In this document: in pieces, positions 1 to 14,115 of the stretch
Numbering within the stretch: the stretch's first letter is position 1
Layout of the letters: each line of letters starts with the position of its first letter
Source: a virus
Length of the DNA: 14,115 nucleotides
Virus genome (UHGV): UHGV-0305805
Strand: one strand, 5' to 3'
Notes under the pieces: model-generated
What the model saw: the letters and a program-made list of their open reading frames with translations, nothing else
What the model was told of the DNA's origin: nothing
Database searches by the model: none
Made by a program: the position numbers and the translations under genes

Positions 1-133
1 AACAGCATACAGAAGGGGCTTAAAAGCCCCTTTAGTGTTTTATGGGTGAAAAAATTATGAAGAGTATGGAAATCCGGTCATCGGAAATCACTACCAGCGG
101 AGCCGGTACGCTGACGGGCTACGTTGTTCGCTG
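1..133. repeat. Inverted repeat, left copy: exact reverse complement of 3003-3135
   Basis: Base-by-base comparison: 1-133 equals the reverse complement of 3003-3135, and identity stops at 134 (g versus t). It contains the palindromic hairpin GGGGCTTAAAAGCCCC (14-29) plus T-rich tract, and the first ~30 codons of the protease gene. Confidence 0.9.
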
Positions 134-614
134 GGATAAGCTTTCAGAACTGCTATGGGGGGAGTTTTACGAAAAATTCCAGCGGGGGGCGTTTACTGAG
201 TGGCTTGCGGCGGGTAATGACGTTCGCGGCCTGTATGAGCATGACCACAGCATGTTACTGGGGCGCACCCGTTCCGGCACGCTGAAACTGGAAGAGGACG
301 AAACAGGGTTACGCTTTGAACTGACCCCACCGGATACCAGTACAGGGCGCGACGTTATCGAACTGGTTAAGCGTGGGGACATCTCGGGGATGAGCTTTGG
401 CTTTCGCTCCCGTAAGGATGTATGGGATACCACAACAGATCCATGCGTGCGCACCGTGCTGGTGGCGGAACTGTACGAAATTACCGTTACATCGGTACCG
501 GCTTACCCCGATTCCGGCGTGGAGCTGGCCCGCCGTTCCCTGTATGAGCAGCACCCCGAAAAAATGCCGCGTGCGGATAATCGCCGCTGGTGGGTGGATT
601 TAGCGGGGGTGTGA
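42..614 (+). CDS. Prohead maturation protease, HK97 / S78 family
   Basis: 190-aa ORF with the conserved histidine context LYEHDHSMLLGRT and serine context DISGMSFGF typical of this protease family. Stop overlaps the portal start region. A likelier start is ATG at 57, preceded by GGGTGA. Confidence 0.85.
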   Translation: MGEKIMKSMEIRSSEITTSGAGTLTGYVVRWDKLSELLWGEFYEKFQRGAFTEWLAAGNDVRGLYEHDHSMLLGRTRSGTLKLEEDETGLRFELTPPDTSTGRDVIELVKRGDISGMSFGFRSRKDVWDTTTDPCVRTVLVAELYEITVTSVPAYPDSGVELARRSLYEQHPEKMPRADNRRWWVDLAGV

Positions 615-615
615 T

Positions 616-1827
616 ATGTGGCCTTTCAGAAGAAAAAAAGAGCAGCGCAGCATGACGCTGGATGAATTTATGGCGCTGGCTGGCACATCGAACACGGGGG
701 CGGGTGAGTACGTATCATCGGGGACAGCGGAATCACTGCCCGCCGTCATGAACGCCGTGACGGTCATCTCTGAGGCGGTGGCTACCATGCCGTGTTACCT
801 GTACCTGGTACGCAATGAGAAGGGGAAGGAGGCCCGCGAGTGGCTTGATTCTCATCCGGTCGATCACATCCTCAACGAGCGCCCGAACGCATGGCAAACC
901 CCCTACCAGTTTAAGCGAATGATGATCCGCCACTGCCTGTTAAACGGTAATGCTTATGCGGTGATTCAGTGGGGGCGTGATGGTTTTCCGGCGGCTTTAC
1001 ATCCTTACCCGCCGCAGTCGGTGAACGTGGAGCAGACAGGCGAACACAACTGGCGCTACTGCATCACTGACGCCTACACCGGAAACACCCGCAACTATTT
1101 ACCGTGGGAAGTACTTCACCTTCGTTACTCCACGGATGACGGCTTTATGGGGCGCTCACCTGTAACCATCTGCCGCGAATCGCTGGGGCTTGGGCTGGCC
1201 CAACAACGCCACGGCGCGAGCGTGATGCGTGATGGCATGATGGCGGCAGGGGTTATCACGTCAGGCGAATGGCTGGACGGCGTGAAGGGCAAACAGGCAT
1301 TAGCCGCACTGGAACGCTACAAAGGGGCCAGAAACGCCGGAAAAACGCCCATCCTTGAAGGGGGTATGAGCTATCAGCAGCTGGGCATGAGTAATCAGGA
1401 TGCTGAATGGCTGGCCTCCCGTCGCTTCACCATTGAAGACATCGCCCGAATGTTCAACGTCTCGCCGATTTTTTTGCAGGAATACAGCAACAGCACCTAC
1501 AGCAATTTCAGCGAGGCAAGCCGCGCATTTCTCACCATGACGATGCGCCCGTGGCTGGCGAACTTTGAGCAGCAGATAAAAAACGCCCTGCTGGTGGCCT
1601 CGCCTGTACCTGGTATCCGGTATCAGGTGGAGTTTGACAGCGCGGACCTGTTACGGGCCACACCTGGCGAACGCTTTGCCACCTATGAGCGCGGCATCAA
1701 ATCCGGCGTTATGTGTCCGAACGAAGCCCGCGAACGTGAAGGTCTGTCACCGCGTGATGGTGGTGATGAGTTCAGCCAGGCATGGAAACAGGAAGTAAAA
1801 ATCAGCGAGGGAGAAAAACCGGAATGA
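616..1827 (+). CDS. Phage portal protein (HK97-family-like)
   Basis: 403-aa ORF immediately after the protease and followed by head-completion genes; size and position fit a portal. Its stop overlaps the next start (ATGA). Confidence 0.75.
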   Translation: MWPFRRKKEQRSMTLDEFMALAGTSNTGAGEYVSSGTAESLPAVMNAVTVISEAVATMPCYLYLVRNEKGKEAREWLDSHPVDHILNERPNAWQTPYQFKRMMIRHCLLNGNAYAVIQWGRDGFPAALHPYPPQSVNVEQTGEHNWRYCITDAYTGNTRNYLPWEVLHLRYSTDDGFMGRSPVTICRESLGLGLAQQRHGASVMRDGMMAAGVITSGEWLDGVKGKQALAALERYKGARNAGKTPILEGGMSYQQLGMSNQDAEWLASRRFTIEDIARMFNVSPIFLQEYSNSTYSNFSEASRAFLTMTMRPWLANFEQQIKNALLVASPVPGIRYQVEFDSADLLRATPGERFATYERGIKSGVMCPNEAREREGLSPRDGGDEFSQAWKQEVKISEGEKPE

Positions 1828-2162
1828 ACATAGGGCGACTGCGTGACAGGATAACGATTCAGACCCTGAAACAGACCAGGGATATAACCGGCGAAATACT
1901 CGAAACGTGGGAGGACGGTCACACACTCTGGGCAAGCGTGAACATGGTCAGCAGCAAGGAGGCCATTTCATCGGGCGCAGAGCTGGCGATTGGTACCGTA
2001 AGGATCTGGATACGGTACCGGAAGGACATCAACGCCACCAGCCGGATAAAGGTCAGTACGGGGCCGCTGGCGGGGCGTGTACTGAATATCATCGGGCAGC
2101 CGCTGCCGGATGCCGCCAGGACACGCCTTGAAATTCTTTGTCGTGAGGGCGCGGAAAAATGA
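1824..2162 (+). CDS. Head closure / head-tail joining protein
   Basis: About 112 aa starting MNIGRLRDRITIQ at an ATGA overlap with the portal stop; contains an IRYRKDI-type motif common in head-tail joining proteins. The ORF track extends it to 1782. Confidence 0.6.
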   Translation: MNIGRLRDRITIQTLKQTRDITGEILETWEDGHTLWASVNMVSSKEAISSGAELAIGTVRIWIRYRKDINATSRIKVSTGPLAGRVLNIIGQPLPDAARTRLEILCREGAEK

Positions 2163-2455
2163 CAGAAGAACTTATCACCCTGGAAGAAGTGAAACTCCAT
2201 TGCCGCATCGATGGCGACGATGAAGACCAGTTAATCAGCGGATACATTGCCGCATCGCTTGAGGCGTGCCAGATACACATAGGCAGGCGCTTTGATGACG
2301 GGCTGGAGTTCACGCCAGCCATAAAGATTGGCTGCATGATGTTTATCGCTCACCTGTATGAAAATCGCCAGATTGTCGCGGATAACGCAAAAACACGCGT
2401 ACCCATGACGATAGGCGCACTCTGGACGGCTTACCGTGATGTGGGGGTGTACTGA
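2159..2455 (+). CDS. Head-tail connector (gp6-like DNA-packaging / connector protein)
   Basis: 98 aa; N-terminal ITLEEVKLHCRIDGDDEDQLI resembles the conserved N-terminus of gp6-type connectors. Translationally coupled on both sides. Confidence 0.65.
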   Translation: MTEELITLEEVKLHCRIDGDDEDQLISGYIAASLEACQIHIGRRFDDGLEFTPAIKIGCMMFIAHLYENRQIVADNAKTRVPMTIGALWTAYRDVGVY

Positions 2456-2895
2456 TGCCGTGGCAACCATTAAGACGATGCACAGAACCAGGCTGTAACA
2501 GGCGCGTTAAATCCGGCAAGTGTGAGGAGCACAGGCGGGCGGCATGGCGTGCAGAGGATGCCAGACGAGGACACCGCCGCGCGCGTGGATATTCCAGACA
2601 GTGGGACAAATACCGCGCCATGTATCTGAGTAAAAACCCGTTATGCGTGCGATGCCTTGAGAAGGGGATATATACGCCCGCCGTGGTGGTGGATCACATT
2701 ATCCCGATTAATGGCGGTGATGATGTTCTCTTCTGGCCCGAATGGAACCATCAACCATTGTGCCAGGCGTGTCATAACCAGAAAACGAAATGGCTTGATC
2801 CGGCAACAAAAAGCAAGCGTGCCGCAGGTGGATTTCGTGAAGAGGAAGAACGGGCCGCTAACCGCAATAACTGGATGTATGACGCTGATGAATGA
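2455..2895 (+). CDS. HNH endonuclease (packaging-associated)
   Basis: 146 aa with paired cysteine motifs (CTEPGCNRRV, CVRCLEKG) and the catalytic-type region VVDHIIPINGGDD...NHQPLCQACHNQKT. Confidence 0.85.
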   Translation: MPWQPLRRCTEPGCNRRVKSGKCEEHRRAAWRAEDARRGHRRARGYSRQWDKYRAMYLSKNPLCVRCLEKGIYTPAVVVDHIIPINGGDDVLFWPEWNHQPLCQACHNQKTKWLDPATKSKRAAGGFREEEERAANRNNWMYDADE

Positions 2896-3058
2896 GCGGG
2901 AACAAAACCGCCTTATCCGTGGACTTATAAGGCAGCGTGACGCATGGAAGACACAGGAAACAGGGCATAAAGATAAAGCGTCAGGACGCGCAGAACGCAT
3001 CACAGCGAACAACGTAGCCCGTCAGCGTACCGGCTCCGCTGGTAGTGATTTCCGATGA
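2888..3058 (+). CDS. Short ORF (56 aa) whose last 18 codons lie inside the inverted repeat; possible 5' remnant of a disrupted gene downstream of HNH
   Basis: ATG at 2888 overlaps the HNH stop. Codons 1-38 are unique sequence; the remainder is antisense of the protease 5' end supplied by the repeat. The longer 2657-3058 version in the ORF track overlaps HNH out of frame. Confidence 0.2.
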   Translation: MNEREQNRLIRGLIRQRDAWKTQETGHKDKASGRAERITANNVARQRTGSAGSDFR

Positions 3059-3135
3059 CCGGATTTCCATACTCTTCATAATTTTTTCACCCATAAAACA
3101 CTAAAGGGGCTTTTAAGCCCCTTCTGTATGCTGTT
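3003..3135. repeat. Inverted repeat, right copy: exact reverse complement of 1-133
   Basis: Same comparison as the left copy. The repeat ends one base short of the last capsid codon position (capsid stop is the complement of 3134-3136). Confidence 0.9.
3091..3121 (-). terminator. Intrinsic terminator after the capsid gene
   Basis: GC hairpin GGGGCTTTTAAGCCCC at 3106-3121; on the minus strand it is followed by TTTAGTGTTTT. A second copy sits at 14-39 inside the left repeat. Confidence 0.6.
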
Positions 3136-4291
3136 AATCGTCGTCCTGTGGCAGTTCCAGAATCTTGATCGCGTTCGAATCCACCACGCCACCGCCTAAA
3201 TATTTCTGCGTGAAAATTTTGATGAAGCCCGGCTCTGTGAGGTTGTCCGGTCTGGTGCGAACACCTGTTTCGTGATCAACAATGTAGTAACCGCGTTTGA
3301 AGTCACCCAGGGCAATAACGTTATCCGGCATAAACTCCAGATATTCGACCGGAAGGCCCAGTAACGTATCAGGATCACCCGCCTGTAAACGGTCGCGCCA
3401 GATGTAATCACCGTTCGCGTTCTTCACCTTCTGAAGTTTTGCCGCCGTCGTGGAGTTAACCACCCAGACCGCGTTTTTGCGGTATTTTTTACGTAATGCA
3501 AATTTCAGGTCGATCAGCGGGTCCGCAGATGTCCACGCCAGAGATTCGGAAGGTTTAATTACCTGCAACGTACCAAAATCACGCTCTTTGTCGTTCTTCT
3601 CTGCACGGGGTACGGATAAAAAGCCTTTTGCTTTTTTGTCACCGTCGCCCACAACCAGATCGCTTTCTTCGGTTTCCGTGAAGTTGTCGCCAATCTCGCC
3701 CGTCAGCCATGAAAGGATGTCCACATCGGAAAAATCCACGATTTCCTGCGTGGTGCGCGGGTACGCATAGACCGGATACAGCTTAATGCTCACCTCGTTA
3801 ATCTGCGGGGTGCTGGTCTGTTCGCGTGCCTTACCCTCTTCACCGTGGTTAACGGTCGCACCGCCAGCGGAAACAAGCTGCTTAAACTCGTTGCTGCTGA
3901 TTTTCTTCACGGTACAGATGCGGCGCATGGTGGATTCATCCGTCAGCATTCGCATGATTTCGGTGTTCAGTTCGGGGATAACGGTATAACCACCATCAGC
4001 GGGAACGCCTGTACTTAATGCGCGGGTTTCACCTGTCAGAATGTAGTGACGTAGTTCGGCTGGGTCAGTGGTCTGACTGCTTTTACCTGGCTTGCTGCGC
4101 TCTTCGTCTGCAATGGCTTCAAGGCGGGAAATGTCTTTATCGAGGGATTCAGCTTTAGCGCGTAATTCGTCAAATTTTGCGCCCTCAGCATCGTTAAGAC
4201 TGCGGTTTTCTTTTTCCGCGTTCTCCAGCATGTCGCGCATCTGATTTTTAATGGCGGTTTTCTGCTGGCGTAATTCGATTATTCTCGGCAT
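3134..4291 (-). CDS. Major capsid protein, HK97 fold, with an N-terminal coiled-coil (scaffold-like) domain
   Basis: 385 aa. The first ~70 residues are charged and heptad-like (ELRQQKTAIKNQMRDMLENAEKENRSL...), followed by a capsid-like body. Confidence 0.85.
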   Translation of the reverse strand: MPRIIELRQQKTAIKNQMRDMLENAEKENRSLNDAEGAKFDELRAKAESLDKDISRLEAIADEERSKPGKSSQTTDPAELRHYILTGETRALSTGVPADGGYTVIPELNTEIMRMLTDESTMRRICTVKKISSNEFKQLVSAGGATVNHGEEGKAREQTSTPQINEVSIKLYPVYAYPRTTQEIVDFSDVDILSWLTGEIGDNFTETEESDLVVGDGDKKAKGFLSVPRAEKNDKERDFGTLQVIKPSESLAWTSADPLIDLKFALRKKYRKNAVWVVNSTTAAKLQKVKNANGDYIWRDRLQAGDPDTLLGLPVEYLEFMPDNVIALGDFKRGYYIVDHETGVRTRPDNLTEPGFIKIFTQKYLGGGVVDSNAIKILELPQDDD

Positions 4292-4328
4292 AAAAAAAGT
4301 CCTGGGGTTAAGTAAGGAACTCCAGGAC
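4292..4328 (-). terminator. Leader hairpin plus U7 tract directly abutting the capsid start codon; the Shine-Dalgarno lies in the 3' arm
   Basis: Minus-strand RNA reads GUCCUGG...CCAGGAC then UUUUUUU then AUG. Stem 4299-4305 pairs with 4322-4328 and can extend by about 3 more pairs; AGGA is inside the 3' arm. Confidence 0.5.
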
Positions 4329-4503
4329 GCGGCAAAAACTCAACCGTTTTTCATAAGGAAATCAGCAATCGCACCGATCGTTTTCCCGCCTGGTAATGAA
4401 TATTGGCGAGAACATTAACAGGCGGAAAAGTGGCCCCAGCGTCCTGGCACCACGGGCGAGAATAATCATGATTCAGTTCGGGTAAAATATGCCGATCCGC
4501 TCA

Positions 4504-4532
4504 GTGAACAACGTGGAACAACCACGAACAAA
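4504..4532. promoter_or_regulatory. Phased GAACAA hexamers (x3, 10-bp spacing) including CAACGTGGAACAA; upstream of the capsid gene
   Basis: GAACAA at 4506, 4516 and 4526; the 13-mer CAACGTGGAACAA at 4509-4521. Confidence 0.4.
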
Positions 4533-4540
4533 TAATTTAC

Positions 4541-4572
4541 AAAACATGACAAAAAGCCGGATTGCTCCGGCT
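4541..4572 (-). terminator. Intrinsic terminator after the PerC-like gene
   Basis: Minus strand: AGCCGG-agcaat-CCGGCT followed by TTTTTGTCATGTTTT. Confidence 0.6.
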
Positions 4573-4578
4573 GTGTGA

Positions 4579-4860
4579 TTATCTGTCCTGGTAATTTCGC
4601 CATATTTCATTACCAGCACCATCCATACCCATTTCGGCATAAGTGCGATCGACCGCCTTTTTCAGGTCTCCGTAGTTATCCGGCGGCTCCGGTGGCCTCT
4701 GTGCCTTCCTGGAACATTCCAGCCGTCGCATCGTGATGTGATGCCGTTCCTTGTCTGTCTCCACCAGTTGCATGACTTCACCCCATCGCGCCGACGCTCT
4801 CCGGTAAAAGCCTTTCGCCTCCAGTTCTTCCGCTATGCGGTCATGTACCATCGTCCCCAC
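4579..4860 (-). CDS. Small regulator, PerC / ANR-like (tentative)
   Basis: 93 aa; the segment AEELEAKGFYRRASARWGEVM resembles the motif I recall for PerC/ANR-family small regulators. This is from memory and was not searched. Confidence 0.5.
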   Translation of the reverse strand: MGTMVHDRIAEELEAKGFYRRASARWGEVMQLVETDKERHHITMRRLECSRKAQRPPEPPDNYGDLKKAVDRTYAEMGMDGAGNEIWRNYQDR

Positions 4861-4863
4861 CCC

Positions 4864-5274
4864 TCAGAACGGAATATCATCACCGTAAGGGTCATCGCCT
4901 CCCGCTGGTGGCTGATTACCCTGTGTGCCTGTGGTCTTGCGTCGGCTCCCACCAGGACGTGCCGCACGGGCACTGATTACGCTGTCTGCAATAACCTGAT
5001 AACCCTGCCGCGTTTCCCCGTTCTGTCCGGTCCACTGGCTGACCTGCATCGTGCCGGATACGCTGGCAACGTCGCCTTTTTGATGTTTAGCCAGGAAGTC
5101 GGCCTGCTTACCAAATGCGATGACCGATAGCCATAACGTCGCCTGTCCATCCTGTGCCTGGCTGCATGGCAGCGATACCGCCATACGCGCCAGCGTCATC
5201 GGTGTACCCTTGCTGGTCTGTTTTACCTGCGGGTCGTCCACCAGCCGCCCGTAAGCTGCTATCTGTGCTGTCAT
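4864..5274 (-). CDS. ssb: Single-stranded DNA-binding protein
   Basis: 136 aa; Gly/Pro/Gln-rich linker and an acidic C-terminal tail ending DDIPF, the hallmark SSB tip. Confidence 0.8.
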   Translation of the reverse strand: MTAQIAAYGRLVDDPQVKQTSKGTPMTLARMAVSLPCSQAQDGQATLWLSVIAFGKQADFLAKHQKGDVASVSGTMQVSQWTGQNGETRQGYQVIADSVISARAARPGGSRRKTTGTQGNQPPAGGDDPYGDDIPF

Positions 5275-5549
5275 GATTCCACCTCTCCGGTTTTAACGTT
5301 GATGGTTGTTACCTGTTCCGCTTCGGCAATCTCCCGCTCTGTCAGCGTGGCAAAATTTGCCGCCGTCGTGGTCATGAATGCGCTTATCAGTTCGGGATGT
5401 GCTTTCGCGTATCCTTCCCCCGCGTGGCGGTCTATCGTTCTGATTGCCACCTTTAAAGCGTGCTCTGTCATGTCTAACGCGCGATATTTCGGTTCTGTTC
5501 TGTCTCTGCGTTTTTTGAGTGATTTATTAAATTTCCCTGAAGTGTGCAT
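5271..5549 (-). CDS. Hypothetical protein (92 aa)
   Basis: ORF between the origin iterons and ssb; its stop overlaps the ssb start (ATGA). Weak ribosome-binding site. Confidence 0.45.
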   Translation of the reverse strand: MHTSGKFNKSLKKRRDRTEPKYRALDMTEHALKVAIRTIDRHAGEGYAKAHPELISAFMTTTAANFATLTEREIAEAEQVTTINVKTGEVES

Positions 5550-5597
5550 ATTTATTTTTACCCCCTCGTTTAAAAAGTTTTGAGTTGTGCCTCCCCT

Positions 5598-5824
5598 TGT
5601 CTACCTTATCTACCTTAGTGGCCCTCATACCAGTAATGGCGCGGCTTTCAGCGGGGTAGAGTGCTTTTATCCACTATCTACCCCGTGTCTACCTCCCTGT
5701 CTGATTCAGGTAAAATCAGGTAGAGAGGGTAGATAGTGGGTAGACAGTAAAAAAAGGTTATCTACCTAACTTAATGCACTGAATTAAATGTATTTTTCTT
5801 TACTCAGGTAGACAGGGTAGACAG
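5598..5824. repeat. Iteron array, putative origin of replication (GGTAGACAG family, both orientations, with an AT-rich tract)
   Basis: At least 11 copies of GGTAGA[C/G/T]AG or its complement at 5598-5614, 5653-5661, 5674-5693, 5719-5747 (three in tandem), 5758-5766 and 5807-5824 (two in tandem). AT-rich stretch at 5770-5805. Immediately downstream of the primase gene. Confidence 0.75.
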
Positions 5825-5837
5825 CAATTACAAAAAA

Positions 5838-7592
5838 TTATAAAAACGCGTCGCACTCGTCTGTTGTTATTGCGTTAGTCTGCGTTACTCCCTTAACTTT
5901 CCGCGTAATATATTCATGTCCGTAAACTTTCGCGGCTGGCTTCATAGCCTTGCCAAAGTCATTTACGTTTAGCGGTTTGCTCCTGCCTGCGTACGCCATA
6001 AACGCCAGATAGACGCGGTAAAGGCTGTTTCTGGTCGTGTACTTCACTGAATCGCCACCGCCGCCCATCATCAGGCCGCGTGCTTCCTCCAGAAAATTCA
6101 GGAACTGGCAAAACTCAATAACCGGATCCGTCTGTTGCTTTATTGCCAGAGCTTCATCACCGTCACGCTGTTCCAGTAGTAAAGCCCGTGCCTTCTCAGG
6201 GTCGGTAAAGTTCGCCAGCAATCGGCGGATAATGACAGGGATTTCAGCCGCGATCTTTTCCGGTAGCTCCCTGTCTTTTTCGGCCTCACTGACGATATTG
6301 TCGAAACGGAAAATCACGCGACGACGTGCCACACCTCCGGCCCGTTCGGTGAATATCATCGGGTTATTGTTGGTCGCCAGCACCACCGCCCTGATTACCG
6401 CCGTGAAACGCTTTTCGTATTTCGGGTTAATTTCCACGGGGTCACCGCCCGTGATTTTCTTGATGCCCGTTCCTTCGCCTGTATATTTCGGCTGGTCAGC
6501 CAGGACGATAAGACGACTCCCGACAACCTGCGCACGTCCACCAGCATCATCAAGCGATGTCATTTCAGCGCTTACCGTGTTCTGTTTCCCTGCCAGAAGG
6601 CTGGCTATGTGTGTGAATGTACTTTTACCGCTCCCGCCGTCTCCGGTGGCCTCAATAAACATCTGCCAGTCGTACCGGTTCGCCATAATCATGTACAGCG
6701 CGGCACATATACGCATCATCTTGCGCGGGTCTTTTCCGGCTGCGTGCTCAAGCCATTTATGAAAGTTTGGCGCGTTATCGCGGATGTTCTCCCCTGGTGC
6801 TGGTGGCGTGTACTCAATGCCGTTGTGCGTGGTGATCCAGTTCTCCGGCGTGTGCGGGGAAAATTCCCCCGTTTTCAGGTCAAGCGCACCATTGGCGAAC
6901 GGCAACAAATCGCCGGACGGCTCGCCCATTGGTTCGGCAATAACTTTTAACGCTTCCACGGCGTTATTGATTACGCGCTTGCTGAAAGTGGCCCTGTGCT
7001 CTGAATAGATCGCCACCATTTCGCGGCTAAGTTCCATTGTGCTGACCGGACACCATACCCCGCCGCGCCATACGTGAACGATTTCACTTTCAGGATGTAC
7101 GCAAACGCCATCAAAGCGATCGGCAAGCAGCTGCGCGCGCTCACTGTCCGCCATCTGCGAAAGTTGCGCCTTTTGCTTTACCGGAAGCTCAATGACCAGA
7201 CCATCAGAAAGATTCTGGCGCTCACGGGCCAGATATTCGCGCCAGTTCTCCACCTTCTGACCGTGCATACCATCAGGGTAAAAATTTGCATCCTGTACGC
7301 CTGCCGCCGCCAGCTTCTGACCAATCGCCTTTATCATTACTGGCGCAAGATATCCGGCCCTGAATATGCGCACGGATTTTCTGCCTTCCGGCACAATTTG
7401 CAGCTTATCCAGTTCGGATAACTGCTGCTCCCCAAGCCACACAGGAGGCTCATTATCTCCGGCCATACGCGCGTCATGTTCCTGCCATTGTTTTGCGTGT
7501 GACCAGGCATCACTACCCGCAAAAATAATGACTTCTGTTTCTTTGTGTTTTATGCCGCGTGACTGCTGTTTTACGTTCGGTGCCAGTTTCAT
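5838..7592 (-). CDS. Primase / replicative helicase, P4-alpha-like
   Basis: 584 aa; Walker A GDGGSGKST and Walker B-like LIVLADQP in the C-terminal half, with a primase-like N-terminal half. Start overlaps the upstream ORF stop (ATGA). Confidence 0.85.
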   Translation of the reverse strand: MKLAPNVKQQSRGIKHKETEVIIFAGSDAWSHAKQWQEHDARMAGDNEPPVWLGEQQLSELDKLQIVPEGRKSVRIFRAGYLAPVMIKAIGQKLAAAGVQDANFYPDGMHGQKVENWREYLARERQNLSDGLVIELPVKQKAQLSQMADSERAQLLADRFDGVCVHPESEIVHVWRGGVWCPVSTMELSREMVAIYSEHRATFSKRVINNAVEALKVIAEPMGEPSGDLLPFANGALDLKTGEFSPHTPENWITTHNGIEYTPPAPGENIRDNAPNFHKWLEHAAGKDPRKMMRICAALYMIMANRYDWQMFIEATGDGGSGKSTFTHIASLLAGKQNTVSAEMTSLDDAGGRAQVVGSRLIVLADQPKYTGEGTGIKKITGGDPVEINPKYEKRFTAVIRAVVLATNNNPMIFTERAGGVARRRVIFRFDNIVSEAEKDRELPEKIAAEIPVIIRRLLANFTDPEKARALLLEQRDGDEALAIKQQTDPVIEFCQFLNFLEEARGLMMGGGGDSVKYTTRNSLYRVYLAFMAYAGRSKPLNVNDFGKAMKPAAKVYGHEYITRKVKGVTQTNAITTDECDAFL

Positions 7593-7888
7593 TTTTTACC
7601 CCTGAATCCGTTAATCATGGTTTTCAGCTTCTGGATGTTTGCCCGTGCCCTGGCGTTGCTGGTGGACACGTTATGCGGCGCGGTCTGTACCAGAGAAAAA
7701 TCACGCCGGAACTGATAAACAGGCATCACGCAATCATATTCGTAACCTTCACGGCGGTAGGTTACGCGCCGTTCTTCCACGCCCTTAATCATTACCGTGC
7801 CGCCGTACTGGTCGCGGTAAATATCGCCGCGCGTAAATTTAGGGTGAGTGTTGCCACTGGCAGTTAAGCCAGAATATTTAAGTTTCAT
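7589..7888 (-). CDS. Hypothetical protein (99 aa), translationally coupled to the primase
   Basis: ATG at 7886-7888; stop overlaps the primase start. Confidence 0.55.
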   Translation of the reverse strand: MKLKYSGLTASGNTHPKFTRGDIYRDQYGGTVMIKGVEERRVTYRREGYEYDCVMPVYQFRRDFSLVQTAPHNVSTSNARARANIQKLKTMINGFRGKK

Positions 7889-7893
7889 TATTT

Positions 7894-8127
7894 TTATTCT
7901 CCGGTGTGCTGTTCTTTATATCTGTCGTGCAATAGATCTATTTCTTGCAGTTCCATTATTACAGGCTCAAGAAGCGTTATTAATGCCGTGGCAATTCTTG
8001 ATTTTTGTTTGTCGCGTTCATTGTCGCCAAGTGTTTCAAGCCATATGCGCAATATTTCCAGCATGTTTTCACTGTGAGAAAGTGCAAGAAATGCGCGGTC
8101 TATTGTTTCGTGGTAAATATCACGCAT
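7894..8127 (-). CDS. Hypothetical protein (77 aa)
   Basis: ATG with GAGGA upstream; overlaps the stop of the upstream ORF by 8 nt. Confidence 0.55.
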   Translation of the reverse strand: MRDIYHETIDRAFLALSHSENMLEILRIWLETLGDNERDKQKSRIATALITLLEPVIMELQEIDLLHDRYKEQHTGE

Positions 8128-8353
8128 GGCTTACATCCTCAGGAAATTTTCTTCTATAACGCGCCTCTGCCACATATTCCGCATAATCGGCGGCGATATT
8201 CAGTACATCAAGCCCCGTTGATTTATATTCTCTCGTGGAAAGTAAGAAAAAAGCCGCTCTAATAAGTTCTGGCATTGACGAAAGCGCATCAGCCGCATCA
8301 TCAGGAACGCCGGAAAATTCCTGTTTCAGGGAATTAAAACGATCATCACGCAT
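8120..8353 (-). CDS. Hypothetical protein (77 aa)
   Basis: ATG with GGGGGG upstream; 8-nt overlap with the upstream ORF. Confidence 0.55.
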   Translation of the reverse strand: MRDDRFNSLKQEFSGVPDDAADALSSMPELIRAAFFLLSTREYKSTGLDVLNIAADYAEYVAEARYRRKFPEDVSHA

Positions 8354-8711
8354 GTTTACCCCCCTGAATGACCTGATAACCGCAACTGGTCAGCAACTCG
8401 ATAAATTCCGGCAGTGTGCCGAAACAGCAATCATCACGCAGCCGTTCACAGGATACCTCGACGCCGTTTTCGTAGTGACTCACCATACATCCGGTAAAAT
8501 GCAGATCATCATCGTGATGGCTCGTTGACGGCTTAATCAGTCGCGCACGTTCCGCCAGTTCCAGCAATGCTTCAACGCTTCCGGCAATTGCACCATCCGG
8601 CAGGTGATAATTACGCACTATGCGCCCGTTCTCCACATTGACCAGCAACTGCCCGGTAAATTTCTCATCAAACTGAATGCTGTTAAGGTCAGAAATTGAC
8701 AGATTATGCAT
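8346..8711 (-). CDS. Hypothetical protein (121 aa)
   Basis: ATG at 8709-8711 preceded by a perfect AGGAGG at about 6-nt spacing. The ORF track extends it to 8729. Confidence 0.6.
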   Translation of the reverse strand: MHNLSISDLNSIQFDEKFTGQLLVNVENGRIVRNYHLPDGAIAGSVEALLELAERARLIKPSTSHHDDDLHFTGCMVSHYENGVEVSCERLRDDCCFGTLPEFIELLTSCGYQVIQGGKHA

Positions 8712-8928
8712 GGTGCACCTCCTGCACATCAGCCATGATAATTTTTCCGGCCTTATCCAGTGCCTGATCGGCTTTTAGCTGCACAAATGCTAAATAATGG
8801 AAGATGCATTCTGATTCTCTGGCTGCGTGTTTATGCGCCCTGTCAGCAATAACAGAAATATCAATAAGCGCGTGCATCAGCGTAGTGAGCGCGGCGGCGG
8901 CTGCGTCCGGTGTGGTTTTATTGCACAT
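8704..8928 (-). CDS. Hypothetical protein (74 aa)
   Basis: ATG at 8926-8928 preceded by GGAGGGG. The ORF track extends it to 8982. Confidence 0.5.
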   Translation of the reverse strand: MCNKTTPDAAAAALTTLMHALIDISVIADRAHKHAARESECIFHYLAFVQLKADQALDKAGKIIMADVQEVHHA

Positions 8929-9148
8929 GTACCCCTCCGCATTTTTTTTCGTTAGAAATAAGCGTTCTTCTTTCCTGTTCATCGCTCAGGAATACGCAGA
9001 CCTCACCGCTAAGGCGTTTAAGTAAGCCGATGATTGCCCCTGATTCGCTGTCGGTCATCATGCCAGGGTAATCCTCTGCCAGTGCGCAAATAACTTCGAT
9101 TTGGTGGGCGCGTTCTGCTGCCTGTTGTAGTGTGATTTCCTGGCTCAT
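8918..9148 (-). CDS. Hypothetical protein (76 aa)
   Basis: ATG at 9146-9148 preceded by GGGGGTAGG; ATGA overlap with the upstream ORF. Confidence 0.55.
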   Translation of the reverse strand: MSQEITLQQAAERAHQIEVICALAEDYPGMMTDSESGAIIGLLKRLSGEVCVFLSDEQERRTLISNEKKCGGVHVQ

Positions 9149-9345
9149 AAGCCTACCCCCTGACGAATACGGGCAGCAAATACCATCACGCAGCCAGCCG
9201 GAGATTGCTGGCGTGCTTCCTGTTCGCTGGTGGCCTCAATGGTAATCACGCGCGGTTGTGCCGTGCTCAGGGCGATAAAACGCCAGATGTATTTATTCAG
9301 GTTGTGCGAGTCCCGCCCTTGCGGGTGTGTGGTATGATTTCTCAT
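9145..9345 (-). CDS. Hypothetical protein (66 aa), first gene of the leftward operon
   Basis: ATG at 9343-9345 preceded by GAGGTAG. It is the C-terminal part of a 340-aa ORF in the track that I regard as spurious upstream of this start. Confidence 0.5.
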   Translation of the reverse strand: MRNHTTHPQGRDSHNLNKYIWRFIALSTAQPRVITIEATSEQEARQQSPAGCVMVFAARIRQGVGL

Positions 9346-9441
9346 AGCTACCTCGATACTTTCGCTATCGTTGGTGGTTAGAAGCCCGGTTAGTGTTAGC
9401 GCACTGCCGGGTTTCGTCGTTTCTGCACCTTGCGCCAACAA

Positions 9442-9495
9442 GGTGTTGAACACCAATTTAAACCCAGGTGTTAAACACGTCAAGTGTTGAACACT
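9442..9495. promoter_or_regulatory. Three palindromic operator-like sites, GTGTT-N-AACAC, between divergent promoters
   Basis: GGTGTTGAACACC at 9442-9454, GTGTTAAACAC at 9468-9478, AGTGTTGAACACT at 9483-9495; centres 25 and 16 bp apart. The third overlaps a -35-like TTGAAC for the rightward gene. Confidence 0.6.
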
Positions 9496-9544
9496 TATTT
9501 TTTTTCCTGCATACTGCATTTGTTTTTTATGAGGGGTACACCAC

Positions 9545-9724
9545 ATGGCGACAAAAGCGGTAAACGCAAAATCACAAACCGTTGCGGCAAGGGTTCCGCA
9601 TGAAGTTATGAACAATGTTGAGGCGGTAAAAATGCCTGGCGAAAGTACGGGGCAATTTGTTACTGCGGCATTAAAACGAGAAGTTGAATATCGCCAGCGG
9701 CGCAAGGCCAAAGAACCAGAGTAA
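9545..9724 (+). CDS. Ribbon-helix-helix (Arc/CopG-like) DNA-binding protein, candidate repressor
   Basis: 59 aa, ATG preceded by GAGGGG at 8-nt spacing. Sequence fits a beta-strand (TVAARVPHEV) followed by two helices; basic C-terminus. Below the 60-aa cutoff of the ORF track. Confidence 0.55.
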   Translation: MATKAVNAKSQTVAARVPHEVMNNVEAVKMPGESTGQFVTAALKREVEYRQRRKAKEPE

Positions 9725-9781
9725 TCACCATCAGCGCCGTGGTGTAAGGTATTACGGCGCATTGCTATGCAGGACAACACA

Positions 9782-9955
9782 ATGACCGATAAAGAATTGA
9801 CCAAAACATTATCACCGGCACGGAAAAGACGGCGCAGAAAGATAGAGCATGAATCAGAAAGATTCGCGCCATGTGCTTTTGCCCTTGAGCAATTCCTTAA
9901 AGAGTACAGGGAAAAGCGCTCATTGCAGGTATGGCAACGAACTGAACCAGACTGA
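9782..9955 (+). CDS. Small basic protein (57 aa), possibly co-transcribed with the ribbon-helix-helix gene
   Basis: ATG at 9782 with AGGA about 9 nt upstream; arginine/lysine-rich (ARKRRRRKIEHE). Coding status uncertain. Confidence 0.3.
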   Translation: MTDKELTKTLSPARKRRRRKIEHESERFAPCAFALEQFLKEYREKRSLQVWQRTEPD

Positions 9956-10050
9956 TTGCATTGCCCACCAGCCTGATAACGGCTATCATCCCCGTGCTTA
10001 TGTTTGGGATCACACACACAAACGGCGCAGCGGGTTATCTGTTCAGAAAG

Positions 10051-10078
10051 GCGGCTCCATTTCGGGGCCGCTTTTTTT
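10051..10078 (+). terminator. Intrinsic terminator ending the rightward transcript
   Basis: GCGGCTCC-attc-GGGGCCGC followed by seven T. Confidence 0.65.
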
Positions 10079-10224
10079 ATACCTGAAAAACCCCAATTTT
10101 GTTGTTTTTCAGTTTCACCAGGGCGAACGAATCCCCGCCCACGTTCTGGCGTATATTCAATCTTCATGGTTATAGCTCTGTGTTCAGATGATTGATGTGT
10201 GGCGGCTGCGTGCCGCCAGCGTGA

Positions 10225-10413
10225 TTAATGAACTGCCTTGCAGCTATCCTTCCAGGCCAGAACCTCGGATAAAGACCAGCCAACGGAACGACCGCCAAGT
10301 TTACGACGTGATGGGAATTGTCCGGCCTTTTCCAGGCGGTAGCGACACGTACGGCTAAGGCCGGTTAGTTTTTCGCATTCTTTTTCACGTATAAACCGAT
10401 CAGTGCTTAACAC
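10225..10413 (-). CDS. alpA: AlpA-family phage regulatory protein (helix-turn-helix activator)
   Basis: Contains EKLTGLSRTCRYRLEKAGQFPSRRKLGGRSVGWSLSEVLAW, matching the AlpA helix-turn-helix signature. Likely start is GTG at 10411-10413 preceded by AGGGGGG; the ORF track extends it to 10494 with a TTG start. Confidence 0.8.
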   Translation of the reverse strand: MLSTDRFIREKECEKLTGLSRTCRYRLEKAGQFPSRRKLGGRSVGWSLSEVLAWKDSCKAVH

Positions 10414-10686
10414 TATTGCCCCCCTTTCGTTTCTTAAAGAGTCATCAGGTGTCTTATTGTGTCGTATTGTTCCCGCTAGAGTGATGAATGGCAAATACTG
10501 AGGATGTATGATTTACAGAAAATGAAACAGTAAGAATAAAATCTTTTAAATTCATGTTAATACAAAGGCATAAAATATTGTTCCATGCCTTTTTTCTCGC
10601 TCTTTAAAGAGTGATTCGCTAGTGTACAAAAAACCAGTAACGCATTAAAAATCAGCCACTTATAAATCCGTACGCTTTTTCGCCTC

Positions 10687-10730
10687 TTGTTCGTAGTTGT
10701 TCCACATTGTTGCTCATTGTTGCACGTTGT
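10687..10730. promoter_or_regulatory. Phased TTGTT[C/G] hexamers (x4, exactly 10-bp spacing) ending in the complement of CAACGTGCAACAA
   Basis: TTGTTC at 10687 and 10697, TTGTTG at 10707 and 10717; the 13-mer at 10717-10729. Located between the integrase stop and alpA, in opposite orientation to the other three clusters. Confidence 0.4.
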
Positions 10731-10778
10731 ATCTGTTCGCATATCCAGTATGCGCATACTGAAAAAACACGAAAAAAA

Positions 10779-12008
10779 TTATTTTCTTCTGGCTACGGGT
10801 AGCGTGGTTACGTTTTCATGTGTTCCCGCCAGTATCCCTAACCGCTCCGTCCACATATCCAGCGCATTGCGTTTCGCATCCAGATAACGGGAATGATTAT
10901 AAACTCGCTGCATTCCTGGCATCTGGTGGCCTGTAAGCTGCTCCACGACATGCGGATCAACGCCTAAATCGTTCAGCATGGTTGTAAAGGTGCGCCGGAT
11001 GTCATGCAGTGACCAGTGAGGGTGATTAAGCCTCCTGTACGCTAATCTTCCATACTGCGATACGCTGGCCTCCTGTTTCACTTCCCCCAGCAATAAGCCC
11101 GTGTGCCTGTTCTGCTCCACCAGCTGCGTGACGAACGGCAGGATCGCTTCCGGTATGGGCCGGAATATTGCGACCTTCGTTTTGCTGTGCTCCTTCGGAA
11201 CGGTCCATAGCATTTCCGTAAAATCCCACTCCCCGATCTCCGATAACCTCAGTTCTACCGTTCTGGCTCCGAAGACAATCAGGAGGCGGATTAACGCGAC
11301 GTAGTAAGGGGAGAATATTTTTTTGTCCAGTGCCTGCAATAATTCGCCAAGTTCTTTGTTACTTAAGACACGTTCGCTTATATCCGGTTTTTTCCCAACG
11401 TCCGCAACGTTCAGATCGTCCAGAACGTTGCTGATTGCATAGCGCCGCCTACGGCAGAACTTAAGCGCCTGTTTGCACGCCTGTAGCACGAATCCGGCAG
11501 TAACAGGCGTTCGCTTTGCCACCTGGTCAAAACAGGCCAGCCAGTGCCGTAGCTCGCATTTATCCAGCGGCATAGCACCAATCTGCTGTATTACGTGATT
11601 ATTAAGTCGCCTTTTCAGGGCGATATAATCCACGCGGTTTTCCTTTACGTAATACTCAAGCCAGTAGGTGAGCGCATCGCCAACCGTTACGGGCTTTAAC
11701 GCTTCCTGTACGGTGTAATTCATCTCATGACGTGGATTTTTCCCCTCAGCCAGCCATGTGCGACACTGTGCGGCTTTTTCCCTGGCTGCTTTCAGGCTCA
11801 GATCAGGATAACTTCCCAGCTTAATGCGTTCGGGTCGTGTCTCCCTTCCCGTTCCGGCCCTGTATGTGAAATACCAGGTCAATTTCCCTGATGTTAAATA
11901 TTTCACGCTCAGGTTTCCGCCATCACTATAAAACGTGTTTTTCTCCGCTGGCTTACCATGAAGTTTCCTTAGCAAGGTATCGCTCAGTTTGTTCATTGCT
12001 CTGCTCAC
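10779..12008 (-). CDS. int: Tyrosine recombinase / integrase, P4-like
   Basis: 409 aa with catalytic-region motifs ARTVELR, HDIRRTF and a C-terminal YNHSRYLD tyrosine context. Start could be GTG at 12008 or ATG at 11996. Confidence 0.9.
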   Translation of the reverse strand: MSRAMNKLSDTLLRKLHGKPAEKNTFYSDGGNLSVKYLTSGKLTWYFTYRAGTGRETRPERIKLGSYPDLSLKAAREKAAQCRTWLAEGKNPRHEMNYTVQEALKPVTVGDALTYWLEYYVKENRVDYIALKRRLNNHVIQQIGAMPLDKCELRHWLACFDQVAKRTPVTAGFVLQACKQALKFCRRRRYAISNVLDDLNVADVGKKPDISERVLSNKELGELLQALDKKIFSPYYVALIRLLIVFGARTVELRLSEIGEWDFTEMLWTVPKEHSKTKVAIFRPIPEAILPFVTQLVEQNRHTGLLLGEVKQEASVSQYGRLAYRRLNHPHWSLHDIRRTFTTMLNDLGVDPHVVEQLTGHQMPGMQRVYNHSRYLDAKRNALDMWTERLGILAGTHENVTTLPVARRK

Positions 12009-12033
12009 GTTTTACCCCCTCTTTACGAAAAAG

Positions 12034-12056
12034 TGACTACACCAGTGACTACACCG
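12034..12056. repeat. 23-bp direct repeat, copy 1: TGACTACACCAGTGACTACACCG (tandem decamers)
   Basis: Exact match to 12267-12289. Sits 26-48 bp upstream of the integrase start and is followed by CAACGTGAAACAA (12076-12088) and phased GAACAA-like hexamers to about 12109. Confidence 0.8.
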
Positions 12057-12266
12057 ATCGTTGCACAAAGGGCTACAACGTGAAACAAGCTGGAACAAGG
12101 AAAATCACAAATCTGTTGATAATCAAAAACATAATGCACAGCCTGAAACATTATGAAACAGCAAAAAACACTAAATGATAAAATGCTGTTATATATAACT
12201 TATTTCGCATAACACATTGATTTAATTAAATAATTAACACCGCAAAAAGTGCCAAAAATCGCAAAA

Positions 12267-12289
12267 TGACTACACCAGTGACTACACCG
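12267..12289. repeat. 23-bp direct repeat, copy 2, followed by CAACGTGGAACAA (12309-12321)
   Basis: Exact match to copy 1. The 210 bp between the two copies is strongly AT-rich. Confidence 0.8.
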
Positions 12290-12551
12290 TTCGGTGCACT
12301 GTATGAAACAACGTGGAACAAATAGACACAAGAAATATACAGGCGGATCATCTTTCCAGGGGGAAGCACACCAATTCATGAGGGGCGTTAATGTCGATAT
12401 GGGGATCCCCACCTACCGGAATTTTTTTCCGGTTAAACGTTAATCAGGCTGGTGGGCTTTACCTGTTCGGTAGGTGTTATGATTATCGTAATACCTTTCC
12501 CCCAATGGGGTAAAAGCATCAACCGTAACGAAAGTCGTTATGGTTGCCACT

Positions 12552-12662
12552 GATACCCCAAATTTGGGTATCACGAGTAAGCCCCAAAATCTGGGTGTTA
12601 CTCTTACTACCCAAACTACGGGTAGTTTCCGTAGTTTCATGGTCGAGTTGCAGATCTGCAAC
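12552..12662. repeat. Cluster of four palindromes/hairpins in a gene-free region
   Basis: GATACCCCAAATTTGGGTATC (12552-12572); a CCCAAA...GGG unit near 12582-12597; ACTACCC-aaactac-GGGTAGT (12606-12626); perfect palindrome GTTGCAGATCTGCAAC (12647-12662). The first three share a CCCAAA-N-GGG(T) core spaced about 26 bp. Confidence 0.5.
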
Positions 12663-12918
12663 TCCCCCATTAACCACAGGCGAATTTCCGCCTTCGGTCA
12701 TTCCTTAATCATCTGCGTAATCATAATGATTATTCAGCAAGCGCAATTTTGCGCTTTGCTTAAAGTTCAGCGAGTTACCGCGCCGACTTCCTCAAATTGA
12801 GGTTTCCGAAAATATCAGCGGGTTAGCGATTAAGCTGACCATTAATTAAACTGCGAAAATGTCGTAGTTGTGAGGGGTGTAGCCAACCCATTTTTGGGCC
12901 GTCGGGAATATCAACCAG

Positions 12919-13200
12919 TTACCGCCGCAACCGCTCCGGCTTCTTCCAGTGGTACGTTATTTTCTCCTTCTCCCGATACATCTCCACGCGGCGACGGTAG
13001 GCCAGCAACTCAAGAACTCTGGTTCGTATGTTGCGCATATCCACGCCATTAAGTTCTATACCATCACGGCGCATCACCTCAGCAACAACACGCGCATAGT
13101 TTTCGGCTGTCACGCTGTCCGGCTGCGTGGCCTGTTCGTCAGCCTGCTGGCTGATTCCGGCAACGCGGCGGATTAATCCCGTTATTTCGGCTTCTGTCAT
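12919..13200 (-). CDS. Hypothetical protein (93 aa) downstream of the terminase fragment
   Basis: ATG at 13198-13200 with GAGG 8 nt upstream; starts 11 nt after the terminase-fragment stop; composition is protein-like. Confidence 0.5.
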   Translation of the reverse strand: MTEAEITGLIRRVAGISQQADEQATQPDSVTAENYARVVAEVMRRDGIELNGVDMRNIRTRVLELLAYRRRVEMYREKEKITYHWKKPERLRR

Positions 13201-13213
13201 GCTGCTGACCTCA

Positions 13214-13963
13214 TTACACCCCGCTAAATTCTTCCAGTTTCTGGCGGTGGCTGTCGCTTATATCAAAAGCAAAATCCTCATGCTCTGCCTGGAATGTACC
13301 AAACGCCATCAGCGCCGCCACGCTCGGGTCTATCTTGTTCGGTGATTTTTTCTTGTTCGGCTTGATATTGGCGTTCGCGTCACTCTGCATCACGACGTTA
13401 CTCATCGACCAGGACAACACCGGATCGCCACGATGCACAATCACCCTGCGGTTAACAAAAACTTCGAACGATTTCGCCGCCGGACTGAATCTGAGGTAGG
13501 TTTGCGGGAACGGCTCCACCTCAAAACCTGCCCCCTGTAATTGCGTTCTGAGATGCGTGGCGTTCCACGTATCAAAGCCCACCAGCCTGATATTAAATTT
13601 CTCCGCGTCCTGCATGATGTCATCTCTGATCCGGTCGTAATCAATGCAGTCGCCAGGCGTTGTGCGTATCCAGCCTGCTTTAGCCCACTGACGATAGATG
13701 GCGCGGTTTTTATTGGCGGGGTTCTGTAGCTGAAATTCCGGCAGATAGTGACGGGAAACCAGCATAATGGTTTTACCGACCGGAAAGGCATAGCACACGC
13801 TGGAAATATCGCTGGTTGATGATAAGTCCAGCCCCGCGTAACACTCCTGGCCGTGTAAATCTTCCTCCGTGAACGTTCCGGCACACTCAGCCCATGCGCC
13901 GTTACCCATCCACGGGGTAGCCCCCTGGCACCAGATATTAAATCGCTTTGTCATCATCTCCAC
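13214..13963 (-). CDS. Terminase large subunit, C-terminal nuclease domain only (N-terminal ATPase absent; truncated or rearranged)
   Basis: 249 aa with acidic nuclease-type motifs YAGLDLSSTSD, LVGFDTWN and KIDPSVAALMAF. No Walker A. The reading frame upstream is closed by a stop about 12 codons before the start, and the start lies inside an inverted repeat. Confidence 0.65.
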   Translation of the reverse strand: MEMMTKRFNIWCQGATPWMGNGAWAECAGTFTEEDLHGQECYAGLDLSSTSDISSVCYAFPVGKTIMLVSRHYLPEFQLQNPANKNRAIYRQWAKAGWIRTTPGDCIDYDRIRDDIMQDAEKFNIRLVGFDTWNATHLRTQLQGAGFEVEPFPQTYLRFSPAAKSFEVFVNRRVIVHRGDPVLSWSMSNVVMQSDANANIKPNKKKSPNKIDPSVAALMAFGTFQAEHEDFAFDISDSHRQKLEEFSGV

Positions 13964-13979
13964 CCACTGCGACGGAATA
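13922..13979. repeat. Inverted repeat, inner copy: reverse complement of 14058-14115, the last bases of the window
   Basis: Exact 58-bp match separated by a 78-bp spacer (13980-14057). The outer copy runs off the window, so the repeat may be longer. Confidence 0.9.
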
Positions 13980-14057
13980 GTGGATAAAGGCGAACCCTAA
14001 TATTGATGTTTCCGTCGATCGTGAAAAACTGGCCTCAACCATCCAGAAAGCGCGGGG

Positions 14058-14115
14058 TATTCCGTCGCAGTGGGTGGAGATGATGACAAAGCGATTTAAT
14101 ATCTGGTGCCAGGGG
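14058..14115. repeat. Inverted repeat, outer copy; the plus strand here reads the sense start of the terminase fragment (…IPSQWVEMMTKRFNIWCQG)
   Basis: Reverse complement of 13922-13979; the reading frame continues off the window. Confidence 0.9.

What the first reader, a model, noticed from the sequence alone, without database searches (positions are those of the whole stretch)
1..14115. Tail-less satellite with its own capsid and packaging genes plus P4-type replication and integration
The window combines integrase, AlpA, a P4-alpha-type primase/helicase and an iteron origin with a head module (major capsid with N-terminal coiled-coil domain, protease, portal, head closure, connector, HNH, terminase fragment). 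No tail, baseplate, fibre or lysis gene is visible. This matches what I recall being described as capsid-forming phage-inducible chromosomal islands, which build their own small capsids and borrow helper tails. Gene order capsid, protease, portal differs from the canonical HK97 order portal, protease, capsid. Placing this element in that family is from memory and unverified.
Basis: partly seen in the sequence, partly recalled or inferred. Interest (0 to 1): 0.7.

Follow-up and report, generated by a model that had tools for sequence, protein, structure and literature searches.

The report
Known capsid-forming satellite island, scrambled window
The window holds a copy of an already described E. 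coli phage satellite that builds its own small capsid and borrows only tails from a helper phage (a capsid-forming PICI, nearly identical in its head genes to the published prototype EcCIEDL933), but this window is a rearranged version of it.

Summary
The window is in pieces 100% identical to a 15.26-kb island inserted precisely in tqsA of many E. coli. In natural copies all genes are collinear: int, alpA, icd-like, small ORFs, P4-family primase/helicase, iteron ori, SSB, PerC, capsid, protease, portal, head closure, connector, HNH, hyp60, TerS, TerL, hyp93. Both flanks are chromosomal, so there is no tail or lysis gene. The packaging module is 97.4% identical in DNA to EcCIEDL933, the experimentally characterised prototype cf-PICI. 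The capsid is 382/385 identical to the PDB chain 9gyi, which by identity and the preprint's description is taken to be the EcCIEDL933 T=4 capsid. Only the primase (32% aa) and the att site differ.

It has an attP-type junction (core TGCTGTTAT, 12184-12192) and two inverted (foldback) junctions (3003-3009; 13979|13980). These flip protease-to-HNH onto the other strand, delete TerS and the TerL ATPase half, and create inverted duplications at both ends. Neither foldback junction occurs in 5,426 complete E. coli genomes. They are most likely assembly or library chimeras, but this is unresolved. Low novelty.

The parts
1..133 (.). Inverted duplicate of window 3003-3135 (the capsid-protease junction region and the start of the protease gene). 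It is part of the foldback structure at junction J1.
   Evidence: window 1-3009 is the reverse complement of L001 14215-11207, and window 2999-3135 is L001 14079-14215 in forward orientation.
42..614 (+). HK97-family prohead serine protease (190 aa).
   Evidence: Peptidase_S78, E 7e-48; phrog_80; 97.4% aa identity to the EcCIEDL933 protease.
616..1827 (+). Portal protein (403 aa).
   Evidence: Phage_portal, E 2.5e-90; 99.3% aa identity to EcCIEDL933.
1824..2162 (+). Head closure / head completion protein (112 aa as annotated in RefSeq; the longest ORF starts at 1782).
   Evidence: Phage_HCP, E 1.7e-23; phrog_25, Hc1; 96.4% aa identity to EcCIEDL933.
2159..2455 (+). gp6-like head-tail connector/adaptor (98 aa).
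   Evidence: Phage_connect_1, E 5.6e-12; phrog_40, Ad1; 99.0% aa identity to EcCIEDL933.
2455..2895 (+). HNH endonuclease, the packaging cofactor of TerS/TerL (146 aa).
   Evidence: HNH, E 1.8e-8; phrog_144, E 8e-45; 99.3% aa identity to EcCIEDL933.
2879..3002 (+). 5' part of the 60-aa gene between HNH and TerS, the homologue of EcCIEDL933 'gene 1792'. Junction J1 truncates it in the window.
   Evidence: the natural protein is 100% identical to that of EcCIEDL933; the 1792 mutant is severely reduced in transfer; the reading frame leaves the reference sequence at 3002/3003. The gene-number assignment (1792 = hyp60) is my inference from gene 1786 being the capsid.
3003..3009 (.). Junction J1. 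This is an inverted (foldback) join of L001 11207 (HNH-TerS interval, reverse strand) to L001 14083 onward, with 7-nt microhomology CAGCGAA.
   Evidence: the junction is contiguous in 0 of 5,426 complete E. coli genomes.
3134..4291 (-). HK97-fold major capsid protein with an N-terminal delta/scaffolding-like extension (385 aa).
   Evidence: Phage_capsid, E 1.5e-61, residues 100-379; 382/385 identical to PDB 9gyi; the EcCIEDL933 capsid is T=4, 47.5 nm, and its capsid protein is cleaved near residue 93.
4579..4851 (-). PerC-family transcriptional activator (90 aa).
   Evidence: PerC, E 4.6e-43; 85.6% aa identity to the EcCIEDL933 homologue.
4864..5274 (-). Single-stranded DNA-binding protein (136 aa).
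   Evidence: SSB, E 4.2e-17; 98.5% aa identity.
5271..5549 (-). Conserved hypothetical protein (92 aa, phrog_1231).
   Evidence: 79% aa identity to the EcCIEDL933 counterpart.
5593..5830 (.). Putative replication origin. It holds 11 copies of the hexamer GGTAGA/TCTACC (core of a longer G/A-GGTAGA-C/T motif) in both orientations, flanking an AT-rich stretch immediately downstream of the primase gene.
   Evidence: 11 of the 12 window occurrences lie here; 3.2 are expected window-wide. Origin function is inferred and was not tested.
5838..7592 (-). Primase/helicase (584 aa) with D5_N, an SF3 helicase domain (DUF5906) and a Pox_D5 C-terminal domain.
   Evidence: TIGR01613 'P4 family', 109.1 bits against a cutoff of 108.7; phrog_864, E 1e-175; only 32% aa identity to the EcCIEDL933 DUF927 protein.
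7589..9148 (-). DUF4222 protein and five small conserved hypothetical genes (7589-7888, 7894-8127, 8120-8353, 8346-8711, 8704-8928, 8918-9148).
   Evidence: all fall in PHROG families of unknown function.
9145..10167 (-). Icd-like region. RefSeq annotates an Icd-like protein (9145-9546) and an Icd-like pseudogene (9720-10167), with a ylcI/ynfO-family gene on the opposite strand (9545-9724 +). The window reads through all of it as one 340-aa ORF.
   Evidence: one NCBI assembly calls the 340-aa product.
10225..10413 (-). AlpA-family regulator/excisionase (62 aa; the longest ORF runs to 10494).
   Evidence: Phage_AlpA, E 1.5e-16; 100% identical to EcCIEDL933 AlpA; mutation of that AlpA abolishes induction and transfer.
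10779..12008 (-). Tyrosine integrase of the P4/CP4-57 type (409 aa).
   Evidence: Arm-DNA-bind_3, Phage_int_M and Phage_integrase; 91% aa identity to the EcCIEDL933 integrase.
12030..12321 (.). attP-type region. The 9-bp core TGCTGTTAT (12184-12192) is flanked on each side by a tandem pair of TGACTACACC repeats (12034, 12046; 12267, 12279), which are candidate integrase arm sites.
   Evidence: 4 exact copies against 0.46 expected; the same junction is 100% identical between two tandem island copies in E. coli EC444.
12919..13200 (-). Conserved 93-aa hypothetical gene, the last gene of the island after TerL (phrog_1561).
   Evidence: (87% aa identity to EcCIEDL933).
13214..13979 (-). C-terminal (nuclease-domain) part of the large terminase, about residues 300-553. 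Junction J2 removes the ATPase half.
   Evidence: TerL_nuclease, E 3.8e-35; the natural TerL is 553 aa and intact.
13980..14115 (.). Junction J2 (13979|13980, no microhomology) followed by the reverse complement of L001 9874-9739. Window 14058-14115 is an exact inverted copy of 13922-13979, a foldback with a 78-nt loop.
   Evidence: the junction is contiguous in 0 of 5,426 complete E. coli genomes.

Best explanation
The DNA is a capsid-forming phage-inducible chromosomal island (cf-PICI) of the EcCIEDL933 lineage. Its natural form is a 15.26-kb island integrated in the E. coli tqsA gene.

The mechanism below was shown experimentally for EcCIEDL933 and is inferred here from near-identity.

1. 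A helper siphophage (HK106 or HK446 for the prototype) triggers expression of AlpA.
2. The island is excised by its integrase through the TGCTGTTAT core.
3. It replicates from the iteron origin using its own primase/helicase and SSB.
4. It expresses one operon: capsid, protease, portal, head closure, connector, HNH, hyp60, TerS, TerL.
5. The capsid protein carries its own N-terminal scaffolding-like domain, which the S78 protease removes. It assembles into small T=4 heads that fit about 15 kb but not the helper genome.
6. The island's own HNH/TerS/TerL cut and package island DNA at an island-specific cos site.
7. The head closure and connector proteins dock helper-made tails. Release depends on helper lysis.

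The window itself is not a natural copy.

- It contains the element's ends joined (attP-type junction), as in a circular, concatemeric or tandem form.
- It contains two inverted foldback junctions. These invert the protease-to-HNH block, remove TerS and the TerL ATPase half, and duplicate short stretches in inverted orientation at both window ends.
- I take the foldbacks to be assembly or library chimeras.
For: Gene content
- Pfam, PHROGs and NCBIfam profiles identify every module.

Natural context
- The collinear island sits in tqsA with chromosomal genes on both sides.
- The 9-bp att core is defined, and the empty site is 100% identical to the predicted excision product. The site is uninterrupted in 5,165 of 5,426 genomes.

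Relation to the prototype
- The packaging module is 97.4% identical in DNA to EcCIEDL933, and individual proteins are 96-100% identical.
- The capsid is 382/385 identical to PDB 9gyi.

Published experiments on EcCIEDL933
- Induction depends on AlpA.
- Every packaging-module gene is required for island transfer and none for helper-phage transfer.
- Helper tail genes are required.
- The island makes small capsids, which are T=4, 47.5 nm, with a cleaved capsid protein.
- Adaptor and connector proteins set tail specificity.

Family definition
- cfPICI has 11 core components, and tails and holins are forbidden.

Distance from true phages
- Full-size phages are 40% aa identity or less to the capsid.

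Origin and att sites
- Iteron cluster. Arm-type repeats around the att core.

Window rearrangement
- Block structure and junctions.
- J1 and J2 are absent from all 5,426 complete genomes.
- The attP-type junction is present in a tandem dimer in strain EC444.
Against: - No experiment exists on this tqsA variant.
- Its primase differs from the prototype's (32% aa identity), and its helper phage is unknown.
- Origin function of the iterons and the cos position are inferred.
- As it stands, the window lacks TerS and the TerL ATPase domain. If the window were a real molecule, it could not package itself.
- The cause of the two foldback junctions could not be established without reads. The source of the window was not found in any searchable collection.
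- The inverted overlaps at the two ends (133 and 58 nt; 136-nt tail) do not fit one k-mer size, so a simple de Bruijn graph artefact is not demonstrated.
Confidence: 0.92

Rival explanations
1. A decayed HK97-like prophage that lost its tail and lysis genes, that is, a cryptic remnant rather than a functional satellite.
For: - The head and packaging genes are phage-derived HK97-type families.
- The window shows a truncated TerL and no TerS.
Against: - The truncation is specific to the window. Natural copies have every ORF intact and collinear.
- The element has exact att boundaries and an exact empty site.
- The left half is the PICI-type int-alpA-primase module, not a lambdoid immunity/replication region.
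- The near-identical EcCIEDL933 is experimentally mobilised at high frequency.
- No full-size phage has a capsid above 40% aa identity.
Confidence: 0.03
2. The window is a real rearranged derivative. It would carry a foldback or inverted duplication, or be an inverted dimer, with TerS and half of TerL deleted. That would make it a defective island or a replication/recombination intermediate captured in sequencing.
For: - Junction J1 has 7-nt microhomology, typical of template switching.
- The two junctions cap the same 11-kb segment at both ends, which is consistent with one inverted-dimer molecule (and my reasoning).
- The attP-type junction shows that the source held a tandem, circular or concatemeric form.
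Against: - Neither junction occurs in 5,426 complete E. coli genomes, although each half occurs in 359 to 519 of them.
- The same signature (inverted joins with little or no homology) is the classic product of amplification or assembly chimeras. This point rests on established knowledge and was not tested here.
- The product would lack essential packaging genes.
- An inverted dimer of about 25 kb would not fit a T=4 head that holds about 15.5 kb.
Confidence: 0.15
3. A P4-like satellite, or a classical (non-capsid-forming) PICI, that remodels helper capsids.
For: It has a P4/CP4-57-type integrase, AlpA, an Icd-like gene and a P4-family primase C-terminal domain. The published work also notes that the left half of cf-PICIs is shared with classical PICIs.
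Against: - It encodes its own capsid, protease, portal, adaptor, connector and TerL. These are forbidden or distinguishing components for PICI in SatelliteFinder.
- No protein matched a P4 sid/psu/delta-type family in Pfam or PHROGs.
Confidence: 0.02

Closest known systems
EcCIEDL933, the prototype capsid-forming PICI of E. coli O157:H7 EDL933 (Alqurainy et al., bioRxiv 10.1101/2022.09.08.507074; He et al., bioRxiv 10.1101/2025.02.11.637232)
   Same: - The architecture and gene order are the same: int, alpA, icd-like, DUF4222, primase, SSB, PerC, capsid, protease, portal, head closure, connector, HNH, hyp60, TerS, TerL, hyp93.
- DNA identity is 97.4% over the 6.9-kb packaging module.
- AlpA, hyp60 and TerS are 100% identical; capsid 99.2%, portal 99.3%, TerL 98.7%.
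- The size is similar: 15.26 kb against 15.4-15.5 kb.
   Different: - The integration site differs: inside tqsA here, between roxA and phoQ in EDL933. The integrase is 91% identical.
- The replication protein is of a different type: 584 aa D5_N/DUF5906 against 710 aa DUF927, 32% identity.
- The region between alpA and DUF4222 differs.
- This island has no small ORF between PerC and the capsid gene.
- The window copy also carries the rearrangements described above.
Other proteobacterial cf-PICIs: EcCIGN02175 and KpCIDSM30104 (named in the literature), plus two satellite-sized GenBank 'phage' records that I take to be cf-PICIs, vB_KppS-Ant (LR881103, 16.5 kb) and Pasteurella Pmp8 (OR544139, 15.3 kb)
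   Same: - For the two GenBank records, the size class is the same and the capsid proteins are 59-65% identical.
- For vB_KppS-Ant, the portal-to-connector region is about 76% identical in DNA.
   Different: - They are much more distant than EcCIEDL933 in sequence.
- EcCIGN02175 and KpCIDSM30104 were not compared here.
- He et al. report that their adaptors and connectors are only 35-63% identical to those of EcCIEDL933 and dock different helper tails.
HK97-like temperate siphophages (HK97, HK106, HK022)
   Same: - They have an HK97-fold capsid protein with an N-terminal delta domain, an S78 protease, a portal, gp6-like connectors, and HNH-dependent cos packaging.
   Different: - The gene order is different: capsid-protease-portal here against portal-protease-capsid. 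The HK97 order is textbook knowledge and was not retrieved here.
- The capsid is T=4 rather than T=7.
- This element has no tail, lysis or immunity genes.
- Capsid identity to any full-size phage is 40% or less.
Satellite P4
   Same: - It shares the integrase type, the P4-family primase/helicase C-terminal domain, an Icd-like gene, and dependence on a helper for tails and lysis.
   Different: - P4 uses helper P2 capsid protein, resized by Sid, and the helper's terminase and cos.
- This element encodes its own capsid and terminase.
- No sid/psu/delta homologue was detected.

Membership tests
cf-PICI (capsid-forming PICI; SatelliteFinder cfPICI model, Alqurainy et al.) | Integrase at one end, with site-specific insertion at a defined att site | tested here: met
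   The integrase domains were found. The 9-bp core TGCTGTTAT duplicated at both ends of the natural island, and the exact empty tqsA site, were found.
cf-PICI (capsid-forming PICI; SatelliteFinder cfPICI model, Alqurainy et al.) | AlpA-type regulator next to int | tested here: met
   Phage_AlpA matches at E 1.5e-16. The protein is 100% identical to EcCIEDL933 AlpA.
cf-PICI (capsid-forming PICI; SatelliteFinder cfPICI model, Alqurainy et al.) | Own primase-replicase, with an origin | tested here: met
   The protein has D5_N, DUF5906 and TIGR01613 domains. The iteron cluster lies at 5593-5830. Origin activity was not tested.
cf-PICI (capsid-forming PICI; SatelliteFinder cfPICI model, Alqurainy et al.) | Own major capsid, prohead protease and portal | tested here: met
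   All three were identified. The capsid is 382/385 identical to PDB 9gyi.
cf-PICI (capsid-forming PICI; SatelliteFinder cfPICI model, Alqurainy et al.) | Head-tail adaptor and connector genes, the components that separate cfPICI from PICI | tested here: met
   Phage_HCP and Phage_connect_1 match, as do phrog_25 and phrog_40.
cf-PICI (capsid-forming PICI; SatelliteFinder cfPICI model, Alqurainy et al.) | Own HNH, TerS and TerL packaging genes | tested here: met
   All three are intact in natural copies of the island. In the window as given, only HNH and the TerL nuclease half are present, and TerS is absent because of junction J2.
cf-PICI (capsid-forming PICI; SatelliteFinder cfPICI model, Alqurainy et al.) | No tail or holin/lysis genes inside the element | tested here: met
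   Every ORF of the 15.26-kb island is accounted for, and chromosomal genes abut both att sites.
cf-PICI (capsid-forming PICI; SatelliteFinder cfPICI model, Alqurainy et al.) | Proteobacterial gene order: capsid-protease-portal-connectors, then hnh-terS-terL, on one strand | tested here: met
   The order is met in the natural island. In the window it is broken by the inverted junction J1.
cf-PICI (capsid-forming PICI; SatelliteFinder cfPICI model, Alqurainy et al.) | Helper-phage-dependent induction, island-made small capsids, and use of helper tails only | not testable with these tools
   This was shown experimentally for EcCIEDL933. It is inferred here from 96-100% protein identity of the whole module.
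P4-like satellites | Capsid-size determination and helper-manipulation genes (sid, psu, delta), and reliance on helper capsid and terminase | tested here: not met
   No such family was hit in Pfam or PHROGs. The element encodes its own capsid and terminase.
Classical PICI | Absence of portal, head-tail adaptor/connector and TerL, which are forbidden or distinguishing components | tested here: not met
   All of these are present.
Complete HK97-like temperate prophage | Tail, lysis and immunity modules on the same element | tested here: not met
   None lies within the att-bounded island.

The most novel reading that the evidence does not exclude
The two foldback junctions and the joined ends could be real. 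In that case the window would record an induced island in a non-canonical DNA form: an inverted-dimer or snap-back replication intermediate, or a packaging-defective derivative that has lost TerS and the TerL ATPase domain and would have to be packaged in trans by a co-resident cf-PICI. Junction J1 lies in the HNH-TerS interval, where cos is expected, so it could mark a physical DNA end.
Probability: 0.1. Interest if true: 0.4.

Novelty: already known. Interest (0 to 1): 0.18.

Why it matters
The element belongs to a family published in 2022-2023 and studied in structural detail since. It is close to a copy of the prototype, so it adds no new biology. The modest points of value are these:

- It is a natural module swap. 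The packaging module is the same as in EcCIEDL933, but the primase and the att site (tqsA) differ. This fits the reported gene flow in the left half of PICIs and cf-PICIs.
- It is common. The exact integrase sequence is indexed in 2,734 blocks of public assemblies. About 7-10% of complete E. coli genomes carry DNA matching the packaging-module segments around J1 and J2 (359 and 519 of 5,426).
- It is a practical warning. This window is structurally scrambled, and an annotation taken at face value would report a satellite with a broken terminase and divergent operons that does not exist in nature.

Tried and rejected
**Source of the window.** It was not found.
- Exact 41- to 48-nt searches for the attP junction and for J1 gave nothing in viral contigs, metagenome contigs (attP only) or genome contigs (attP only).
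- Exact-protein look-ups of the chimeric hyp60 and of the 249-aa TerL fragment found nothing.
- The 247-aa form exists only on unrelated Logan contigs: one with a frameshifted TerL, one at a contig start.
- Contexts read for the integrase were all ordinary tqsA insertions.

**Plasmid form.** The one near-identical 'plasmid' record, CP088587.1, is a mislabelled chromosomal fragment with the normal integrated island.

**J1 as the cos end.** This is not supported. The GC-rich stretch that looks most cos-like lies about 60-100 nt further towards terS than the breakpoint. Nothing here can map cos.

**A single de Bruijn k explaining both ends.** This was rejected. The exact inverted overlaps are 133 nt and 58 nt, with a 136-nt tail after J2.

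**A simple inversion between short inverted repeats.** This was rejected. The left end of the window continues into sequence that a simple inversion would not place there.

**A P4-like CI/C4 RNA.** Rfam gave only a sub-threshold SymR-like hit.

**First guesses at the EDL933 coordinates** fetched two unrelated regions.

Full report
**What is in the window**

On the + strand:
- prohead protease, 42-614
- portal, 616-1827
- head closure protein, 1824-2162
- gp6-like connector, 2159-2455
- HNH endonuclease, 2455-2895

On the - strand:
- HK97-type major capsid protein, 3134-4291
- PerC-family regulator, SSB and a conserved hypothetical protein
- 584-aa primase/helicase, 5838-7592. It has D5_N, DUF5906 and Pox_D5 domains. 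NCBIfam TIGR01613 'P4 family' scores 109.1 bits against a cutoff of 108.7.
- DUF4222 protein and five small ORFs
- Icd-like region
- AlpA, 10225-10413
- P4/CP4-57-type tyrosine integrase, 10779-12008
- 93-aa hypothetical protein, 12919-13200
- nuclease half of a large terminase, 13214-13979

Other checks:
- The intergenic region downstream of the primase gene holds 11 of the 12 GGTAGA hexamers of the whole window, in both orientations, around an AT-rich patch. About 3.2 are expected in the whole window, and 0 of 200 shuffles reached 12. This fits an iteron origin.
- No tRNA was found.
- No Rfam family reached its threshold.
- No tail, baseplate, fibre or lysis gene is present.

**The natural element and its borders**

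The window matches E. coli chromosomes at 100% identity, but never as one piece. In strain SCU-204 (locus L001) the element is a 15.26-kb island. It splits tqsA, the AI-2 transporter gene, between ydgV/mdtJ on one side and pntB on the other. All of its genes are on one strand, in this order: int, alpA, icd-like, small ORFs, DUF4222, primase, hyp, SSB, PerC, capsid, protease, portal, head closure, connector, HNH, hyp60, TerS (P27 family), TerL (553 aa), hyp93.

The ends carry a 9-bp direct repeat, TGCTGTTAT. A sequence built by deleting the island and one repeat copy is found uninterrupted in 5,165 of 5,426 complete E. coli genomes, and in several at 100% identity. The island is therefore a precisely bounded insertion.

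**Relation to the published family**

The cf-PICI paper describes EcCIEDL933 as a 15.4-kb island with int, alpA and rep plus capsid, protease, portal, connectors, HNH, TerS and TerL, and no tail genes. It states that proteobacterial cf-PICIs have the order capsid-protease-portal-connectors, then hnh-terS-terL.

I located EcCIEDL933 between roxA and phoQ in the EDL933 chromosome and compared it with the tqsA island.

| Component | Identity to EcCIEDL933 |
|---|---|
| Packaging module, 6.9 kb (DNA) | 97.4% |
| AlpA, hyp60, TerS | 100% |
| Portal, HNH | 99.3% |
| Capsid | 99.2% |
| Connector | 99.0% |
| TerL | 98.7% |
| SSB | 98.5% |
| Protease | 97.4% |
| Head closure | 96.4% |
| Integrase | 91% |
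| Primase (different protein type) | 32% |

The capsid is 382/385 identical to PDB 9gyi. By identity and by the preprint's description, I take this to be the EcCIEDL933 capsid: T=4, 47.5 nm, with the capsid protein proteolytically matured near residue 93.

Against the phage collection, only satellite-sized records come close: 59-65% aa for the capsid in 15-16.5-kb entries. The exceptions are a 3.8-kb unannotated fragment and one unexamined 106.5-kb Klebsiella record. Full-size phages are 40% or less.

The SatelliteFinder definition of cfPICI has 11 core components, with tails and holins forbidden. The natural island meets it in full.

**How it most likely works**

All steps are shown for EcCIEDL933 and inferred here from near-identity.

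1. A helper siphophage induces AlpA expression. An alpA mutant is neither induced nor transferred.
2. The island excises, then replicates with its own primase and SSB.
3. It expresses the head and packaging operon.
4. Every gene of that operon is needed for island transfer, and none is needed for the helper. Helper capsid genes are dispensable for the island, but helper tail genes are required.
5. The T=4 head holds about 15.5 kb and excludes the helper genome.
6. The adaptor and connector proteins decide which tails can be docked. They are 96-99% identical to those of EcCIEDL933, so HK106-type tails are the best guess for this island. That is an inference.
7. The different primase and the iteron set suggest a swapped replication module. 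This agrees with the reported gene flow in the left half of these satellites.

**The window is not a faithful copy**

BLAST against L001 splits the window into four blocks.

| Window | Reference L001 |
|---|---|
| 1-3009 | 14215-11207, reverse complement |
| 2999-12192 | 14079-23272 |
| 12184-13979 | 8001-9796 |
| 13980-14115 | 9874-9739, reverse complement |

There are three non-reference junctions.

1. **The attP-type junction.** The island's two ends are joined across the att core at 12184-12192. Two tandem pairs of TGACTACACC flank the core and are candidate arm sites. The same junction occurs at 100% identity in strain EC444, whose chromosome carries two head-to-tail copies of the island in tqsA. 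The window's source therefore held a tandem, circular or concatemeric form.
2. **J1, at 3003-3009.** This is an inverted join with 7-nt microhomology (CAGCGAA). It connects the HNH-terS interval to the start of the protease gene. It places protease-to-HNH on the strand opposite to the capsid gene and truncates hyp60.
3. **J2, at 13979|13980.** This is a blunt inverted join inside terL. It is followed by 136 nt that fold back on the preceding sequence: a 78-nt loop and 58-nt exact arms.

Other consequences:
- L001 9875-11206 (TerL ATPase half, TerS, end of hyp60) is missing from the window.
- Window 1-133 is an exact inverted copy of 3003-3135.
- Queries spanning J1 or J2 are contiguous in 0 of 5,426 complete genomes. 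Their halves occur in 359 and 519 genomes respectively.

Inverted joins with little or no homology, capping one segment at both ends, are what amplification (MDA-type) or assembly chimeras look like. That is my preferred reading (about 0.75), but it rests on general knowledge and not on reads. A real foldback or defective derivative is not excluded.

I could not find the window's source in any searchable collection.

**Verdict**

The window holds a cf-PICI, and a very close relative of the prototype. The family, its mechanism and even its capsid structure are published, so novelty is 'already known' and interest is low.

- The fragment and the strand flip are products of the window's rearrangement.
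- The capsid-protease-portal order is the published hallmark of proteobacterial cf-PICIs, not an oddity of this element.

Noticed in passing
L069 (NZ_CM128674.1, E. coli EC444) 11938-42450; corresponds to window 12060-12320: A RefSeq chromosome-level assembly (record titled 'whole genome shotgun sequence') carries two complete head-to-tail copies of the island in tqsA. The inter-copy junction is 100% identical to the window's attP-type junction. A second genome, NZ_CM167691.1, has an 86%-identical junction. Whether this is a true tandem integration or an assembler absorbing excised circles is unknown.
   Followed up: partly
window 9346-9418 (+): There is a weak SymR-antitoxin-like RNA match (33.3 bits, gathering 61, E 0.0043), antisense to the Icd-like ORF. 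It is below threshold and may be chance. An antisense RNA opposite a cell-division-inhibitor-like gene would make sense as a type I toxin-antitoxin-like pair.
   Followed up: no
window 9145-10167: The Icd-like region reads as one 340-aa Cys-rich ORF in the window and in at least one NCBI assembly. RefSeq splits it into an Icd-like gene, an Icd-like pseudogene, and a ylcI/ynfO-family gene on the opposite strand (9545-9724 +). The annotation differs between records (133, 66 or 340 aa).
   Followed up: partly
window 4579-4851 (-): A PerC-family transcriptional activator sits immediately upstream of the head operon, as in EcCIEDL933. PerC/Pch proteins activate virulence (LEE) genes in EPEC/EHEC (from memory). 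Whether this one drives the packaging operon, host genes, or both is untested.
   Followed up: no
window 3134-4291 (capsid protein): After the EcCIEDL933 capsid, the closest solved structures are the major capsid proteins of the Rhodobacter capsulatus gene transfer agent (6tb9, 6tba; E about 1e-46). They rank ahead of any phage capsid in the PDB sequence search.
   Followed up: no
L007 (CP088587.1, 'plasmid pD17EC0246-3', 32.5 kb): This PLSDB/GenBank 'plasmid' is a chromosomal fragment (clcB to ydgI) containing the integrated island. It is a misassigned replicon.
   Followed up: yes
L001 11090-11150 (absent from the window): A GC-rich stretch (GGGGTGGGGGGCG ... CCCGACCCCGCCGGGC) lies between hyp60 and terS. 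It is the most cos-like sequence of the HNH-terS interval. It lies 60-100 nt beyond the J1 breakpoint.
   Followed up: no
L005 (Logan ERR10687854 contig) 5650-7311: A public assembly of the same packaging module has TerL split into 303-aa and 247-aa ORFs, through either a frameshift or a sequencing error.
   Followed up: no

What the first reader, a model, noticed from the sequence alone, without database searches (positions are those of the whole stretch)
1..3135. Perfect 133-bp inverted repeat brackets the protease-to-HNH segment and truncates a downstream ORF
Positions 1-133 are the exact reverse complement of 3003-3135. The repeat carries the capsid terminator hairpin and the first ~30 codons of the protease. 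Read on the minus strand, capsid is followed by terminator and protease start, which is the natural upstream context of the plus-strand protease, so the 2.87-kb segment appears flipped relative to capsid. The ORF after HNH (possibly a small terminase) is cut after codon 38 by the repeat. Possibilities are a fold-back inverted duplication, a segment inverting between repeats, or a chimeric join from amplification or assembly.
Basis: seen in the sequence. Interest (0 to 1): 0.75.

Follow-up and report, generated by a model that had tools for sequence, protein, structure and literature searches.

The report
Fold-back chimeric joins in a satellite contig
The perfect 133-bp inverted repeat is real in the sequence, but it comes from one of two non-native strand-switching joins in a contig of a well-known E. 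coli phage satellite (a capsid-forming PICI), so it is most likely a technical artefact and not an invertible gene module.

Summary
Positions 1-133 are the exact reverse complement of 3003-3135. A second perfect inverted repeat, 13922-13979 versus 14058-14115, ends exactly at the other window terminus.

The window is the excised (attP-form) copy of a known capsid-forming PICI that sits in tqsA in hundreds of E. coli genomes. It is 99.96-100% identical to those copies. Only two joins are non-native:
- J1 at 3002/3003: an inverted join to a site 2.87 kb away, with a 7-nt microhomology.
- J2 at 13979/13980: an inverted join to a site 78 nt away, blunt.

The 1,332 bp that lie between them in the native circle are absent. 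They encode the TerL N-terminus, TerS and the end of a 60-aa gene.

The 133-nt sequence is single-copy in every relative that carries it. The native TerL-to-capsid order is colinear in 450 of 5426 genomes, and none spans J1 or J2. Neither junction occurs in the public viral collection, and J1 occurs in no metagenome, species-representative genome, phage or plasmid collection searched.

Two nearby inverted intramolecular joins, one with short complementarity, match published amplification (MDA-type) chimeras. The best reading is a chimeric, fold-back contig. A programmed invertible module is rejected. An in-vivo fold-back rearrangement cannot be excluded without reads.

The parts
1..133 (+). 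Terminal copy of the inverted repeat (A). It holds the native capsid-protease intergenic region, a terminator-like hairpin (12-33) and the first ~30 protease codons. Its join to 134 onward is native.
   Evidence: exact 133 nt; hairpin; W1-3009 = rc of L001 14137-11129 at 100%
42..614 (+). Prohead serine protease (Peptidase_S78)
   Evidence: E 7e-48; annotation
616..1827 (+). Portal protein
   Evidence: E 2.5e-90
1824..2162 (+). Head closure / head completion protein
   Evidence: Phage_HCP
2159..2455 (+). Head-tail connector (gp6-like)
2455..2895 (+). HNH endonuclease of the HNH-TerS-TerL packaging system
2879..3009 (+). 5' part of a 60-aa conserved gene of unknown function (phrog_3173), truncated by junction J1. 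In the window it reads on as a chimeric 59-aa ORF, 2879-3058.
3002..3009 (.). Junction J1, the only non-native join on this side. Native sequence ending in the 60-aa gene is joined to the reverse complement of protease codon ~30, which lies 2.87 kb away. The 7 nt CAGCGAA (3003-3009) are shared by both parents.
3003..3135 (-). Internal copy of the inverted repeat (A'). On the minus strand it continues natively from the capsid gene.
3134..4291 (-). HK97-type major capsid protein
   Evidence: E 1.5e-61
5838..7592 (-). D5-type primase/helicase (replication module)
10779..12008 (-). Tyrosine integrase
12184..12192 (.). attP core TGCTGTTAT. The integrase-side and TerL-side ends of the integrated element are joined here, so the window is the excised/circular or concatemeric form.
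13214..13979 (-). C-terminal (nuclease-domain) part of TerL, native up to 13979
13922..13979 (+). Internal arm (D) of the second inverted repeat
13979..13980 (.). Junction J2, a non-native blunt join. Native TerL sequence (L001 9718) is joined to the reverse complement of a site 78 nt further on (L001 9796).
13980..14115 (-). Fold-back tail: the reverse complement of native L001 9661-9796. It comprises the 78-nt spacer and the 58-nt terminal arm (14058-14115), and ends at the window end.

Best explanation
The window is a chimeric contig (or a single chimeric molecule) of a known E. coli capsid-forming PICI in its excised, attP form. The native element reads int ... capsid - protease - portal - head closure - connector - HNH - 60-aa gene - TerS - TerL - attP.

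In the window the sequence switches strand twice. At J1 (3002/3003) synthesis reached the 60-aa gene, jumped 2.87 kb back onto the opposite strand at a 7-nt complementary site in the protease gene, and copied backwards through capsid, the replication genes, int, attP and into TerL. At J2 (13979/13980) it jumped 78 nt ahead onto the opposite strand again.

The 'inverted repeats' are not discrete elements. Each is native sequence traversed once in each direction. Each ends at a window terminus only because the sequence stops there.

The most likely origin is in vitro. Polymerase strand-switching during whole-genome amplification (MDA-type) or library preparation would produce such joins, and the assembler then carried them into the consensus.

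Shown: the anatomy, the two junctions, and their absence from all relatives. Inferred: the in-vitro origin.
For: - Mapping to the native element leaves exactly two non-native joins, both inverted and intramolecular. Everything else is 99.96-100% identical and colinear.
- A second fold-back sits at the opposite terminus, and both repeat arms end exactly at window ends.
- The 133-nt sequence is single-copy in all nine fetched loci that hold it exactly: L001, L002, L007-L012 and L016.
- The native TerL-to-capsid segment is colinear in 450 of 5426 complete E. coli genomes. None spans J1 or J2.
- J1 is absent from IMG/VR, JGI metagenomes, GTDB representative genomes, phage records and plasmid records. 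J2 is absent from IMG/VR. The product of the chimeric ORF is in no indexed assembly.
- The arrangement is non-functional. TerS, the TerL ATPase half and 1,332 bp of native sequence are missing, a protease fragment is duplicated and a 60-aa gene is truncated.
- The signature matches published MDA chimeras: 85% inverted, mostly less than 10 kb apart within one molecule, 2-21 nt of complementarity in over 70% of junctions, and about one chimera per 22 kb (PMC1855051).
- Packaged cf-PICI DNA is reported to be common in virome data sets, which fits the attP-form sequence here (10.1101/2025.02.11.637232). That such libraries are frequently amplified is my own knowledge, not from the paper.
Against: - The source, reads and library method are unknown, so in-vitro origin is inferred and not shown.
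- A consensus contig that follows chimeric joins instead of the native path implies that the chimeric molecules dominated locally. That needs early clonal amplification, a single-molecule or long-read origin, or a real rearranged population.
- J2 has no microhomology. Only a minority (about 6.5%) of nearby inverted MDA chimeras lack it.
- The unequal arm lengths (133 and 58 nt) do not correspond to one k-mer size, so the assembler behaviour is not fully explained.
Confidence: 0.8

Rival explanations
1. This is a real in-vivo fold-back rearrangement. A defective cf-PICI replicon arose by replication template switching or fold-back repair of broken ends, for example after terminase cutting near the HNH-TerS region. 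The two junctions would together define a 24.9-kb circular inverted dimer, or a dumbbell-like molecule: a 10,977-bp stem with 2,869- and 78-nt loops, lacking TerS and the TerL N-terminus.
For: - The two junctions are self-consistent with one closed inverted-dimer molecule (geometry).
- The contig follows the chimeric path and not the native one, and lacks the 1,332-bp segment, as if the rearranged form dominated.
- J1 has a 7-nt microhomology.
- J1 lies 50-180 nt from the HNH/TerS intergenic region. By analogy with HK97-type phages, cos should be there, so double-strand ends are made nearby. This is inference, since cos is not mapped.
Against: - J2 is a blunt inverted join with no base pairing to prime a fold-back, and E. 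coli lacks end joining (established knowledge).
- Two independent rare rearrangements in one 14-kb molecule are unlikely in vivo.
- Neither junction is found in any genome or collection searched.
- Such a molecule would lack TerS, and probably cos, and would exceed the small capsid's capacity, so it could not spread.
Confidence: 0.1
2. This is a pure assembler mis-join with no chimeric molecules. The assembler switched strand at a short native inverted repeat and walked back over sequence it had already used.
For: Both repeat arms end exactly at the contig termini. That is typical of graph traversal around a loop and back into the stem.
Against: The sequence shared at the joins is only 7 nt (J1) and 0 nt (J2). 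This is far below any k-mer or overlap length an assembler uses, so reads that physically span the junctions must exist. The two arm lengths, 133 and 58 nt, also do not match one k value.
Confidence: 0.06
3. This is a programmed invertible module. The protease-to-HNH segment flips between 133-bp inverted repeats as a switch, by site-specific or homologous recombination.
For: Perfect inverted repeats flank a discrete 2.87-kb gene block. A tyrosine recombinase is encoded in the element.
Against: - Relatives carry only one copy of the 133-nt sequence.
- 450 genomes show the native orientation and none the flipped one.
- The left repeat copy has no upstream context, because it starts at base 1.
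- The repeat consists of coding sequence plus a terminator, not a recombination site.
- The attP core TGCTGTTAT is not at the junction.
- No invertase was found.
- The flipped state destroys the packaging operon and removes TerS and half of TerL.
- The same kind of join occurs at the other end, inside TerL, where no switch makes sense.
Confidence: 0.02

Closest known systems
Inverted chimeras of multiple displacement amplification (Lasken & Stockwell 2007, PMC1855051)
   Same: Two segments of one molecule are joined in inverted orientation, less than 10 kb apart (2.87 kb and 78 nt). One junction has short complementarity (7 nt). The frequency is of the order of one per tens of kb. The junctions are unique to this sequence.
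   Different: It is not known that the source DNA was amplified. J2 has no complementarity. The chimeric joins are in a consensus sequence and not in single reads.
Capsid-forming PICIs (cf-PICIs; prototype EcCIEDL933; Alqurainy et al., 10.1101/2022.09.08.507074)
   Same: The underlying element has int, AlpA and a primase, plus its own capsid, protease, portal, head closure protein, connector and HNH. Intact copies also have TerS and TerL. It has no tail or lysis genes, is about 15.3-15.7 kb, uses cos-type packaging and is chromosomally integrated (in tqsA).
   Different: The window copy lacks TerS and the TerL N-terminal half, and has the protease-to-HNH block inverted. These differences are confined to this sequence. 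Identity to the named prototype EcCIEDL933 was not tested.
Site-specific invertible segments (Hin/Gin/Cin G-segments, shufflons, fimS)
   Same: A gene block is flanked by inverted repeats.
   Different: There is no second repeat copy in relatives, no invertase, no alternative functional state and no population of both orientations. The repeat is ordinary coding sequence read twice.
Fold-back inversions / inverted dimers formed at short inverted repeats in bacteria and eukaryotes
   Same: The topology is the same: an inverted duplication with an asymmetric spacer and a microhomology at one junction.
   Different: No evidence of in-vivo existence. One junction has no homology. There is no selection or amplification context.

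Membership tests
cf-PICI (the underlying element) | PICI backbone: integrase, AlpA regulator, primase/replication module, chromosomal att site | tested here: met
   Integrase and D5 primase by Pfam. AlpA and the same gene order in relatives. attP core at 12184-12192 and integration in tqsA.
cf-PICI (the underlying element) | Own capsid-assembly and packaging genes (capsid, protease, portal, head-tail adaptor/connector, HNH, TerS, TerL) but no tail or lysis genes | tested here: met
   Capsid, protease, portal, HCP, connector, HNH and the TerL nuclease domain are in the window. TerS and full TerL are in intact relatives that are 99.96-100% identical. No tail genes in the ~15.7-kb element. In the window itself TerS and the TerL N-terminus are missing because of the junctions.
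cf-PICI (the underlying element) | Induction by a helper phage and dependence on helper tails | not testable with these tools
   Requires experiments. Described for EcCIEDL933 in 10.1101/2022.09.08.507074.
Programmed invertible DNA segment | Both inverted-repeat copies present and conserved in related elements | tested here: not met
   The 133-nt sequence occurs once in each of the nine fetched loci that hold it exactly. Both window copies map to the same single reference interval.
Programmed invertible DNA segment | Both orientations found in natural populations | tested here: not met
   450 of 5426 genomes hold the native colinear order. None holds the flipped junction.
Programmed invertible DNA segment | A dedicated invertase / recombinase acting at sites within the repeats | tested here: not met
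   Only the tyrosine integrase was found, 7.6 kb away. Its attP core TGCTGTTAT is not at the junction. Small ORFs were not all scanned.
Amplification (MDA-type) inverted chimera | Second segment inverted relative to the first, from the same molecule, usually less than 10 kb away | tested here: met
   J1: inverted, 2.87 kb. J2: inverted, 78 nt. Criteria from PMC1855051.
Amplification (MDA-type) inverted chimera | Short complementarity (2-21 nt) at the junction | tested here: inconclusive
   J1 has 7 nt (10 of 11). J2 has none. The paper reports complementarity in 93.5% of nearby inverted chimeras.
Amplification (MDA-type) inverted chimera | Junction not reproducible in independent samples or genomes | tested here: met
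   No occurrence of either junction in the collections searched for it.
Amplification (MDA-type) inverted chimera | Library made from amplified DNA; junction reads a minority or clonal artefact | not testable with these tools
   The source contig, its metadata and its reads could not be found.
Terminal inverted repeats of a linear replicon | The left terminus is the reverse complement of the right terminus | tested here: not met
   Each terminal arm pairs with an internal site on its own side (1-133 with 3003-3135; 14058-14115 with 13922-13979). The two termini are unrelated.

The most novel reading that the evidence does not exclude
The two junctions could belong to a real intracellular molecule. 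This would be a snap-back or inverted-dimer derivative of a cf-PICI (about 24.9 kb as a circle) that has lost TerS, the TerL ATPase half and probably cos. It would have formed by fold-back events near terminase-generated ends during satellite replication. That would make it a DNA analogue of copy-back defective genomes, in a phage satellite.
Probability: 0.07. Interest if true: 0.5.

Novelty: not a real feature. Interest (0 to 1): 0.1.

Why it matters
If the join were biological, it would mean either a switchable morphogenesis operon in a phage satellite or a new class of defective, snap-back satellite genomes. The evidence points instead to a technical chimera.

The practical value is as a caution. 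This contig should not be taken as a complete or rearranged satellite genome. Inverted repeats that end exactly at contig termini should be treated as fold-back artefacts until reads show otherwise. Viral-genome completeness tools that use inverted terminal repeats could be misled by such contigs.

The underlying element is an ordinary, widespread cf-PICI, present in roughly 10% of complete E. coli genomes.

Tried and rejected
- **Exact junction searches.** J1 was searched in IMG/VR, JGI metagenomes and GTDB representative genomes, and J2 in IMG/VR. All returned zero, so neither the source contig nor any independent occurrence was found.
- **Exact-product look-ups to find the source contig.**
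  - The chimeric 59-aa ORF and the 249-aa truncated TerL ORF are not on record.
  - The 247- and 246-aa TerL versions hit only unrelated short contigs whose partial genes happen to start at that codon. This is a selection effect of exact matching, not a shared breakpoint.
  - The 340-aa gene is too widespread to isolate the source: it is listed in 2059 index blocks.
- **CP088587.1.** This 32.5-kb 'plasmid' looked like a possible dimer of the element. It is a chromosomal fragment with the element in native order.
- **Invertible module, composite transposon and linear-replicon terminal repeats.** All were considered and rejected. See the membership tests.
- **Whether J1 is the cos cleavage site.** I tried to test this, but the cf-PICI papers do not map cos. 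Only the proximity to the HNH-TerS intergenic region can be stated.
Full report
**Observation.** The repeat is exactly as described. Positions 1-133 are the perfect reverse complement of 3003-3135. The tool extends the match to 137 nt at 99% only because of a junction microhomology. Each copy carries a terminator-like hairpin (12-33 on the + strand, 3124-3103 on the - strand) and the first ~30 codons of the prohead protease ORF 42-614.

It pairs 13922-13979 with 14058-14115 (58 nt, 78-nt spacer), and its outer arm ends exactly at the last base of the window. Both termini of the window are therefore fold-back copies of nearby internal sequence.

**What the window is.** Pfam identifies the following genes:
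- plus strand: protease, portal, head completion protein, gp6-like connector and HNH endonuclease;
- minus strand: an HK97-type capsid protein, a D5-type primase, a tyrosine integrase and the nuclease domain of TerL.

In E. coli FORC_069 (L001), and in ten further loci, nearly identical DNA is a ~15.7-kb island inserted in tqsA. Its order is int - AlpA - ... - primase - SSB - PerC - capsid - protease - portal - head closure - connector - HNH - 60-aa gene - TerS (P27 family) - TerL - 93-aa gene.

This is the gene content of capsid-forming PICIs. These phage satellites build their own small capsids and package by an HNH/TerS/TerL cos mechanism (10.1101/2022.09.08.507074; cohesive ends in 10.1101/2025.02.11.637232).

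**Mapping of the window onto L001.**

| Window | Native (L001) | Note |
|---|---|---|
| 1-3009 | reverse complement of 14137-11129 | 100% identical |
| 2999-12192 | forward from 14001 to the int-side end of the element | 434-bp indel relative to FORC_069; no indel relative to L007/L009 (99.96-99.97%) |
| 12184-13979 | 7923-9718 | 100% identical |
| 13980-14115 | reverse complement of 9796-9661 | 100% identical |

The int-side and TerL-side ends of the integrated island are joined at a 9-bp core, TGCTGTTAT (12184-12192). The window therefore represents the excised circular or concatemeric (attP) form.

Only two joins are non-native:
- **J1 (3002/3003).** The 60-aa gene downstream of HNH is joined to the opposite strand of protease codon ~30, which lies 2.87 kb away. 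Seven bases (CAGCGAA, 3003-3009; 10 of 11 with the flanks) are shared by both parental sequences.
- **J2 (13979/13980).** TerL sequence is joined, bluntly, to the opposite strand 78 nt further on.

The 1,332 bp that connect the two break points in the native circle (L001 9797-11128) are absent. They hold the TerL N-terminal half, TerS, the TerS-upstream intergenic region and the end of the 60-aa gene.

**What the repeat really is.** The joins A|B (133/134) and A'|capsid (3135/3136) are both native. The '133-bp repeat' is therefore not a discrete element. It is the stretch of native sequence that the window traverses in both directions. Its outer boundary is position 1 only because the sequence begins there. 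The same holds for the 58-nt arm at the right end. Any linear sequence that contains an inverted join near its end will show this pattern.

**Is it biological?**
- The 133-nt sequence is single-copy in each of the nine fetched loci that hold it exactly, and neither junction is present in any fetched locus.
- The native 5.2-kb TerL-to-capsid segment is held colinearly by 450 of 5426 complete E. coli genomes.
- A 1.3-kb query across J1 is spanned by none of the 522 genomes that carry the element. Every match breaks at window 2999.
- A query across J2 is likewise spanned by none of 519 genomes.
- J1 is absent from IMG/VR, JGI metagenomes, GTDB representative genomes, GenBank phages and PLSDB plasmids. 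J2 is absent from IMG/VR.
- The chimeric ORF product made by J1 is in no indexed assembly.
- The one intriguing plasmid hit, CP088587.1, is a mis-labelled chromosomal fragment with the native order.

The arrangement is also functionally destructive. It removes TerS and the TerL ATPase half, truncates a conserved 60-aa gene and duplicates a protease fragment.

**Mechanism.** A programmed invertible segment is rejected. There is no second repeat copy in relatives, no flipped orientation anywhere, no invertase, and no integrase core site at the junction. An equivalent join also sits inside TerL at the other end.

A pure assembler error is unlikely. The sequence shared at the joins (7 and 0 nt) is far below any k-mer or overlap length, so molecules or reads that physically contain the joins must have existed.

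The pattern is two inverted, intramolecular joins to sites 2.87 kb and 78 nt away, one with short complementarity, within 14 kb. This is the published signature of strand-switch chimeras in multiple displacement amplification (PMC1855051):
- 85% of such chimeras are inverted;
- they mostly join segments less than 10 kb apart within one branched molecule;
- 2-21 nt of complementarity is found in over 70% of junctions;
- 495 chimeras were found in 10.9 Mb of reads, about one per 22 kb.

Packaged cf-PICI DNA is reported to be frequent in virome data sets. From my own knowledge, such libraries are commonly amplified.

I therefore conclude, with about 0.8 confidence, that the feature is a technical fold-back chimera carried into a contig or a single-molecule sequence.

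**What remains open.** The source, library type and reads could not be found, so the in-vitro origin is inferred.

The contig follows the chimeric path and not the native one, which needs explaining. Possible causes are early clonal amplification, a single long read, or a truly rearranged population.

The two junctions are geometrically consistent with one closed 24.9-kb inverted dimer (2 x 10,977 + 2,869 + 78 bp). J1 also lies only ~50-180 nt from the HNH-TerS intergenic region, where HK97-type cos sites lie. That location is an inference, since cos is not mapped in the cf-PICI papers. An in-vivo fold-back rearrangement near terminase-generated ends is therefore not excluded, at about 0.1.

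Against it: J2 is blunt, E. coli has no end-joining pathway, two rare events would have to coincide, and such a molecule could not be packaged.

**Verdict.** However, the feature is most likely an artefact on a known, widespread element, so interest is low.

Noticed in passing
window 13922-14115: A second perfect inverted repeat: 58-nt arms, 78-nt spacer, inside terL. Its outer arm ends at the last base of the window. It marks a second non-native inverted join at 13979/13980.
   Followed up: yes
window 12184-12192: attP-type junction with core TGCTGTTAT. The integrase-side and TerL-side ends of the tqsA-integrated island are joined, so the sequence derives from excised/circular or concatemeric satellite DNA and not from a chromosome.
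   Followed up: yes
window 4507-4531, 10687-10731, 12074-12098, 12307-12321: A 10-bp-phased motif related to AACAACGTGGAACAA occurs 9 times, against 0.55 expected by chance. The clusters lie upstream of the capsid operon, at the 5' region of alpA, and on both sides of the attP core, within the 76-nt direct repeats 12030-12105 and 12263-12338. These are candidate binding sites for the integrase arm domain or for the AlpA regulator.
   Followed up: partly
window 9145-10167 (minus strand) vs L001 20144-21623: The window has an intact 340-aa ORF whose C-terminus matches phage transcriptional-repressor families (phrog_6196). In strain FORC_069 the same region carries a 434-bp insertion and is annotated as fragmented 'Icd-like' genes and pseudogenes. 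The intact form is very widespread, being listed in 2059 index blocks.
   Followed up: partly
L014 and L015, 15729-18922: At the same chromosomal site and with the same AlpA/replication half, two genomes carry a different, shorter morphogenesis module in place of the cf-PICI capsid-to-terminase block: a lambda-E-type capsid protein (Phage_cap_E) plus an HDPD decoration protein. This indicates modular exchange between satellite types.
   Followed up: no
L003 5650-7311; L016 17648-18238: Some relatives are damaged. L003 has TerL split into 303- and 247-aa ORFs. In L016 the element is truncated within the portal gene and abuts dmsC.
   Followed up: no
L002 (CP088587.1, whole record): A 32.5-kb record deposited as a circular E. 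coli plasmid consists of chromosomal genes (clcB to ydgH) surrounding the integrated satellite. It is probably a mis-assembled or mis-classified chromosomal fragment, or an aberrant excision product.
   Followed up: partly

What the first reader, a model, noticed from the sequence alone, without database searches (positions are those of the whole stretch)
4292..4328. Terminator-like hairpin with U7 ending exactly at the capsid start codon, Shine-Dalgarno inside the stem
On the capsid-coding strand, a hairpin of 7-11 bp is followed by seven U and then AUG, and the AGGA sits in the 3' arm. Any transcript from upstream would be terminated or translationally masked before the capsid gene. This suggests capsid expression needs antitermination or structure remodelling, possibly by a helper or the upstream PerC-like protein, in addition to the terminator at 4541-4572.
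Basis: seen in the sequence. Interest (0 to 1): 0.55.

Follow-up and report, generated by a model that had tools for sequence, protein, structure and literature searches.

The report
Capsid-operon leader hairpin of a phage satellite
The hairpin and U7 run in front of the capsid gene are real and are the last stem-loop of a conserved, undescribed, roughly 160-nt structured RNA leader of a capsid-forming phage satellite (cf-PICI) of E. coli; the leader can fold in two mutually exclusive ways and probably gates transcription and translation of the satellite's packaging genes.

Summary
On the minus strand, GUCCUGG (4328-4322) pairs with CCAGGAC (4305-4299), with three further inner pairs (-12.7 kcal/mol). 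U7 (4298-4292) and the capsid AUG (4291) follow directly, and AGGA lies in the 3' arm. Such a stem plus T7 occurred in 1 of 300 shuffles.

The element is an E. coli cf-PICI. In intact genomes the capsid gene opens a nine-gene packaging operon; the window itself is rearranged.

The hairpin (HP3) ends a leader that follows a conserved promoter-like site: HP1 (invariant GACG loop), HP2 (covarying stem), then HP3. It has no Rfam match and I found no description of it.

All 27 representative leaders have an HP3 holding the Shine-Dalgarno sequence. Only the window's lineage and one sister lineage add the U-run.

The 5' arm of HP3 is also complementary to HP1 (9 bp here). This pairing shows compensatory changes across three leader types. 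It would remove the terminator and free the ribosome site, but the predicted default fold is off.

A helper-phage requirement and a PerC role are not. Termination itself and the trigger are untested.

The parts
4579..4860 (-). PerC-family gene, the last gene before the leader in this lineage
   Evidence: Pfam PerC 4.6e-43; annotated as a PerC family regulator in FORC_069. It is not conserved upstream of the leader in other lineages.
4550..4572 (-). Intrinsic terminator of perC (AGCCGGAGCAAUCCGGCU followed by UUUUUG)
   Evidence: Terminator scan; hairpin -12.0 kcal/mol. A terminator-like hairpin plus T-run ends the upstream gene in the W-type lineages; O157 relatives carry two copies flanking an inserted gene.
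4506..4545 (-). Conserved upstream block: TTTTGTAAATTA plus three TTGTTC boxes at exact 10-bp phase (4531-4526, 4521-4516, 4511-4506). Probable activator (AlpA) binding array, about -55 to -90 from the predicted start.
   Evidence: It is the only part of the intergenic region that stays alignable by DNA in E. coli cf-PICIs whose capsids are only 64-75% identical. The block and the first box are conserved in 24 of 27 representatives; the later boxes degenerate. TTGTTCN4TTGTTC (2 mismatches or fewer) occurs 12 times in the window against 1.5 expected. The other copies lie next to the att junction and in the int-alpA spacer. The assignment to AlpA is inference.
4459..4486 (-). Predicted sigma-70 promoter of the packaging operon: -35 TTTACC (4486-4481), 16-nt spacer, -10 TATTCT (4464-4459); predicted start about 4453-4451
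   Evidence: The position is conserved in almost all of the 27 representatives: TTTAC(C/T/A), 16 nt, TA..TT, ending 6-8 nt before HP1. The tool reports TTTACA-16-TATGTT as the only promoter-like site in the equivalent region of L003. In L069 and L072 the upstream gene is divergent, so the operon must have its own promoter. In the window the match is only 8 of 12 and is not listed by the scan. The start site is inferred, not mapped.
4430..4453 (-). HP1: GUGGU-G-CCAG-GACG-CUGG-G-GCCAC, the 5'-terminal hairpin. It contains CCAGGACGC (4447-4439), the alternative partner of the HP3 5' arm.
   Evidence: 99.3% of cells paired and 5 of 8 pairs with compensatory changes across 17 leaders. The GACG loop is invariant.
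4382..4429 (-). HP2: long hairpin UUUUCCGCCUG...CAGGCGGGAAAA
   Evidence: It is in the MFE fold. Every lineage has a long stem here with a different sequence, at least 8 different stem sequences.
4331..4381 (-). Linker with a small hairpin (4379-4360) and a pyrimidine-rich, U-rich stretch; poorly conserved
   Evidence: MFE fold. It diverges strongly between the window and L068. Its 4-codon mini-ORF (AUG 4354) is absent in L068, by direct reading.
4322..4330 (-). HP3 5' arm GCGUCCUGG. It can pair either with the 3' arm (7 bp) or with HP1 segment 4447-4439 (9 bp).
   Evidence: The longest Watson-Crick duplex between HP1 and the rest of the leader falls here in 26 of 27 representatives. Covariation counts are; type C confirms them.
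4299..4328 (-). HP3, the reported hairpin: stem 4328-4322 with 4305-4299, loop 4321-4306, Shine-Dalgarno AGGA 4303-4300 in the 3' arm
   Evidence: Of 11 distinct natural variants, 9 keep -11 kcal/mol or better. L068 (capsid 69% identical) has a 10-bp stem with an unrelated loop.
4292..4298 (-). U7 tract abutting the start codon (U8 in some relatives)
   Evidence: It is always 7 or 8 uninterrupted U in the window lineage and in L068. It is absent in the type B and C leaders.
3134..4291 (-). HK97-type major capsid gene, first gene of the packaging operon in intact islands
   Evidence: Pfam Phage_capsid 1.5e-61; gene order in FORC_069.
3095..3124 (-). Terminator-like hairpin just after the capsid stop codon (GAAGGGGCUUAAAAGCCCCUUU followed by AGUGUUUUAU). 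A possible partial terminator inside the operon.
   Evidence: Terminator scan; -13.8 kcal/mol. In FORC_069 it lies in the 40-nt gap between the capsid and protease genes.

Best explanation
The hairpin (HP3) is the expression platform of a conserved, roughly 160-nt structured 5' leader of the cf-PICI packaging operon (capsid, protease, portal, head closure, connector, HNH, a hypothetical gene, TerS, TerL).

Transcription most likely starts at the operon's own weak sigma-70 promoter (-35 at 4486-4481, -10 at 4464-4459). That promoter sits downstream of three phased TTGTTC boxes, which are probably bound by the island's activator AlpA.

The nascent RNA folds as HP1, then HP2, then HP3. HP3 buries the Shine-Dalgarno sequence. 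In this lineage a U7/U8 run follows it directly, so HP3 also has the anatomy of an intrinsic terminator. In the default (minimum-energy) fold, many transcripts should therefore stop at 4292-4298, and read-through transcripts should be poorly translated.

The 5' arm of HP3 (GCGUCCUGG) can instead pair with CCAGGACGC inside HP1. That 9-bp helix excludes both HP1 and HP3, so it would abolish the terminator and free the ribosome-binding site together. The leader therefore looks like a two-state switch that sets how much packaging-operon product is made.

Shown here: the anatomy; conservation of HP3 and the U-run within the lineage; structure-preserving variation; covariation in HP1, HP2 and the alternative helix; and the predicted energetics.

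Inferred: the promoter and start site, AlpA binding to the boxes, actual termination, and actual switching. The trigger is unknown. Candidates are an RNA chaperone (host ProQ or Hfq; one lineage carries a ProQ/FinO gene two genes upstream), 5' processing of HP1, or a product of the island itself.
For: Anatomy and the chance test.

Natural context: the capsid gene is first in a same-strand nine-gene operon, and the window is rearranged.

The whole leader is unusually structured: -71.3 kcal/mol against -50.2 +/- 3.9 for shuffles, z = -5.4.

Conservation. The hairpin and U7/U8 are kept in 11 distinct variants of the window lineage. Nine are at -11 kcal/mol or better. These include a CC->UU double change that turns the A.C mismatch into A-U (-14.6 kcal/mol). 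L068 has an unrelated loop, two extra pairs and U8.

Family. 27 representatives (below 97% identity) share promoter, HP1, HP2 and HP3, with the Shine-Dalgarno sequence in the HP3 3' arm, 1-8 nt before the AUG.

Covariation. HP1 is 99.3% paired with 5 compensatory pairs. HP2 has at least 8 different stem sequences.

Alternative helix. It is the longest HP1-to-leader duplex in 26 of 27 representatives. The core GACG:CGUC is invariant. Pair 17-141 is U-A (13 sequences), C-G (3) or G-C (1); pair 12-146 is A-U or G-C; pair 19-139 is A-U or G-C. All 11 type C leaders carry the matched GACGGGA/UCCCGUC.

Energetics. The full leader prefers HP1 plus HP3, by 8 to 13 kcal/mol in the window depending on the 3' end chosen. 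RNA truncated after the HP3 5' arm prefers the alternative helix.

Own promoter. TTGTTC arrays at the att arms, the alpA promoter region and here. AlpA activates PICI genes and its own promoter (PMC6092414).
Against: No transcript ends or starts were available, so termination at U7 and the start site are predictions.

The hairpin's loop is long for an efficient intrinsic terminator (16 nt, or 8 nt with 3 inner pairs), and the tool's terminator scan did not report it.

Most lineages (types B and C) have HP3 without any U-run. Termination is therefore not the conserved function of this position; masking of the Shine-Dalgarno sequence is.

The covariation for the alternative helix rests on only three leader types, about two independent events, so relatedness inflates the counts.

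The alternative fold is 8-13 kcal/mol less stable in the window. The estimated barrier from the HP1 state is 17-22 kcal/mol, from a nested-path heuristic that cannot model toehold invasion through the loop.

cf-PICI capsids are reported to be made spontaneously at appreciable levels without a helper, so the block is leaky or easily relieved.

The match between TTGTTC boxes and AlpA alleles across lineages was inconclusive.
Confidence: 0.55

Rival explanations
1. HP3 is only a translational operator or mRNA-stability element. It masks the Shine-Dalgarno sequence, as the equivalent hairpin does in all other lineages. The U7 run is just an A/U-rich spacer or S1-binding enhancer between AGGA and the AUG, and RNA polymerase reads through it efficiently.
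For: The conserved feature across all 27 representatives is a hairpin holding the Shine-Dalgarno sequence just before the AUG. The U-run is present in only two lineages. The loop is long for a terminator and the site is not picked up by the scan. The AGGA-to-AUG spacing of 8-9 nt is ideal for initiation.
Against: The U-run is always uninterrupted, 7 or 8 long, and starts immediately after the stem. It is kept in L068 although the loop and the linker have diverged completely. The hairpin energy equals that of the neighbouring perC terminator, which the scan does detect. The stem plus T7 combination is very unlikely by chance.
Confidence: 0.25
2. HP3 plus U7 is a constitutive, partial terminator with no switch. 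It either insulates the packaging operon from read-through out of perC, or it ends a roughly 160-nt leader RNA that has a job of its own, for example an Hfq/ProQ-bound small RNA. The HP1-HP3 complementarity would be a relic of an inverted duplication.
For: The terminated product would have typical small-RNA features: a 5' hairpin, a U-rich single strand before a terminator hairpin, and a U7 tail. The default fold is strongly favoured and the barrier to the alternative is high. A precedent from my own knowledge, not checked here: the short RNA ending at tR' downstream of the lambdoid late promoter acts as a small RNA in Shiga-toxin phages.
Against: The complementarity is kept with compensatory changes in three leader types. 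It also holds in lineages with no terminator at all, where no discrete small RNA would be made. perC already has its own terminator 230 nt upstream.
Confidence: 0.12
3. The terminator is overcome by processive antitermination: a protein (AlpA, a Q- or N-like factor of the island or of a helper) or a put-like cis RNA (HP1-HP2) makes RNA polymerase resistant. The hairpin after the capsid gene would be read through in the same way.
For: The architecture resembles late operons that work this way: a promoter, a promoter-proximal terminator just before the first ORF, and a second terminator-like hairpin inside the operon at 3124-3103. In P. aeruginosa a protein called AlpA is such an antiterminator, with terminators immediately upstream of the first genes (PMC7969949). 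HP1 and HP2 are two adjacent promoter-proximal stem-loops, as in HK022 put; that comparison is from my own knowledge and was not tested.
Against: The island's AlpA is a 62-aa Phage_AlpA/Xis-type protein. In a PDB search it matches an 'AlpA family phage regulatory protein' (8c3t, 2e-6) but not the P. aeruginosa AlpA chain at E of 1 or below. The P. aeruginosa protein has a different layout: an N-terminal ring and a C-terminal helix-turn-helix (PMC9371919). The TTGTTC boxes lie upstream of the -35, not between the -35 and -10. No Q or N family appeared among the ORFs scanned. A helper is not needed for capsid production. Processive antitermination would not explain the conserved HP1-HP3 complementarity or the lineages without terminators.
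Confidence: 0.1
4. It is a chance inverted repeat next to a T-run, with no function.
For: The z-score of the local 66-nt fold is only -2.05.
Against: It occurs in 1 of 300 shuffles. It is conserved with structure-preserving variation, and in a sister lineage with a different loop. It is embedded in a leader with z = -5.4.
Confidence: 0.02

Closest known systems
Terminator/antiterminator leaders, such as the expression platforms of 'ON' riboswitches (e.g. the pbuE adenine riboswitch) and dual transcription-translation platforms
   Same: There are two mutually exclusive helices. A long-range closing helix uses the 5' arm of a terminator hairpin, and a local hairpin (HP1) competes for the other strand. 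The same hairpin carries both the terminator and the Shine-Dalgarno mask. Across lineages the platform is transcriptional plus translational (this window, L068) or translational only (types B and C), as in riboswitch families.
   Different: There is no conserved junction or pocket: HP2 is hypervariable. There is no Rfam match and no conserved leader peptide. The input signal is unknown and more likely a macromolecule than a metabolite.
Lambdoid late-operon control (PR', the tR' terminator, the 6S-type short RNA, Q antitermination)
   Same: A morphogenetic operon is preceded by a promoter and a promoter-proximal intrinsic terminator. The default product would be a short leader RNA.
   Different: No Q gene or Q-binding element was found. 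The terminator abuts the start codon and contains the ribosome-binding site. A built-in alternative RNA pairing exists.
P. aeruginosa AlpA processive antiterminator (alpBCDE, PA0807 operons)
   Same: The regulator has the same name, and intrinsic terminators lie just upstream of the first ORF of the target operons (PMC7969949).
   Different: The island's AlpA is a 62-aa Xis/Vis-type protein with no detectable similarity to the P. aeruginosa protein and a different domain layout. The putative boxes are upstream of the -35.
Satellite P4 immunity (CI RNA with seqA/seqB/seqC) and the P1/P7 C4 antisense RNA
   Same: A phage satellite uses repeated complementary sequence blocks within a leader transcript to control premature termination and translation of downstream genes. 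This comparison rests on my own knowledge of P4.
   Different: In P4 the pairing causes termination; here it would prevent it. No C4/CI-type Rfam hit was found. The controlled genes are structural, not immunity or replication genes.
Capsid-forming PICIs (EcCIEDL933 family)
   Same: The gene content and order match: int, alpA, primase, SSB, PerC, HK97-type capsid, protease, portal, connectors, HNH, TerS, TerL. There are no tail or lysis genes. O157 islands carry the same leader and hairpin.
   Different: The published descriptions I could search say nothing about a promoter, leader or terminator of the packaging operon.

Membership tests
Intrinsic (Rho-independent) terminator | G+C-rich stem of at least 5-7 bp | tested here: met
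   7 perfect bp (5 G-C) plus 3 inner pairs; -12.7 kcal/mol, equal to the neighbouring perC terminator.
Intrinsic (Rho-independent) terminator | Short loop (typically 3-8 nt) | tested here: inconclusive
   The loop is 16 nt, or 8 nt if the 3 inner pairs form across a 1x1 mismatch. The site is not reported by the consensus scan. A natural variant has a continuous 11-bp stem with an 8-nt loop.
Intrinsic (Rho-independent) terminator | U-tract of about 7-8 nt immediately 3' of the stem | tested here: met
   U7 at 4298-4292, with U8 in relatives; never interrupted.
Intrinsic (Rho-independent) terminator | RNA 3' ends in the U-tract, in vivo or in vitro | not testable with these tools
   No transcript data were found.
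Shine-Dalgarno-sequestering translational operator | Ribosome-binding site inside a stable stem, close to the start codon | tested here: met
   AGGA at 4303-4300 is in the 3' arm, 8 nt before the AUG. The equivalent HP3 holds GGA or GAG in its 3' arm in all 27 representatives.
Shine-Dalgarno-sequestering translational operator | Effect of the stem on translation | not testable with these tools
   This needs translational fusions with stem and compensatory mutants.
Attenuator / riboswitch-type two-state leader | An alternative helix that overlaps one arm of the terminator or sequestor | tested here: met
   CCAGGACGC (4447-4439) pairs with GCGUCCUGG (4330-4322), 9 bp. The same register holds in 26 of 27 representatives.
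Attenuator / riboswitch-type two-state leader | Covariation supporting the alternative helix | tested here: inconclusive
   The core is 100% paired and three flanking pairs show double changes. Type C confirms this. But only three leader types exist, about two independent events.
Attenuator / riboswitch-type two-state leader | A conserved ligand-binding core or a leader peptide | tested here: not met
   HP2 is hypervariable. There is no Rfam hit at the gathering threshold or at E of 10 or below. The 4-codon ORF is not conserved in L068.
Q / P. aeruginosa AlpA-type processive antitermination | An antiterminator protein of a known family encoded nearby | tested here: not met
   The island's AlpA belongs to Pfam Phage_AlpA. 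It shows no match to the P. aeruginosa AlpA chain in the PDB at E of 1 or below, and the architectures differ. No Q or N family appeared in the ORFs scanned. Not every small ORF was scanned.
Q / P. aeruginosa AlpA-type processive antitermination | [quoted passage not shown] | tested here: not met
   The repeated boxes lie upstream of the -35. The pause element was not examined.
P4 CI RNA / C4 antisense RNA | A match to the Rfam C4 model | tested here: not met
   No hit in the whole window or in 4250-4600 at E of 10 or below.
Capsid-forming PICI (the element as a whole) | int, alpA and a replication module plus a complete HK97-type head and packaging module, without tail or lysis genes, about 10-16 kb, at a dedicated att site | tested here: met
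   Pfam assignments. The FORC_069 island lies in tqsA, at locus positions 1255-16980. The leader is near-identical to that of O157 islands.

The most novel reading that the evidence does not exclude
The roughly 160-nt leader (HP1, HP2, HP3) is a new family of cis-regulatory RNA switch specific to capsid-forming phage satellites. A 5'-terminal hairpin with an invariant GACG loop and the ribosome-site hairpin swap strands, so that one event turns on both read-through and translation of the whole capsid and packaging operon. The switch would be flipped by a specific macromolecular cue, such as a ProQ/FinO-type chaperone, a satellite product or a phage- or stress-derived signal. It would then be the checkpoint that decides when a cell commits to making tail-less satellite capsids.
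Probability: 0.35. Interest if true: 0.75.

Novelty: new variant of a known kind. Interest (0 to 1): 0.6.

Why it matters
cf-PICIs build their own capsids and release tail-less particles that borrow tails from other phages. When and how strongly the capsid operon is expressed decides both the cost to the host and how often such particles arise. So far only AlpA is known as an upstream activator, and nothing has been published on control at the operon itself.

A conserved leader with a built-in off state and a defined alternative pairing gives a concrete, mutable control point of fewer than 170 nt. It suggests how spontaneous low-level production and full induction could be separated. It also adds an unannotated structured RNA family, present in at least three leader types in enterobacterial satellites, to the list of candidates for curation.

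For engineering cf-PICIs as delivery vehicles, the hairpin is an obvious knob for capsid yield.

Tried and rejected
(1) The genome-contig scan with a capsid alignment returned only 5 loci because the chosen peptide patterns were N-terminal.

(2) A 14-mer from HP1 (GCCAGGACGCTGGG) was too unspecific in viral contigs and gave mostly unrelated G+C-rich phages.

(3) The metagenome scan with an HP2-based pattern found only near-identical E. coli-type leaders plus L068-type ones, so it added no diversity for the window lineage.

(4) Rfam gave nothing at the gathering threshold for the window, and only noise at E of 10 or below for 4250-4600.

(5) In the phage database the window leader has no match, and the type B leader matches only three unannotated records.

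(6) I first took TATTTT (4489-4484) as the -10 element, with the third TTGTTC box as the -35. Comparing the 27 lineages moved the promoter 25 nt downstream, to TTTACC-16-TATTCT. The apparent 10-bp pairing between 4466-4457 and capsid codons 2-5 seen therefore lies in promoter DNA, not in RNA, and was dropped.

(7) I considered and dropped the idea that AlpA here is an antiterminator like P. aeruginosa AlpA. The two proteins share a name, not detectable similarity or architecture.

(8) The test of whether box sequence follows the AlpA allele across lineages was inconclusive.

(9) I considered and rejected the TTGTTC array as replication iterons. The same block occurs with three different replication proteins (D5_N primase, DUF927, RepA helicase) but always with the capsid operon.

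(10) A cos/pac site was set aside without a test. From my own knowledge of HK97-type phages, cos is expected between the HNH and terS genes.

(11) A single-stranded DNA structure (an ssi-type signal) is less likely. G.U pairs occur on the sense strand, and a promoter and a ribosome-binding site are built into the structure.

(12) A literature search for transcript data on EcCIEDL933 found nothing usable.

(13) An RfaH ops element or a lambda boxA was looked for by eye in the leaders and not seen. This was not a formal test.
Full report
**1. The observation**

On the minus strand the window reads 5'-GC GUCCUGG A GUU CCUUACUU AAC C CCAGGAC UUUUUUU AUG CCG AGA-3'.
- The stem is 4328-4322 paired with 4305-4299: 7 perfect pairs, 5 of them G-C. 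Three more pairs are possible inside it, across a 1x1 mismatch.
- The U7 run is 4298-4292.
- The AUG at 4291-4289 opens a 385-aa ORF (3134..4291) that is a full-length Pfam Phage_capsid match (1.5e-61).
- AGGA (4303-4300) lies in the 3' arm, 8 nt from the AUG.

The hairpin alone folds at -12.7 kcal/mol. The perC terminator folds at -12.0 and the hairpin after the capsid gene at -13.8. A perfect stem of at least 7 bp with a loop of 20 nt or less, directly followed by T7, occurs once in the window and in 1 of 300 dinucleotide shuffles.

The consensus terminator scan misses it, probably because it accepts only loops of 3-8 nt and this stem is interrupted.

**2. What the element is, and a caveat about the window**

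The ORFs are those of a capsid-forming phage-inducible chromosomal island (cf-PICI):
- integrase, a 62-aa Phage_AlpA protein, a D5_N primase, SSB and PerC;
- an HK97-type capsid, S78 protease, portal, head-completion protein, connector and HNH.

832 of 5426 complete E. coli genomes have a match to the query spanning ssb, perC and the capsid start. 353 of them cover at least 80% of it.

In E. coli FORC_069 the identical island sits in tqsA. There the gene order on one strand is int ... primase, ssb, perC, capsid, protease, portal, head closure, connector, HNH, a hypothetical gene, terS, terL.

The window is not collinear with this:
- 1-3009 equals the protease-to-HNH segment in the opposite orientation to 2999-9180;
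- 12184-12192 joins the two island ends, an attP-type junction as in the excised circle;
- 13979/13980 is another fold-back.

The finding lies well inside a collinear stretch and is not affected. But the capsid gene is not a lone, convergently arranged gene. In intact islands it is the first gene of the packaging operon, so the hairpin stands at the gate of that whole operon.

**3. What lies upstream**

perC ends with its own terminator, at 4572-4555. After it comes a block, TTTTGTAAATTA plus three TTGTTC boxes spaced exactly 10 bp apart (4545-4506). This block is the only DNA-alignable part of the intergenic region in E. coli cf-PICIs whose capsids are only 64-75% identical. That holds even where the upstream genes are a ProQ/FinO protein and a small unknown protein rather than PerC.

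Phased TTGTTC pairs are enriched in the window (12 against 1.5 expected). The other copies sit next to the att junction and in the int-alpA spacer. That is where sites for a Xis/Vis-type protein such as AlpA would be expected. AlpA is known to activate PICI genes and its own promoter (PMC6092414). Assigning the boxes to AlpA is inference, and a test against AlpA alleles was inconclusive.

Lining up 27 representative leaders at HP1 shows a promoter-like site at a fixed position: TTTAC(C/T/A), 16 nt, TA..TT, ending 6-8 nt before HP1. In the window this is TTTACC (4486-4481) and TATTCT (4464-4459). In L003 the tool reports TTTACA-16-TATGTT as the only promoter-like site. In two lineages the upstream gene is divergent, so the operon must have its own promoter. 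The predicted start is about 4453-4451, which gives a leader of about 160 nt. This is inferred, not mapped.

**4. The leader is a conserved structured RNA**

The window leader folds far better than shuffles (z = -5.4). I collected relatives in three ways:
- through the capsid protein;
- through the upstream block;
- through HP1 variants.

At below 97% identity, 27 representatives share three hairpins.
- HP1 is a 5'-terminal hairpin with an invariant GACG loop. 99.3% of cells are paired and 5 of 8 pairs show compensatory changes.
- HP2 is a long stem whose sequence differs in nearly every lineage, with at least 8 versions.
- HP3 ends 1-8 nt before the AUG and has the Shine-Dalgarno-like GGA/GAG in its 3' arm.

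There are three leader types: W (this window and L068), B (the majority) and C (L069-like, 11 distinct leaders). No Rfam family matches. The records that contain the leader carry no annotation over it. The cf-PICI and PICI papers I could search do not mention a promoter, leader or terminator here.

**5. The reported hairpin within this frame**

It is HP3 of the W type. Among 11 distinct W-type variants, the U-run is always 7 or 8 and 9 variants keep -11 kcal/mol or better.
- A CC->UU double change converts the internal A.C mismatch to A-U and G-C to G.U, giving a continuous 11-bp stem (-14.6 kcal/mol).
- Another variant trades one pair for another (-13.2 kcal/mol).
- Two variants are weakened (-6.1 and -8.7 kcal/mol); one of them also destroys AGGA.

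L068, whose capsid is 69% identical, has the same arms extended by two pairs, a completely different loop and linker, and U8. So the stem and the U-run are under constraint in this lineage.

In types B and C the positionally equivalent HP3 uses other arms (GGUUUC.CGU / ACG.GAAACC) and has no U-run. Masking of the ribosome-binding site is therefore the family-wide property. Terminator anatomy is an addition in the W type.

**6. An alternative pairing**

The 5' arm of HP3, GCGUCCUGG (4330-4322), is perfectly complementary to CCAGGACGC (4447-4439) inside HP1. By my estimate, a 9-mer match between a 24-nt segment and the rest of the leader is expected about 0.008 times by chance.

- In 26 of 27 representatives the longest Watson-Crick duplex between HP1 and the rest of the leader falls on the HP3 5' arm, ending 26-31 nt before the AUG.
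- The core GACG:CGUC is invariant.
- The flanks change together: GACGC/GCGUC in W, GACGUGA/UCACGUC in B and GACGGGA/UCCCGUC in C.
- In type C the changed base in HP3 is a bulge in HP3 itself, so its change is not explained by HP3.

This helix excludes both HP1 and HP3. If it forms, there is no terminator and the ribosome-binding site is free.

The evidence comes from only about two independent events, so I rate it suggestive rather than proven.

**7. Energetics**

- For the full leader the predicted fold is HP1 + HP2 + HP3. Forcing the alternative helix costs 8 to 13 kcal/mol in the window, depending on the 3' end chosen, and 1 to 15 kcal/mol across lineages.
- For RNA that ends just after the HP3 5' arm, the alternative helix is the minimum-energy fold in the window and in 9 of 17 leaders in all.
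- A nested-path estimate of the barrier from the HP1 state is 17-22 kcal/mol. This heuristic cannot model invasion through the GACG loop.

Taken together, the default is off, and an aid such as a chaperone, 5' processing or a binding factor would be needed to turn it on efficiently. Which fold forms during transcription cannot be settled by computation.

**8. Mechanism proposed, and what is shown versus inferred**

Shown: anatomy, conservation, structure-preserving variation, the family architecture, complementarity with covariation, and predicted energies.

Inferred:
- transcription starts at the conserved promoter under AlpA control;
- HP3 plus U7 stops a share of transcripts and blocks initiation on the rest;
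- the HP1-HP3 strand swap relieves both.

The trigger is unknown. PerC is unlikely, because it is not conserved with the leader. A helper factor is unlikely to be required, because cf-PICI capsids are reported without a helper and with alpA overexpression alone. Candidates are host ProQ or Hfq (one lineage encodes a ProQ/FinO protein two genes upstream), processing of HP1, or an island product.

**9. Rivals**

(a) HP3 is a translational operator only, with U7 as a spacer. This is favoured by the absence of a U-run in most lineages and by the long loop. It is disfavoured by the strict conservation of U7/U8 next to the stem.

(b) HP3 is a constitutive partial terminator, an insulator or the end of a small RNA. 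This is possible for the W type, but it does not explain the conserved complementarity in lineages without a terminator.

(c) The terminator is overcome by processive antitermination. The island's AlpA shares only its name with the P. aeruginosa antiterminator: there is no match at E of 1 or below and the layout differs. No Q or N family was seen. This is not excluded for unknown factors.

(d) Chance is rejected.

**10. Comparison with known systems, and novelty**

The logic is that of terminator/antiterminator leaders and of riboswitch expression platforms, including the family-wide variation between transcriptional and translational platforms. The position recalls lambdoid PR'-tR'. The use of repeated complementary blocks in a satellite leader recalls P4 immunity, with the opposite sign.

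It is not a member of any of these families: there is no Rfam hit, no ligand core, no leader peptide, and no Q, N or P. aeruginosa-type AlpA. I class it as a new variant of a known kind, an undescribed leader family working by a familiar principle.

Interest is moderate to good. It gives a defined, testable control point for capsid production in a satellite family of current interest. But termination and switching are still predictions.

Noticed in passing
window 1-3009 versus 2999-9180; 12184-12192; 13979/13980: The window is not collinear with intact islands. Segment 1-3009 (protease to HNH) is inverted relative to 2999-9180, with 137 bp present twice in inverted orientation (1-137 and 2999-3135). 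Positions 12184-12192 join the two island ends (FORC_069 locus positions 1255 and 16980), as in an excised circular or concatemeric form. At 13979/13980 the sequence folds back on itself within terL. This looks like a chimeric assembly or amplification artefact, or DNA from packaged or replicating satellite.
   Followed up: partly
window 10687-10722 (+), 10761-10776 (-), 10457-10472 (+), 12083-12098 (-), 12306-12331 (-): Further arrays of TTGTTC-like boxes at 10-bp phase lie in the int-alpA spacer and on both sides of the att junction. This fits binding sites of the Xis/Vis-like AlpA protein for excision and autoregulation. The same boxes precede the capsid-operon promoter.
   Followed up: partly
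window 9157-9180: Relative to FORC_069 the window lacks about 430 bp of the Icd-like gene region (locus L001 4291-4723). The two flanks overlap by 24 bp, which suggests a deletion between direct repeats. FORC_069 itself has a fragmented Icd-like gene there.
   Followed up: no
L002 3320-3700 (O157 relatives), equivalent to window about 4575: O157-type islands carry a roughly 350-bp insertion between perC and the leader. It holds a 74-aa gene of unknown function and is flanked by two near-identical terminators (CAGCCGGAG(A/C)AATCCGGCTTTTT). Homologues of this small gene sit directly upstream of the leader in several other lineages (L050, L068, L070). The window lineage appears to have lost it by recombination between the duplicated terminators.
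   Followed up: partly
window 2116, 4299, 4322, 4441, 4585, 4952, 6500, 13409: The 7-mer CCAGGAC or its complement occurs 8 times against 1.15 expected; 0 of 200 shuffles reach 8. Three copies are explained by HP1 and HP3. One lies in the last codons of perC, and four are scattered in ssb, primase, head-closure and terL. The motif contains the Dcm site CCWGG. I have no explanation for the excess.
   Followed up: no
L154 (IMGVR_UViG_2681813004_000015), about 10797-11140: In one contig the upstream block, the promoter and the first half of HP1 (up to GCCAGGACG) are fused to a perC-like ORF instead of the leader and capsid gene. Recombination therefore seems to have occurred within HP1, and the promoter block can also drive other genes.
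   Followed up: no
L004 3201-3731: One E. coli cf-PICI lineage encodes a ProQ/FinO-family RNA chaperone two genes upstream of the structured leader, in the position PerC holds in the window. It is a candidate helper for the proposed strand swap.
   Followed up: no
L354, L355, L372, L391, L411 (type C leaders), about 60-100 nt upstream of HP1: Some type C islands replace the TTGTTC boxes with two CATG(C/A)TTACC-like repeats while keeping TGTAAAT. Two islands with the same AlpA allele had different box versions, so the link between boxes and AlpA is not settled.
   Followed up: partly
window 3095-3124 (-): A terminator-like hairpin with an interrupted U-run sits in the 40-nt gap between the capsid and protease genes in the intact arrangement. 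It may lower expression of downstream genes relative to the capsid gene. It also lies inside the 137-bp segment that is duplicated in inverted orientation at the window's rearrangement junction.
   Followed up: no
L007 and L006 (Symbiopectobacterium), about 50-90 nt upstream of the capsid ATG: A related capsid gene (66% identical) has a different leader with no HP1. That leader contains a canonical terminator (GCGGCGGUUA...UAACCGCUGC followed by U6) about 50 nt before the start codon. A terminator in the capsid leader has therefore arisen in another lineage as well.
   Followed up: no

What the first reader, a model, noticed from the sequence alone, without database searches (positions are those of the whole stretch)
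4504..12331. A 13-bp motif CAACGTGNAACAA with 10-bp-phased GAACAA hexamers recurs at four loci
The motif is at 4509-4521, 12076-12088 and 12309-12321 on the plus strand and at 10717-10729 on the minus strand. Each copy sits within 3-4 GAACAA-like hexamers spaced one helical turn apart. The loci are upstream of the capsid, on both sides of the integrase gene, and between the integrase and alpA. This looks like a regulon or arm-type site set for one DNA-binding protein (AlpA, integrase N-domain, the PerC-like protein or a helper factor), distinct from the origin iterons.
Basis: seen in the sequence. Interest (0 to 1): 0.55.

Follow-up and report, generated by a model that had tools for sequence, protein, structure and literature searches.

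The report
Candidate AlpA operator arrays in a phage satellite
Four clusters of short repeats spaced one DNA turn apart in an E. coli capsid-forming phage satellite are most likely the docking sites of its small excisionase-type regulator AlpA, which would link cutting the element out of the chromosome to switching on its genes.

Summary
CAACGTGNAACAA occurs exactly four times at the stated coordinates, against 0 expected. Each copy is two adjacent units of a 10-bp-phased array, nnnG-nAACAA, with 3-5 units per array.

The window is a capsid-forming PICI of E. coli. It includes an attP-like junction, because the element is a tandem duplicate in strain EC444. Arrays C (12063-12098) and D (12306-12341) flank the 9-bp att core (12184-12192). 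They sit on the P and P' arms, not on both sides of int. Array B follows int and array A precedes the capsid operon.

Beside C and D lies a separate doubled motif, GTGACTACACC x2. It co-varies with the integrase N-domain on both arms, so it is the likely arm-type site. The phased arrays instead change with the AlpA allele (TTGTTCC-type versus TTGTTCG-type). They follow the known grammar of excisionase (RDF) operators and resemble TorI sites (GTTCG). Arrays B and E lie inside the fragment that AlpA activates experimentally in EcCICFT073.

Best reading, at about 0.55: these are cooperative AlpA sites serving excision and transcription. No binding data exist, and array A does not co-vary with AlpA. 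This is a new member of a known kind, of moderate interest.

The parts
4502..4552 (+). Array A. It has three exact units (cagtGAACAA, cgtgGAACAA, ccacGAACAA) and two degenerate ones (TTACAA, TGACAA). It lies just after the perC terminator and about 215 bp before the capsid start codon. It is inverted relative to the genes.
   Evidence: It is conserved with the cf-PICI capsid-operon upstream module in 25 AlpA1-type and 4 AlpA2-type relatives.
4555..4572 (-). Intrinsic-terminator-like hairpin after perC. It separates the early genes from the capsid operon.
4459..4486 (-). Weak promoter-like site, TTTACC-N16-TATTCT. With this site as the promoter, the array A units would be centred near -56, -66 and -76. 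This is inferred and falls below the scan threshold.
   Evidence: Read from the sequence. The default scan did not report it.
10687..10736 (-). Array B. It has five units at exact 10-bp steps (ATACAA, CAACAA, CAACAA, GAACAA, GAACAA) and starts 43 nt after the int stop codon.
   Evidence: In 43 of 49 distinct relatives there are at least 5 exact ACAA at 10-bp steps. Spacers vary and unit number changes in 10-bp steps.
10447..10476 (-). Array E, not in the finding. It has GAACAA, ACACAA and ACACCT units at 10-bp steps. It overlaps the -10 of a promoter-like site just upstream of alpA.
   Evidence: GACAC is phased in 45 of 49 distinct relatives.
10466..10494 (-). Promoter-like site TTGCCA-N17-AACAAT upstream of alpA. 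The TTGCCA hexamer is conserved among relatives.
10225..10413 (-). alpA, encoding a 62-aa winged-helix protein of the AlpA/excisionase family. It is the proposed binder of the arrays.
   Evidence: Pfam PF05930 and the RefSeq annotation. The model has pLDDT 86. Its best fold match is the GIsul2 excisionase 8c3t (TM 0.79), followed by RdfS and Pukovnik Xis.
10779..12008 (-). int, a P4-type tyrosine integrase with an N-terminal arm-DNA-binding domain.
12033..12055 (+). Doubled motif GTGACTACACC x2 at 12-bp spacing in the P arm. It is the probable Int arm-type site.
   Evidence: It co-varies with the Int N-domain type.
12063..12098 (+). Array C in the P arm. It has four units at exact 10-bp steps (GCACAA, CTACAA, AAACAA, GAACAA) and lies about 100 bp from the core.
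12109..12121 (-). IHF-like site TATCAACAGATTT, a 12 of 13 match to WATCAANNNNTTR.
   Evidence: Read from the sequence.
12143..12170 (+). Core-proximal phased units (TGAAACATTA, TGAAACAGCA, AAAAACACTA). They are not significant on their own. Their support is that AlpA2-type elements carry GTGTTCG x2 at the same place.
   Evidence: (score 16.1 bits, within the range of the shuffles).
12184..12192 (.). att core TGCTGTTAT. It is the identity block shared by attL, attR and the window's junction. The target gene is tqsA.
12210..12222 (-). Exact IHF consensus AATCAATGTGTTA in the P' arm.
12266..12288 (+). Doubled motif in the P' arm (ATGACTACACC, GTGACTACACC).
12306..12341 (+). Array D in the P' arm. 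Its units are AAACAA, GAACAA and ACACAA, plus a degenerate TATACA. It lies about 130 bp from the core. In the integrated state it is at the far (TerL) end of the element.

Best explanation
The four loci are operator arrays for the satellite's own AlpA protein, a 62-aa winged-helix member of the excisionase (recombination directionality factor, RDF) family. One AlpA monomer would bind each nnnG-nAACAA unit, head to tail on one face of the helix. Three to five protomers would assemble cooperatively and bend the DNA.

Arrays C and D sit next to the integrase arm-type sites (the doubled GTGACTACACC motif) on the two arms of the attachment site. There AlpA would shape attL and attR for excision. 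Array B, together with the weaker array E, lies in front of alpA and would give the known positive autoregulation. Array A lies behind the perC terminator, upstream of a weak promoter-like site, and would switch on the capsid operon.

Shown here: the arrays, their phasing and conservation, their positions relative to the att core, the AlpA fold, and the co-variation patterns. Inferred: that AlpA is the binder, the direction of each regulatory effect, and the promoters.
For: 1. Grammar. Established RDFs (Apl, Cox, Xis, Vis, TorI, RdfS) bind direct repeats about one helical turn apart, with weak single-site specificity. Several act both at att and at promoters (PMC7498355; PMC11963761). The arrays have exactly this form.

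2. The protein. AlpA hits Pfam Phage_AlpA. Its model has pLDDT 86 and best matches the GIsul2 excisionase (TM 0.79, 39% identity), then RdfS and Pukovnik Xis.

3. Motif resemblance. Mapped TorI sites are GTTCG, GATCG and GTCCG, in blocks within attL (PMC2951348). The units here read TTGTTC(C/G) on the other strand.

4. att geometry. C and D flank the 9-bp core, with IHF-type sites between them and the core.

5. Double dissociation.
- The doubled motif follows the Int N-domain variant on both arms while AlpA is identical. VKYLTSGK goes with GTAGTCAC/T and VRHSTSGL goes with GTAGT(T/C)AAT. This held in every case: 29 P-arm copies and 22 P'-arm copies among the loci, plus the two P' arms fetched separately.
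- The arrays do not change with that Int variant. In elements carrying a second AlpA allele (about 52% identity in the best aligned segment) they change in concert. Those elements have TTGTTCG x3 on P', TTGTTCG-type units on P, GTGTTCG x2 next to the core, and CGAAC x3 before alpA, while the doubled motif stays the same.

6. Constraint. Array B keeps ACAA at exact 10-bp steps in 43 of 49 distinct relatives. Spacers vary and units are gained or lost in 10-bp steps.

7. Experiment in the literature. AlpA activates a PalpA-lacZ fusion in EcCICFT073 (PMC6092414). Mapping its primers shows that the 456-bp fragment contains arrays B and E.
Against: - No binding data exist for any PICI AlpA.
- AlpA did not change Pint-lacZ in EcCICFT073. 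That fragment starts upstream of array C and, if its reverse primer lies in int, includes it. The reverse primer did not map within 2 mismatches. So any role at C is not transcriptional, or AlpA does not bind there.
- Array A does not co-vary with the AlpA allele. Four AlpA2-type cf-PICIs carry the same or a similar array A.
- AlpA2-type elements have a different phased unit, AATATC(G/T), where array B sits.
- Array B lies about 190 bp upstream of the best promoter-like site for alpA, with a terminator-like hairpin in between.
- The co-variation rests on few independent lineages. Int also differs (about 75% identity) between the two AlpA groups.
- The unit difference between the alleles is small (TTGTTCC versus TTGTTCG).
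Confidence: 0.55

Rival explanations
1. The arrays are bound by another factor that is not AlpA or Int. Candidates are a helper-phage inducer of alpA, a host winged-helix regulator of the OmpR/PhoB type (these also read 10-11 bp direct repeats), or another satellite protein.
For: Helper phages switch on alpA through an unidentified phage product (PMC6092414; PMC11773190). Array A is unchanged in elements with the other AlpA allele. The core-proximal units TGAAACAT resemble OmpR half-sites; this last point rests on my own knowledge and was not tested.
Against: A phage or host factor would not explain why all att-arm and alpA-proximal arrays change together with the element's AlpA allele. It would also not explain why the sites sit beside Int arm sites on both att arms. 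PerC is excluded for arrays B and C, because relatives without perC keep them.
Confidence: 0.18
2. The arrays are integrase arm-type sites, possibly low-affinity ones, read by the N-terminal arm-binding domain. The internal copies A and B would let Int regulate alpA and the capsid genes.
For: Int has an Arm-DNA-bind_3 domain. C and D lie on both arms of attP in the same orientation, as arm sites often do. The units share a TGT core with the doubled motif.
Against: When the Int N-domain changes (VKYLTSGK versus VRHSTSGL), the doubled motif changes on both arms but the arrays stay identical. A and B are kilobases from any core. Four doubled-motif half-sites already match the four protomers of an Int tetramer, as proposed for the analogous HE-PICI motif (PMC10111431).
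Confidence: 0.1
3. The repeats have no protein partner. They would be relics of segmental duplication and module shuffling, or merely intrinsically curved DNA.
For: C and D are part of a 76-nt duplicated module, and A, B and D share 25-35 nt of similarity. PICIs are highly mosaic.
Against: ACAA stays in exact 10-bp register while the spacers diverge. Units are added or lost in 10-bp steps. The units change in concert at several loci in the AlpA2 lineage. No arrays occur in 62.7 kb of flanking chromosome or in the shuffles.
Confidence: 0.05

Closest known systems
Phage 186 Apl and P2 Cox, dual-purpose RDFs
   Same: Their operators are direct repeats 10-11 bp apart, with five at att and seven at the pR-pL switch. 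Binding is cooperative, bends the DNA and recognises sequence flexibly. One protein serves both excision and transcription (PMC7498355).
   Different: Apl and Cox belong to a different HTH lineage and repress their promoters. Here the protein is an AlpA-type winged helix that activates. The arrays lie on both att arms and in front of a capsid operon.
TorI and IntS in the attL of prophage KplE1
   Same: TorI is a winged-helix RDF. It has five sites in two blocks within the int-proximal att arm, next to Int arm-type sites. The pentamers GTTCG, GATCG and GTCCG are very like the TTGTTC(C/G) units here (PMC2951348).
   Different: The TorI sites described in that study all lie in attL, and TorI represses intS. 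In EcCICFT073 AlpA did not affect Pint. No TorI sites at late promoters are described there.
Vis of satellite phage P4
   Same: Vis is the AlpA homologue of another E. coli satellite and is needed for excision (PMC6092414). It bends att DNA (PMC7498355). From my own knowledge (Polo 1996), it also regulates P4 late promoters.
   Different: Vis is only remotely related to PICI AlpA. Its site sequences could not be compared here, because the papers are not in the library.
The doubled motif of helper-embedded PICIs (tgTGTATTGCantgTGTATTGCa)
   Same: There are two co-oriented copies of a tandem 12-bp-spaced motif on either side of the attP core. They lie 81 and 132 bp from the centre there, and about 89 and 144 bp here. 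The binder is unknown (PMC10111431).
   Different: That motif corresponds to the GTGACTACACC doubled motif of this window, not to the GAACAA arrays of the finding. It was reported as absent from other PICIs. This window shows a diverged equivalent with an extra phased array attached to each copy.
RdfS of ICEMlSymR7A
   Same: RdfS is a winged-helix RDF that oligomerises on DNA. It binds attP upstream of intS and also binds its own promoter (PMC11963761). It is a fold match to AlpA (TM 0.68).
   Different: RdfS binds extended regions without clear repeats. It represses its own promoter and activates intS.

Membership tests
RDF (excisionase) operator array | Direct repeats spaced about one helical turn apart, several per site | tested here: met
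   There are 3-5 units at 10-bp steps in each of the four arrays. TRF reports period 10 at 10697-10730 and at 10449-10470.
RDF (excisionase) operator array | Located in an att arm, near the core and the Int arm-type sites | tested here: met
   The core is mapped to 12184-12192 from attL, attR and attB. Arrays C and D lie about 100 and 130 bp away, each beside a doubled motif. Arrays A and B are not in att.
RDF (excisionase) operator array | The element encodes a cognate small RDF-family DNA-binding protein | tested here: met
   AlpA hits PF05930. Its fold matches the GIsul2 excisionase, RdfS and Pukovnik Xis.
RDF (excisionase) operator array | The repeat sequence co-varies with the RDF allele | tested here: inconclusive
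   The att-arm and alpA-proximal arrays shift from AACAA-type to CGAAC-type with the second AlpA allele. Array A does not shift. Few independent lineages were available, and Int also differs between the groups.
RDF (excisionase) operator array | Cooperative binding and bending by the RDF; requirement for excision | not testable with these tools
   This needs EMSA, footprinting and excision assays.
Integrase arm-type sites | The sequence co-varies with the Int N-terminal arm-binding domain | tested here: not met
   The arrays are identical between the VKYLTSGK-type and VRHSTSGL-type Int. The neighbouring doubled motif changes on both arms in every case examined.
Integrase arm-type sites | Confined to the arms of the attachment site | tested here: not met
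   Arrays A (4502-4552) and B (10687-10736) are internal. They lie about 7.6 kb and 1.45 kb from the core.
Replication-origin iterons | Same repeat as the iterons next to the primase/rep gene, flanking an AT-rich stretch | tested here: not met
   The ori repeats are GGTAGACAG/CTGTCTACC at 5590-5830. They are a different sequence with 9-12 bp periods.
Pseudomonas AlpA antiterminator and its ABE site | A Q-like protein with a C-terminal HTH (DNA-contact residues 128-142) that recognises a single GGGACG element between -35 and -10 | tested here: not met
   The protein here is 62 aa, a winged helix only. The sites are multi-copy arrays of a different sequence (PMC9371919).
Capsid-forming PICI (context of the finding) | int-alpA-primase module plus its own capsid, protease, portal, connector, HNH and terminase genes, about 15 kb | tested here: met
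   Pfam hits. The identical 15,263-bp element is annotated in E. coli EC444 and E11. It matches the description of EcCIEDL933 (bioRxiv 10.1101/2022.09.08.507074).

The most novel reading that the evidence does not exclude
A single operator code read by an excisionase-family protein wires three steps of a capsid-forming satellite's life cycle into one switch. The steps are excision (arrays on both att arms, each fused to a doubled Int arm site in a duplicated 76-nt arm cassette), self-amplifying alpA expression, and direct activation of the satellite's own capsid operon. This would make AlpA the late-gene activator. It would also define a symmetric two-cassette attP architecture not described for lambda-type systems.
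Probability: 0.25. Interest if true: 0.6.

Novelty: new member of a known kind. Interest (0 to 1): 0.42.

Why it matters
AlpA is the master switch of Gram-negative PICIs and cf-PICIs. Its expression is necessary for induction, and in EcCICFT073 it is sufficient to trigger excision and replication. None of the papers I could search defines its DNA target.

A concrete, conserved operator (nnnG-nAACAA at 10-bp steps) has now been located at the att arms, at alpA and at the capsid operon. This makes several questions directly testable:
- whether AlpA is both excisionase and activator;
- how the late (capsid) operon of cf-PICIs is turned on;
- which repeat the integrase arm domain reads.

It also extends the doubled attP motif, previously reported only for helper-embedded PICIs, to the tqsA, roxA and cspD PICI clade.

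Tried and rejected
- A scan of species-representative genomes with AlpA returned only 5 loci. The distant ones (Geobacter, Shewanella, MAGs) showed no interpretable arrays upstream of alpA, so broad co-variation could not be done.
- The Pseudomonas AlpA antiterminator analogy was checked and dropped. It is a different protein with a single GGGACG site.
- PerC as the binder was dropped, because relatives without perC keep arrays B and C.
- Origin iterons were dropped, because the repeat is different.
- Default promoter scans found nothing near array A. Around array B they found only sites far downstream of the array, so promoter assignments remain inference.
- The core-proximal GAAACA units (12143-12170) are not significant on their own.
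- Rfam found no RNA family in the window.
- A literature search for PDB entry 8c3t found no paper.
- The reverse primer of the published Pint fusion did not map within 2 mismatches. Only the start of that fragment is known.

Full report
**Observation.** The pattern CAACGTGNAACAA occurs four times, at 4509-4521(+), 10717-10729(-), 12076-12088(+) and 12309-12321(+). None of 200 dinucleotide-preserving shuffles gave a match. Reading the sequence shows that the 13-mer is not a unit. It spans the end of one unit (ACAA), a spacer (CGTG) and the next hexamer (NAACAA) of arrays with a 10-bp period.
- Array A has GAACAA at 4506, 4516 and 4526, and degenerate units at 4537 and 4547.
- Array B, on the minus strand, has five units between 10687 and 10732.
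- Array C has four units, at 12063, 12073, 12083 and 12093.
- Array D has three to four units, at 12306, 12316, 12326 and 12336.

A strict definition, at least three [AC]ACAA at 9-11 bp steps, finds three arrays in the window and none in 500 shuffles. It finds none in 62.7 kb of neighbouring E. coli chromosome. A position matrix built from the units gives phased-triplet scores of 33-38 bits, against a shuffle maximum of 23.5. That matrix came from the same arrays, so the comparison is circular. The copies are not independent. C and D lie in a 76-nt duplicated module, and A, B and D share 25-35 nt of similarity.

**Context.** The window is a capsid-forming PICI. On the minus strand it carries int (12008-10779), alpA (10413-10225), a D5-type primase, SSB, PerC and an HK97-type capsid gene. 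Protease, portal, connector, HNH and terminase genes are also present. An identical 15,263-bp element sits in tqsA of E. coli E11 as a single copy, and in strain EC444 as a tandem duplicate.

Comparing attL, attR and the window gives a 9-bp core, TGCTGTTAT, at 12184-12192. The stretch 12009-12440 of the window is therefore an attP-type junction. The P arm is next to int, and the P' arm belongs to the terminase end of the next copy. Arrays C and D are thus not on both sides of int. They flank the core at about 100 and 130 bp. In a single integrated element, D lies 15 kb away at the other end.

The window itself is chimeric at its ends. Positions 1-3009 are inverted and 13980-14115 is a fold-back, relative to EC444. 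All four loci lie in the colinear part.

**A second repeat, and which protein reads which.** Next to C and D there is a doubled motif, GTGACTACACC twice at 12-bp spacing, at 12033-55 and 12266-88. It is found only in the att arms. It has the same layout as the doubled motif reported for helper-embedded PICIs, whose binder is unknown (PMC10111431).

I collected 80 related loci from IMG/VR and several E. coli genomes.
- Integrases with the N-domain strand VKYLTSGK carry GGTGTAGTCAC/T, on the P arm in 11 of 11 copies and on the P' arm in 12 of 12.
- Integrases with VRHST(S/N)GL carry GGTGTAGT(T/C)AAT, on the P arm in 18 of 18 copies and on the P' arm in 10 of 10. The two P' arms fetched separately agree.
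- AlpA is identical across this contrast, and the GAACAA arrays do not change.
- A recombinant integrase (L035) has the tqsA-type N-domain at the roxA site. It keeps the motif of its N-domain.

The doubled motif is therefore the likely arm-type site of Int.

Elements with a second AlpA allele (about 52% identity in the best aligned segment) show the converse. They keep the roxA-type doubled motif, but every array changes in concert. They have TTGTTCG x3 on P', TTGTTCG-type units on P, GTGTTCG x2 next to the core, and (A/G)CGAAC x3 upstream of alpA. Phased CGAAC occurs in 23 of 24 distinct spacers of this group, and phased AACAA in 48 of 49 of the first group.

**Why AlpA.** AlpA hits Pfam Phage_AlpA. 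Its model (pLDDT 86) best matches the GIsul2 excisionase (TM 0.79), then RdfS and Pukovnik Xis. Overexpressing GIsul2 AlpA raises the level of circular intermediates (PMC9376610).

Known RDFs bind direct repeats one helical turn apart, cooperatively and with loose specificity. Several act both at att and at promoters. Apl has five sites at att and seven at pR-pL, and Cox, Vis and RdfS are further examples (PMC7498355; PMC11963761). The mapped TorI sites in KplE1 attL are GTTCG, GATCG and GTCCG (PMC2951348). These closely resemble the TTGTTC(C/G) units here. IHF-type sites lie between the arrays and the core, with an exact consensus at 12210-12222.

In EcCICFT073, AlpA activates a PalpA-lacZ fusion and does not affect Pint-lacZ (PMC6092414). 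Mapping the published primers shows that the PalpA fragment contains arrays B and E. The Pint fragment starts upstream of array C, but its reverse primer did not map.

Array B shows signs of constraint. In 43 of 49 distinct relatives it keeps at least five ACAA at exact 10-bp steps. The spacers diverge, and units are gained or lost in 10-bp steps.

**Proposed mechanism.** AlpA protomers line up head to tail on the arrays.
- At attL (doubled motif, array C, an IHF-like site, proximal units, core) and at attR (core, IHF site, doubled motif, array D), they would bend the arms. This would let Int N-domains on the doubled motifs cooperate with core-bound catalytic domains, favouring excision.
- At arrays B and E they would raise alpA transcription.
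- At array A they would activate the capsid operon. This array sits just after the perC terminator, with its units centred near -56 to -76 of a weak TTTACC-N16-TATTCT site.

Only the sequence anatomy, the conservation and the protein fold are shown. The binding, the promoters and the sign of regulation are inferred.

**Weak points.**
- There are no binding data.
- Array A travels with the cf-PICI capsid module and is essentially unchanged in four AlpA2-type elements. It contains one TTGTTCG unit, so this is compatible with AlpA binding but not supportive of it.
- AlpA2-type elements carry AATATC(G/T) phased units where array B sits. This is unexplained.
- Array B is about 190 bp from the best promoter-like site for alpA, with a conserved terminator-like hairpin between them.
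- The co-variation rests on few independent lineages.

**Rivals.**
- Another factor, from helper phage, host or satellite: about 0.18.
- Int arm-type sites: about 0.10. This is disfavoured by the dissociation described above and by the internal positions of A and B.
- Non-functional duplication relics or curved DNA: about 0.05. This is disfavoured by the conserved phasing.
- PerC is excluded for B and C, because relatives without perC keep them.
- The origin iterons are a different repeat.
- The Pseudomonas AlpA antiterminator is an unrelated protein with a single GGGACG site.

**Verdict.** The interpretation, a site set for one DNA-binding protein that is distinct from the ori iterons, is partly supported and can be sharpened: AlpA is the probable reader of the arrays, and Int the probable reader of the adjacent doubled motif. 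This is a new member of a known kind, namely RDF-type phased operators with dual recombination and transcription roles. Its value is that no DNA target for PICI AlpA appears in the literature I could search.

Noticed in passing
window 1-3009 and 13980-14115: The window is chimeric relative to the identical element in E. coli EC444. Positions 1-3009 (protease to HNH) are the reverse complement of the expected continuation, joined at an 11-bp overlap (2999-3009). Positions 13980-14115 fold back on 13922-13979. These are probably assembly or amplification artefacts. TerL is truncated by the fold-back.
   Followed up: yes
window 12033-12055 and 12266-12288: A doubled motif, GTGACTACACC x2 at 12-bp spacing, lies on both att arms. 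It co-varies with the integrase N-domain beta-strand (VKYLTSGK versus VRHSTSGL) on both arms in all related loci examined. It is a diverged equivalent of the doubled motif reported only for helper-embedded PICIs.
   Followed up: yes
window 10447-10494 (minus strand): A fifth phased array (GAACAA, ACACAA, ACACCT) overlaps the -10 of a conserved promoter-like site, TTGCCA-N17-AACAAT, just before alpA. Relatives differ here by exact 10-bp insertions.
   Followed up: partly
window 12400-12700 (minus strand): A run of near-perfect hairpins or palindromes (for example GTTGCAGATCTGCAAC) lies between the last gene and array D. The RNA fold z-score is -9.2. The region is conserved in an AlpA2-type element (L094) and has no Rfam match. 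It could be a packaging (cos) region or a structured RNA.
   Followed up: partly
window 4296-4335 (minus strand): A terminator-like hairpin followed by T7 ends immediately before the capsid ATG (4291) and buries the AGGA ribosome-binding site. The whole 176-nt leader folds with z = -4. This suggests attenuation or translational control of the capsid operon.
   Followed up: partly
L069-L091, first 90 nt after the int stop: Elements with the second AlpA allele carry a hairpin and then 3-4 units of AATATC(G/T) at 10-bp steps where array B sits in this window. This is a different phased repeat with no assigned binder.
   Followed up: no
window 5590-5830: The replication origin lies downstream of the primase gene. 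It has multiple GGTAGACAG/CTGTCTACC iterons in both orientations around an AT-rich stretch.
   Followed up: partly
window 10560-10650 (minus strand): A highly conserved block (ACTGGTTTTTTGTACACTAGCGAATCAC...) is followed by a hairpin with an A-tract before it and a T-tract after it (AAAAAAGGCAT...ATGCCTTTG), between array B and alpA. It could be the int terminator, or a small transcript or attenuator.
   Followed up: no
L035 (IMGVR_UViG_2859821903_000003): This is a recombinant integrase, with a tqsA-type N-terminal arm domain on an element inserted at the roxA site. It shows that arm-binding and core-binding specificities are exchanged as modules.
   Followed up: partly
L065, L071, L081, L082, L085, about 7 kb downstream of int: Some relatives encode a second, divergent AlpA-like winged-helix protein (ERLVDMNQVMELTTLSRRTLLNLEARGEFP...) near the distal end of the element. 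It is absent from this window.
   Followed up: no
L003 (original coordinates about 3150-3180): A classical, non-capsid-forming O157 PICI has a 2-3 unit array (TCTGAAACAA, ACAGACACAA) just after perC. It is in the opposite orientation to array A of this window.
   Followed up: no

What the first reader, a model, noticed from the sequence alone, without database searches (positions are those of the whole stretch)
5598..5824. Dense bidirectional iteron array immediately downstream of the primase/helicase
At least 11 copies of a 9-mer (GGTAGACAG and variants) in both orientations, with two tandem blocks and an AT-rich unwinding-like tract, form a textbook origin. This would be the site bound by the adjacent primase/helicase.
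Basis: partly seen in the sequence, partly recalled or inferred. Interest (0 to 1): 0.4.

Follow-up and report, generated by a model that had tools for sequence, protein, structure and literature searches.

The report
Known PICI satellite replication origin
The repeat cluster is real and is the replication origin of an E. coli phage satellite (PICI); a 95%-identical copy from strain CFT073 was shown in 2018 to drive plasmid replication with its neighbouring gene, so this is a correct but already known feature.

Summary
Observation confirmed. Eleven copies of GGTAGA (consensus GGTAGAYAG), in both orientations, lie at 5598-5823. Only one other copy occurs in the 14-kb window. The array fills the gap between the stop of a 584-aa D5_N/SF3-helicase/winged-helix protein (5838-7592, minus strand) and the next gene. 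A 73-77% AT tract sits between the last two iteron blocks.

Interpretation supported, but not new. The window is an E. coli capsid-forming PICI. Its replication module is the EcCICFT073 module: Pri-Rep is 581/584 identical, the intergenic region is about 95% identical, and all 11 cores are kept. Fillol-Salom et al. 2018 (PMC6092414) cloned pri-ori into a thermosensitive plasmid.

My comparisons agree. Across 53 unique alleles the cores are 0.89 conserved against 0.61 for the spacers. All 80 virome relatives carry an array just 3' of pri. The iteron class follows the C-terminal winged-helix domain, which is homologous to the P4 alpha origin-binding domain (1KA8).

Caveats: "primase" is unproven, because the protein lacks the P4 alpha primase domain and its N-terminus is only TOPRIM-like. 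Binding, melting and the start site were not mapped here.

Interest is low.

The parts
5550..5837 (.). Whole pri-to-next-gene intergenic region, which is the origin (ori). It is equivalent to the stretch removed in the EcCICFT073 delta-ori plasmid (window about 5527-5833).
   Evidence: PMC6092414
5598..5614 (-). Distal tandem iteron pair (GGTAGACA at 5598-5605, GGTAGATA at 5607-5614; 9-nt spacing).
   Evidence: cores invariant in 8 alleles
5630..5651 (.). Conserved non-iteron block CCAGTAATGGCGCGGCTTTCAG; function unknown.
   Evidence: Nearly invariant in alignment A2 (one variable column). 0-2 mismatches in nearly all GGTAGA-class loci whose Pri is about 80% or more identical, and 3 mismatches in L082/L083, which use a different iteron
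5655..5662 (+). Single iteron GGTAGAGT.
   Evidence: core invariant
5675..5693 (-). Tandem iteron pair (GGTAGATA at 5675-5682, GGTAGACA at 5686-5693; 11-nt spacing).
5719..5746 (+). Tandem iteron triplet (GGTAGAGA 5719, GGTAGATA 5728, GGTAGACA 5739).
5747..5806 (.). AT-rich tract (70-77% AT in 30-nt windows), the candidate DNA-unwinding element. It contains one minus-strand iteron at 5759-5766.
   Evidence: Same layout as described for PICI origins (PMC6092414 Fig. 2a legend; PMC9371898)
5759..5766 (-). Single iteron GGTAGATA inside the AT-rich tract.
5807..5824 (+). Pri-proximal tandem pair GGTAGACAG GGTAGACAG (9-nt spacing). It is inverted relative to the distal pair at 5598-5614.
   Evidence: (I1)
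5550..5582 (-). Conserved leader and ribosome-binding site of the downstream 92-aa ORF, including the A/T tract TTTAAAAAGTTTT (5569-5581) next to the distal iteron pair.
   Evidence: A similar AAAACTTTTT tract follows the distal pair in Serratia and Morganella and lies in P4 crr
5838..7592 (-). Pri-Rep initiator-helicase, 584 aa: TOPRIM-like N-terminal module (aa 1-130), D5_N (153-282), SF3 P-loop helicase (316-417), Pox_D5/winged helix (487-579).
   Evidence: 99.5% identical to EcCICFT073 Pri-Rep
5856..6131 (-). Region coding for the C-terminal winged-helix domain (aa 488-579), the presumed iteron reader.
   Evidence: Match to PDB 1KA8, the P4 alpha origin-binding domain, E = 7e-7. Domain identity tracks iteron class
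5271..5549 (-). First gene downstream of ori, a 92-aa hypothetical protein, followed by SSB (4864-5274) and PerC (4579-4860).

Best explanation
The array is the vegetative replication origin of a phage-inducible chromosomal island, here a capsid-forming PICI of E. coli. After induction and excision, the adjacent 584-aa protein (called Pri-Rep in the literature) binds the 8-9-bp GGTAGAYAG iterons through its C-terminal winged-helix domain. Iteron blocks in opposite orientation on either side of the AT-rich tract would position helicase hexamers, probably two. These would melt the AT-rich DNA and load themselves as 3'-5' SF3 helicases, starting island replication without the host initiator or helicase loader. 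What is shown: the array exists, it is under purifying selection at the cores, it is always coupled to pri, and a 95%-identical copy is required in cis, with pri in trans or cis, for plasmid maintenance (published). What is inferred by homology to P4 alpha and to SaPI Rep: that the winged helix reads the iterons, that melting occurs in the AT tract, and that hexamers self-load. What is unknown: who lays down the primers, because no primase domain could be verified.
For: (1) There are 11 GGTAGA cores in 226 bp against 0.5 expected in 14 kb. No second cluster exists in the window or in the complete integrated island L001. (2) Pri-Rep is 581/584 identical, and the intergenic region about 95% identical with all 11 cores retained, relative to EcCICFT073. 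There, pri-ori supports replication of a thermosensitive plasmid and delta-ori or delta-pri abolishes it (PMC6092414). Primer mapping puts the delta-ori deletion at window 5527-5833. (3) In 8 E. coli alleles with diverged spacers, the invariant columns are the cores, the downstream leader and one 22-nt block. In 53 unique alleles, identity to the window is 0.889 at the cores and 0.611 elsewhere, Mann-Whitney p = 2e-18. (4) All 80 IMG/VR relatives (Pri 53-100% identical) have a hexamer repeated 6-12 times, on both strands, within 330 nt 3' of pri. Serratia and Morganella relatives carry TGTTCAC and TGTTCAT arrays at the same position. (5) Pri residues 488-579 match the P4 alpha origin-binding winged helix 1KA8 (PMC2777425). 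Iteron class follows the C-terminal domain rather than the helicase core or the N-terminus: the Serratia C-terminal domain is 44% identical to P4 and 32% to the window, and Serratia uses P4-type TGTTCAC. L084 and L086 differ at 23 of 626 residues, 10 of them in the last 75, and switch from GTGTTCAT to GTATACAT. (6) The pri-array unit is found with several unrelated packaging modules, so it belongs to the replication module and not to the packaging module. (7) The layout matches the published description of SaPI and Gram-negative PICI origins (PMC9371898; PMC6092414).
Against: No binding, melting or start-site mapping exists for this allele, and none was found for EcCICFT073 in the paper read; the published evidence is plasmid maintenance. 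In P4, the array immediately 3' of alpha is crr, a cis-acting partner of a separate ori, so position alone does not prove that initiation starts here. Co-variation between the C-terminal domain and the iterons is confounded by physical linkage, since they lie about 120 bp apart. One natural chimera, L016, combines the alternative C-terminal patch (N544A/D545E/G547S) with an origin identical to the window's. The AT tract as the melting site is an assumption.
Confidence: 0.9

Rival explanations
1. The array is a crr-like cis-acting replication enhancer, as in P4, where the alpha-proximal repeat cluster cooperates with a distant ori. On this view it is not itself the site where replication starts.
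For: In P4 the cluster immediately 3' of alpha is crr (4291-4590, ten type-1 repeats) and the annotated ori lies about 4.5 kb away. Pri here is homologous to alpha residues 324-762.
Against: There is no second GGTAGA cluster anywhere in the window or in the complete 18-kb island locus. The EcCICFT073 pri-ori fragment, which contains only this cluster, is sufficient for plasmid maintenance (PMC6092414; primer mapping).
Confidence: 0.05
2. The repeats act mainly as operators or copy-control sites. Pri or another island protein would bind them to regulate transcription of the downstream SSB-PerC-capsid genes, or to handcuff copies, and origin function would be secondary.
For: The array lies in the only sizeable intergenic gap of a unidirectional operon, directly upstream of the next gene's conserved leader. 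Iterons of plasmids are known to have such dual roles (general knowledge).
Against: No sigma-70-like promoter was found on the coding (minus) strand and no terminator in 5400-5950. The delta-ori deletion abolishes replication in a plasmid where pri is driven from an arabinose promoter (PMC6092414). The array co-varies with Pri and not with the variable downstream genes.
Confidence: 0.04
3. The array is a packaging recognition site (cos or pac) for the island's own terminase.
For: The island encodes its own TerS, TerL and HNH. Repeat-rich sites occur at some pac sites (general knowledge).
Against: The same array occurs in islands with unrelated packaging modules or without their own terminase, e.g. 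EcCICFT073, whose cos deletion mutants are listed as separate constructs (delta-cos.1, delta-cos.2) from the ori constructs. In every relative the array is glued to pri, not to terS.
Confidence: 0.01

Closest known systems
EcCICFT073 pri-rep/ori module, the Gram-negative PICI origin (Fillol-Salom et al. 2018, ISME J, PMC6092414)
   Same: It is essentially the same sequence. Pri-Rep is 99.5% identical, the intergenic region is about 95% identical, and number, order and orientation of all 11 iterons are the same. The position 3' of pri and the AT-rich tract flanked by iteron sets also match. Function was tested by plasmid maintenance.
   Different: The host island differs. Here it is a capsid-forming PICI (own HK97-type capsid, protease, portal, HNH, TerS, TerL) integrated in tqsA. 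EcCICFT073 lies between phoQ and roxA and has a different morphogenesis module. There are 15 point differences in the 288-bp origin, two of them Y-to-Y swaps at iteron position 7.
SaPI Rep/ori (Staphylococcus aureus pathogenicity islands; PMC9371898)
   Same: The logic is the same: 6-12 short iterons immediately 3' of rep, an AT-rich centre, opposite orientations on the two sides, and a self-loading helicase-initiator with a C-terminal winged helix. The Pri core (aa 194-432) matches 7OLA, a 797-aa PDB chain deposited as 'DNA primase' (E = 4e-15), which I take from the paper's subject, not from the PDB record, to be the SaPI5 PriRep.
   Different: There is no detectable DNA similarity, the iteron sequence differs, and the host is Gram-negative. 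The N-terminal domain differs too: here it is a small TOPRIM-like module rather than a recognisable primase.
Satellite phage P4 alpha protein with ori/crr
   Same: Pri is 40% identical to alpha over the helicase and origin-binding domains. The short 8-bp repeats lie in both orientations immediately 3' of the gene, as in crr. An A/T tract sits next to a tandem repeat pair.
   Different: The iteron is GGTAGA rather than TGTTCACC. There is a single cluster instead of a bipartite ori plus crr. Pri lacks the Zn-ribbon and DnaG-type primase part of alpha. More distant relatives in Serratia, in Morganella and in loci L078-L083 do use P4-like TGTTCA iterons.

Membership tests
PICI replication origin (Pri/Rep-ori module) | The origin lies immediately 3' of the rep/pri-rep gene. 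| tested here: met
   The last iteron ends at 5823-5824 and the pri stop codon is at 5838-5840. The same holds in all 80 relatives.
PICI replication origin (Pri/Rep-ori module) | Multiple short iterons (about 6-12) in sets flanking an AT-rich region, with opposite orientations represented. | tested here: met
   There are 11 iterons, 6 on the + strand and 5 on the - strand. The AT-rich tract 5747-5806 lies between the 5719-5746 triplet and the 5807-5824 pair. The outer pairs are inverted relative to each other.
PICI replication origin (Pri/Rep-ori module) | The adjacent gene encodes a helicase-initiator with a C-terminal winged-helix DNA-binding domain. | tested here: met
   D5_N, DUF5906 and Pox_D5 domains, TIGR01613, 1KA8 winged-helix match at E = 7e-7 and 7OLA helicase match.
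PICI replication origin (Pri/Rep-ori module) | The fragment supports Rep-dependent autonomous replication. | not testable with these tools
   Published for the 95%-identical EcCICFT073 allele with a 99.5%-identical Pri-Rep (PMC6092414; primers). Not done for this exact allele.
PICI replication origin (Pri/Rep-ori module) | The host element is a PICI: integrase, AlpA-type regulator, unidirectional operon, no lysis or tail genes. | tested here: met
   The integrase is at 10779-12008. The identical island in E. coli PCN033 is annotated with an HTH regulator, an Icd-like protein, pri, SSB, PerC, capsid, protease, portal, connectors, HNH, TerS and TerL, with no tail or lysis genes, inside tqsA. This matches the cf-PICI criteria in 10.1101/2025.02.11.637232.
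P4 ori/crr | Type-1 repeats TGTTCACC bound by alpha. | tested here: not met
   The iteron here is GGTAGAYA. P4 repeats were verified in NC_001609.
P4 ori/crr | Two separated repeat clusters (ori and crr), both required. | tested here: not met
   There is a single cluster in the window and in the whole island.
P4 ori/crr | The initiator carries an N-terminal Zn-ribbon and DnaG-type primase domain. | tested here: not met
   [not shown]
Classical iteron plasmid oriV (RepA, pi, TrfA type) | Direct repeats of about 17-22 bp in one orientation, DnaA boxes, and a WH1-WH2 Rep initiator. | tested here: not met
   The repeats are 8-9 bp and in both orientations. The only DnaA-box-like site (5667, one mismatch) is at chance frequency and not conserved. 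The initiator is an SF3 helicase.

The most novel reading that the evidence does not exclude
The origin may be composite. Besides the Pri-bound iterons it holds a 22-nt block (5630-5651, CCAGTAATGGCGCGGCTTTCAG) that is nearly invariant across alleles whose spacers have diverged, and that recurs in a 55%-identical relative with a different iteron. This block could be the binding or priming site of a second, unidentified factor. In this reading the TOPRIM-like but apparently acid-residue-poor N-terminal module of Pri is an adaptor that recruits host priming machinery, not a primase. That module is also found fused to RepA/AAA_25-type helicases and to a third, unidentified type of downstream sequence.
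Probability: 0.2. Interest if true: 0.3.

Novelty: already known. Interest (0 to 1): 0.1.

Why it matters
It matters little beyond correct annotation. The finding marks the origin of a widespread family of E. coli phage satellites: matches occur in 424 of 5,426 complete E. coli genomes by near-identity search and in 564 by distant search. It also shows that capsid-forming PICIs and classical PICIs share one replication module. The comparative data give usable leads for specificity engineering, namely iteron classes paired with C-terminal winged-helix variants, and they flag that the "primase" name of this protein family is not backed by domain evidence.

Tried and rejected
- **Phage collection search:** searching the 301-bp region in distant mode gave no match.
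- **IHF consensus:** there is no site inside the array; the matches lie near attP instead.
- **DnaA boxes:** only a one-mismatch site at 5667, at chance frequency and not conserved in other alleles.
- **Promoter and terminator scan:** nothing on the coding strand and no terminator, so a promoter or terminator reading was dropped.
- **Rfam:** only sub-threshold miRNA-hairpin hits caused by the inverted iterons. The strong single-strand DNA fold (z = -4) has the same trivial cause.
- **Genome-contig scan with a single protein:** it returned only 3 loci; the alignment-based viral scan was far more productive.
- **A residue-level specificity code:** N544/G547 pairs with YA at iteron positions 7-8 in 36/36 loci, and the alternative patch pairs with non-YA in 26/27. 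I do not claim this as a code. The sites are tightly linked, and L016 is a natural chimera that combines the other patch with an identical origin.
- **Citing the P4 iteron:** a literature search for a citable TGTTCACC statement found nothing, so the P4 repeats were verified directly in NC_001609.

Full report
**1. The observation**

The stretch 5550-5837 is the gap between two minus-strand genes. One is a 584-aa ORF (5838-7592). The other is a 92-aa ORF that starts at 5549.

The hexamer GGTAGA occurs 11 times inside this gap.
- On the + strand it starts at 5655, 5719, 5728, 5739, 5807 and 5816.
- On the - strand it occupies 5598-5605, 5607-5614, 5675-5682, 5686-5693 and 5759-5766 (8-mer coordinates).
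- Only one further copy exists in the whole 14,115-bp window, at 11254.

The degenerate 8-mer GGTAGABA has 10 exact matches, all within 5598-5823, against 0.51 expected. None of 200 shuffles reached 10. The consensus is GGTAGA-Y-A-G.

The copies form four tandem blocks spaced 9 or 11 nt, plus three singles. The outer pairs (5598-5614 and 5807-5824) are inverted relative to each other. Between the 5719-5746 triplet and the 5807-5824 pair lies a tract of 70-77% AT, compared with 59% for the whole gap. This tract carries one iteron.

**2. The context**

Pfam assigns the 584-aa protein D5_N (aa 153-282), DUF5906, i.e. the SF3 P-loop (316-417), and Pox_D5 (487-576). Neighbouring genes encode SSB, PerC, an HK97-type capsid protein, a DUF4222 protein and a tyrosine integrase.

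The region is 100% identical in many E. coli chromosomes. It matches 424 of 5,426 complete genomes in near mode and 564 in distant mode, and never a plasmid. In strain PCN033 the island sits inside tqsA. It is annotated with integrase, HTH regulator, Icd-like protein, pri, SSB, PerC, capsid, protease, portal, connectors, HNH, TerS and TerL, and has no tail or lysis genes. That is the gene set used to define capsid-forming PICIs (10.1101/2025.02.11.637232).

**3. It is the EcCICFT073 origin**

E. coli CFT073 carries a copy between phoQ and roxA.
- Its Pri-Rep is 581/584 identical to the window's.
- Its intergenic region is about 95% identical, with all 11 cores in the same order and orientation.

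Fillol-Salom et al. [quoted passage not shown] They cloned the EcCICFT073 rep gene plus the putative ori into thermosensitive pKO3-blue. The pri-ori construct gave colonies at 44 C. The pri-delta-ori and delta-pri-ori constructs gave significantly fewer.

I mapped their primers. The pri-ori insert ends at the ATG of the downstream ORF, and the delta-ori insert ends 4 nt before the pri stop. The deleted segment therefore corresponds to window 5527-5833, which is the array.

**4. Independent comparative support**

*Conservation of the cores.* Eight E. coli alleles have spacers that have diverged to about 72-77% identity or become only partly alignable. All keep 9-11 GGTAGA cores in the same architecture. 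The invariant alignment columns are the cores, the leader and ribosome-binding site of the downstream gene, and one 22-nt block. Over 53 unique alleles, identity to the window is 0.889 at core positions and 0.611 at other positions (Mann-Whitney p = 2e-18).

*Coupling to pri.* In 80 IMG/VR loci encoding Pri relatives (53-100% identical), every locus has a hexamer repeated 6-12 times on both strands within 330 nt 3' of pri. The repeat classes are:
- GGTAGA, in the 65 loci with Pri 70% or more identical
- TGTTCACC
- TGAACAGT
- ATGAACAC
- GGTATACA

Serratia and Morganella relatives carry TGTTCAC and TGTTCAT arrays at the same position.

*Independence from packaging.* The pri-array unit is combined with at least four different downstream morphogenesis or packaging modules. 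This argues against a packaging role.

**5. Which part of the protein reads the iterons**

Residues 488-579 match PDB 1KA8 (E = 7e-7). This is the winged-helix origin-binding domain of P4 alpha (Yeo et al. 2002, as cited in PMC2777425). Residues 194-432 match 7OLA, a 797-aa chain deposited as 'DNA primase'. I take it to be the SaPI5 PriRep studied in PMC9371898, but I did not check the PDB record.

Pri aligns to P4 alpha residues 324-762 at 40% identity. P4's own type-1 repeats, TGTTCACC, lie in crr immediately 3' of alpha and in the distant ori.

The Serratia protein is informative.
- Its N-terminus is the window's type (47% identical to the window, 21% to P4).
- Its helicase core is closer to the window (60% against 45%).
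- Its C-terminal domain is closer to P4 (44% against 32%).
- Its iterons are P4-like.

L084 and L086 differ at only 23 of 626 residues, 10 of them in the last 75. Their iterons differ as GTGTTCAT against GTATACAT.

Within the GGTAGA class there is a further association.
- The motif V-N-[DE]-F-G (N544, G547) goes with YA at iteron positions 7-8 in 36/36 loci.
- The motif V-A-[ED]-F-S goes with non-YA in 26/27 loci.

L016 is a natural exception. Its Pri equals the window's except N544A/D545E/G547S, caused by a 60-nt conversion patch, while its origin is 288/288 identical to the window's. I therefore do not claim a residue-level code.

**6. Mechanism**

The mechanism is inferred by analogy with SaPI Rep, whose properties are summarised in PMC9371898:
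- a winged helix in the C-terminal domain recognises the iterons
- 6-12 iterons lie 3' of rep
- the centre is AT-rich
- binding and melting are ATP-independent

P4 alpha is the second analogue.

I infer that Pri binds the GGTAGAYAG sites, melts 5747-5806 and loads itself. Transcription of the unidirectional operon probably runs through the origin, because no minus-strand promoter and no terminator was found.

**7. "Primase" is unverified**

No Pfam or NCBIfam primase domain is found. The NCBI name "DNA primase family protein" derives from TIGR01613, which covers the helicase part. The P4 alpha Zn-ribbon and DnaG-type region has no counterpart in this protein.

The same N-terminal module is also fused to RepA/AAA_25 helicases and to a third, unidentified type of downstream sequence. 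So the initiator-helicase role is well supported, but primase activity is not.

**8. Rivals**

- *A crr-like enhancer.* This is unlikely. There is no second cluster in the island, and the CFT073 fragment is sufficient for replication.
- *An operator or copy-control role.* This may be an additional function but does not explain the delta-ori phenotype.
- *A packaging site.* This is contradicted by the module shuffling.
- *Chance.* This is excluded.

**9. Verdict**

The feature is an already described and experimentally tested kind of origin, and it is nearly the same sequence as the tested one. Novelty is "already known" and interest is low.

The residual points of interest are the conserved 22-nt block at 5630-5651, the doubtful primase assignment, and the iteron/winged-helix variant pairs.

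Noticed in passing
window 1-3009, 2999-12192, 12184-12873, 12872-13979, 13980-14115: The window is not collinear with the integrated island in E. coli PCN033 (L001). Only 2999-12192 is collinear. 1-3009 is the reverse complement of the protease-portal-connector-HNH block, and 137 bp are present twice in inverted orientation (1-137 and 2999-3135). At about 12184-12192 the integrase end is joined to the opposite island end, an attP-like circular junction. 13980-14115 is again inverted. This looks like an excised or packaged island assembled with inverted chimeric ends, possibly an assembly or amplification artefact.
   Followed up: partly
window 5630-5651: A 22-nt non-iteron block, CCAGTAATGGCGCGGCTTTCAG, lies inside the origin. 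It is almost invariant (0-2 mismatches, at a fixed distance from the pri stop) in nearly all GGTAGA-class alleles whose Pri is about 80% or more identical. It recurs with 3 mismatches in L082/L083, whose Pri is 55% identical and whose iteron is different. No promoter, IHF or DnaA consensus explains it.
   Followed up: partly
[not shown]
   Followed up: partly
window 5950-5970 (Pri residues 541-547) and L013-L077: Within the GGTAGA class, the Pri motif LNV-N-D-F-G goes with iterons GGTAGA-YA (36/36 loci) and LNV-A-E/D-F-S goes with GGTAGA-GG/TG/AG (26/27). The exception, L016, is a natural chimera: a 60-nt conversion patch in pri combined with an origin identical to the window's.
   Followed up: yes
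L084 versus L086 (IMG/VR), 330 nt 3' of pri: Two Pri proteins differ at 23 of 626 residues, 10 of them in the last 75 (KERKTRGV against KERRARGM). Their arrays are dominated by GTGTTCAT and GTATACAT respectively, with mixed copies in both. This looks like an initiator and its iterons changing specificity together.
   Followed up: partly
window 5569-5581; L010 about 4525-4535; L011 about 4105-4117; L012 (P4) 4291-4305 and 4471-4486: An A-tract/T-tract element (AAAACTTTTT-like) lies next to a tandem iteron pair in the E. coli, Serratia and Morganella islands and at the start of each P4 crr 120-bp repeat. It may be a conserved bend or a second unwinding element.
   Followed up: no
window 12210-12222, 12813-12825, 12909-12921: Three of the five IHF-consensus matches in the window cluster around the attP-like junction downstream of the integrase. 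This is consistent with an intasome region.
   Followed up: no
window 7589-7888 and 7589-7592: A DUF4222 gene overlaps the pri start by 4 nt (ATGA), which suggests translational coupling. It accompanies pri in every annotated E. coli allele examined. Its function is unknown.
   Followed up: no
L002-L008 compared with window 1-4860: The same pri-ori-92-aa-ORF core, followed by SSB in all but one of the alleles examined (L008), is joined to at least four different morphogenesis or packaging modules: the full HK97-type set, capsid plus decoration protein, a ClpP-capsid fusion, and TerS-only types. Classical and capsid-forming PICIs of E. coli therefore exchange a common replication cassette.
   Followed up: partly

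What the first reader, a model, noticed from the sequence alone, without database searches (positions are those of the whole stretch)
7589..9345. Accessory operon of seven small overlapping ORFs between the switch and the primase
Seven ORFs (66-121 aa) are packed with 4-11-nt start/stop overlaps and each has a recognisable ribosome-binding site, so they are very likely expressed as one unit with the primase. None shows a motif I recognise. In satellites this position often carries helper-interference, anti-defence or defence cargo, making these the most likely place for an undescribed function in the window.
Basis: inference. Interest (0 to 1): 0.65.

Follow-up and report, generated by a model that had tools for sequence, protein, structure and literature searches.

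The report
Early operon of an E. coli phage satellite
The seven small genes are real and form the early operon of a known capsid-forming E. coli phage satellite (cf-PICI). It opens with a cell-division-inhibitor-like gene and ends with the known regulator RgdR, so it is mostly conserved backbone rather than novel cargo, although five of the genes still have no known function.

Summary
Seven minus-strand ORFs (66, 76, 74, 121, 77, 77 and 99 aa) run from 9345 to 7589 into the primase. Their junctions overlap by 4, 11, 8, 8 and 8 nt, then comes one 5-nt gap, then a 4-nt overlap with the primase. Each has a Shine-Dalgarno sequence, and all are under purifying selection (dN/dS 0.05-0.31).

The window is an E. 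coli capsid-forming PICI of the EcCIED1a/EcCIEDL933 type. The finding's region is 100% identical in many complete genomes.

[quoted passage not shown] ORF1 is an orthologue of RgdR (DUF4222, RGD motif intact), a studied regulator of LEE and motility.
- **Backbone, not cargo.** In 80 related loci chosen by RgdR similarity, ORF2, usually ORF3, an ORF5-type gene and Icd-like recur whichever replication gene follows. Only ORF4 and ORF6 are facultative.
- **No defence match.** There are no PADLOC hits and no solved-structure relatives.
- **Published precedent.** A six-gene operon in ECOR61 that I infer to be equivalent (Icd-like to primase) causes growth arrest when a phage accessory gene is expressed.

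ORF2-6 are acidic and, where searched (ORF2, ORF4, ORF6), found almost only in E. coli; their function is unknown. The more novel features lie just upstream: a candidate cis-antisense sRNA over the Icd-like ribosome-binding site, and three operators that co-vary with the divergent YlcI-type gene.

The parts
9145..9345 (-). ORF7: Icd-like protein, 66 aa, basic (pI 10.7). First gene of the operon and the likely toxic effector.
   Evidence: NCBIfam NF033153 E 1.4e-19, 69.9 bits against cut-off 25. [quoted passage not shown] At least three allele classes, about 50% identical to each other.
8918..9148 (-). ORF6: 76 aa, acidic, function unknown. Facultative cassette.
   Evidence: phrog_1478 E 2.9e-28. 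22 homologues; every source name given is E. coli. Present in only a subset of loci, with either Icd class. About 50% identical to the 63-aa gene of the EDL933-type operon, whose ECOR61 counterpart I infer to be a Tn5 suppressor hit.
8704..8928 (-). ORF5: 74 aa, function unknown. Member of a multi-allele family.
   Evidence: phrog_5146 E 2.2e-44 on residues 19-92 of the longer ORF, which fixes the start at 8928; PGAP uses the same start. Alleles 30-100% identical occur in most loci. dN/dS 0.30.
8346..8711 (-). ORF4: 121 aa, acidic. Internal tandem duplication of a unit of about 45 aa. Facultative cassette.
   Evidence: phrog_340 in two stretches. The two halves align at E 9e-6. The low-confidence AF2 model shows a beta-beta-alpha unit twice. 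Single-unit 83-aa variants exist. Homologues carry only E. coli or Salmonella names. Found only alongside class-1 Icd alleles.
8120..8353 (-). ORF3: 77 aa, acidic, function unknown. Near-constant member of the operon.
   Evidence: phrog_24341 E 1.8e-41, and the C-terminal half of phrog_2512. Present in most of the 80 related loci. dN/dS 0.13. Natural in-frame ORF4-ORF3 fusions of 196 aa exist.
7894..8127 (-). ORF2: 77 aa, acidic, function unknown. Near-constant member; very narrow family.
   Evidence: phrog_2196 E 8.4e-42. Detected in most loci by tblastn; ORF clustering places an ORF2-family gene in every synteny string listed. Only 9 cluster representatives among 1.84 billion proteins. dN/dS 0.31.
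7589..7888 (-). ORF1: RgdR orthologue (DUF4222), 99 aa, basic (pI 10.2). Last gene; overlaps the primase start by ATGA.
5838..7592 (-). Replication gene: D5_N / DUF5906 / P4-family primase C-terminal type, 584 aa.
   Evidence: Pfam and NCBIfam hits. Related loci carry a RepA-helicase or a DUF927 gene here instead, behind the same RgdR.
9455..9483 (-). Sigma-70-like promoter of the operon: TTGACG, 17 nt, TAAATT.
   Evidence: Consensus scan only. It is bracketed by the three operator copies.
9441..9494 (.). Three copies of the near-palindrome (A/G)GTGTT(G/A)AACAC, overlapping the -35, the spacer and the +1 of the promoter. Putative operators.
   Evidence: the repeat finder family D1. Three copies in 11 of 11 loci whose YlcI is at least 95% identical, and none in 45 loci with a diverged YlcI.
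9346..9424 (+). Candidate cis-antisense sRNA of about 79 nt, complementary to the leader and Shine-Dalgarno of the Icd-like gene. Its extended -10 (TGGTATGAT) lies at 9330-9338.
   Evidence: Weak Rfam SymR match, 33.3 bits, E 0.004, below the gathering score of 61. MFE -35.1 kcal/mol, z -4.68. Terminator hairpin 98.3% paired, with 8 of 13 pairs compensatory and 0 of 500 shuffles as good. Its frequent G-U pairs fit the + strand only. No expression data.
9545..9724 (+). Divergent YlcI/YnfO-family gene, 59 aa. Candidate repressor of the operon.
   Evidence: NF041551 E 2.1e-16. Its allele co-varies with the operator sequence. A ribbon-helix-helix fold is my reading of the sequence and was not tested.
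10225..10413 (-). AlpA-family regulator, the activator of the PICI cycle in related islands.
   Evidence: PF05930 E 5.4e-17. AlpA activates downstream genes and the island cycle in EcCICFT073 and EcCIEDL933.
5593..5830 (.). Origin-like iteron field, GGTAGA(C/T)A repeats in both orientations, just downstream of the primase.
   Evidence: the repeat finder families D1-D6 and 22 inverted pairs. GC falls to 0.42 here. Assignment as the origin is by analogy with PICIs.

Best explanation
The seven ORFs are the promoter-proximal part of the early operon of an E. coli capsid-forming PICI. The same operon continues into the primase and ends at the origin.

**Control (inferred).** A sigma-70-type promoter at 9483-9455 is overlapped by three operators that match the allele of the divergent YlcI-type gene. 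AlpA, switched on by a helper phage, activates the island cycle. A cis-antisense sRNA (about 9346-9424, + strand) covers the ribosome-binding site of the first gene. This would keep the toxic Icd-like protein silent, and possibly the translationally coupled genes behind it.

**When induced (inferred).** Icd-like arrests cell division. The small acidic proteins ORF2-6 act on host or helper targets that are still unknown. They sit in a cassette array that recombines at near-identical ATGCRTRA start/stop junctions. RgdR, a small Tudor/KOW-like barrel with a basic helix that binds DNA non-specifically, alters transcription. The primase then replicates the island.

**Consequence.** If a phage protein triggers the operon without productive helper exploitation, the result looks like abortive infection or programmed cell death.

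**Shown here:** gene structure, selection, family membership of ORF1 and ORF7, conservation and mosaic pattern, operator/YlcI co-variation, and RNA hairpin covariation. **Inferred:** co-transcription, every protein function, and expression of the sRNA.
For: - **Island identity.** int, alpA, primase, SSB, PerC, capsid, protease, portal, connectors, HNH, TerS and TerL sit on the identical sequence in strain C7. The ED1a-type element is inserted at ydgG/tqsA.
- **Gene layout and coupling.**. No internal terminator-like site.
- **Purifying selection** on all seven ORFs.
- **Family assignments.** ORF7 Icd-like. ORF1 DUF4222/RgdR, with published LEE1 activation, motility repression and non-specific DNA binding. 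RgdR is reported in all analysed E. coli PICIs.
- **Backbone pattern.** In 80 related loci the same genes recur with three different replication genes.
- **Same design in other genera.** Icd-like, then small ORFs, then primase in Klebsiella-, Serratia- and Morganella-type elements, but with unrelated small ORFs.
- **AlpA as activator,** and growth and viability loss on uncontrolled island replication after AlpA over-expression.
- **ECOR61.** Six linked genes from Icd-like to the primase are needed for phage-gene-triggered death, and Icd-like is required. The two adjacent suppressor genes have the same lengths (192 and 186 nt) and the same 8-nt and 1-nt overlaps as in the EDL933-type operon L005.
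- **Operators** co-vary with YlcI.
- **Antisense RNA.**
Against: - No transcript data exist for this island, so the promoter, the operon extent and the sRNA are all predictions.
- The 80 loci were retrieved by RgdR similarity (at least 85% identity). The constancy of RgdR is therefore by construction, and the sample is E. coli-centred.
- The ECOR61 locus could not be fetched. Equating it with a PICI operon rests on matching gene sizes, overlaps and annotation. Its Icd-like gene is annotated longer (366 nt) than the L005 one.
- Silas et al. did not test ORF2-5 homologues of this allele.
- Icd-like membership is by HMM only. tblastn against phage records found no phage P1 record.
- The fold matches for RgdR are generic small barrels (no Foldseek hit at E <= 0.001).
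- RgdR has phenotypes in uninduced EHEC cultures. That implies expression independent of island induction, possibly from an internal promoter.
Confidence: 0.68

Rival explanations
1. The array is primarily anti-phage defence or abortive-infection cargo. The small variable proteins sense phage proteins and Icd-like executes growth arrest to protect the population.
For: The ECOR61 operon of the same design kills or arrests cells when the T7-group accessory gene orf24 is expressed, and was described as a superinfection-exclusion system. Cassette content and alleles are mosaic. ORF2-6 are small, acidic and lineage-restricted, as many phage-host conflict proteins are.
Against: No PADLOC model matches. 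ORF2, ORF3 and RgdR are near-constant, not hotspot-like. The presumed immune hotspots of cf-PICIs lie around the packaging module. The ECOR61 phenotype is equally explained by orf24 acting as an inducer of the satellite, because AlpA-driven island replication alone impairs growth and viability. The primase was needed for the phenotype, which fits induction plus replication better than a dedicated sensor-effector pair.
Confidence: 0.18
2. The small proteins, above all RgdR and ORF2/ORF3, are replication accessory factors that work with whichever initiator follows them, for example in origin remodelling or in loading or recruiting host replisome parts.
Against: RgdR's published phenotypes are transcriptional: LEE1 promoter activity and motility. 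The other-genus islands and P4-like elements examined have unrelated small ORFs or fewer of them in front of homologous primases, so these proteins are not needed by this primase family in general. No sequence or fold match to known loaders.
Confidence: 0.12
3. They are moron-type host regulators kept for the benefit of the bacterium, in virulence or motility control, and are not part of the satellite life cycle.
For: RgdR activates LEE1/ler and type III secretion and represses motility, and deleting OI-51 lowers sheep colonisation. The island also carries a PerC-family regulator. A promoter-like site with a TG-extended -10 lies inside ORF2 at 7983-7955, upstream of rgdR.
Against: The same genes occur in many strains from varied sources (LEE status not checked), and ED1a, which carries this element type, is called commensal. 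They lie inside a coupled operon leading into the primase. Position 20 of the 'RGD' motif varies (R, P, N, C, H, S) among homologues. Nothing is known for ORF2-6.
Confidence: 0.08
4. Some of the seven are chance ORFs and not genes.
For: They are short. Five have no Pfam or NCBIfam family. The AF2 model of the ORF4-ORF3 fusion is of low confidence.
Against: dN/dS is 0.05-0.31 for every one. PHROG matches are strong. Starts, Shine-Dalgarno sequences and junctions are conserved. PGAP calls all seven independently.
Confidence: 0.01

Closest known systems
EcCIEDL933 / CP-933C (O-island 51, Sp7) and EcCIED1a: the prototype E. coli cf-PICI and a related E. coli PICI, carrying rgdR and its ED1a homologue
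   Same: Same element type and gene order: int, alpA, Icd-like, small ORFs, RgdR, replication gene, SSB, PerC, and in EcCIEDL933 the capsid/packaging module. The ED1a element sits at the same ydgD-ydgG (tqsA) site. RgdR is 79% identical to the gene PGAP names rgdR in the EDL933-type locus L005, with RGD kept.
   Different: The EDL933-type operon has four genes between alpA's neighbour and rgdR (Icd-like class 2, 61 aa, 63 aa, 80 aa) and a DUF927 replication gene. This window has six genes before rgdR, a D5-type primase, and a divergent YlcI gene with operators in place of the 247-aa ORF downstream of alpA.
ECOR61 'prophage-encoded superinfection exclusion / PCD system' (Silas et al., bioRxiv 10.1101/2023.04.06.535777)
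   Same: Six linked genes from an Icd-like gene to a DNA primase. The 186-nt and 192-nt genes next to Icd-like have the same sizes and the same 8-nt and 1-nt overlaps as in the EDL933-type operon. The 63-aa gene is about 50% identical to ORF6, and the 80-aa gene clusters with the ORF2 family.
   Different: Different alleles and cassette set: no ORF3, ORF4 or ORF5 homologue detected in the EDL933-type locus used as proxy. [quoted passage not shown] The authors did not call it a satellite. The trigger (orf24) has not been tested on this allele. Homology is inferred, because the ECOR61 contig could not be read here.
Left (early) operon of satellite phage P4: kil/eta, cI RNA, epsilon, orf151, alpha primase (established knowledge; P4-like example, ECOR15 P4)
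   Same: Works alike in layout: a lethal or Icd-like first gene, a small regulatory RNA at the 5' end, small helper- or host-directed proteins, then the primase. PGAP annotates an Icd-like gene between alpA and the primase in the ECOR15 P4 prophage.
   Different: No match to the Rfam C4/CI RNA family. No Ash or other P4-protein Pfam hit. The RNA here is cis-antisense, not processed from the sense leader. The primase lacks the long P4 alpha N-terminus seen in Morganella locus L004 (584 against 794 aa).
Phage P1 immI operon: c4 antisense RNA, icd, ant (established knowledge)
   Same: An Icd-family first gene whose expression is held down by a small antisense RNA that acts at its ribosome-binding region.
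   Different: No C4 RNA match. tblastn against phage records found no phage P1 record at E <= 0.01. No ant gene follows.
SymE/SymR type I toxin-antitoxin (Rfam RF01809), for the candidate sRNA only
   Same: A two-hairpin RNA of about 77-79 nt that starts next to the target's start codon and covers its Shine-Dalgarno sequence. Similar linker and terminator loop (alignment).
   Different: Score 33.3 bits against a gathering score of 61. The target is an Icd-like protein, not SymE.

Membership tests
Capsid-forming PICI (cf-PICI) | int, alpA and pri/rep in PICI order at one end | tested here: met
   Integrase 10779-12008, AlpA (PF05930) 10225-10413, P4-family/D5 primase 5838-7592.
Capsid-forming PICI (cf-PICI) | Own capsid, protease, portal, connectors and TerS/TerL | tested here: met
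   All are annotated on the identical island in strain C7, and none of the genes listed for the C7 locus is annotated as a tail or lysis gene. In the window itself TerS and part of TerL are missing and a 3-kb block is inverted. Island boundaries were not mapped here.
Capsid-forming PICI (cf-PICI) | Helper-dependent induction through AlpA, and use of helper tails | not testable with these tools
   Known only from experiments on EcCIEDL933.
Icd-like protein (NCBIfam NF033153) | HMM score above the curated cut-off | tested here: met
   69.9 bits against 25, residues 19-62.
Icd-like protein (NCBIfam NF033153) | Inhibits host cell division | not testable with these tools
   Indirect only: the Icd-like gene is required for growth arrest in ECOR61.
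RgdR / DUF4222 | PF13973 domain above the gathering score | tested here: met
   85.7 bits against 27.
RgdR / DUF4222 | RGD tripeptide (R20) needed for activity | tested here: met
   The sequence reads ...KFTRGDIYRD..., with R20-G21-D22. The R20C variant ECED1_1787 is inactive. Position 20 varies among homologues.
RgdR / DUF4222 | Activates LEE1 and represses motility | not testable with these tools
   Published for ECs1581 and c1493 only.
Known anti-phage defence systems (PADLOC-DB 2.0) | Match to any defence-system protein model | tested here: not met
   No hit at E <= 0.1 for any of the seven ORFs, YlcI or the 92-aa gene.
SymR antitoxin RNA (RF01809) | Covariance-model score at or above the gathering threshold | tested here: not met
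   33.3 bits against 61, E 0.004.
SymR antitoxin RNA (RF01809) | Target gene is symE | tested here: not met
   The target is the Icd-like ORF.
P1/P4 C4-CI immunity RNA (Rfam C4 family) | Covariance-model match in the leader | tested here: not met
   The only Rfam hit at E <= 1 in the whole window was SymR.
P4 left-operon proteins (Ash/Eta, epsilon, orf151) | Sequence-family match of the small ORFs | tested here: not met
   No Pfam hit other than DUF4222 at E <= 0.1. P4 proteins themselves were not compared directly.

The most novel reading that the evidence does not exclude
The Icd-like to primase operon may be a general phage-sensing switch of enterobacterial satellites. Under this reading:
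- Specific phage proteins, such as orf24 in ECOR61, trigger it.
- The shuffling acidic cassettes ORF2-6 set which phages or host targets are engaged.
- Icd-like executes the arrest.
- A previously undescribed family of cis-antisense sRNAs sets the threshold. Their kissing-type loop is hypervariable and their stem is invariant. Together with allele-matched YlcI operators, they keep the up to six related islands in one genome from cross-activating each other.

The published 'superinfection exclusion system' would then really be satellite induction.
Probability: 0.22. Interest if true: 0.7.

Novelty: new member of a known kind. Interest (0 to 1): 0.4.

Why it matters
E. coli PICIs and cf-PICIs are widespread: sequences from this operon occur in about a third of complete E. 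coli genomes. Yet the genes between alpA and the replication gene have been left as white boxes.

Recognising the array as a semi-conserved early operon connects three separate literatures: EHEC virulence regulation by RgdR, PICI biology, and phage accessory-gene-triggered cell death. The operon starts with an Icd-like toxin, ends with RgdR, and I infer it to be of the same type as the ECOR61 cell-death locus.

This suggests concrete tests of how Gram-negative satellites sense phages and take over the cell. The candidate antisense RNA and the allele-matched operators would give the first picture of how such an island keeps its toxic early operon silent.

Tried and rejected
- **Phage records.** blastn (distant mode) of the array and tblastn of RgdR against 50,697 phage records gave no match. 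The genes are therefore not shared with sequenced true phages. Icd-like hit only one 16.5-kb 'phage', which is itself cf-PICI-like.
- **Solved structures.** Sequence search for all seven ORFs returned only chance-level hits: designed armadillo repeats, a hydrophobin, DnaJC8.
- **Defence models.** PADLOC gave nothing.
- **AF2 of the natural ORF4-ORF3 fusion (P0008).** Mean pLDDT 48, so it was not used for a fold search.
- **ORF4/ORF5 and ORF2/ORF3 as paralogues,** as the phrog_2512 matches suggested. BLASTP finds no similarity. I treat phrog_2512 as a heterogeneous family of fusions.
- **GTDB genome scan with the primase.** Only 3 loci were returned, so cross-genus comparison is thin.
- **PGAP's longer Icd-like start (9546) and its second 'Icd-like pseudogene' (9720-10167).** The long start lies upstream of the predicted promoter. 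The 340-aa ORF runs antisense through ylcI. Other genomes annotate the 66-aa form.
- **ECOR61 contig.** It could not be fetched with the available collections.

Full report
**What the window is.** The region 7400-9800 is 100% identical to many complete E. coli chromosomes. In strain C7, NCBI's annotation of the identical sequence reads as follows: integrase, an HTH/AlpA regulator, a divergent YlcI/YnfO gene, an Icd-like gene, five hypotheticals, a DUF4222 gene, a DNA primase, a hypothetical, SSB, a PerC-family regulator, then major capsid, prohead protease, portal, head closure, connector, HNH, TerS and TerL. The whole element is inserted in tqsA. This is the gene set of a capsid-forming PICI, as described for EcCIEDL933. 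The related ED1a element was mapped to the same ydgD-ydgG (tqsA) site. Pfam and NCBIfam confirm AlpA (PF05930) and a D5_N/DUF5906/P4-family primase.

**Checking the observation.** All seven ORFs are present on the minus strand with ATG starts and Shine-Dalgarno sequences. ORF1 overlaps the primase by 4 nt. ORF5 is 74 aa, not the 92-aa longest ORF; both PGAP and the PHROG match support the shorter start. Three of the junctions share the motif ATGC(G/A)T(G/A)A.

I took alleles from 87 related loci and calculated pairwise dN/dS:

| Gene | dN/dS |
|---|---|
| Icd-like (ORF7) | 0.19 |
| ORF6 | 0.29 |
| ORF5 | 0.30 |
| ORF4 | 0.05 |
| ORF3 | 0.13 |
| ORF2 | 0.31 |
| RgdR (ORF1) | 0.26 |
| primase | 0.10 |
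| SSB | 0.14 |

These are real genes. The values for ORF4 and ORF6 rest on few alleles. The simple scan finds no terminator-like site on the minus strand inside the array. Co-transcription remains an inference.

**Two of the seven are not unknown.** ORF7 matches NCBIfam 'phage_ICD_like' at 69.9 bits against a cut-off of 25. ORF1 matches DUF4222 at 85.7 bits against 27. In an EDL933-type island, PGAP names the orthologue rgdR.

RgdR (ECs1581) was identified in O-island 51/CP-933C. It activates the LEE1 promoter and type III secretion and represses motility. It binds DNA without specificity in EMSA, and it needs R20 of an RGD motif. The window's protein has R20-G21-D22. [quoted passage not shown]

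**The five unknowns.**
- ORF2-6 are acidic to near-neutral (pI 4.8-6.3), whereas Icd-like and RgdR are basic.
- They match only 'unknown function' PHROGs.
- They have no Pfam or NCBIfam family, no PADLOC match and no relative among solved structures.
- The families searched are very narrow. ORF2 has 9 cluster representatives among 1.84 billion proteins. ORF4 has 70 hits whose source names are only E. coli or Salmonella. ORF6 has 22 hits whose source names are all E. coli.
- ORF4 is an internal duplication of a unit of about 45 aa (halves align at E 9e-6). Single-unit 83-aa variants exist.
- In-frame ORF4-ORF3 fusions of 196 aa occur in many assemblies, seemingly through a one-base change at the G-run that serves as ORF3's Shine-Dalgarno. 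All 16 loci with this junction in my set have the unfused six-G form.
- The AF2 model of the fusion was too poor to use (pLDDT 48).

**Backbone or cargo?** I fetched 80 IMG/VR loci by RgdR similarity and scored each window gene in them.
- ORF2 is detected in most by tblastn, and ORF clustering finds an ORF2-family gene in every synteny string listed. ORF3 is in most. An ORF5-type gene, in many alleles, and an Icd-like gene, in at least three allele classes about 50% identical to each other, are in nearly all that reach that far.
- The 92-aa gene and SSB follow the replication gene.
- This holds whether the replication gene is the D5-type primase, a RepA-family helicase or a DUF927 protein.
- Only ORF4 (always with class-1 Icd) and ORF6 (with either Icd class) are facultative.

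Because the loci were chosen through RgdR, its constancy is by construction. The co-occurrence of the other genes is a real observation. He et al. place the presumed immune-system hotspots of cf-PICIs before and after the packaging operon, and name only the gene downstream of alpA as another variable spot.

Outside E. coli the design persists but the genes do not. A Klebsiella-type 16.5-kb 'phage' (vB_KppS-Ant) has an Icd-like domain, two unrelated small ORFs, then the primase. A Serratia island and a Morganella P4-like element look similar.

**A published phenotype for this kind of operon.** Silas et al. (bioRxiv 10.1101/2023.04.06.535777) found that a phage accessory gene, orf24, kills ECOR61. 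This gene lies in the same accessory region as ocr.
- Tn5 suppressors mapped to an Icd-like gene and two adjacent hypothetical genes of 186 and 192 nt.
- Removing the Icd-like gene abolished it.

The two gene lengths and the 8-nt and 1-nt overlaps are the same as in the EDL933-type operon L005. That operon has exactly six genes: Icd-like, 61 aa, 63 aa, 80 aa, rgdR and the DUF927 primase. The 63-aa gene is about 50% identical to ORF6, and the 80-aa gene clusters with ORF2.

I therefore infer that the ECOR61 'prophage superinfection-exclusion system' is a PICI early operon. Over-expression of AlpA alone causes uncontrolled island replication that harms growth and viability. A simpler reading of that phenotype is that orf24 induces the satellite. 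I could not fetch the ECOR61 contig, so this link is inferred.

**How the operon is probably controlled.** These features lie just outside the finding.
- **Promoter and operators.** A promoter-like site (TTGACG, 17 nt, TAAATT; 9483-9455) is overlapped by three copies of (A/G)GTGTT(G/A)AACAC. All three copies are present in 11 of 11 loci whose YlcI is at least 95% identical to the window's. They are absent from all 45 loci with diverged YlcI alleles, whichever Icd class follows. That pattern is what a cognate repressor and its operators would show.
- **Antisense RNA.** On the + strand, an extended -10 (TGGTATGAT, 9330-9338) lies 7 nt before position 9346. A weak Rfam SymR match begins exactly there (33.3 bits, E 0.004, below the gathering score). 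The 79-nt sequence folds at -35.1 kcal/mol (z -4.68) into a 5' stem-loop and a terminator hairpin followed by a U-rich tail.
- **Covariation.** Across 23 distinct leader variants the terminator hairpin is 98.3% paired. Eight of its 13 pairs show compensatory double changes. No shuffle out of 500 reaches this, and slid registers give 39-57% pairing. Its many G-U pairs would be A·C mismatches on the sense strand, so the structure is selected on the antisense strand.
- **Conserved -10.** The -10 lies inside icd codons 3-6 and is kept at nucleotide level between the two main Icd classes, which are only about 50% identical in protein. A third class lacks this design.
- **Variable loop.** In class-1 leaders the 5' hairpin has an invariant stem (CGAUA/UAUCG) and a 7-nt loop with at least seven variants. 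Antisense systems that begin with loop-loop contact show this pattern. Up to six related islands occur in one genome, which would favour such divergence.
- No expression data exist for any of this.

**Verdict.** The array is the semi-conserved early operon of a known satellite family. It begins with a toxic Icd-like gene and ends with the known regulator RgdR. It is not a cargo hotspot. Five members remain functionally blank, and I infer that an operon of the same type carries a documented phage-triggered growth-arrest phenotype. I rate it a new member of a known kind, of moderate interest. The most promising new material is the candidate antisense RNA and the allele-matched operators at its 5' end.

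Noticed in passing
window 9330-9424 (+ strand): Candidate cis-antisense sRNA of about 79 nt opposite the leader and Shine-Dalgarno of the Icd-like gene. It has an extended -10, a weak SymR-like Rfam match, a strongly covarying terminator whose G-U pairs fit only the + strand, and a 5' hairpin with an invariant stem and a hypervariable 7-nt loop. Rfam has no family that reaches threshold for it.
   Followed up: partly
window 9441-9494 and 9545-9724: Three near-palindromic operators, (A/G)GTGTT(G/A)AACAC, overlap the operon promoter. They are present only where the divergent YlcI/YnfO gene is the same allele: 11 of 11 loci against 0 of 45. The YlcI/YnfO family has no assigned function, and this points to a repressor role.
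   Followed up: partly
window 9424-9443: Inverted repeat CACCTTG-N6-CAAGGTG at about +5 to +25 of the predicted mRNA. The arms are conserved and the spacer varies among alleles. It could be a protein-binding site or a 5' RNA hairpin.
   Followed up: no
window 1-3135 and 12184-14115: The window is not colinear with any complete E. coli genome. Positions 1-3009 are the reverse complement of the protease-to-HNH block. A 137-bp inverted duplication lies at 1-137 and 2999-3135, and 0 of 534 matching genomes span this junction. The integrase end is joined to the TerL end, as in a tandem or circular form (matched only in strain EC444). The last 136 nt fold back on TerL sequence, and about 1.4 kb (TerS and part of TerL) is missing. 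This may be an assembly artefact or a real rearrangement; the finding's region is unaffected.
   Followed up: partly
window 5593-5830: Dense field of GGTAGA(C/T)A iterons in both orientations in a low-GC gap just after the primase. Probably the island's replication origin.
   Followed up: partly
window 8346-8711 and the junction at about 8353-8360: ORF4 is a tandem duplication of a unit of about 45 aa, and single-unit variants exist. Some public assemblies carry an in-frame 196-aa ORF4-ORF3 fusion at the six-G run before ORF3's start, consistent with one G fewer. This could be homopolymer sequencing error or real length variation.
   Followed up: partly
window 9720-10167 (-) and 9767-9955 (+): PGAP's second 'Icd-like pseudogene' and the 340-aa ORF 9145-10167 run antisense through ylcI and look like artefacts. 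The first ~137 residues equal the start of a 247-aa 'hypothetical' downstream of alpA in EDL933-type islands. A 62-aa basic ORF follows ylcI on the + strand and has no family match.
   Followed up: no
window 7955-7983 (- strand, inside ORF2): Promoter-like site with a TG-extended -10, about 70 nt upstream of rgdR. It could explain the RgdR phenotypes seen in uninduced EHEC cultures. Consensus match only.
   Followed up: no
L088 (LR881103.1, 'Escherichia phage vB_KppS-Ant', 16,548 bp): This record, deposited as a phage from an induced prophage, has the gene content of a cf-PICI-like satellite (int, regulator, Icd-like domain, two small ORFs, primase, capsid, portal, connectors, TerS/TerL), plus one gene annotated as tape measure.
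   Followed up: partly
ORF1 residue 20 (window about 7829-7831): Among 120 RgdR homologues, position 20 of the 'RGD' motif is R, P, N, C, H or S, while G21-D22 are invariant. The published activity-defining arginine is therefore not a family-wide feature.
   Followed up: partly

What the first reader, a model, noticed from the sequence alone, without database searches (positions are those of the whole stretch)
9346..9544. Three-operator palindromic switch between a divergent ribbon-helix-helix gene and the leftward replication/accessory operon
Three GTGTT-N-AACAC palindromes (9442-9495) lie between the ribbon-helix-helix gene start (9545, plus) and the first leftward gene (9345, minus); one overlaps a -35-like hexamer. 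This is the layout of a repressor-controlled bidirectional switch. As I recall, satellites of this type in Gram-negative hosts are thought to rely mainly on AlpA activation, so a dedicated repressor with tandem operators would be a separate control layer.
Basis: partly seen in the sequence, partly recalled or inferred. Interest (0 to 1): 0.6.

Follow-up and report, generated by a model that had tools for sequence, protein, structure and literature searches.

The report
Repressor switch in a phage satellite
The 200 bases between two divergent genes of an E. coli phage satellite hold three binding sites for a small repressor-like protein, two back-to-back promoters and an antisense RNA, which would give Gram-negative satellites the repressor layer not yet identified in them.

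Summary
Three exact GTGTT-N-AACAC palindromes lie at 9443-9453, 9468-9478 and 9484-9494, against 0.41 expected by chance for the whole window.

The window is a capsid-forming PICI of E. coli. The same module is present in the prototype PICI EcCICFT073.

The sites cover a conserved leftward promoter (icd-like gene through primase) and the -35 of the rightward promoter of a 59-aa YlcI/YnfO-family gene. Its model best matches ribbon-helix-helix proteins.

- In 31 distinct close relatives, the 30 half-site bases never vary, the central base does, and 38% of the other intergenic bases vary.
- Across 15 specificity classes the architecture is kept. The inner operator bases change together with the protein's N-terminal strand, while AlpA and Icd stay identical.

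The repressor-switch reading is therefore supported, by comparison only; no binding was tested.

- A SymR-like antisense RNA (9346 to about 9424, + strand) covers the icd-like ribosome site. It has strong covariation and strand-specific G-U pairs.
- A stop-free minus-strand frame runs from the alpA stop codon to the icd-like ATG. It is conserved across classes and genera and shows no coding periodicity where that could be tested. I read it as a translated read-through corridor, which is inference.

Verdict: a new variant of a known kind.

The parts
9442..9454 (.). Operator O1, GGTGTTGAACACC. It covers the predicted start point of the leftward promoter PL.
   Evidence: It sits at a fixed position (-102 relative to the ylcI ATG) in all classes.
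9467..9478 (.). Operator O2, GGTGTTAAACAC. It lies in the PL spacer and abuts the PL -35.
   Evidence: Its position of -77 is conserved in all 15 classes.
9483..9495 (.). Operator O3, AGTGTTGAACACT. It overlaps the PR -35 and abuts the PL -35. In most other classes the third site lies instead just after the PR -10.
9455..9483 (-). Leftward promoter PL: -35 TTGACG 9483-9478, 17-nt spacer, -10 TAAATT 9460-9455.
   Evidence: The -35 TTGAC and a TAnnAT-type -10 are conserved across classes whose operator sequences differ.
9487..9515 (+). Rightward promoter PR of the ylcI-family gene: -35 TTGAAC 9487-9492, 17-nt spacer, -10 CATACT 9510-9515.
   Evidence: Read directly. It scores 8 of 12 and so falls below the scan threshold. 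The -10 (T/C)ATACT is conserved in most classes and shows 0 of 6 variable positions in close relatives.
9545..9724 (+). 59-aa YlcI/YnfO-family protein, predicted ribbon-helix-helix repressor. The strand at residues 11-17 is class-specific.
9346..9424 (+). Predicted cis-antisense small RNA resembling SymR. Hairpin 1 is 9346-9379, terminator hairpin 2 is 9381-9415, followed by a U-rich tail. It is complementary to the 5' leader and Shine-Dalgarno of the icd-like mRNA.
9330..9338 (+). Extended -10 promoter TGgTATGAT of the antisense RNA, inside the first codons of the icd-like gene.
   Evidence: Read. The TAnnnT pattern is kept even where the overlapping codons change the amino acid (H to Y or N). 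The layout matches symR, whose -10 lies in the symE ORF (PMC1891008).
9145..9345 (-). 66-aa Icd-like protein, first gene of the leftward operon that runs to the primase (5838-7592).
   Evidence: NF033153, 69.9 bits against a cut-off of 25. Operon layout. The 66-aa form is the one annotated in CFT073.
9346..10224 (-). Stop-free frame ('corridor'), in phase with the icd-like ATG. It is open for 293 codons, from the alpA stop codon through the antisense of orf62 and ylcI, both promoters and the antisense-RNA target.
10225..10413 (-). alpA (AlpA-family activator). Its stop codon is the first in-frame stop bounding the corridor.
   Evidence: PF05930, E 5e-17.
9767..9955 (+). 62-aa ORF downstream of ylcI in the same + frame (phrog_21027). 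Probably co-transcribed from PR.
10051..10080 (+). Intrinsic terminator (GCGGCTCCATTTCGGGGCCGC followed by T7) that ends the rightward ylcI-orf62 unit.
   Evidence: read from the sequence.

Best explanation
The 199-bp spacer is the control hub of a Gram-negative phage-inducible chromosomal island. I propose four steps.

1. Repressor and operators. The 59-aa YlcI/YnfO-family protein is a ribbon-helix-helix repressor. It binds three GGTG-N5-CACC operators. O1 and O2 blanket the start point and spacer of the leftward promoter PL, which drives the icd-like gene, small ORFs and the primase. O3 sits on the -35 of the protein's own promoter PR. Occupancy therefore shuts the replication operon and autoregulates the repressor.

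2. Antisense RNA. An RNA of about 75-80 nt is made from an extended -10 promoter inside the first icd-like codons. It pairs with the whole leader and ribosome-binding site of the PL transcript. This blocks icd-like translation and, through polarity, the downstream genes. The logic is that of c4/icd/ant in phage P1 and SymR/symE.

3. Induction. The helper phage turns on alpA. I propose that alpA transcripts read through leftward. A stop-free frame from the alpA stop codon to the icd-like ATG lets ribosomes follow the polymerase across the terminator hairpins, the operators and the antisense-RNA target. These transcripts would then escape Rho, the antisense RNA and the repressor, and would also run antisense across ylcI.

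4. What is shown and what is inferred. Shown here: the sites, promoter-like elements, conservation, protein-operator co-variation, RNA structure covariation and strand, and the stop-free frame. Inferred: binding, the sign of regulation, expression of the RNA, and the function of the corridor.
For: Sites and promoters.

Identity of the element: it is a cf-PICI inserted in tqsA, with int, alpA, primase, capsid, portal, protease and terminase genes. The same module is in the prototype EcCICFT073.

Conservation: in 31 distinct relatives chosen by protein identity alone, half-sites vary at 0 of 30 positions, the central base at 2 of 3, and other intergenic positions at 26 of 69.

Co-variation across 15 classes:
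- O1, O2, the PL -35 and the PR -10 keep fixed positions. The outer GGTG/CACC bases are conserved. The inner 5 bases are class-specific and repeated 2-3 times within each class.
- Residues 12 and 14 of the strand predict the operator. T and A go with GTGTTNAACAC in four diverged proteins, including Kosakonia and Pectobacterium. K and E go with GTGTCAGCCAC in E. coli, Proteus and Xenorhabdus.
- These residues align with Arc Q9 and N11 (weak).
- AlpA is 100% identical in loci of five different operator classes, and Icd is at least 94% identical across classes. Only the YlcI N-terminus travels with the operators.

Antisense RNA:
- 96% of cells are paired, 13 of 18 pairs show compensatory changes, and 0 of 500 shuffles match.
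- There are 42 G-U pairs on the + strand and 0 A-C cells that would pair as G-U on the minus strand, with a T-rich tail on the + strand only.
- Fold energy is -35.1 kcal/mol, z = -4.45.
- The Rfam SymR hit scores 33 bits, E 5e-4. In reverse, my model's best hit in the 2 kb around K-12 symE is symR itself.

Corridor:
- The in-phase frame has a mean of 3.1 stops per 900 nt, against 17-19 in the other two minus-strand frames.
- In the operator segment, 30 of 34 distinct variants are open in frame 0, against 0 and 1 in the other frames.
- The frame begins at or overlaps the alpA stop codon.
- It is also present in EcCICFT073, Xenorhabdus and Proteus.
- There is no codon periodicity at 9958-10167.

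Literature: alpA is required, it autoactivates, and an ORF3 reporter downstream of alpA depends on AlpA (PMC6092414).
Against: - No binding, footprint, transcript or reporter data exist for any part of the module.
- Operators and the ylcI 5' half are physically adjacent, so part of the co-variation could reflect co-inheritance within one mosaic block.
- PR is a poor consensus match (8 of 12).
- The SymR hit is far below Rfam's gathering score (33 against 61).
- The antisense RNA's promoter lies in coding sequence, so its conservation is partly confounded.
- The corridor could encode a real long Icd-like isoform. Database ORFs of 220-256 aa exist.
- K-12 YlcI sits beside cos, with no such operators, so the family need not always be a repressor.
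Confidence: 0.72

Rival explanations
1. The stretch is coding, not regulatory. It would be part of a long Icd-like protein of 133-340 aa read on the minus strand, as NCBI's pipeline annotates, and the palindromes would be incidental.
For: The minus-strand frame is open from 10224 to 9145. PGAP calls a 133-aa Icd-like CDS plus an Icd-like pseudogene here. Public databases hold ORFs of 220-256 aa over this region.
Against: - The Icd-like profile matches only the last 48 residues.
- CFT073 is annotated with the 66-aa form.
- The ATG and its GAGGT ribosome site are conserved, while the upstream sequence is replaced by at least 12 unrelated variants.
- The aligned 'proteins' share no conserved residues beyond DNA-level features.
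- There are no Pfam hits and no codon periodicity at 9958-10167.
- Promoter hexamers, operators and the + strand RNA structure are the conserved features.
- In the L049 family the long open frame is out of phase with icd and ends 16-28 nt before the ATG.
Confidence: 0.06
2. The palindromes are operators, but for another protein: AlpA, a helper-phage protein or a host factor. The small ORF would then have a different job.
For: AlpA is the only regulator shown experimentally in these islands (PMC6092414). GTGTTNAACAC pairs occur in many unrelated genomes. A one-mismatch copy overlaps the alpA start.
Against: - Identical AlpA proteins are combined with five different operator classes.
- The only class-specific coding sequence within the swapped block is the YlcI N-terminus.
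- The same residues at positions 12 and 14 recur with the same operator in otherwise diverged proteins from other genera.
- The alpA-start copy is present in only 7 of 45 close loci and has no counterpart in other classes.
Confidence: 0.08
3. The core of the module is a type I toxin-antitoxin-like addiction or abortive-infection pair. Icd-like would be a division-inhibiting toxin and the SymR-like RNA its antitoxin. The ribbon-helix-helix protein would merely tune transcription, and control of satellite replication would be secondary.
For: The Icd-like family is named for a cell-division inhibitor. The antisense RNA has the SymR layout. The icd plus RNA unit is conserved as one block across satellites that differ upstream. 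The hairpin-1 loop is hypervariable, as in plasmid antisense systems.
Against: - The icd-like gene heads the operon leading to the primase with overlapping or abutting ORFs. Control of its translation should therefore propagate to replication genes, as in P1 icd-ant.
- Toxicity of this protein is untested.
- This rival is largely compatible with the best explanation rather than exclusive of it.
Confidence: 0.12
4. The palindromes are replication-origin or packaging-site repeats rather than transcriptional operators.
For: Repeated short motifs in an intergenic region of a mobile element. K-12 YlcI lies beside a cos site.
Against: A separate iteron field sits at 5593-5830, immediately after the primase gene, which is the usual PICI ori position. 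It holds about ten copies or more of GGTAGACAG / TGTCTACCT in both orientations. The palindromes keep exact register with promoter hexamers in all classes.
Confidence: 0.02

Closest known systems
Phage P22 immI region (Mnt, Arc, Pant/Pmnt, sar RNA). Comparison drawn from my own knowledge of the literature.
   Same: A small ribbon-helix-helix repressor is transcribed divergently from the operon it represses, with operators overlapping back-to-back promoters. A short cis-antisense RNA starts inside the downstream gene and covers its ribosome-binding site. The YlcI strand aligns in register with Arc's base-contacting strand (weak).
   Different: No significant sequence similarity to Arc or Mnt was found. 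There are three 11-13-bp GGTG-N5-CACC sites rather than one 21-bp operator. The controlled operon is icd-like through primase of a satellite, not an antirepressor. The module comes in at least 15 specificity classes.
Phage P1 immI (c4 RNA, icd, ant). Comparison drawn from my own knowledge.
   Same: An Icd-family leader gene whose translation is gated by an antisense RNA at its ribosome site, with expected polarity on the genes behind it. Icd-like family membership was tested.
   Different: P1 c4 is encoded upstream in the same orientation, processed, and acts in trans. Here the RNA is a true cis-antisense transcript. No match to the Rfam C4 family was listed in the local scan of 9100-10800 at E up to 5.
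SymR/SymE of E. coli K-12 (Kawano et al. 2007, PMC1891008)
   Same: An antisense RNA of about 77 nt with two hairpins. Its -10 lies inside the target ORF and its 5' end lies at the target's start codon. There is weak reciprocal similarity, including the loop GUGUU(A/G)GCGCAC and the linker UUAG.
   Different: The score is below Rfam's gathering threshold (33 against 61 bits). The target is an Icd-like protein, not the AbrB-fold SymE. There is no LexA control. The RNA sits in a satellite, not in the hsd region.
Satellite phage P4 left operon (PLL, vis, PLE, kil/eta, cI RNA, alpha). Comparison drawn from my own knowledge, including Forti et al. 1999 J Bacteriol, which I did not re-read.
   Same: An AlpA/Vis-type gene lies upstream of an internal early promoter that drives a primase operon. 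There is RNA-based immunity in the leader. The idea that translating the leader from the upstream promoter's transcript overrides immunity is shared. Some relatives of this module, such as the Xenorhabdus locus, carry a P4 alpha-type primase.
   Different: P4 has no protein repressor at PLE, and its cI RNA is a processed trans-acting C4-type RNA. Here there is a ribbon-helix-helix repressor with operators plus a cis-antisense RNA, and the translated stretch is about 300 codons long.
Stl/Rpr master repressors of Gram-positive PICIs (SaPIs)
   Same: A divergently transcribed repressor sits next to int and controls the replication operon of a phage satellite (background in PMC6092414).
   Different: Stl proteins are larger helix-turn-helix repressors lifted by helper-phage proteins. 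Nothing is known about how, or whether, YlcI is inactivated. Gram-negative PICIs additionally need AlpA.

Membership tests
YlcI/YnfO family (NCBIfam NF041551) | Match to the 42-position N-terminal profile above the curated cut-off. | tested here: met
   59.7 bits against a cut-off of 30, E 2e-16, covering residues 9-50. Also phrog_949, E 9e-22.
Ribbon-helix-helix (CopG/Arc/MetJ) superfamily | Strand-helix-helix fold of about 45 residues. | tested here: inconclusive
Ribbon-helix-helix (CopG/Arc/MetJ) superfamily | Sequence match to a curated RHH model or to a solved RHH protein. | tested here: not met
   No Pfam RHH hit at E up to 0.1. No PDB sequence hit. hhalign against Arc gives only 5% probability, although in the expected register.
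Ribbon-helix-helix (CopG/Arc/MetJ) superfamily | Dimer that inserts its paired strands into the major groove of repeated operator sites. | not testable with these tools
   Supported only indirectly, by co-variation of strand residues 11-15 with the inner operator bases.
Rfam SymR (RF01809) | Score at or above the gathering threshold. | tested here: not met
   33.3 bits against 61. No hit in gathering mode.
Rfam SymR (RF01809) | Cis-antisense RNA with its promoter inside the target ORF, its 5' end at the start codon, two hairpins and a terminator. | tested here: met
   Extended -10 at 9330-9338 and predicted start near 9346. Structure and strand are supported by covariation. The symR layout was checked in K-12 and in PMC1891008. 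Transcription itself is not shown.
Icd-like proteins (NCBIfam NF033153) | Profile match above the cut-off. | tested here: met
   69.9 bits against 25, covering residues 19-62 of the 66-aa ORF.
Gram-negative PICI / capsid-forming PICI | int, alpA and primase in one orientation, plus (for cf-PICI) capsid, protease, portal, connector, HNH and terminase genes, with no tail or lysis genes. | tested here: met
   Annotation of a 100%-identical locus in E. coli PCN033. alpA matches PF05930. The module is shared with EcCICFT073. The element definition comes from PMC6092414 and bioRxiv 2022.09.08.507074.
Phage P1/P4 C4-type antisense RNA (Rfam C4) | Match to the covariance model. | tested here: not met
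   Not among the matches at gathering score for the whole window, nor at E up to 5 for 9100-10800.
Type I toxin-antitoxin system | Toxic protein whose translation is blocked by an unstable or abundant antisense RNA. | not testable with these tools
   The antisense layout is present. Toxicity of the Icd-like protein and the RNA's half-life are unknown.

The most novel reading that the evidence does not exclude
The ylcI-operator-antisense RNA-icd block would be the missing immunity system of Gram-negative phage satellites (PICIs, cf-PICIs and some P4-like elements). It would comprise three parts. First, a ribbon-helix-helix master repressor existing in at least 15 natural specificity classes. 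Second, a SymR-related antisense RNA with class-variable loops. Third, a stop-free stretch of about 300 codons with no protein-level conservation, whose only role is to be translated. That translation would let alpA-driven read-through transcripts cross convergent genes, terminators, bound repressor and the antisense target, and so flip the switch.
Probability: 0.35. Interest if true: 0.8.

Novelty: new variant of a known kind. Interest (0 to 1): 0.68.

Why it matters
The PICI literature states that Gram-positive islands have a master repressor. [quoted passage not shown]

This module is present in the two experimentally used prototypes' lineage: in EcCICFT073 itself and in this cf-PICI. About 500 of 5,426 complete E. 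coli genomes carry it nearly whole. It also occurs in Salmonella, Klebsiella, Proteus, Xenorhabdus, Pectobacterium, Kosakonia and Edwardsiella.

It offers four things:
- A concrete, testable candidate for the missing repressor.
- A natural panel of matched protein-operator specificities for a minimal DNA-binding fold.
- A likely relative of the SymR antisense RNA in mobile elements.
- A possible case of an open reading frame kept for the act of translation rather than for its product.

It also shows that current automatic annotation of these loci is inconsistent, with 133-aa 'Icd-like' proteins and pseudogenes in one genome and the 66-aa form in another.

Tried and rejected
- Pfam gave nothing for the 59-aa protein, the Icd-like ORF or the long ORF. 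A PDB sequence search with the family profile gave only noise.
- Rfam at gathering thresholds found nothing in the whole window.
- My RNA model with default filters missed K-12 symR. Only the unfiltered search found it, weakly.
- A one-mismatch operator over the alpA start codon (10403-10413) looked like a link to alpA. It is in only 7 of 45 close loci and has no counterpart in other classes, so I dropped it.
- A CxxC...CxxC pattern in the long ORF suggested a zinc ribbon. The cysteines are not conserved in homologues, so I rejected it.
- An ungapped substitution count over the corridor had too few sequences. I replaced it with an aligned count, which is still a small sample for 9958-10167.
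- K-12 ylcI was checked for the same operator layout and has none; it lies next to cos.
- The genome-wide scan for palindrome pairs showed the motif is common in unrelated taxa. The motif alone is therefore not diagnostic, and no helper-phage target could be picked out.
- Literature searches found no functional study of YlcI/YnfO/DUF3950 and no description of a repressor in cf-PICIs.
- The P4 paper on kil/eta translation could not be retrieved and is cited from memory.
Full report
**1. What the window is**

The region 9100-9800 is 100% identical to chromosomal loci in many E. coli genomes. In strain PCN033 the annotated neighbourhood is an island inserted in tqsA. In window coordinates and orientation it reads:
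- integrase, 10779-12008, minus strand
- an AlpA-type regulator, 10225-10413, minus strand (PF05930, E 5e-17)
- a YlcI/YnfO-family gene, 9545-9724, plus strand
- an Icd-like gene ending at 9145, minus strand
- several small ORFs, then a primase at 5838-7592, minus strand
- SSB and PerC
- major capsid, protease, portal, connectors, HNH and terminase

This is the gene set of a capsid-forming phage-inducible chromosomal island, or cf-PICI (bioRxiv 2022.09.08.507074).

The prototype Gram-negative PICI, EcCICFT073, carries the same int, alpA, orf, ylcI and icd-like through primase arrangement.

**2. The observation**

Three exact GTGTTNAACAC palindromes lie at 9443-9453, 9468-9478 and 9484-9494. 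With one mismatch allowed, the whole window has four matches against 0.41 expected, and 0 of 200 shuffles reach four.

Promoter elements around them:
- A leftward promoter, PL, has -35 TTGACG at 9483-9478, a 17-nt spacer and -10 TAAATT at 9460-9455.
- Site O2 fills the PL spacer, O1 covers the predicted start point, and O3 abuts the -35.
- O3 also overlaps TTGAAC (9487-9492), which lies 17 nt upstream of CATACT (9510-9515). That pair is a plausible rightward promoter, PR, for the small gene. I read this from the sequence. At 8 of 12 matches it falls below the scan's threshold.

**3. Are the sites functional?**

I took loci from IMG/VR by similarity to the 59-aa protein alone. All 34 distinct upstream regions of close homologues keep the three palindromes, and only the central base varies.

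In a MAFFT alignment of 31 distinct sequences:

| Positions | Variable |
|---|---|
| Operator half-sites | 0 of 30 |
| Central base | 2 of 3 |
| PR -10 | 0 of 6 |
| Other intergenic positions | 26 of 69 |

**4. Does the adjacent protein bind them?**

Diverged homologues (55-68% identity) keep the architecture, but the repeated motif differs.

I pooled loci found through the YlcI protein and through the Icd-like protein. This gave 15 classes, defined by the N-terminal strand K/R-S-x5-R-[VIFA]-[PA]-[HL].

What all classes share:
- A first site lies around -100 to -112 in most classes (-102 in the window), and a second site lies at -77, abutting the PL -35 (TTGAC).
- The PR -10 is (T/C)ATACT.
- In most classes a third site starts right after that -10.
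- The outer GGTG/CACC bases and the promoter hexamers are conserved.
- The inner five bases are class-specific.

The window class is unusual. Its third site is at -61, on the PR -35, instead of after the -10.

Residues 12 and 14 track the operator:

| Residues 12, 14 | Operator | Where seen |
|---|---|---|
| T, A | GTGTTNAACAC | four otherwise diverged proteins, including Pectobacterium and Kosakonia |
| K, E | GTGTCAGCCAC | E. coli, Proteus and Xenorhabdus |
| K, D | GTGTCAGACAC | |
| A, K | GTGTGGCCCAC | the EcCICFT073 class |
| S, T | GTGTAAGAC-type | two classes |

A profile alignment puts T12, A14 and R16 opposite Arc Q9, N11 and R13. This is weak (E 0.008, probability 5%). From my own knowledge, those are Arc's base-contacting residues.

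Linkage is the main caveat. However, AlpA is 100% identical in loci of five different classes (L060, L072/L074, L083, L102, L122). The Icd-like protein is at least 94% identical across classes. The C-terminal tail of YlcI (EIKRRQRRKAKE) is shared between classes. The class-specific block therefore contains only the operators and the YlcI N-terminal half.

As independent association, pairs of GGTGTTNAACACC also lie beside unrelated small ribbon-helix-helix-like ORFs in environmental viral contigs.

**5. What the protein is**

It matches NF041551, the YlcI/YnfO family, at 59.7 bits against a cut-off of 30. It has no Pfam hit. Homologues occur across Enterobacterales.

An AlphaFold model built from 32 homologues has pLDDT 80. 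Two confident helices span residues 19-28 and 35-56. The N-terminal 18 residues are poorly defined, as expected for a strand that pairs only in a dimer.

I found no functional study of the family.

**6. A second regulator: an antisense RNA**

An Rfam scan in E-value mode hit SymR on the plus strand at 9346-9418, with 33 bits, E 5e-4 and a gathering score of 61. The match starts immediately after the complement of the icd-like start codon.

Structure:
- The stretch folds into two hairpins at -35.1 kcal/mol, z = -4.45.
- In 25 diverse homologues, 96% of cells pair and 13 of 18 pairs show compensatory changes. No shuffle out of 500, and no slid register, comes close.

Strand:
- There are 42 G-U cells on the plus strand and 0 A-C cells that would pair as G-U on the minus strand.
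- A T-rich tail follows hairpin 2 on the plus strand only.
- The selected structure is therefore a plus-strand RNA ending in a terminator, antisense to the leader and the GAGGT ribosome site of the icd-like mRNA.

Promoter and comparison with SymR:
- An extended -10 (TGgTATGAT, 9330-9338) sits 7 nt upstream, inside the first icd-like codons.
- Its TAnnnT pattern persists where the overlapping codons change the amino acid.
- SymR has this layout. Its -10 lies in the symE ORF, and the RNA starts at the symE start codon.
- A covariance model built from my alignment has its best hit in the 2 kb around K-12 symE at symR itself, on the right strand, though weakly (12 bits).

I therefore call it SymR-like, not a member of the family.

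The icd plus RNA unit is one conserved block joined to at least 12 different upstream operator segments. The hairpin-1 loop is variable at 7 of 7 positions among close relatives. That would fit a specificity loop.

**7. An unexpected feature: a stop-free frame**

NCBI's pipeline extends the Icd-like CDS across the whole spacer in PCN033. The mechanical ORF is 340 codons long. I checked whether this is chance.

Numbers:
- In 57 distinct loci, the minus-strand frame in phase with the icd-like ATG has a mean of 3.1 stops in the 900 nt upstream, and most loci have 0-2. The other two minus frames have 17-19.
- Segment by segment, frame 0 is open in 42 of 42 distinct variants of the RNA segment. It is open in 30 of 34 variants of the operator segment, against 0 and 1 for the other frames. 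It is open in 42 of 48 variants of the ylcI-antisense segment and in 41 of 54 variants of the next 320 nt. The bias disappears further upstream.

Where it starts and how widely it occurs:
- In the window the first in-frame stop is alpA's own stop codon. In other loci the open frame begins at, or overlaps, the end of alpA.
- The same holds in EcCICFT073 (367 codons), Xenorhabdus (166 codons) and Proteus (243 codons), and in more distant icd families.
- In the L049 family the open frame is out of phase with icd and ends 16-28 nt before the ATG.

Is it a protein?
- The translated sequences share no conserved residues beyond stretches fixed at the DNA level.
- Nothing matches Pfam.
- The part not overlapped by plus-strand genes (9958-10167) shows no codon periodicity, with 8, 9 and 10 variable sites at the three codon positions. 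This is a small sample.
- The ylcI overlap shows strong periodicity (5, 3 and 21), but third positions coincide on both strands there, so that count does not discriminate.

My reading is that selection acts on openness, not on the product. Transcripts from the alpA promoter would read leftward, and ribosomes would keep up with the polymerase. This would suppress Rho and the hairpins at 10201-10217 and 10051-10071, and would clear the antisense-RNA target.

This is inference. It fits the published finding that a reporter fused to ORF3 downstream of alpA depends on AlpA. It also resembles phage P4, where, from memory, translating kil/eta from the upstream PLL transcript overrides cI-RNA immunity.

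**8. Rivals**

- Coding-only reading. It is contradicted by the conserved ATG and ribosome site, the mosaic replacement of the upstream sequence, and the conservation of regulatory rather than protein features.
- AlpA or another factor as the binder. It is contradicted by identical AlpA proteins paired with different operator classes.
- An origin or packaging role. It is unlikely because an iteron field lies at 5593-5830, next to the primase.
- A toxin-antitoxin reading of icd and the RNA. It is compatible with the main model.

**9. Novelty and limits**

The kind of system is classical: a small repressor with operators over divergent promoters, plus an antisense RNA. P22 immI, P1 immI, SymR/SymE and P4 each share part of it.

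What is new:
- its presence in Gram-negative PICIs, where the field reports only the AlpA activator and an open question about a repressor
- the assignment of a role to the uncharacterised YlcI/YnfO family
- the natural series of specificity classes
- the SymR-like RNA
- the stop-free corridor

Nothing here shows binding, transcription or phenotype. Fold evidence is weak, and the corridor's function is a hypothesis.

Noticed in passing
window 5593-5830: Dense field of GGTAGACAG / TGTCTACCT iterons, about ten copies or more in both orientations, immediately downstream of the primase gene. This is probably the island's replication origin.
   Followed up: partly
window 9346-10224 (minus strand): Frame in phase with the icd-like ATG is stop-free for 293 codons back to the alpA stop codon. 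The same holds across specificity classes, in EcCICFT073, and in Xenorhabdus and Proteus, without protein-level conservation.
   Followed up: yes
window 10051-10080 and 10201-10217: A strong plus-strand intrinsic terminator (GCGGCTCCATTTCGGGGCCGC followed by T7) follows orf62. A GC-rich hairpin lies right after the alpA stop. Both lie inside the minus-strand stop-free frame.
   Followed up: no
window 10403-10413: A one-mismatch operator copy, GTGCTTAACAC, overlaps the GTG start of alpA. It is present in only 7 of 45 close loci and absent from other classes, so it is probably chance.
   Followed up: yes
window 9767-9955: A 62-aa plus-strand ORF (phrog_21027) lies just after ylcI in the same frame. 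It is conserved in EcCICFT073 and shows codon-position periodicity. Its function is unknown; it could be a partner of the repressor.
   Followed up: partly
window 9359-9365: The loop of hairpin 1 of the antisense RNA varies at all 7 positions among otherwise close relatives. It is possibly a specificity (kissing) loop that keeps co-resident satellites from cross-regulating.
   Followed up: partly
L001 10046-11068 versus L215 8853-9053: Automatic annotation is inconsistent. PCN033 has a 133-aa 'Icd-like' CDS overlapping ylcI plus an 'Icd-like' pseudogene, whereas CFT073 has the 66-aa form.
   Followed up: yes
L087, L094, L101, L105, L109, L118, L130 (upstream of the icd-like gene): A second, unrelated small ribbon-helix-helix-like protein family (sequence ...FHMRIVPELKEQF...) occupies the place of YlcI. 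It has its own palindromes, for example GGTGTACACC.
   Followed up: no
L219 5252-5834 (E. coli K-12 DLP12): K-12 YlcI lies next to the cos/nohD region of a lambdoid prophage, with no GTG-N5-CAC repeats upstream. The family has at least one other genomic context.
   Followed up: partly
L221, L227, L228, L235, L248, L249, L273 and others (Prevotella, Hoylesella, Segatella): Pairs of GTGTTNAACAC with a 57-nt span recur many times per genome in Bacteroidales. This looks like a separate repeated element.
   Followed up: no
H74, H75 (E. coli Rb-23, 1218KP): A 48-nt, 98%-identical copy of the antisense RNA terminator region (window 9375-9422) occurs where nothing is annotated.
   Followed up: no

What the first reader, a model, noticed from the sequence alone, without database searches (positions are those of the whole stretch)
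9545..10078. Ribbon-helix-helix gene followed by a small highly basic ORF and a strong terminator, convergent on alpA
The rightward unit is a 59-aa ribbon-helix-helix protein, a possible 57-aa arginine/lysine-rich protein (9782-9955) and a textbook terminator (10051-10078) that stops read-through into antisense alpA and the integrase. The pair could be a repressor with a co-factor or a toxin-antitoxin-like addiction module. The ribbon-helix-helix ORF is under 60 aa, so it is missing from the ORF track and easy to overlook.
Basis: inference. Interest (0 to 1): 0.45.

Follow-up and report, generated by a model that had tools for sequence, protein, structure and literature searches.

The report
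Overlooked repressor module in phage satellites
A tiny DNA-binding protein gene, hidden on the opposite strand between the activator gene and the replication genes of an E. coli phage satellite, looks like the repressor that Gram-negative satellites of this type were thought to lack.

Summary
9545-9724 encodes a 59-aa YlcI/YnfO-family protein whose model matches ribbon-helix-helix (RHH) folds. 9782-9955 is a conserved 57-aa ORF. 10051-10078 is an orientation-specific intrinsic terminator.

The window is an E. coli capsid-forming PICI / P4-like satellite. The same module sits in the prototype EcCICFT073.

New evidence:
- At least 12 RHH specificity types each carry their own 2-3 repeated operators in the divergent promoter region. 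In the window these lie at 9441-9494, over the leftward icd-to-primase promoter. This marks the RHH as an autoregulated repressor.
- ORF2 stays nearly constant while RHH types swap, and it is absent from Salmonella and Xenorhabdus relatives. It is therefore not a type-specific partner, and the toxin-antitoxin reading is disfavoured.
- The whole module lies antisense inside a long leftward ORF (9145-10167) that ends in an Icd-like domain, as P4 eta does. This frame is kept stop-free in seven lineages.
- A covarying + strand SymR-like RNA (9346 to about 9425) is antisense to the icd-like start.

Best model, inferred and with no expression data: a three-layer switch. The RHH and the sRNA keep replication genes off. 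AlpA-driven, translated read-through overrides them.

The module is unstudied. It bears on the question of whether Gram-negative PICIs have a global repressor.

The parts
9545..9724 (+). 59-aa ribbon-helix-helix protein of the YlcI/YnfO family. Candidate satellite repressor.
9441..9494 (.). Three copies of the near-palindrome (A/G)GTGTT(G/A)AACAC at 9441-9453, 9466-9478 and 9482-9494. Candidate RHH operators.
   Evidence: the repeat finder family D1. Each RHH type has its own repeat at equivalent positions, giving a block-diagonal cross-occurrence matrix.
9455..9483 (-). Leftward sigma-70-like promoter for the icd-like to primase operon, the PLE analogue. -35 TTGACG at 9483-9478, -10 TAAATT at 9460-9455. 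It is interleaved with the operators.
   Evidence: Promoter scan. The positions relative to the repeats are my reading.
9487..9515 (+). Probable RHH promoter. -35 TTGAAC at 9487-9492, inside operator 3. -10 CATACT at 9510-9515, preceded by TG.
   Evidence: Read from the sequence. It scores 8 of 12 and is below the scan threshold. Other RHH types have TGTGTATACT at the equivalent place. Inference.
9734..9760 (+). GC-rich hairpin in the constant 57-nt spacer between the RHH gene and ORF2.
   Evidence: Fold -17.7 kcal/mol, z -1.5. Conserved in 18 spacer variants but without compensatory changes. Function unknown.
9782..9955 (+). ORF2. A 57-aa protein with a basic N-terminus (SPARKRRRRK) and one long conserved helix (ERFAPCAFALExFLKEY).
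   Evidence: 36 clusters, all named ones E. coli or Shigella. Only 9 hits among 1.84 billion representatives. phrog_21027, function unknown. AF2 gives a helix at 24-54 and a disordered N-terminus. In-frame indels only. dN/dS 0.29. PGAP calls it a CDS in some genomes, including CFT073.
10051..10078 (+). Intrinsic terminator of the RHH-ORF2 transcript. Weak in the opposite orientation.
   Evidence: Folds. Terminators of several apparently unrelated sequences are found after ORF2 in all 90 loci.
9145..10167 (-). 340-codon leftward ORF that contains the whole module in antisense and ends in the 66-aa Icd-like gene (9145-9345). Analogue of P4 eta/kil.
   Evidence: 0 stops in this phase against 21 and 15 in the other two. 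Open for 180-607 codons in all related loci and in 7 lineages. Icd-like domain at residues 293-336. P4 eta carries the same domain at 161-208. P4 mechanism from PMC10111431.
9346..9425 (+). Candidate cis-antisense sRNA, SymR-like, covering the 5'UTR, SD and start codon of the icd-like gene. Promoter TGGTATGAT at 9330-9338.
   Evidence: Rfam symR at 33.3 bits, E 0.004, below the gathering score of 61. In 44 variants, 98.8% of cells pair on the + strand and 78.4% on the - strand. Five pairs show compensatory changes, and 0 of 500 shuffles reach the covariation score. Fold is -35.1 (z -4.3) on + and -20.6 (z -1.1) on -.
10225..10413 (-). alpA, the activator/excisionase-family gene, convergent with the module.
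   Evidence: PF05930 at E 1.5e-16. PGAP annotation in strain C7.

Best explanation
The finding is the protein arm of the immunity/regulatory region of an E. coli capsid-forming PICI (P4-like satellite).

Shown by comparison:
- The 59-aa protein has an RHH fold.
- Its predicted DNA-reading N-terminal segment co-varies with 2-3 operator repeats in the divergent promoter region.

Inferred for the quiescent state:
- RHH dimers bind the three sites at 9441-9494. This occludes the leftward promoter of the icd-like to primase (replication) operon.
- The same binding damps the RHH's own promoter. The satellite therefore stays silent while integrated.
- The RHH transcript also carries ORF2, a small basic one-helix protein made in the repressed state. 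ORF2 works independently of RHH specificity. My best guess is that it binds nucleic acid through its arginine-rich N-terminus.
- The transcript is stopped by the terminator before it can run antisense into alpA and int.
- A second layer is a + strand antisense sRNA that masks the icd-like ribosome-binding site.

Inferred for induction, by analogy with P4 eta/vis:
- The helper phage switches on alpA.
- Transcripts from the alpA promoter run leftward through the weak-in-this-direction terminator, over ORF2, the RHH gene and the operators.
- They are translated as one long Eta-like ORF, so Rho cannot stop them and the sRNA-masked start site is bypassed.
- Convergent transcription also shuts down RHH synthesis.

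For: Repressor-operator covariation:
- There are at least 12 RHH types.
- Each has its own repeat at about -102, -77 and -32 from the RHH ATG (window: -104, -79, -63). Motifs of one type are absent from the regions of other types.
- Two types with similar strands (QLTTVR and QMTTVR) have similar motifs.

Sites overlap the predicted promoters.

Synteny holds in four genera and in EcCICFT073 and EcCIO42.

Terminator: it is orientation-specific and replaced by unrelated terminators in related loci.

Eta-like ORF:
- Stop depletion of 0-2 against 10-28 in 7 lineages.
- Openness is not explained by the RHH protein sequences alone. The probability of zero stops under synonymous randomisation is 0.09-0.8 per type, and the product over 12 types is about 4e-7.
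- It is in frame with icd, or ends 8-37 nt before it, in most loci.
- It carries the Icd-like domain, as P4 eta does.
- It has an ATGA overlap with the upstream gene in vB_KppS-Ant.
- The P4 precedent is quoted in PMC10111431.

AlpA-dependent expression of downstream genes, and induction by AlpA overexpression, are reported for EcCICFT073 in PMC6092414.

sRNA.
Against: - There are no expression, binding or genetic data for any part. Everything about function is comparative inference.
- Pfam and PDB sequence searches give no RHH hit.
- The AF2 monomer models the N-terminal segment as a low-confidence helix, not a strand.
- The RHH promoter is below the scan threshold.
- Published work found AlpA sufficient to induce EcCICFT073 and saw no need for a repressor.
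- Third codon positions of the two strands coincide, so dN/dS cannot cleanly separate sense from antisense constraint.
- The N-terminal part of the Eta-like ORF shows only a weak coding signature, with changes of 6/8/12 by codon position, and a weak SD.
- In about a third of E. coli loci the long ORF is not in frame with icd.
Confidence: 0.62

Rival explanations
1. Type II toxin-antitoxin (addiction) module, with the RHH as antitoxin and autorepressor and ORF2 as a small toxin that stabilises the island.
For: - RHH-first gene order.
- ORF2 is small, basic and an orphan.
Against: - ORF2 is nearly invariant while the RHH is swapped among at least 12 types. These include Arc-like proteins that score only marginally against the YlcI/YnfO profile.
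- The RHH stands alone in Salmonella and Xenorhabdus.
- The 59-aa RHH has only about 10 residues beyond the fold, too few to bind a toxin.
- A 57-nt spacer with its own SD separates the genes, so they are not coupled.
- There is no toxin or defence family hit.
- The operators sit on the replication-operon promoter, not only on the RHH's own promoter.
Confidence: 0.08
2. Repressor plus co-repressor. ORF2 binds the RHH, or the same DNA, and tightens or modulates repression.
For: - The two genes are co-transcribed and adjacent with a fixed spacing in every E. coli locus examined.
- ORF2 has an arginine-rich segment fit for nucleic-acid contact.
- The C-terminal tails of the RHH types next to the junction are conserved.
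Against: - There is no co-variation between ORF2 and either the RHH type or the operator sequence.
- The RHH-operator systems in other genera lack ORF2.
Confidence: 0.12
3. ORF2 is not translated. Its conservation reflects constraint on the other strand (the Eta-like ORF) or on the 3' part of the RHH mRNA.
For: - The antisense frame is open and shares third positions with ORF2.
- PGAP often does not call ORF2.
- The SD is only AGGA.
- The family is tiny.
Against: - dN/dS is lower in the sense frame than in the antisense frame (0.29 against 0.48), and codon position 2 is the least variable.
- Replacements in the core are conservative in the sense frame and radical in the antisense frame.
- The ATG and AGG are conserved in all 18 spacer variants.
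- The conserved block ends about 18 nt after the ORF2 stop.
- The AF2 helix is confident, pLDDT 94 over residues 31-40.
Confidence: 0.18
4. The long antisense ORF is a by-product with no function, and AlpA simply activates the leftward promoter directly.
For: - Its sequence looks non-protein-like (rich in C, R and S) and matches no family outside the Icd-like end.
- Its SD is weak.
- AlpA is described as an activator of PICI genes.
Against: - Stops are depleted in exactly this phase in 7 lineages, including AT-rich Xenorhabdus (40% GC, 1 stop against 19 and 16).
- The frame is preserved across the non-coding promoter region and across varied RHH types and the unrelated Klebsiella downstream ORF.
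- The homologous architecture in P4 has a published function.
Confidence: 0.3

Closest known systems
Phage P22 immI region (Mnt and Arc ribbon-helix-helix repressors at divergent Pant/Pmnt promoters, plus the sar antisense RNA); from my own knowledge
   Same: - Small RHH repressor.
- Operators in a divergent promoter region.
- Autoregulation.
- A short cis-antisense RNA masking the ribosome-binding site of the repressed operon's gene.
   Different: - There is no detectable sequence relationship to Arc or Mnt for the window's YlcI/YnfO type.
- The controlled operon is a satellite replication operon headed by an Icd-like gene, not an antirepressor.
- The module lies antisense inside a long ORF.
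Satellite phage P4 immunity/late-control region (vis = AlpA homologue, PLL/PLE, nested eta/kil genes, CI RNA)
   Same: - Order int, alpA/vis, long ORF ending in an Icd-like domain (NF033153 in both), then primase operon.
- An internal promoter lies inside the long ORF.
- Translation of the long ORF from the upstream promoter is reported to prevent termination (PMC10111431).
   Different: - P4 uses the CI RNA as immunity factor, and no RHH gene is annotated there.
- Rfam C4/isrK models do not hit the window.
- The window's long ORF starts 57 nt after alpA rather than overlapping it.
SaPI Stl / Gram-positive PICI Rpr master repressors
   Same: A divergently transcribed repressor between the int side and the replication module. 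It keeps the island silent.
   Different: - Stl proteins are larger HTH repressors lifted by binding a helper-phage protein.
- Here the repressor is a 59-aa RHH, and the likely override is AlpA-driven read-through.
- Whether a phage protein also targets the RHH is unknown.
YlcI (DLP12) and YnfO (Qin) of E. coli K-12
   Same: Same NCBIfam family, NF041551.
   Different: Those are uncharacterised prophage genes in other contexts (my knowledge). No functional study was found in the paper library.
SymR/SymE of E. coli
   Same: - A roughly 77-nt antisense RNA.
- Its promoter lies just inside the target's coding region.
- It covers the target's SD and start codon.
- There is weak model similarity, 33 bits.
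   Different: - The score is below Rfam's gathering score of 61.
- The target is an Icd-like gene, not SymE.
- This feature lies outside the finding's coordinates.
RHH antitoxins of type II TA systems (TacA, CopA, ParD, MazE-mt)
   Same: Best structural matches.
   Different: No cognate toxin, no toxin-binding tail, and no co-variation with the downstream ORF.

Membership tests
YlcI/YnfO family (NCBIfam NF041551) | HMM score above the curated cutoff of 30 bits | tested here: met
   59.7 bits, E 2.1e-16, residues 9-50 covering the whole 42-position model. PGAP gives the same name in E. coli genomes.
Ribbon-helix-helix (CopG/Arc/MetJ) superfamily | Strand-helix-helix topology matching solved RHH domains | tested here: met
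Ribbon-helix-helix (CopG/Arc/MetJ) superfamily | N-terminal segment forms a beta-strand that pairs in a dimer and reads the major groove | tested here: inconclusive
   The AF2 monomer gives a low-confidence helix at 8-16. The intermolecular sheet cannot form in a monomer, and no multimer tool was available. The segment (positions 11-15) is the most variable part of the family and tracks operator type.
Ribbon-helix-helix (CopG/Arc/MetJ) superfamily | Sequence match to an RHH Pfam family or a solved RHH protein | tested here: not met
   There is no Pfam hit for the window protein. Family members give only faint hits to RHH-type families (CB_ParB_C, PSK_trans_fac). PDB sequence and profile searches are empty.
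Phage/satellite immunity repressor with cognate operators | Repeated binding sites overlapping the regulated promoters and specific to the repressor variant | tested here: met
   Three repeats lie over the -35/-10/TSS of the leftward promoter and the -35 of the rightward one. The motif-by-region matrix is block-diagonal over 23 distinct RHH sequences of about 12 types. Binding itself was not tested.
Type II toxin-antitoxin module | Downstream gene is a recognisable toxin | tested here: not met
   ORF2 has no hit in Pfam, NCBIfam or PADLOC. Its only hit is phrog_21027, function unknown.
Type II toxin-antitoxin module | Antitoxin and toxin co-occur and co-vary as a specific pair | tested here: not met
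   ORF2 is constant across at least 12 RHH types. The RHH stands alone in Salmonella and Xenorhabdus and has a different neighbour in Klebsiella.
Type II toxin-antitoxin module | Toxicity of the second gene neutralised by the first | not testable with these tools
   Needs expression experiments.
Intrinsic (Rho-independent) terminator | GC-rich hairpin directly followed by a U-run on the transcribed strand | tested here: met
   An 8-bp GC stem, a 5-nt loop and seven Ts. Folds at -22 to -25 kcal/mol, z about -4.3. The - strand version is weak.
P4 Eta-like read-through ORF | Long ORF starting at or just after the alpA/vis homologue and ending in an Icd-like domain, with an internal promoter for the short form | tested here: met
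   The window ORF 10167-9145 starts 57 nt after the alpA stop. NF033153 matches at residues 293-336. P4 eta 8812-8168 overlaps the vis end and has NF033153 at 161-208. The internal promoter is predicted.
P4 Eta-like read-through ORF | Its translation prevents premature transcription termination | not testable with these tools
   Only indirect evidence exists: the frame is kept open in 7 lineages.
SymR (Rfam RF01809) | Score at or above the gathering threshold of 61 bits | tested here: not met
   33.3 bits, E 0.004. The resemblance is in geometry and structure, so membership is not claimed.

The most novel reading that the evidence does not exclude
Gram-negative PICIs and cf-PICIs, including the prototypes EcCICFT073, EcCIO42 and EcCIEDL933-like elements, do possess a master repressor. 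It is a family of 57-106-aa ribbon-helix-helix proteins with swappable operator specificity.

The repressor gene is encoded antisense inside an Eta-like ORF. AlpA-driven transcription and translation therefore run over the repressor gene, its operators and an antisense-sRNA-masked start site. This gives a three-layer, overlapping-gene switch that explains how a helper phage can induce these islands through an activator alone.
Probability: 0.45. Interest if true: 0.75.

Novelty: new variant of a known kind. Interest (0 to 1): 0.6.

Why it matters
[quoted passage not shown] It calls the different induction strategy 'a mystery' (PMC6092414). The cf-PICI preprint does not contain the word 'repressor'.

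The module examined here is present in those very elements. It was annotated only recently because both genes are under 60 aa.

If the RHH is the maintenance repressor, several things follow:
- It gives a direct handle on how these widespread islands stay silent and are induced. They carry virulence, defence and capsid genes.
- It suggests 'immunity types' among satellites.
- It offers a compact example of two-strand coding in which openness of one frame, rather than its sequence, is selected.

All of this is testable with simple reporter, gel-shift and stop-codon experiments.

Tried and rejected
Searches that returned nothing useful:
- Pfam on the RHH and on 35 family members gave no RHH family above noise.
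- PDB sequence and profile searches gave only chance hits, such as DNA polymerase beta.
- PADLOC gave no defence or TA family.
- Rfam at E up to 1 gave no C4/isrK (P4/P1 immunity RNA). The only hit was the sub-threshold symR.
- No tRNA gene was found in the window.

ORF2 distribution:
- The genome-contig scan for ORF2 found one locus, in Shigella, so there is no spread outside Escherichia/Shigella.
- The exhaustive profile search found 9 representatives, one of them a 1141-aa repetitive protein that is probably spurious.

Tests that were indecisive:
- The spacer hairpin 9734-9760 is conserved but shows no compensatory changes and z is only -1.5. I make no claim about it.
- Simple counts of synonymous and nonsynonymous variants could not separate the two strands, because their third positions coincide. 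dN/dS and the ranking of positions 1 and 2 were used instead.
- tblastn of the 340-aa ORF against phages found only vB_KppS-Ant and not P4. The link to P4 eta rests on the shared NF033153 domain and on architecture.
- The Bro-N signal in the CFT073 long ORF is weak, E 0.069, and is not relied on.

Ideas considered and dropped:
- Stop-codon read-through joining the RHH and ORF2, which share a frame separated by one TAA. Nothing supports it.
- The 108-aa + strand ORF 9849-10175. It runs through the terminator.

Literature:
- Searches found no functional study of YlcI/YnfO or of an RHH in PICIs.
- The 'putative repressor' of EcCIMP1 is a PerC-like protein, not this gene.
Full report
CONTEXT

The window is an Escherichia coli phage satellite of the capsid-forming PICI / P4-like kind. 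The region 9300-10200 is 100% identical to many E. coli chromosomes.

In strain C7 the element sits next to tqsA/pntB. Its gene order there is:
- integrase and an AlpA-family regulator;
- a leftward operon running from an Icd-like gene through small ORFs, DUF4222, a D5-type primase, SSB and PerC;
- HK97-type capsid, protease, portal, connectors and HNH.

In window coordinates:
- int is 10779-12008 (-);
- alpA is 10225-10413 (-);
- the Icd-like gene is 9145-9345 (-);
- the primase is 5838-7592 (-).

The finding lies on the + strand between alpA and the Icd-like gene. It is divergent from the latter and convergent with the former.

THE OBSERVATION

All three features exist as described.

The RHH gene:
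- The 59-aa ORF 9545-9724 has a GAGGGG Shine-Dalgarno.
- It matches the NCBIfam YlcI/YnfO model well above cutoff and phrog_949.
- Neither Pfam nor PDB sequence searches recognise it.
- The monomer model draws the N-terminal segment as a weak helix. This is not informative, because the ribbon forms only in the dimer.

ORF2 (9782-9955):
- It is preceded by AGGA plus 7 nt.
- It has 36 homologous clusters, all named ones from E. coli or Shigella.
- An exhaustive profile search of 1.84 billion representatives adds almost nothing.
- Homologues differ only by in-frame indels.
- Nine distinct DNA variants encode the identical protein.
- dN/dS is 0.29 in the sense frame and 0.48 in the overlapping antisense frame. 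Codon position 2 is the least variable.
- The model is a disordered arginine-rich N-terminus followed by one confident long helix.

The terminator (10051-10078):
- It folds at -22 to -25 kcal/mol, z about -4.3, on the + strand and at only -12.3 on the - strand.
- Every one of 90 related loci has a + strand terminator 85-370 nt after ORF2, built from several apparently unrelated hairpin sequences. This argues that termination itself is selected.

WHAT THE RHH DOES

The intergenic region holds three copies of GTGTT(G/A)AACAC. They interleave with a leftward sigma-70-like promoter (-35 at 9483-9478, -10 at 9460-9455). They also overlap a plausible rightward -35.

Across related loci the gene upstream of ORF2 comes in at least 12 types:
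- 59-aa YlcI/YnfO proteins with different residues at positions 11-15;
- 101-106-aa versions with a C-terminal extension;
- a DUF3950-like type;
- two Arc/HicB-like RHH types.

Each type has its own 2-3 repeated 10-13-mers at equivalent positions. A motif-by-region matrix is block-diagonal:
- loci with the same N-terminal segment share a motif;
- motifs of one type are absent from the regions of other types;
- the two most similar segments (QLTTVR and QMTTVR) have the two most similar motifs.

This is the classic signature of repressor-operator co-evolution in mosaic immunity regions. I therefore read the RHH as an autoregulated repressor of the leftward replication operon. Binding itself is not shown.

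The same gene occupies the same slot in Salmonella, Klebsiella and Xenorhabdus satellites. It also does so in the 16.5-kb 'phage' vB_KppS-Ant.

WHAT ORF2 IS NOT

ORF2 and the 57-nt spacer before it are nearly invariant, while the RHH upstream is exchanged.

ORF2 is missing in Salmonella and Xenorhabdus, where the RHH is followed directly by a terminator. In Klebsiella an unrelated 84-aa ORF replaces it.

It matches no toxin or defence family.

A specific partnership with the RHH, as toxin or as co-repressor, is therefore unlikely, though not excluded.

ORF2 is best described as an Escherichia-specific accessory gene that rides on the repressor transcript and is expressed in the silent state. 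Its arginine-rich N-terminus suggests nucleic-acid binding. This is a guess.

THE SURROUNDINGS CHANGE THE PICTURE

The whole module lies antisense inside a 340-codon leftward ORF (9145-10167). That ORF is in frame with the Icd-like gene.

Evidence that this frame is kept open:
- It has no stop over 879 nt, while the other two antisense phases have 21 and 15.
- The two non-coding flanks alone give P about 0.018 each under shuffling.
- It stays open for 180-607 codons in all related loci.
- In seven lineages, including AT-rich Xenorhabdus, it has 0-2 stops against 10-28 in the other phases.
- Given each RHH protein sequence, random synonymous codon choice keeps the frame open with a probability of only 0.09-0.8 per type.
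- In most E. coli loci the ORF runs into icd in frame or ends 8-37 nt before its ATG.
- In vB_KppS-Ant it is annotated as a 324-aa CDS with an ATGA overlap to the upstream gene.

The parallel with P4:
- The C-terminus of the window ORF is the NF033153 Icd-like domain.
- The P4 eta ORF begins at the end of the AlpA homologue vis and carries the same domain at its C-terminus.
- For P4, a constitutive promoter is reported to lie inside eta.
- Full-length Eta is reported to be translated only from the upstream late promoter and to be coupled to the alpA homologue.
- That translation is reported to prevent termination (PMC10111431 citing Forti et al. 1999).

The window's ORF is thus an Eta analogue whose N-terminal 274 codons overlap the RHH, ORF2 and the terminator on the other strand.

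The amino-acid sequence of that part looks unconstrained. What is conserved is its openness.

A THIRD LAYER

A structured + strand RNA lies immediately left of the operators, from 9346 to about 9425.
- Rfam reports a sub-threshold SymR match.
- In 44 sequence variants the two-hairpin structure pairs in 98.8% of cells on the + strand and 78.4% on the - strand.
- Five pairs show compensatory changes, and no shuffle reaches the covariation score.
- The + strand fold is -35.1 kcal/mol (z -4.3). The - strand fold is -20.6 (z -1.1).
- The second hairpin is followed by a U-rich tail.
- A conserved extended -10 (TGGTATGAT, 9330-9338) lies inside icd codons 2-5.

The RNA would be fully complementary to the 5'UTR, SD and start codon of the Icd-like gene. 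This is the geometry of SymR/SymE and of P22 sar.

MODEL (inferred)

Silent state:
- The RHH holds the leftward promoter and its own promoter.
- The sRNA blocks translation of leaky transcripts.
- The terminator protects alpA and int from antisense transcription.

Induced state:
- The helper phage turns on alpA, as published for EcCICFT073.
- Transcripts continue leftward through the weak reverse side of the terminator.
- Ribosomes translating the Eta-like ORF keep Rho off.
- These ribosomes deliver translation into icd without using its masked start site.
- Transcription arrives from upstream of the operators, so it escapes RHH repression.
- Convergent transcription silences the RHH gene.

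COMPARISON WITH WHAT IS KNOWN, AND NOVELTY

The pieces are of known kinds:
- an Arc/Mnt-like repressor with operators;
- a P4-like eta read-through;
- a SymR/sar-like antisense RNA.

I found no description of their combination, or of the antisense nesting of the repressor module inside the Eta-like ORF.

[quoted passage not shown] The cf-PICI preprint does not contain the word 'repressor'. Searches for YlcI/YnfO or for RHH proteins in PICIs returned nothing relevant.

The module is nevertheless present in EcCICFT073 (RHH at NC_004431 1380473-1380652, with an ORF2 identical in protein to the window's) and in EcCIO42.

I rate it a new variant of a known kind, of moderate to high interest. The open question it touches is explicit in the literature, and the tests are simple.

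LIMITS

- Nothing here shows transcription, translation or binding.
- Related loci are not independent samples.
- Third codon positions coincide on the two strands, which weakens codon-based tests.
- The RHH promoter and the start of the Eta-like ORF are weak by consensus.

Noticed in passing
window 9330-9425 (+): Candidate cis-antisense sRNA against the 5'UTR, SD and ATG of the icd-like gene. It has a conserved extended -10 inside icd codons 2-5, two covarying hairpins and a U-rich tail. It gives a sub-threshold Rfam SymR match. The structure is strongly strand-specific, with 98.8% of cells paired on + and 78.4% on -.
   Followed up: yes
window 9145-10167 (-): A 340-codon ORF antisense to the whole finding and in frame with the Icd-like gene. 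PGAP annotates pieces of it as 'Icd-like protein' (133 aa) and as a pseudogene. It is kept stop-free in 7 lineages. It is an analogue of P4 eta, sharing the C-terminal NF033153 domain.
   Followed up: yes
L102 (NC_004431.1 1380242-1380652) and L002 (NC_017626.1): The prototype Gram-negative PICIs EcCICFT073 and EcCIO42 carry the same RHH + ORF2 module. The CFT073 genes have late-added PGAP locus tags (C_RS30120, C_RS30800), which suggests they were annotated only recently. In CFT073 the Eta-like ORF is 433 codons long, with a faint Bro-N signal (E 0.069).
   Followed up: partly
window 1-2998 and 13214-13963: The protease-portal-connector-HNH block (1-2998, + strand) is inverted relative to its arrangement in complete E. 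coli genomes. A terminase-large-subunit fragment lies to the right of int. Window 2999-13979 is colinear at 100% with, for example, NZ_CM128674. The window may come from a rearranged or mis-joined contig, or from tandem elements.
   Followed up: partly
window 9722-9784: The RHH and ORF2 share one reading frame, separated by a single TAA and 19 sense codons. The 57-nt spacer length is constant in almost all of the related loci examined and contains a GC hairpin (9734-9760) with no compensatory changes.
   Followed up: partly
window 10201-10217 (-): GC hairpin (GGCGGC-N5-GCCGCC) directly after the alpA stop and before the ATG of the long ORF. It is conserved in CFT073 and has no U-run. Role unknown.
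   Followed up: no
L088, L090, L098 (related loci): In some related satellites an AntA/AntB antirepressor or Bro-N gene is inserted on the alpA strand between alpA and the ORF2/RHH module. In L087 and L089 extra small + strand ORFs follow ORF2. This zone is a hotspot for gene exchange.
   Followed up: no
L103 (P4, NC_001609 8168-8584): The old P4 'cI gene product' CDS, still annotated 'transcriptional repressor', is the C-terminal part of eta and carries the Icd-like domain. This is probably why PHROGs labels Icd-like families (phrog_6196, phrog_1743) as 'transcriptional repressor'.
   Followed up: partly

What the first reader, a model, noticed from the sequence alone, without database searches (positions are those of the whole stretch)
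12009..12918. About 900 bp of gene-free, repeat-rich DNA with attP-like architecture links the integrase to the packaging end
Two exact 23-bp direct repeats of tandem TGACTACACC decamers (12034-12056, 12267-12289) flank a strongly AT-rich tract and are each followed by the 13-mer motif, resembling integrase arm sites around a core. Phage genes lie on both sides of this region rather than host DNA next to the integrase. That fits an excised circular or episomal form or a tandem copy, meaning the window may capture a replicating satellite rather than an integrated one.
Basis: partly seen in the sequence, partly recalled or inferred. Interest (0 to 1): 0.5.

Follow-up and report, generated by a model that had tools for sequence, protein, structure and literature searches.

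The report
attP junction of a capsid-forming PICI
The 900-bp gene-free stretch is the attachment site (attP) of a known kind of E. coli phage satellite that inserts into the tqsA gene, followed by a non-coding tail, so the window shows the satellite joined head-to-tail (circle, concatemer or tandem) rather than flanked by host DNA; this is ordinary biology for such elements.

Summary
Between the integrase start (12008) and the stop of a 93-aa ORF (12919) lie 910 bp with no credible gene. They include two 76-nt direct repeats, each starting with the exact 23-mer, around an AT-rich tract.

The element is a 15.3-kb capsid-forming PICI that integrates into E. coli tqsA. Comparing attL, attR, attB and the window gives a 9-bp identity block, TGCTGTTAT (12184-12192), between the two repeats. 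It is the reverse complement of the att sequence published for tqsA PICIs (ATAACAGCA). The window sequence equals the attL x attR recombinant.

The same junction is present at 100% identity in one of 5426 complete E. coli genomes, where the island is a chromosomal tandem. In relatives the doubled 12-bp-period motif changes with the integrase N-terminal arm-binding domain, while its spacing stays at 232-233 bp. So these are most likely arm sites.

That part is a non-coding tail with a conserved ~125-nt hairpin cluster of unknown function and no lambda-type cos.

Circle, concatemer and tandem cannot be told apart from the window. The window also has two inverted chimeric junctions elsewhere.

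The parts
10779..12008 (-). Tyrosine integrase, 409 aa, GTG start with a GAGGGGG Shine-Dalgarno sequence 8 nt upstream. It has an arm-binding N domain, a central domain and a catalytic domain.
   Evidence: Pfam Arm-DNA-bind_3 (1.4e-18), Phage_integrase (6e-16) and a weak Phage_int_M hit; PHROG integrase. The exact protein lies next to pntB/tqsA in all public contigs read.
10225..10494 (-). AlpA-family regulator/excisionase, the candidate recombination directionality factor. RefSeq calls a 62-aa version.
   Evidence: Pfam Phage_AlpA 1.5e-16; PHROG 'excisionase and transcriptional regulator'.
12030..12338 (+). Whole attP: P arm, core and P' arm, about 300 bp.
   Evidence: Bounded by the 76-nt direct repeats D2. 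It equals the in-silico attL x attR recombinant. Found intact in only 2 of 5426 genomes, both tandems.
12034..12056 (+). P-arm doubled motif (GTGACTACACC twice, 12-bp period); proposed arm-type Int sites. Its 3' edge is 131 bp from the centre of the overlap.
   Evidence: The motif changes with the Int N domain in relatives.
12081..12097 (+). TGAAACA/TGGAACA pair, 10-bp period; proposed accessory-protein sites (AlpA or a host factor).
   Evidence: Invariant in L003, which has an identical AlpA. It reads RCGAACA in islands whose AlpA is 62-68% identical.
12144..12160 (+). Second TGAAACA pair in the P arm.
12176..12183 (+). TGATAAAA, the proposed left core-type half-site (C). It is conserved among islands with different targets.
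   Evidence: Alignments. In L003 it forms a perfect inverted repeat, TGATAAAA-N7-TTTTATCA.
12184..12192 (+). Identity block TGCTGTTAT shared by attP, attB, attL and attR. The proposed 7-bp overlap (strand-exchange region) is TGCTGTT, 12184-12190.
   Evidence: It is the reverse complement of the published tqsA PICI att, ATAACAGCA. The overlap was placed by analogy with L003, whose identity block ends exactly at the spacer end.
12267..12289 (+). P'-arm doubled motif, co-oriented with the P-arm copy. Its 5' edge is 80 bp from the overlap centre.
   Evidence: Start-to-start spacing is 233 bp here and in L003, and 232 bp in a third clade.
12304..12320 (+). TGAAACA/TGGAACA pair in the P' arm.
12340..12539 (.). 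Non-coding spacer shared with a classical PICI (L003). It holds the short palindromes GGGGATCCCC and CCGGAATTTTTTTCCGG and the left arm of a hairpin at 12506-12560 that runs into the next part.
   Evidence: Alignment A2; inverted repeat I2.
12540..12668 (-). Conserved hairpin cluster of about 125 nt, function unknown. It is probably part of the 3' untranslated tail of the late operon. It ends in the 20-nt perfect palindrome GAGTTGCAGATCTGCAACTC.
   Evidence: Fold z-score -8.1 (+ strand) and -8.0 (- strand). No Rfam hit at E<=1. Conserved in islands with unrelated flanks. Present in 664 of 5426 genomes, median one copy. The - strand tolerates the common polymorphisms as G-U pairs.
12669..12918 (.). 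Variable non-coding tail immediately downstream of the 93-aa ORF.
   Evidence: Alignments A2 and A3. One weak terminator-like site on the - strand at 12933-12916.
12919..13200 (-). 93-aa ORF of unknown function, the last gene of the island. It is shared by capsid-forming and classical PICIs.
   Evidence: phrog_1561 at 2.9e-56. No Pfam or PDB match. Always next to attL in public contigs.

Best explanation
Window 12030-12338 is the attP site of a 15.3-kb capsid-forming phage-inducible chromosomal island (cf-PICI) that integrates inside E. coli tqsA. The remaining 580 bp, up to 12918, are the non-coding tail of the island's last operon.

Proposed mechanism:
- The P4-type tyrosine integrase encoded next door binds the four GTGACTACACC units with its N-terminal arm domain. 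Two units lie 131 bp left of the crossover and two lie 80 bp right of it.
- Its core-binding and catalytic domains bind TGATAAAA and an imperfect inverted partner around the 7-bp overlap TGCTGTT (12184-12190).
- The AT-rich DNA and the three TGRAACA pairs provide bending and accessory-protein sites. The likeliest partners are the island's AlpA excisionase/regulator and host bending proteins.
- Strand exchange within TGCTGTT with the identical sequence at about codon 48 of tqsA integrates the island. The reverse reaction regenerates exactly the sequence seen in the window.

What is shown: the junction, the identity block, the target, the domain content of Int, the rarity of the junction, and the conservation of the layout. 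What is inferred: which protein binds which motif, and the exact 7-bp overlap.

The window therefore shows two island ends joined through attP. That arises by excision (circle, replicating concatemer or packaged DNA) or by tandem integration. I lean slightly to an extrachromosomal origin, but the window cannot decide.
For: - Island identity and target: the region matches E. coli chromosomes, where all but one genome match only 12184-12918 next to a 5' fragment of tqsA. RefSeq annotation of the same island lists int, AlpA-type HTH, primase, SSB, PerC, HK97 capsid, protease, portal, head closure, connector, HNH, TerS and TerL, with no tail or lysis genes.
- Core: attL, attR and attP share only TGCTGTTAT. 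The reconstructed empty site is intact tqsA in 5165 of 5426 genomes. The published att for tqsA PICIs is ATAACAGCA, the reverse complement.
- Int has Arm-DNA-bind_3 plus a catalytic domain, and AlpA is present.
- Motif statistics.
- Sister attP (L003, phoQ/roxA): the arms are nearly identical and divergence is confined to about 27 nt at 12185-12211. Its core is TGATAAAA-TATGTCC-TTTTATCA, and its identity block ends at the spacer end.
- Motif tracks the Int N domain: GTGACTACACC here; TTAACTACACC in 3 of 4 copies in L003, whose Int differs mainly at residues 5-60; CTGACCACACA at 64% N-domain identity; GGGTCAGGTAA at 35%.
- Spacing of the doubled motifs is 233, 233 and 232 bp in three clades.
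- The same architecture, a doubled motif in two co-oriented copies at 81+/-2 and 132+/-2 bp from the attP centre, is published for helper-embedded PICIs (PMC10111431).
- The intact junction is rare: 2 of 5426 genomes, both tandems. It is absent from 132 viral and metagenome loci except one contig, L030, and from all contigs read for the exact Int and 93-aa proteins.
Against: - No binding or recombination experiment is available. The authors of the HE-PICI paper themselves leave open whether the doubled motif is bound by Int arm domains, by AlpA or by another protein.
- In the window the right core half-site (ATATATAA) is only a 5/8 match to the expected inverted repeat, and the tqsA attB half-sites are weak, so the 7-bp overlap assignment rests on the sister island.
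- No sigma-70-like int promoter was found in the P arm.
- The contig has two unrelated inverted chimeric junctions, which lowers trust in its long-range structure.
Confidence: 0.9

Rival explanations
1. Physical state A: the junction comes from excised island DNA, either a circle, a replicating concatemer, or cos-cut packaged DNA in which attP is internal. On this reading the window captures an induced, extrachromosomal satellite.
For: There is no host DNA anywhere in the 14 kb, although almost the whole 15.3-kb unit is represented. The contig runs straight through the junction. A short-read assembler would be expected to break there if attP and attR paths had equal coverage (inference). The segment missing from the window (L001 2787-4118) contains the GC-rich HNH-terS spacer, which is the likeliest cos, so the contig breaks fall roughly where packaged DNA would end (inference). 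cf-PICIs are known to form closed circles and cos concatemers after induction.
Against: No reads or coverage data are available. The attP 36-mer was not found in the viral, metagenome or GTDB contig collections. The only exact public match is a chromosomal tandem.
Confidence: 0.5
2. Physical state B: the junction is the internal att site of two island copies integrated in tandem in tqsA on the chromosome, as in strain EC444.
For: EC444 (NZ_CM128674.1) carries two copies 15,263 bp apart and matches 12009-12918 at 100%. The window differs from it by one SNP over the 10,977 bp compared between the two chimeric junctions (window 3003-13979). A second PICI tandem with a related attP exists at phoQ/roxA. 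A metagenome contig reads host-attL-island-attP. PICI tandems at fis are published.
Against: Tandems are rare, 2 of 5426 genomes for this attP family. The window's two inverted junctions are not in EC444 or any other complete genome, so the window is not simply that assembly.
Confidence: 0.4
3. The junction is an assembly or amplification chimera, like the two inverted junctions elsewhere in the window.
For: The window has template-switch-type inverted joins at 3003-3009 (7-nt microhomology) and at 13979/13980, found in none of 5426 genomes.
Against: The attP join falls exactly on the 9-bp identity block, is collinear rather than inverted, and is reproduced base for base in an independent genome.
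Confidence: 0.05
4. The doubled ACTACACC motif is bound by AlpA or another factor, and the TGRAACA pairs are the Int arm sites: the reverse of the assignment proposed here.
For: The HE-PICI paper leaves the binder of its doubled motif open. TGRAACA-like pairs also flank the core on both sides.
Against: In L003 AlpA is 100% identical and the TGRAACA pairs are unchanged, while the Int N domain differs at about 18 of residues 5-60 and 3 of the 4 doubled-motif units carry the same GTG to TTA change. In more distant relatives the doubled motif is replaced outright as the Int N domain diverges, whereas xGAACA persists.
Confidence: 0.2
5. The 12380-12900 part holds the packaging site (cos) or a replication origin of the island.
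For: It lies next to the terminase end. It is rich in palindromes, four ACCC(C)AAA..GGGT units and three long hairpins.
Against: There is no similarity to lambda or classical PICI cos. In the sister PICI the lambda-like cosN lies on the other side of the 93-aa ORF. The hairpin module occurs in islands with three different packaging modules and is absent from L003. An AT-rich stretch lies just downstream of the primase gene (about 5550-5840, GC 0.41), which is where PICI origins are reported.
Confidence: 0.1

Closest known systems
E. coli PICIs integrated in tqsA (EcCI042, EcCIK1516; Fillol-Salom et al. 2018, ISME J, Table S1)
   Same: Same target gene and the same 9-bp att sequence: ATAACAGCA is the reverse complement of TGCTGTTAT. 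Same int-alpA module.
   Different: Those are 11-kb classical PICIs that use helper capsids. This island is 15.3 kb and carries its own capsid and terminase genes.
Capsid-forming PICIs (EcCIEDL933 family; Alqurainy et al., bioRxiv 2022.09.08.507074)
   Same: Gene content and order: int, alpA, primase, HK97-type capsid, protease, portal, connectors, HNH, TerS and TerL, with no tail or lysis genes.
   Different: The paper's text reports six attB sites for the family, but its tables were not readable here. Whether tqsA is among them was therefore not checked.
Doubled attP motif of helper-embedded PICIs (PMC10111431)
   Same: A doubled motif of about 23 nt with a 12-bp period, present as two co-oriented copies at fixed, unequal distances from the crossover. 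The paper reports 81+/-2 and 132+/-2 bp; here the nearest-edge distances are 80 and 131 bp.
   Different: The motif sequence differs (ACTACACC versus TGTATTGC). That paper reports its motif as unique to HE-PICIs, whereas here the same geometry recurs with other sequences in other integrase clades. The paper's reference points for its distances were not verified.
Lambda and P4-type attP (arm-type plus core-type sites, Xis/IHF-assisted intasome)
   Same: An attP of about 300 bp, with arm sites on both sides of a short core, a 7-bp-type overlap flanked by inverted half-sites, an adjacent RDF gene, and an AT-rich bendable centre. This comparison rests on established knowledge of these systems.
   Different: The identity block is only 9 bp and lies inside a protein-coding gene, which is left disrupted. 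No clear match to the IHF consensus (WATCAANNNNTTR) was seen by eye next to the core; no scan was run.
Tandem PICI arrays (fis PICI/PICI tandems, PMC10111431)
   Same: An internal attP between two co-oriented copies.
   Different: Here the tandems are at tqsA and at phoQ/roxA.

Membership tests
attP of an arm-binding (lambda/P4-type) tyrosine integrase | Adjacent tyrosine recombinase with an N-terminal arm-binding domain | tested here: met
   Arm-DNA-bind_3 at 1.4e-18 and Phage_integrase at 6e-16.
attP of an arm-binding (lambda/P4-type) tyrosine integrase | An identity block shared by attP, attB, attL and attR, with attP equal to the attL x attR recombinant | tested here: met
   TGCTGTTAT is shared; attB is intact in 5165 of 5426 genomes; the block agrees with the published ATAACAGCA.
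attP of an arm-binding (lambda/P4-type) tyrosine integrase | Repeated arm-type sites on both sides of the core that co-vary with the integrase arm domain | tested here: met
   Four ACTACACC units; motif replaced in step with Int N-domain divergence; spacing 232-233 bp in three clades. Protein binding itself was not tested.
attP of an arm-binding (lambda/P4-type) tyrosine integrase | Inverted core-type half-sites around a 6-8 bp overlap | tested here: inconclusive
   Perfect in the sister island (TGATAAAA-N7-TTTTATCA). In the window the right half-site is only a 5/8 match.
attP of an arm-binding (lambda/P4-type) tyrosine integrase | Int-dependent recombination at this site | not testable with these tools
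   Needs in vivo or in vitro recombination assays.
Capsid-forming PICI | int plus alpA plus a replication module, its own capsid, portal, protease, connector, HNH, TerS and TerL genes, no tail or lysis genes, and size around 15 kb | tested here: met
   RefSeq annotation of the same island, which differs from the window by one SNP over the collinear part; repeat period 15,263 bp.
Capsid-forming PICI | Helper-phage-dependent induction and use of helper tails only | not testable with these tools
   Experimental property.
Lambda-type cos site of classical E. coli PICIs | cosN GGGCGGCGACCT with flanking cosQ/cosB-like sequence | tested here: not met
   No match with up to 3 mismatches in the window. 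No significant similarity of 12301-13250 to lambda cos.
Any curated RNA family (Rfam 15) for the hairpin cluster | Covariance-model match | tested here: not met
   No hit at gathering score for the whole window, nor at E<=1 for 11950-13000.

The most novel reading that the evidence does not exclude
The ~125-nt hairpin cluster at 12540-12668 is an undescribed functional element of enterobacterial PICIs. It could be a structured 3'-end RNA made from the - strand, or a bidirectional insulator. It would stop late-operon transcription from running across attP into int in the circular or tandem form, and stop host tqsA transcription from entering the integrated island. It is conserved in PICIs with different integrases, targets and packaging modules, is sometimes duplicated, and matches no Rfam family.
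Probability: 0.3. Interest if true: 0.45.

Novelty: new member of a known kind. Interest (0 to 1): 0.27.

Why it matters
The result gives the complete attP of a tqsA-targeting cf-PICI at base resolution: arm sites, accessory repeats, proposed half-site and overlap. It also shows that the doubled-motif, fixed-spacing attP design reported for helper-embedded PICIs is shared by other PICI integrase clades, with the motif sequence co-varying with the integrase arm domain. This gives a simple rule for predicting attP and arm sites of PICIs, and for recognising retargeting by swapping the roughly 27-bp core cassette. Practically, the 36-mer across the core is a specific probe for excised or tandem copies of this island in read data. 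None of this changes current understanding of satellites.

Tried and rejected
- tRNA/tmRNA target: ARAGORN found no tRNA or tmRNA in the window, and the core lies in tqsA.
- Phage homology: megablast and blastn of the region and of the hairpin module against 50,697 phage records gave nothing.
- Searching for the source or for other excised copies: the attP 36-mer is absent from IMG/VR, JGI metagenome and GTDB contigs.
- Lambda/PICI cos in the spacer: rejected.
- The 93-aa ORF as Rpp: no PDB match, although RppC is a solved structure; no Pfam family.
- The hairpin module as a decayed KilA-N gene: only the 20-nt palindrome is shared with KilA-N-like prophage genes, and tblastn E-values are >=0.008, driven by that palindrome.
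- The module as a multicopy MITE/REP-type repeat: rejected, median one copy per genome.
- Covariation for the module: only one double change per strand among 41 near-identical variants, so RNA structure is not demonstrated.
- Promoter and terminator scans of 11900-13000 found no more sites than chance.
- Literature search for the module sequence found nothing.
- The supplementary tables of the cf-PICI paper were not available.

Full report
**1. Observation**

- The integrase ORF starts at 12008 on the minus strand, and the next ORF with any support (93 aa) ends at 12919. That leaves 910 bp.
- The exact 23-mer TGACTACACCAGTGACTACACCG occurs at 12034-12056 and 12267-12289.
- It heads a longer direct repeat of 76 nt at 76% identity (12030-12105 and 12263-12338).
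- The unit is two 10-mers separated by AG, a 12-bp period, not strictly tandem decamers.
- ACTACACC occurs four times in the window, all here and co-oriented. The expectation is 0.25, and 0 of 200 shuffles reach 4.
- Each doubled motif is followed by a TGRAACA pair 10 bp apart, and a third pair sits at 12144/12154.
- GC falls to 0.37 for 12001-12300.
- Short ORFs inside the region have no Pfam hit and are disrupted by indels in relatives.

**2. What the element is**

The 910 bp match E. coli chromosomes and no phage record.
- 107 genomes hold at least 80% of the query. The 24 listed after EC444 all match only window 12184-12918, which abuts a 144-nt 5' fragment of tqsA.
- One genome, EC444, matches all 910 bp at 100%.
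- Its annotation shows two head-to-tail copies, 15,263 bp apart, inserted in tqsA between ydgV/mdtJ and pntB.
- The island genes are int, an AlpA-type HTH protein, Icd-like proteins, primase, SSB, PerC, HK97-type major capsid, prohead protease, portal, head closure, connector, HNH, a P27-family TerS, TerL and a 93-aa hypothetical protein.
- There are no tail or lysis genes.
- This is the gene set of the capsid-forming PICIs (cf-PICIs) described by Alqurainy et al..
- The window differs from EC444 by one SNP, at 10657, over the 10,977 bp compared between the two chimeric junctions (window 3003-13979).

**3. The core**

- The int side of the window is collinear with the integrated island up to 12192, and the other side from 12184 on.
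- attL, attR and the window share only TGCTGTTAT (12184-12192).
- Joining the host flanks across this block gives intact tqsA. That sequence is present in one piece in 5165 of 5426 complete genomes.
- The supplementary table of Fillol-Salom et al. 2018 lists ATAACAGCA in tqsA as the att site of PICIs EcCI042 and EcCIK1516. This is the reverse complement of my block.
- The core therefore lies in the AT-rich tract between the two repeats. It is not in 12380-12900, and the target is not a tRNA.

**4. Architecture and likely mechanism**

The integrase has the Arm-DNA-bind_3 N domain, a weak central-domain hit and the catalytic domain. An AlpA-family excisionase/regulator lies downstream.

A second tandem was found in strain NCCP 13894 (L003). 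It is a classical PICI between phoQ and roxA, with a 91%-identical integrase and an identical AlpA.
- Its attP aligns with the window almost perfectly in both arms. Divergence is confined to about 27 nt at 12185-12211.
- Its centre reads TGATAAAA-TATGTCC-TTTTATCA, a perfect inverted repeat around 7 bp.
- Its att identity block (AAATATGTCC) ends exactly at the end of that spacer.
- In the window the identity block begins exactly after the same TGATAAAA.
- I therefore place the overlap at TGCTGTT (12184-12190). This step is inference.

Evidence that the doubled motif is the arm site:
- The two integrases differ mainly at residues 5-60.
- Three of the four doubled-motif units carry the same GTG to TTA change in L003.
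- The TGRAACA pairs are unchanged there.
- In more distant relatives the P-arm layout is kept. It runs from the int start through the doubled 12-bp-period motif and two xGAACA pairs separated by an AT-rich stretch, then the ~20-nt AAAAACACTAAATGATAAAA-type sequence and the core.
- The doubled motif itself becomes CTGACCACACA at 64% N-domain identity and GGGTCAGGTAA at 35%.
- Start-to-start spacing of the two doubled motifs is 233, 233 and 232 bp in three clades.

This pattern favours the doubled motif as the arm-type Int site and the xGAACA pairs as accessory sites. AlpA is the obvious candidate for the latter, since those pairs read RCGAACA where AlpA is 62-68% identical. No binding was tested.

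The same design has been published for helper-embedded PICIs. There a doubled TGTATTGC motif occurs in two co-oriented copies 81+/-2 and 132+/-2 bp from the attP centre, and the authors left the binder open. Here the nearest-edge distances are 80 and 131 bp. I could not verify that paper's reference points.

**5. Physical state**

The whole attP (12034-12340) is present in only 2 of 5426 genomes, both tandems.
- It is absent from 132 viral and metagenome loci that carry the tail module, except one contig that reads host-attL-island-attP.
- It is absent from every contig read for the exact Int and 93-aa proteins.
- The 36-mer across the core is absent from IMG/VR, JGI metagenomes and GTDB genomes.

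So the junction is real but rare in assemblies. The window contains no host DNA and less than one collinear unit, so it cannot separate circle, concatemer, packaged DNA and tandem.

I lean slightly to an extrachromosomal source, for two reasons. The contig passes the junction unbroken. The only part of the island missing from the window contains the GC-rich HNH-terS spacer where cos is expected. This is inference.

**6. The rest of the region (12340-12918)**

- It is shared with the classical PICI L003, except for about 157 bp.
- It contains a conserved module of about 125 nt at 12540-12668. This module is found in islands with unrelated flanks, different targets (hpt, phoQ, a prophage terminase gene) and different packaging genes.
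- The module is present in 664 of 5426 genomes, usually once. Some contigs have two copies 434 bp apart.
- 12490-12690 folds into a row of hairpins, with z = -8 on either strand.
- It matches no Rfam family.
- Variants are too similar for real covariation. The minus strand, which is the strand of the late operon, accommodates the common polymorphisms as G-U pairs: 5 of 1353 non-standard cells, against 17 of 1271 on the plus strand.
- It is not a lambda-type cos, not a phage sequence and not a decayed KilA-N gene.
- Its function is unknown. An RNA 3'-end or insulator role is my speculation.

**7. Verdict**

The finding is correct and explained. It is the attP of a known type of satellite at a published att site, seen in the joined configuration. 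The comparative support for the arm-site assignment and the conserved hairpin module are small additions. Interest is low to moderate.

Noticed in passing
window 1-3009 and 13980-14115: The window is chimeric. Positions 1-3009 are the reverse complement of island sequence that should lie elsewhere, joined at 3003-3009 through the 7-nt microhomology CAGCGAA. Positions 13980-14115 fold back on terL: a 58-nt inverted repeat around a 78-nt inverted loop. Neither join exists in any of 5426 complete E. coli genomes. They look like template-switch or assembly artefacts.
   Followed up: partly
window 12540-12668: A conserved ~125-nt hairpin cluster with no Rfam match. It is shared by PICIs with different integrases and packaging modules, and is duplicated 434 bp apart in some contigs (L006, L007, L014, L025, L037, L053, L098).
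   Followed up: partly
window 12645-12664; L146 552-571, L159 5503-5522: The 20-nt perfect palindrome GAGTTGCAGATCTGCAACTC, which contains a GATC, ends the module. It also occurs (as GAGTTGCARATCTGCAACTC) inside genes of many prophage contigs, where it encodes ELQICNS. I judged those genes KilA-N-like by eye only; no family scan was run. No homology extends beyond the palindrome.
   Followed up: partly
L003 (NZ_CM167691.1 3192267-3226571): A classical PICI is present as a tandem pair between phoQ and roxA. Its attP has near-identical arms but a different core cassette. A lambda-like cosN (GTTACGGGGCGGC) lies at L003 18088-18100, between the 93-aa ORF and the TerS-like gene.
   Followed up: yes
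L030 (IMGVR_UViG_3300019373_000108): This metagenome viral contig reads host-attL-island-attP and stops inside the next P' arm. It is another PICI caught as a tandem or as a mix of integrated and excised forms. Its identity block is ATAACTATCAT.
   Followed up: partly
L001 3945-4066 (not in the window): The GC-rich spacer between the HNH-adjacent ORF and terS (GACGGGGTGGGGGGCG ... CCCGACCCCGCCGGGCACCG) is the likeliest cos of the cf-PICI. It lies in the 1.3 kb of the island that the window lacks.
   Followed up: no
window 11996-12178 (+): RefSeq annotates a 60-aa hypothetical protein (WP_001332680.1) across the int start and the P arm. The longer 95-aa ORF in the same frame (11891-12178) has no Pfam hit, the region is made of conserved DNA sites, and the sister island has no such annotation. 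It is probably a spurious call.
   Followed up: partly
window 12184-12192 / tqsA: Integration splits the AI-2 exporter gene tqsA after about codon 48 and does not restore it. About 260 of 5426 complete genomes lack an intact site.
   Followed up: partly
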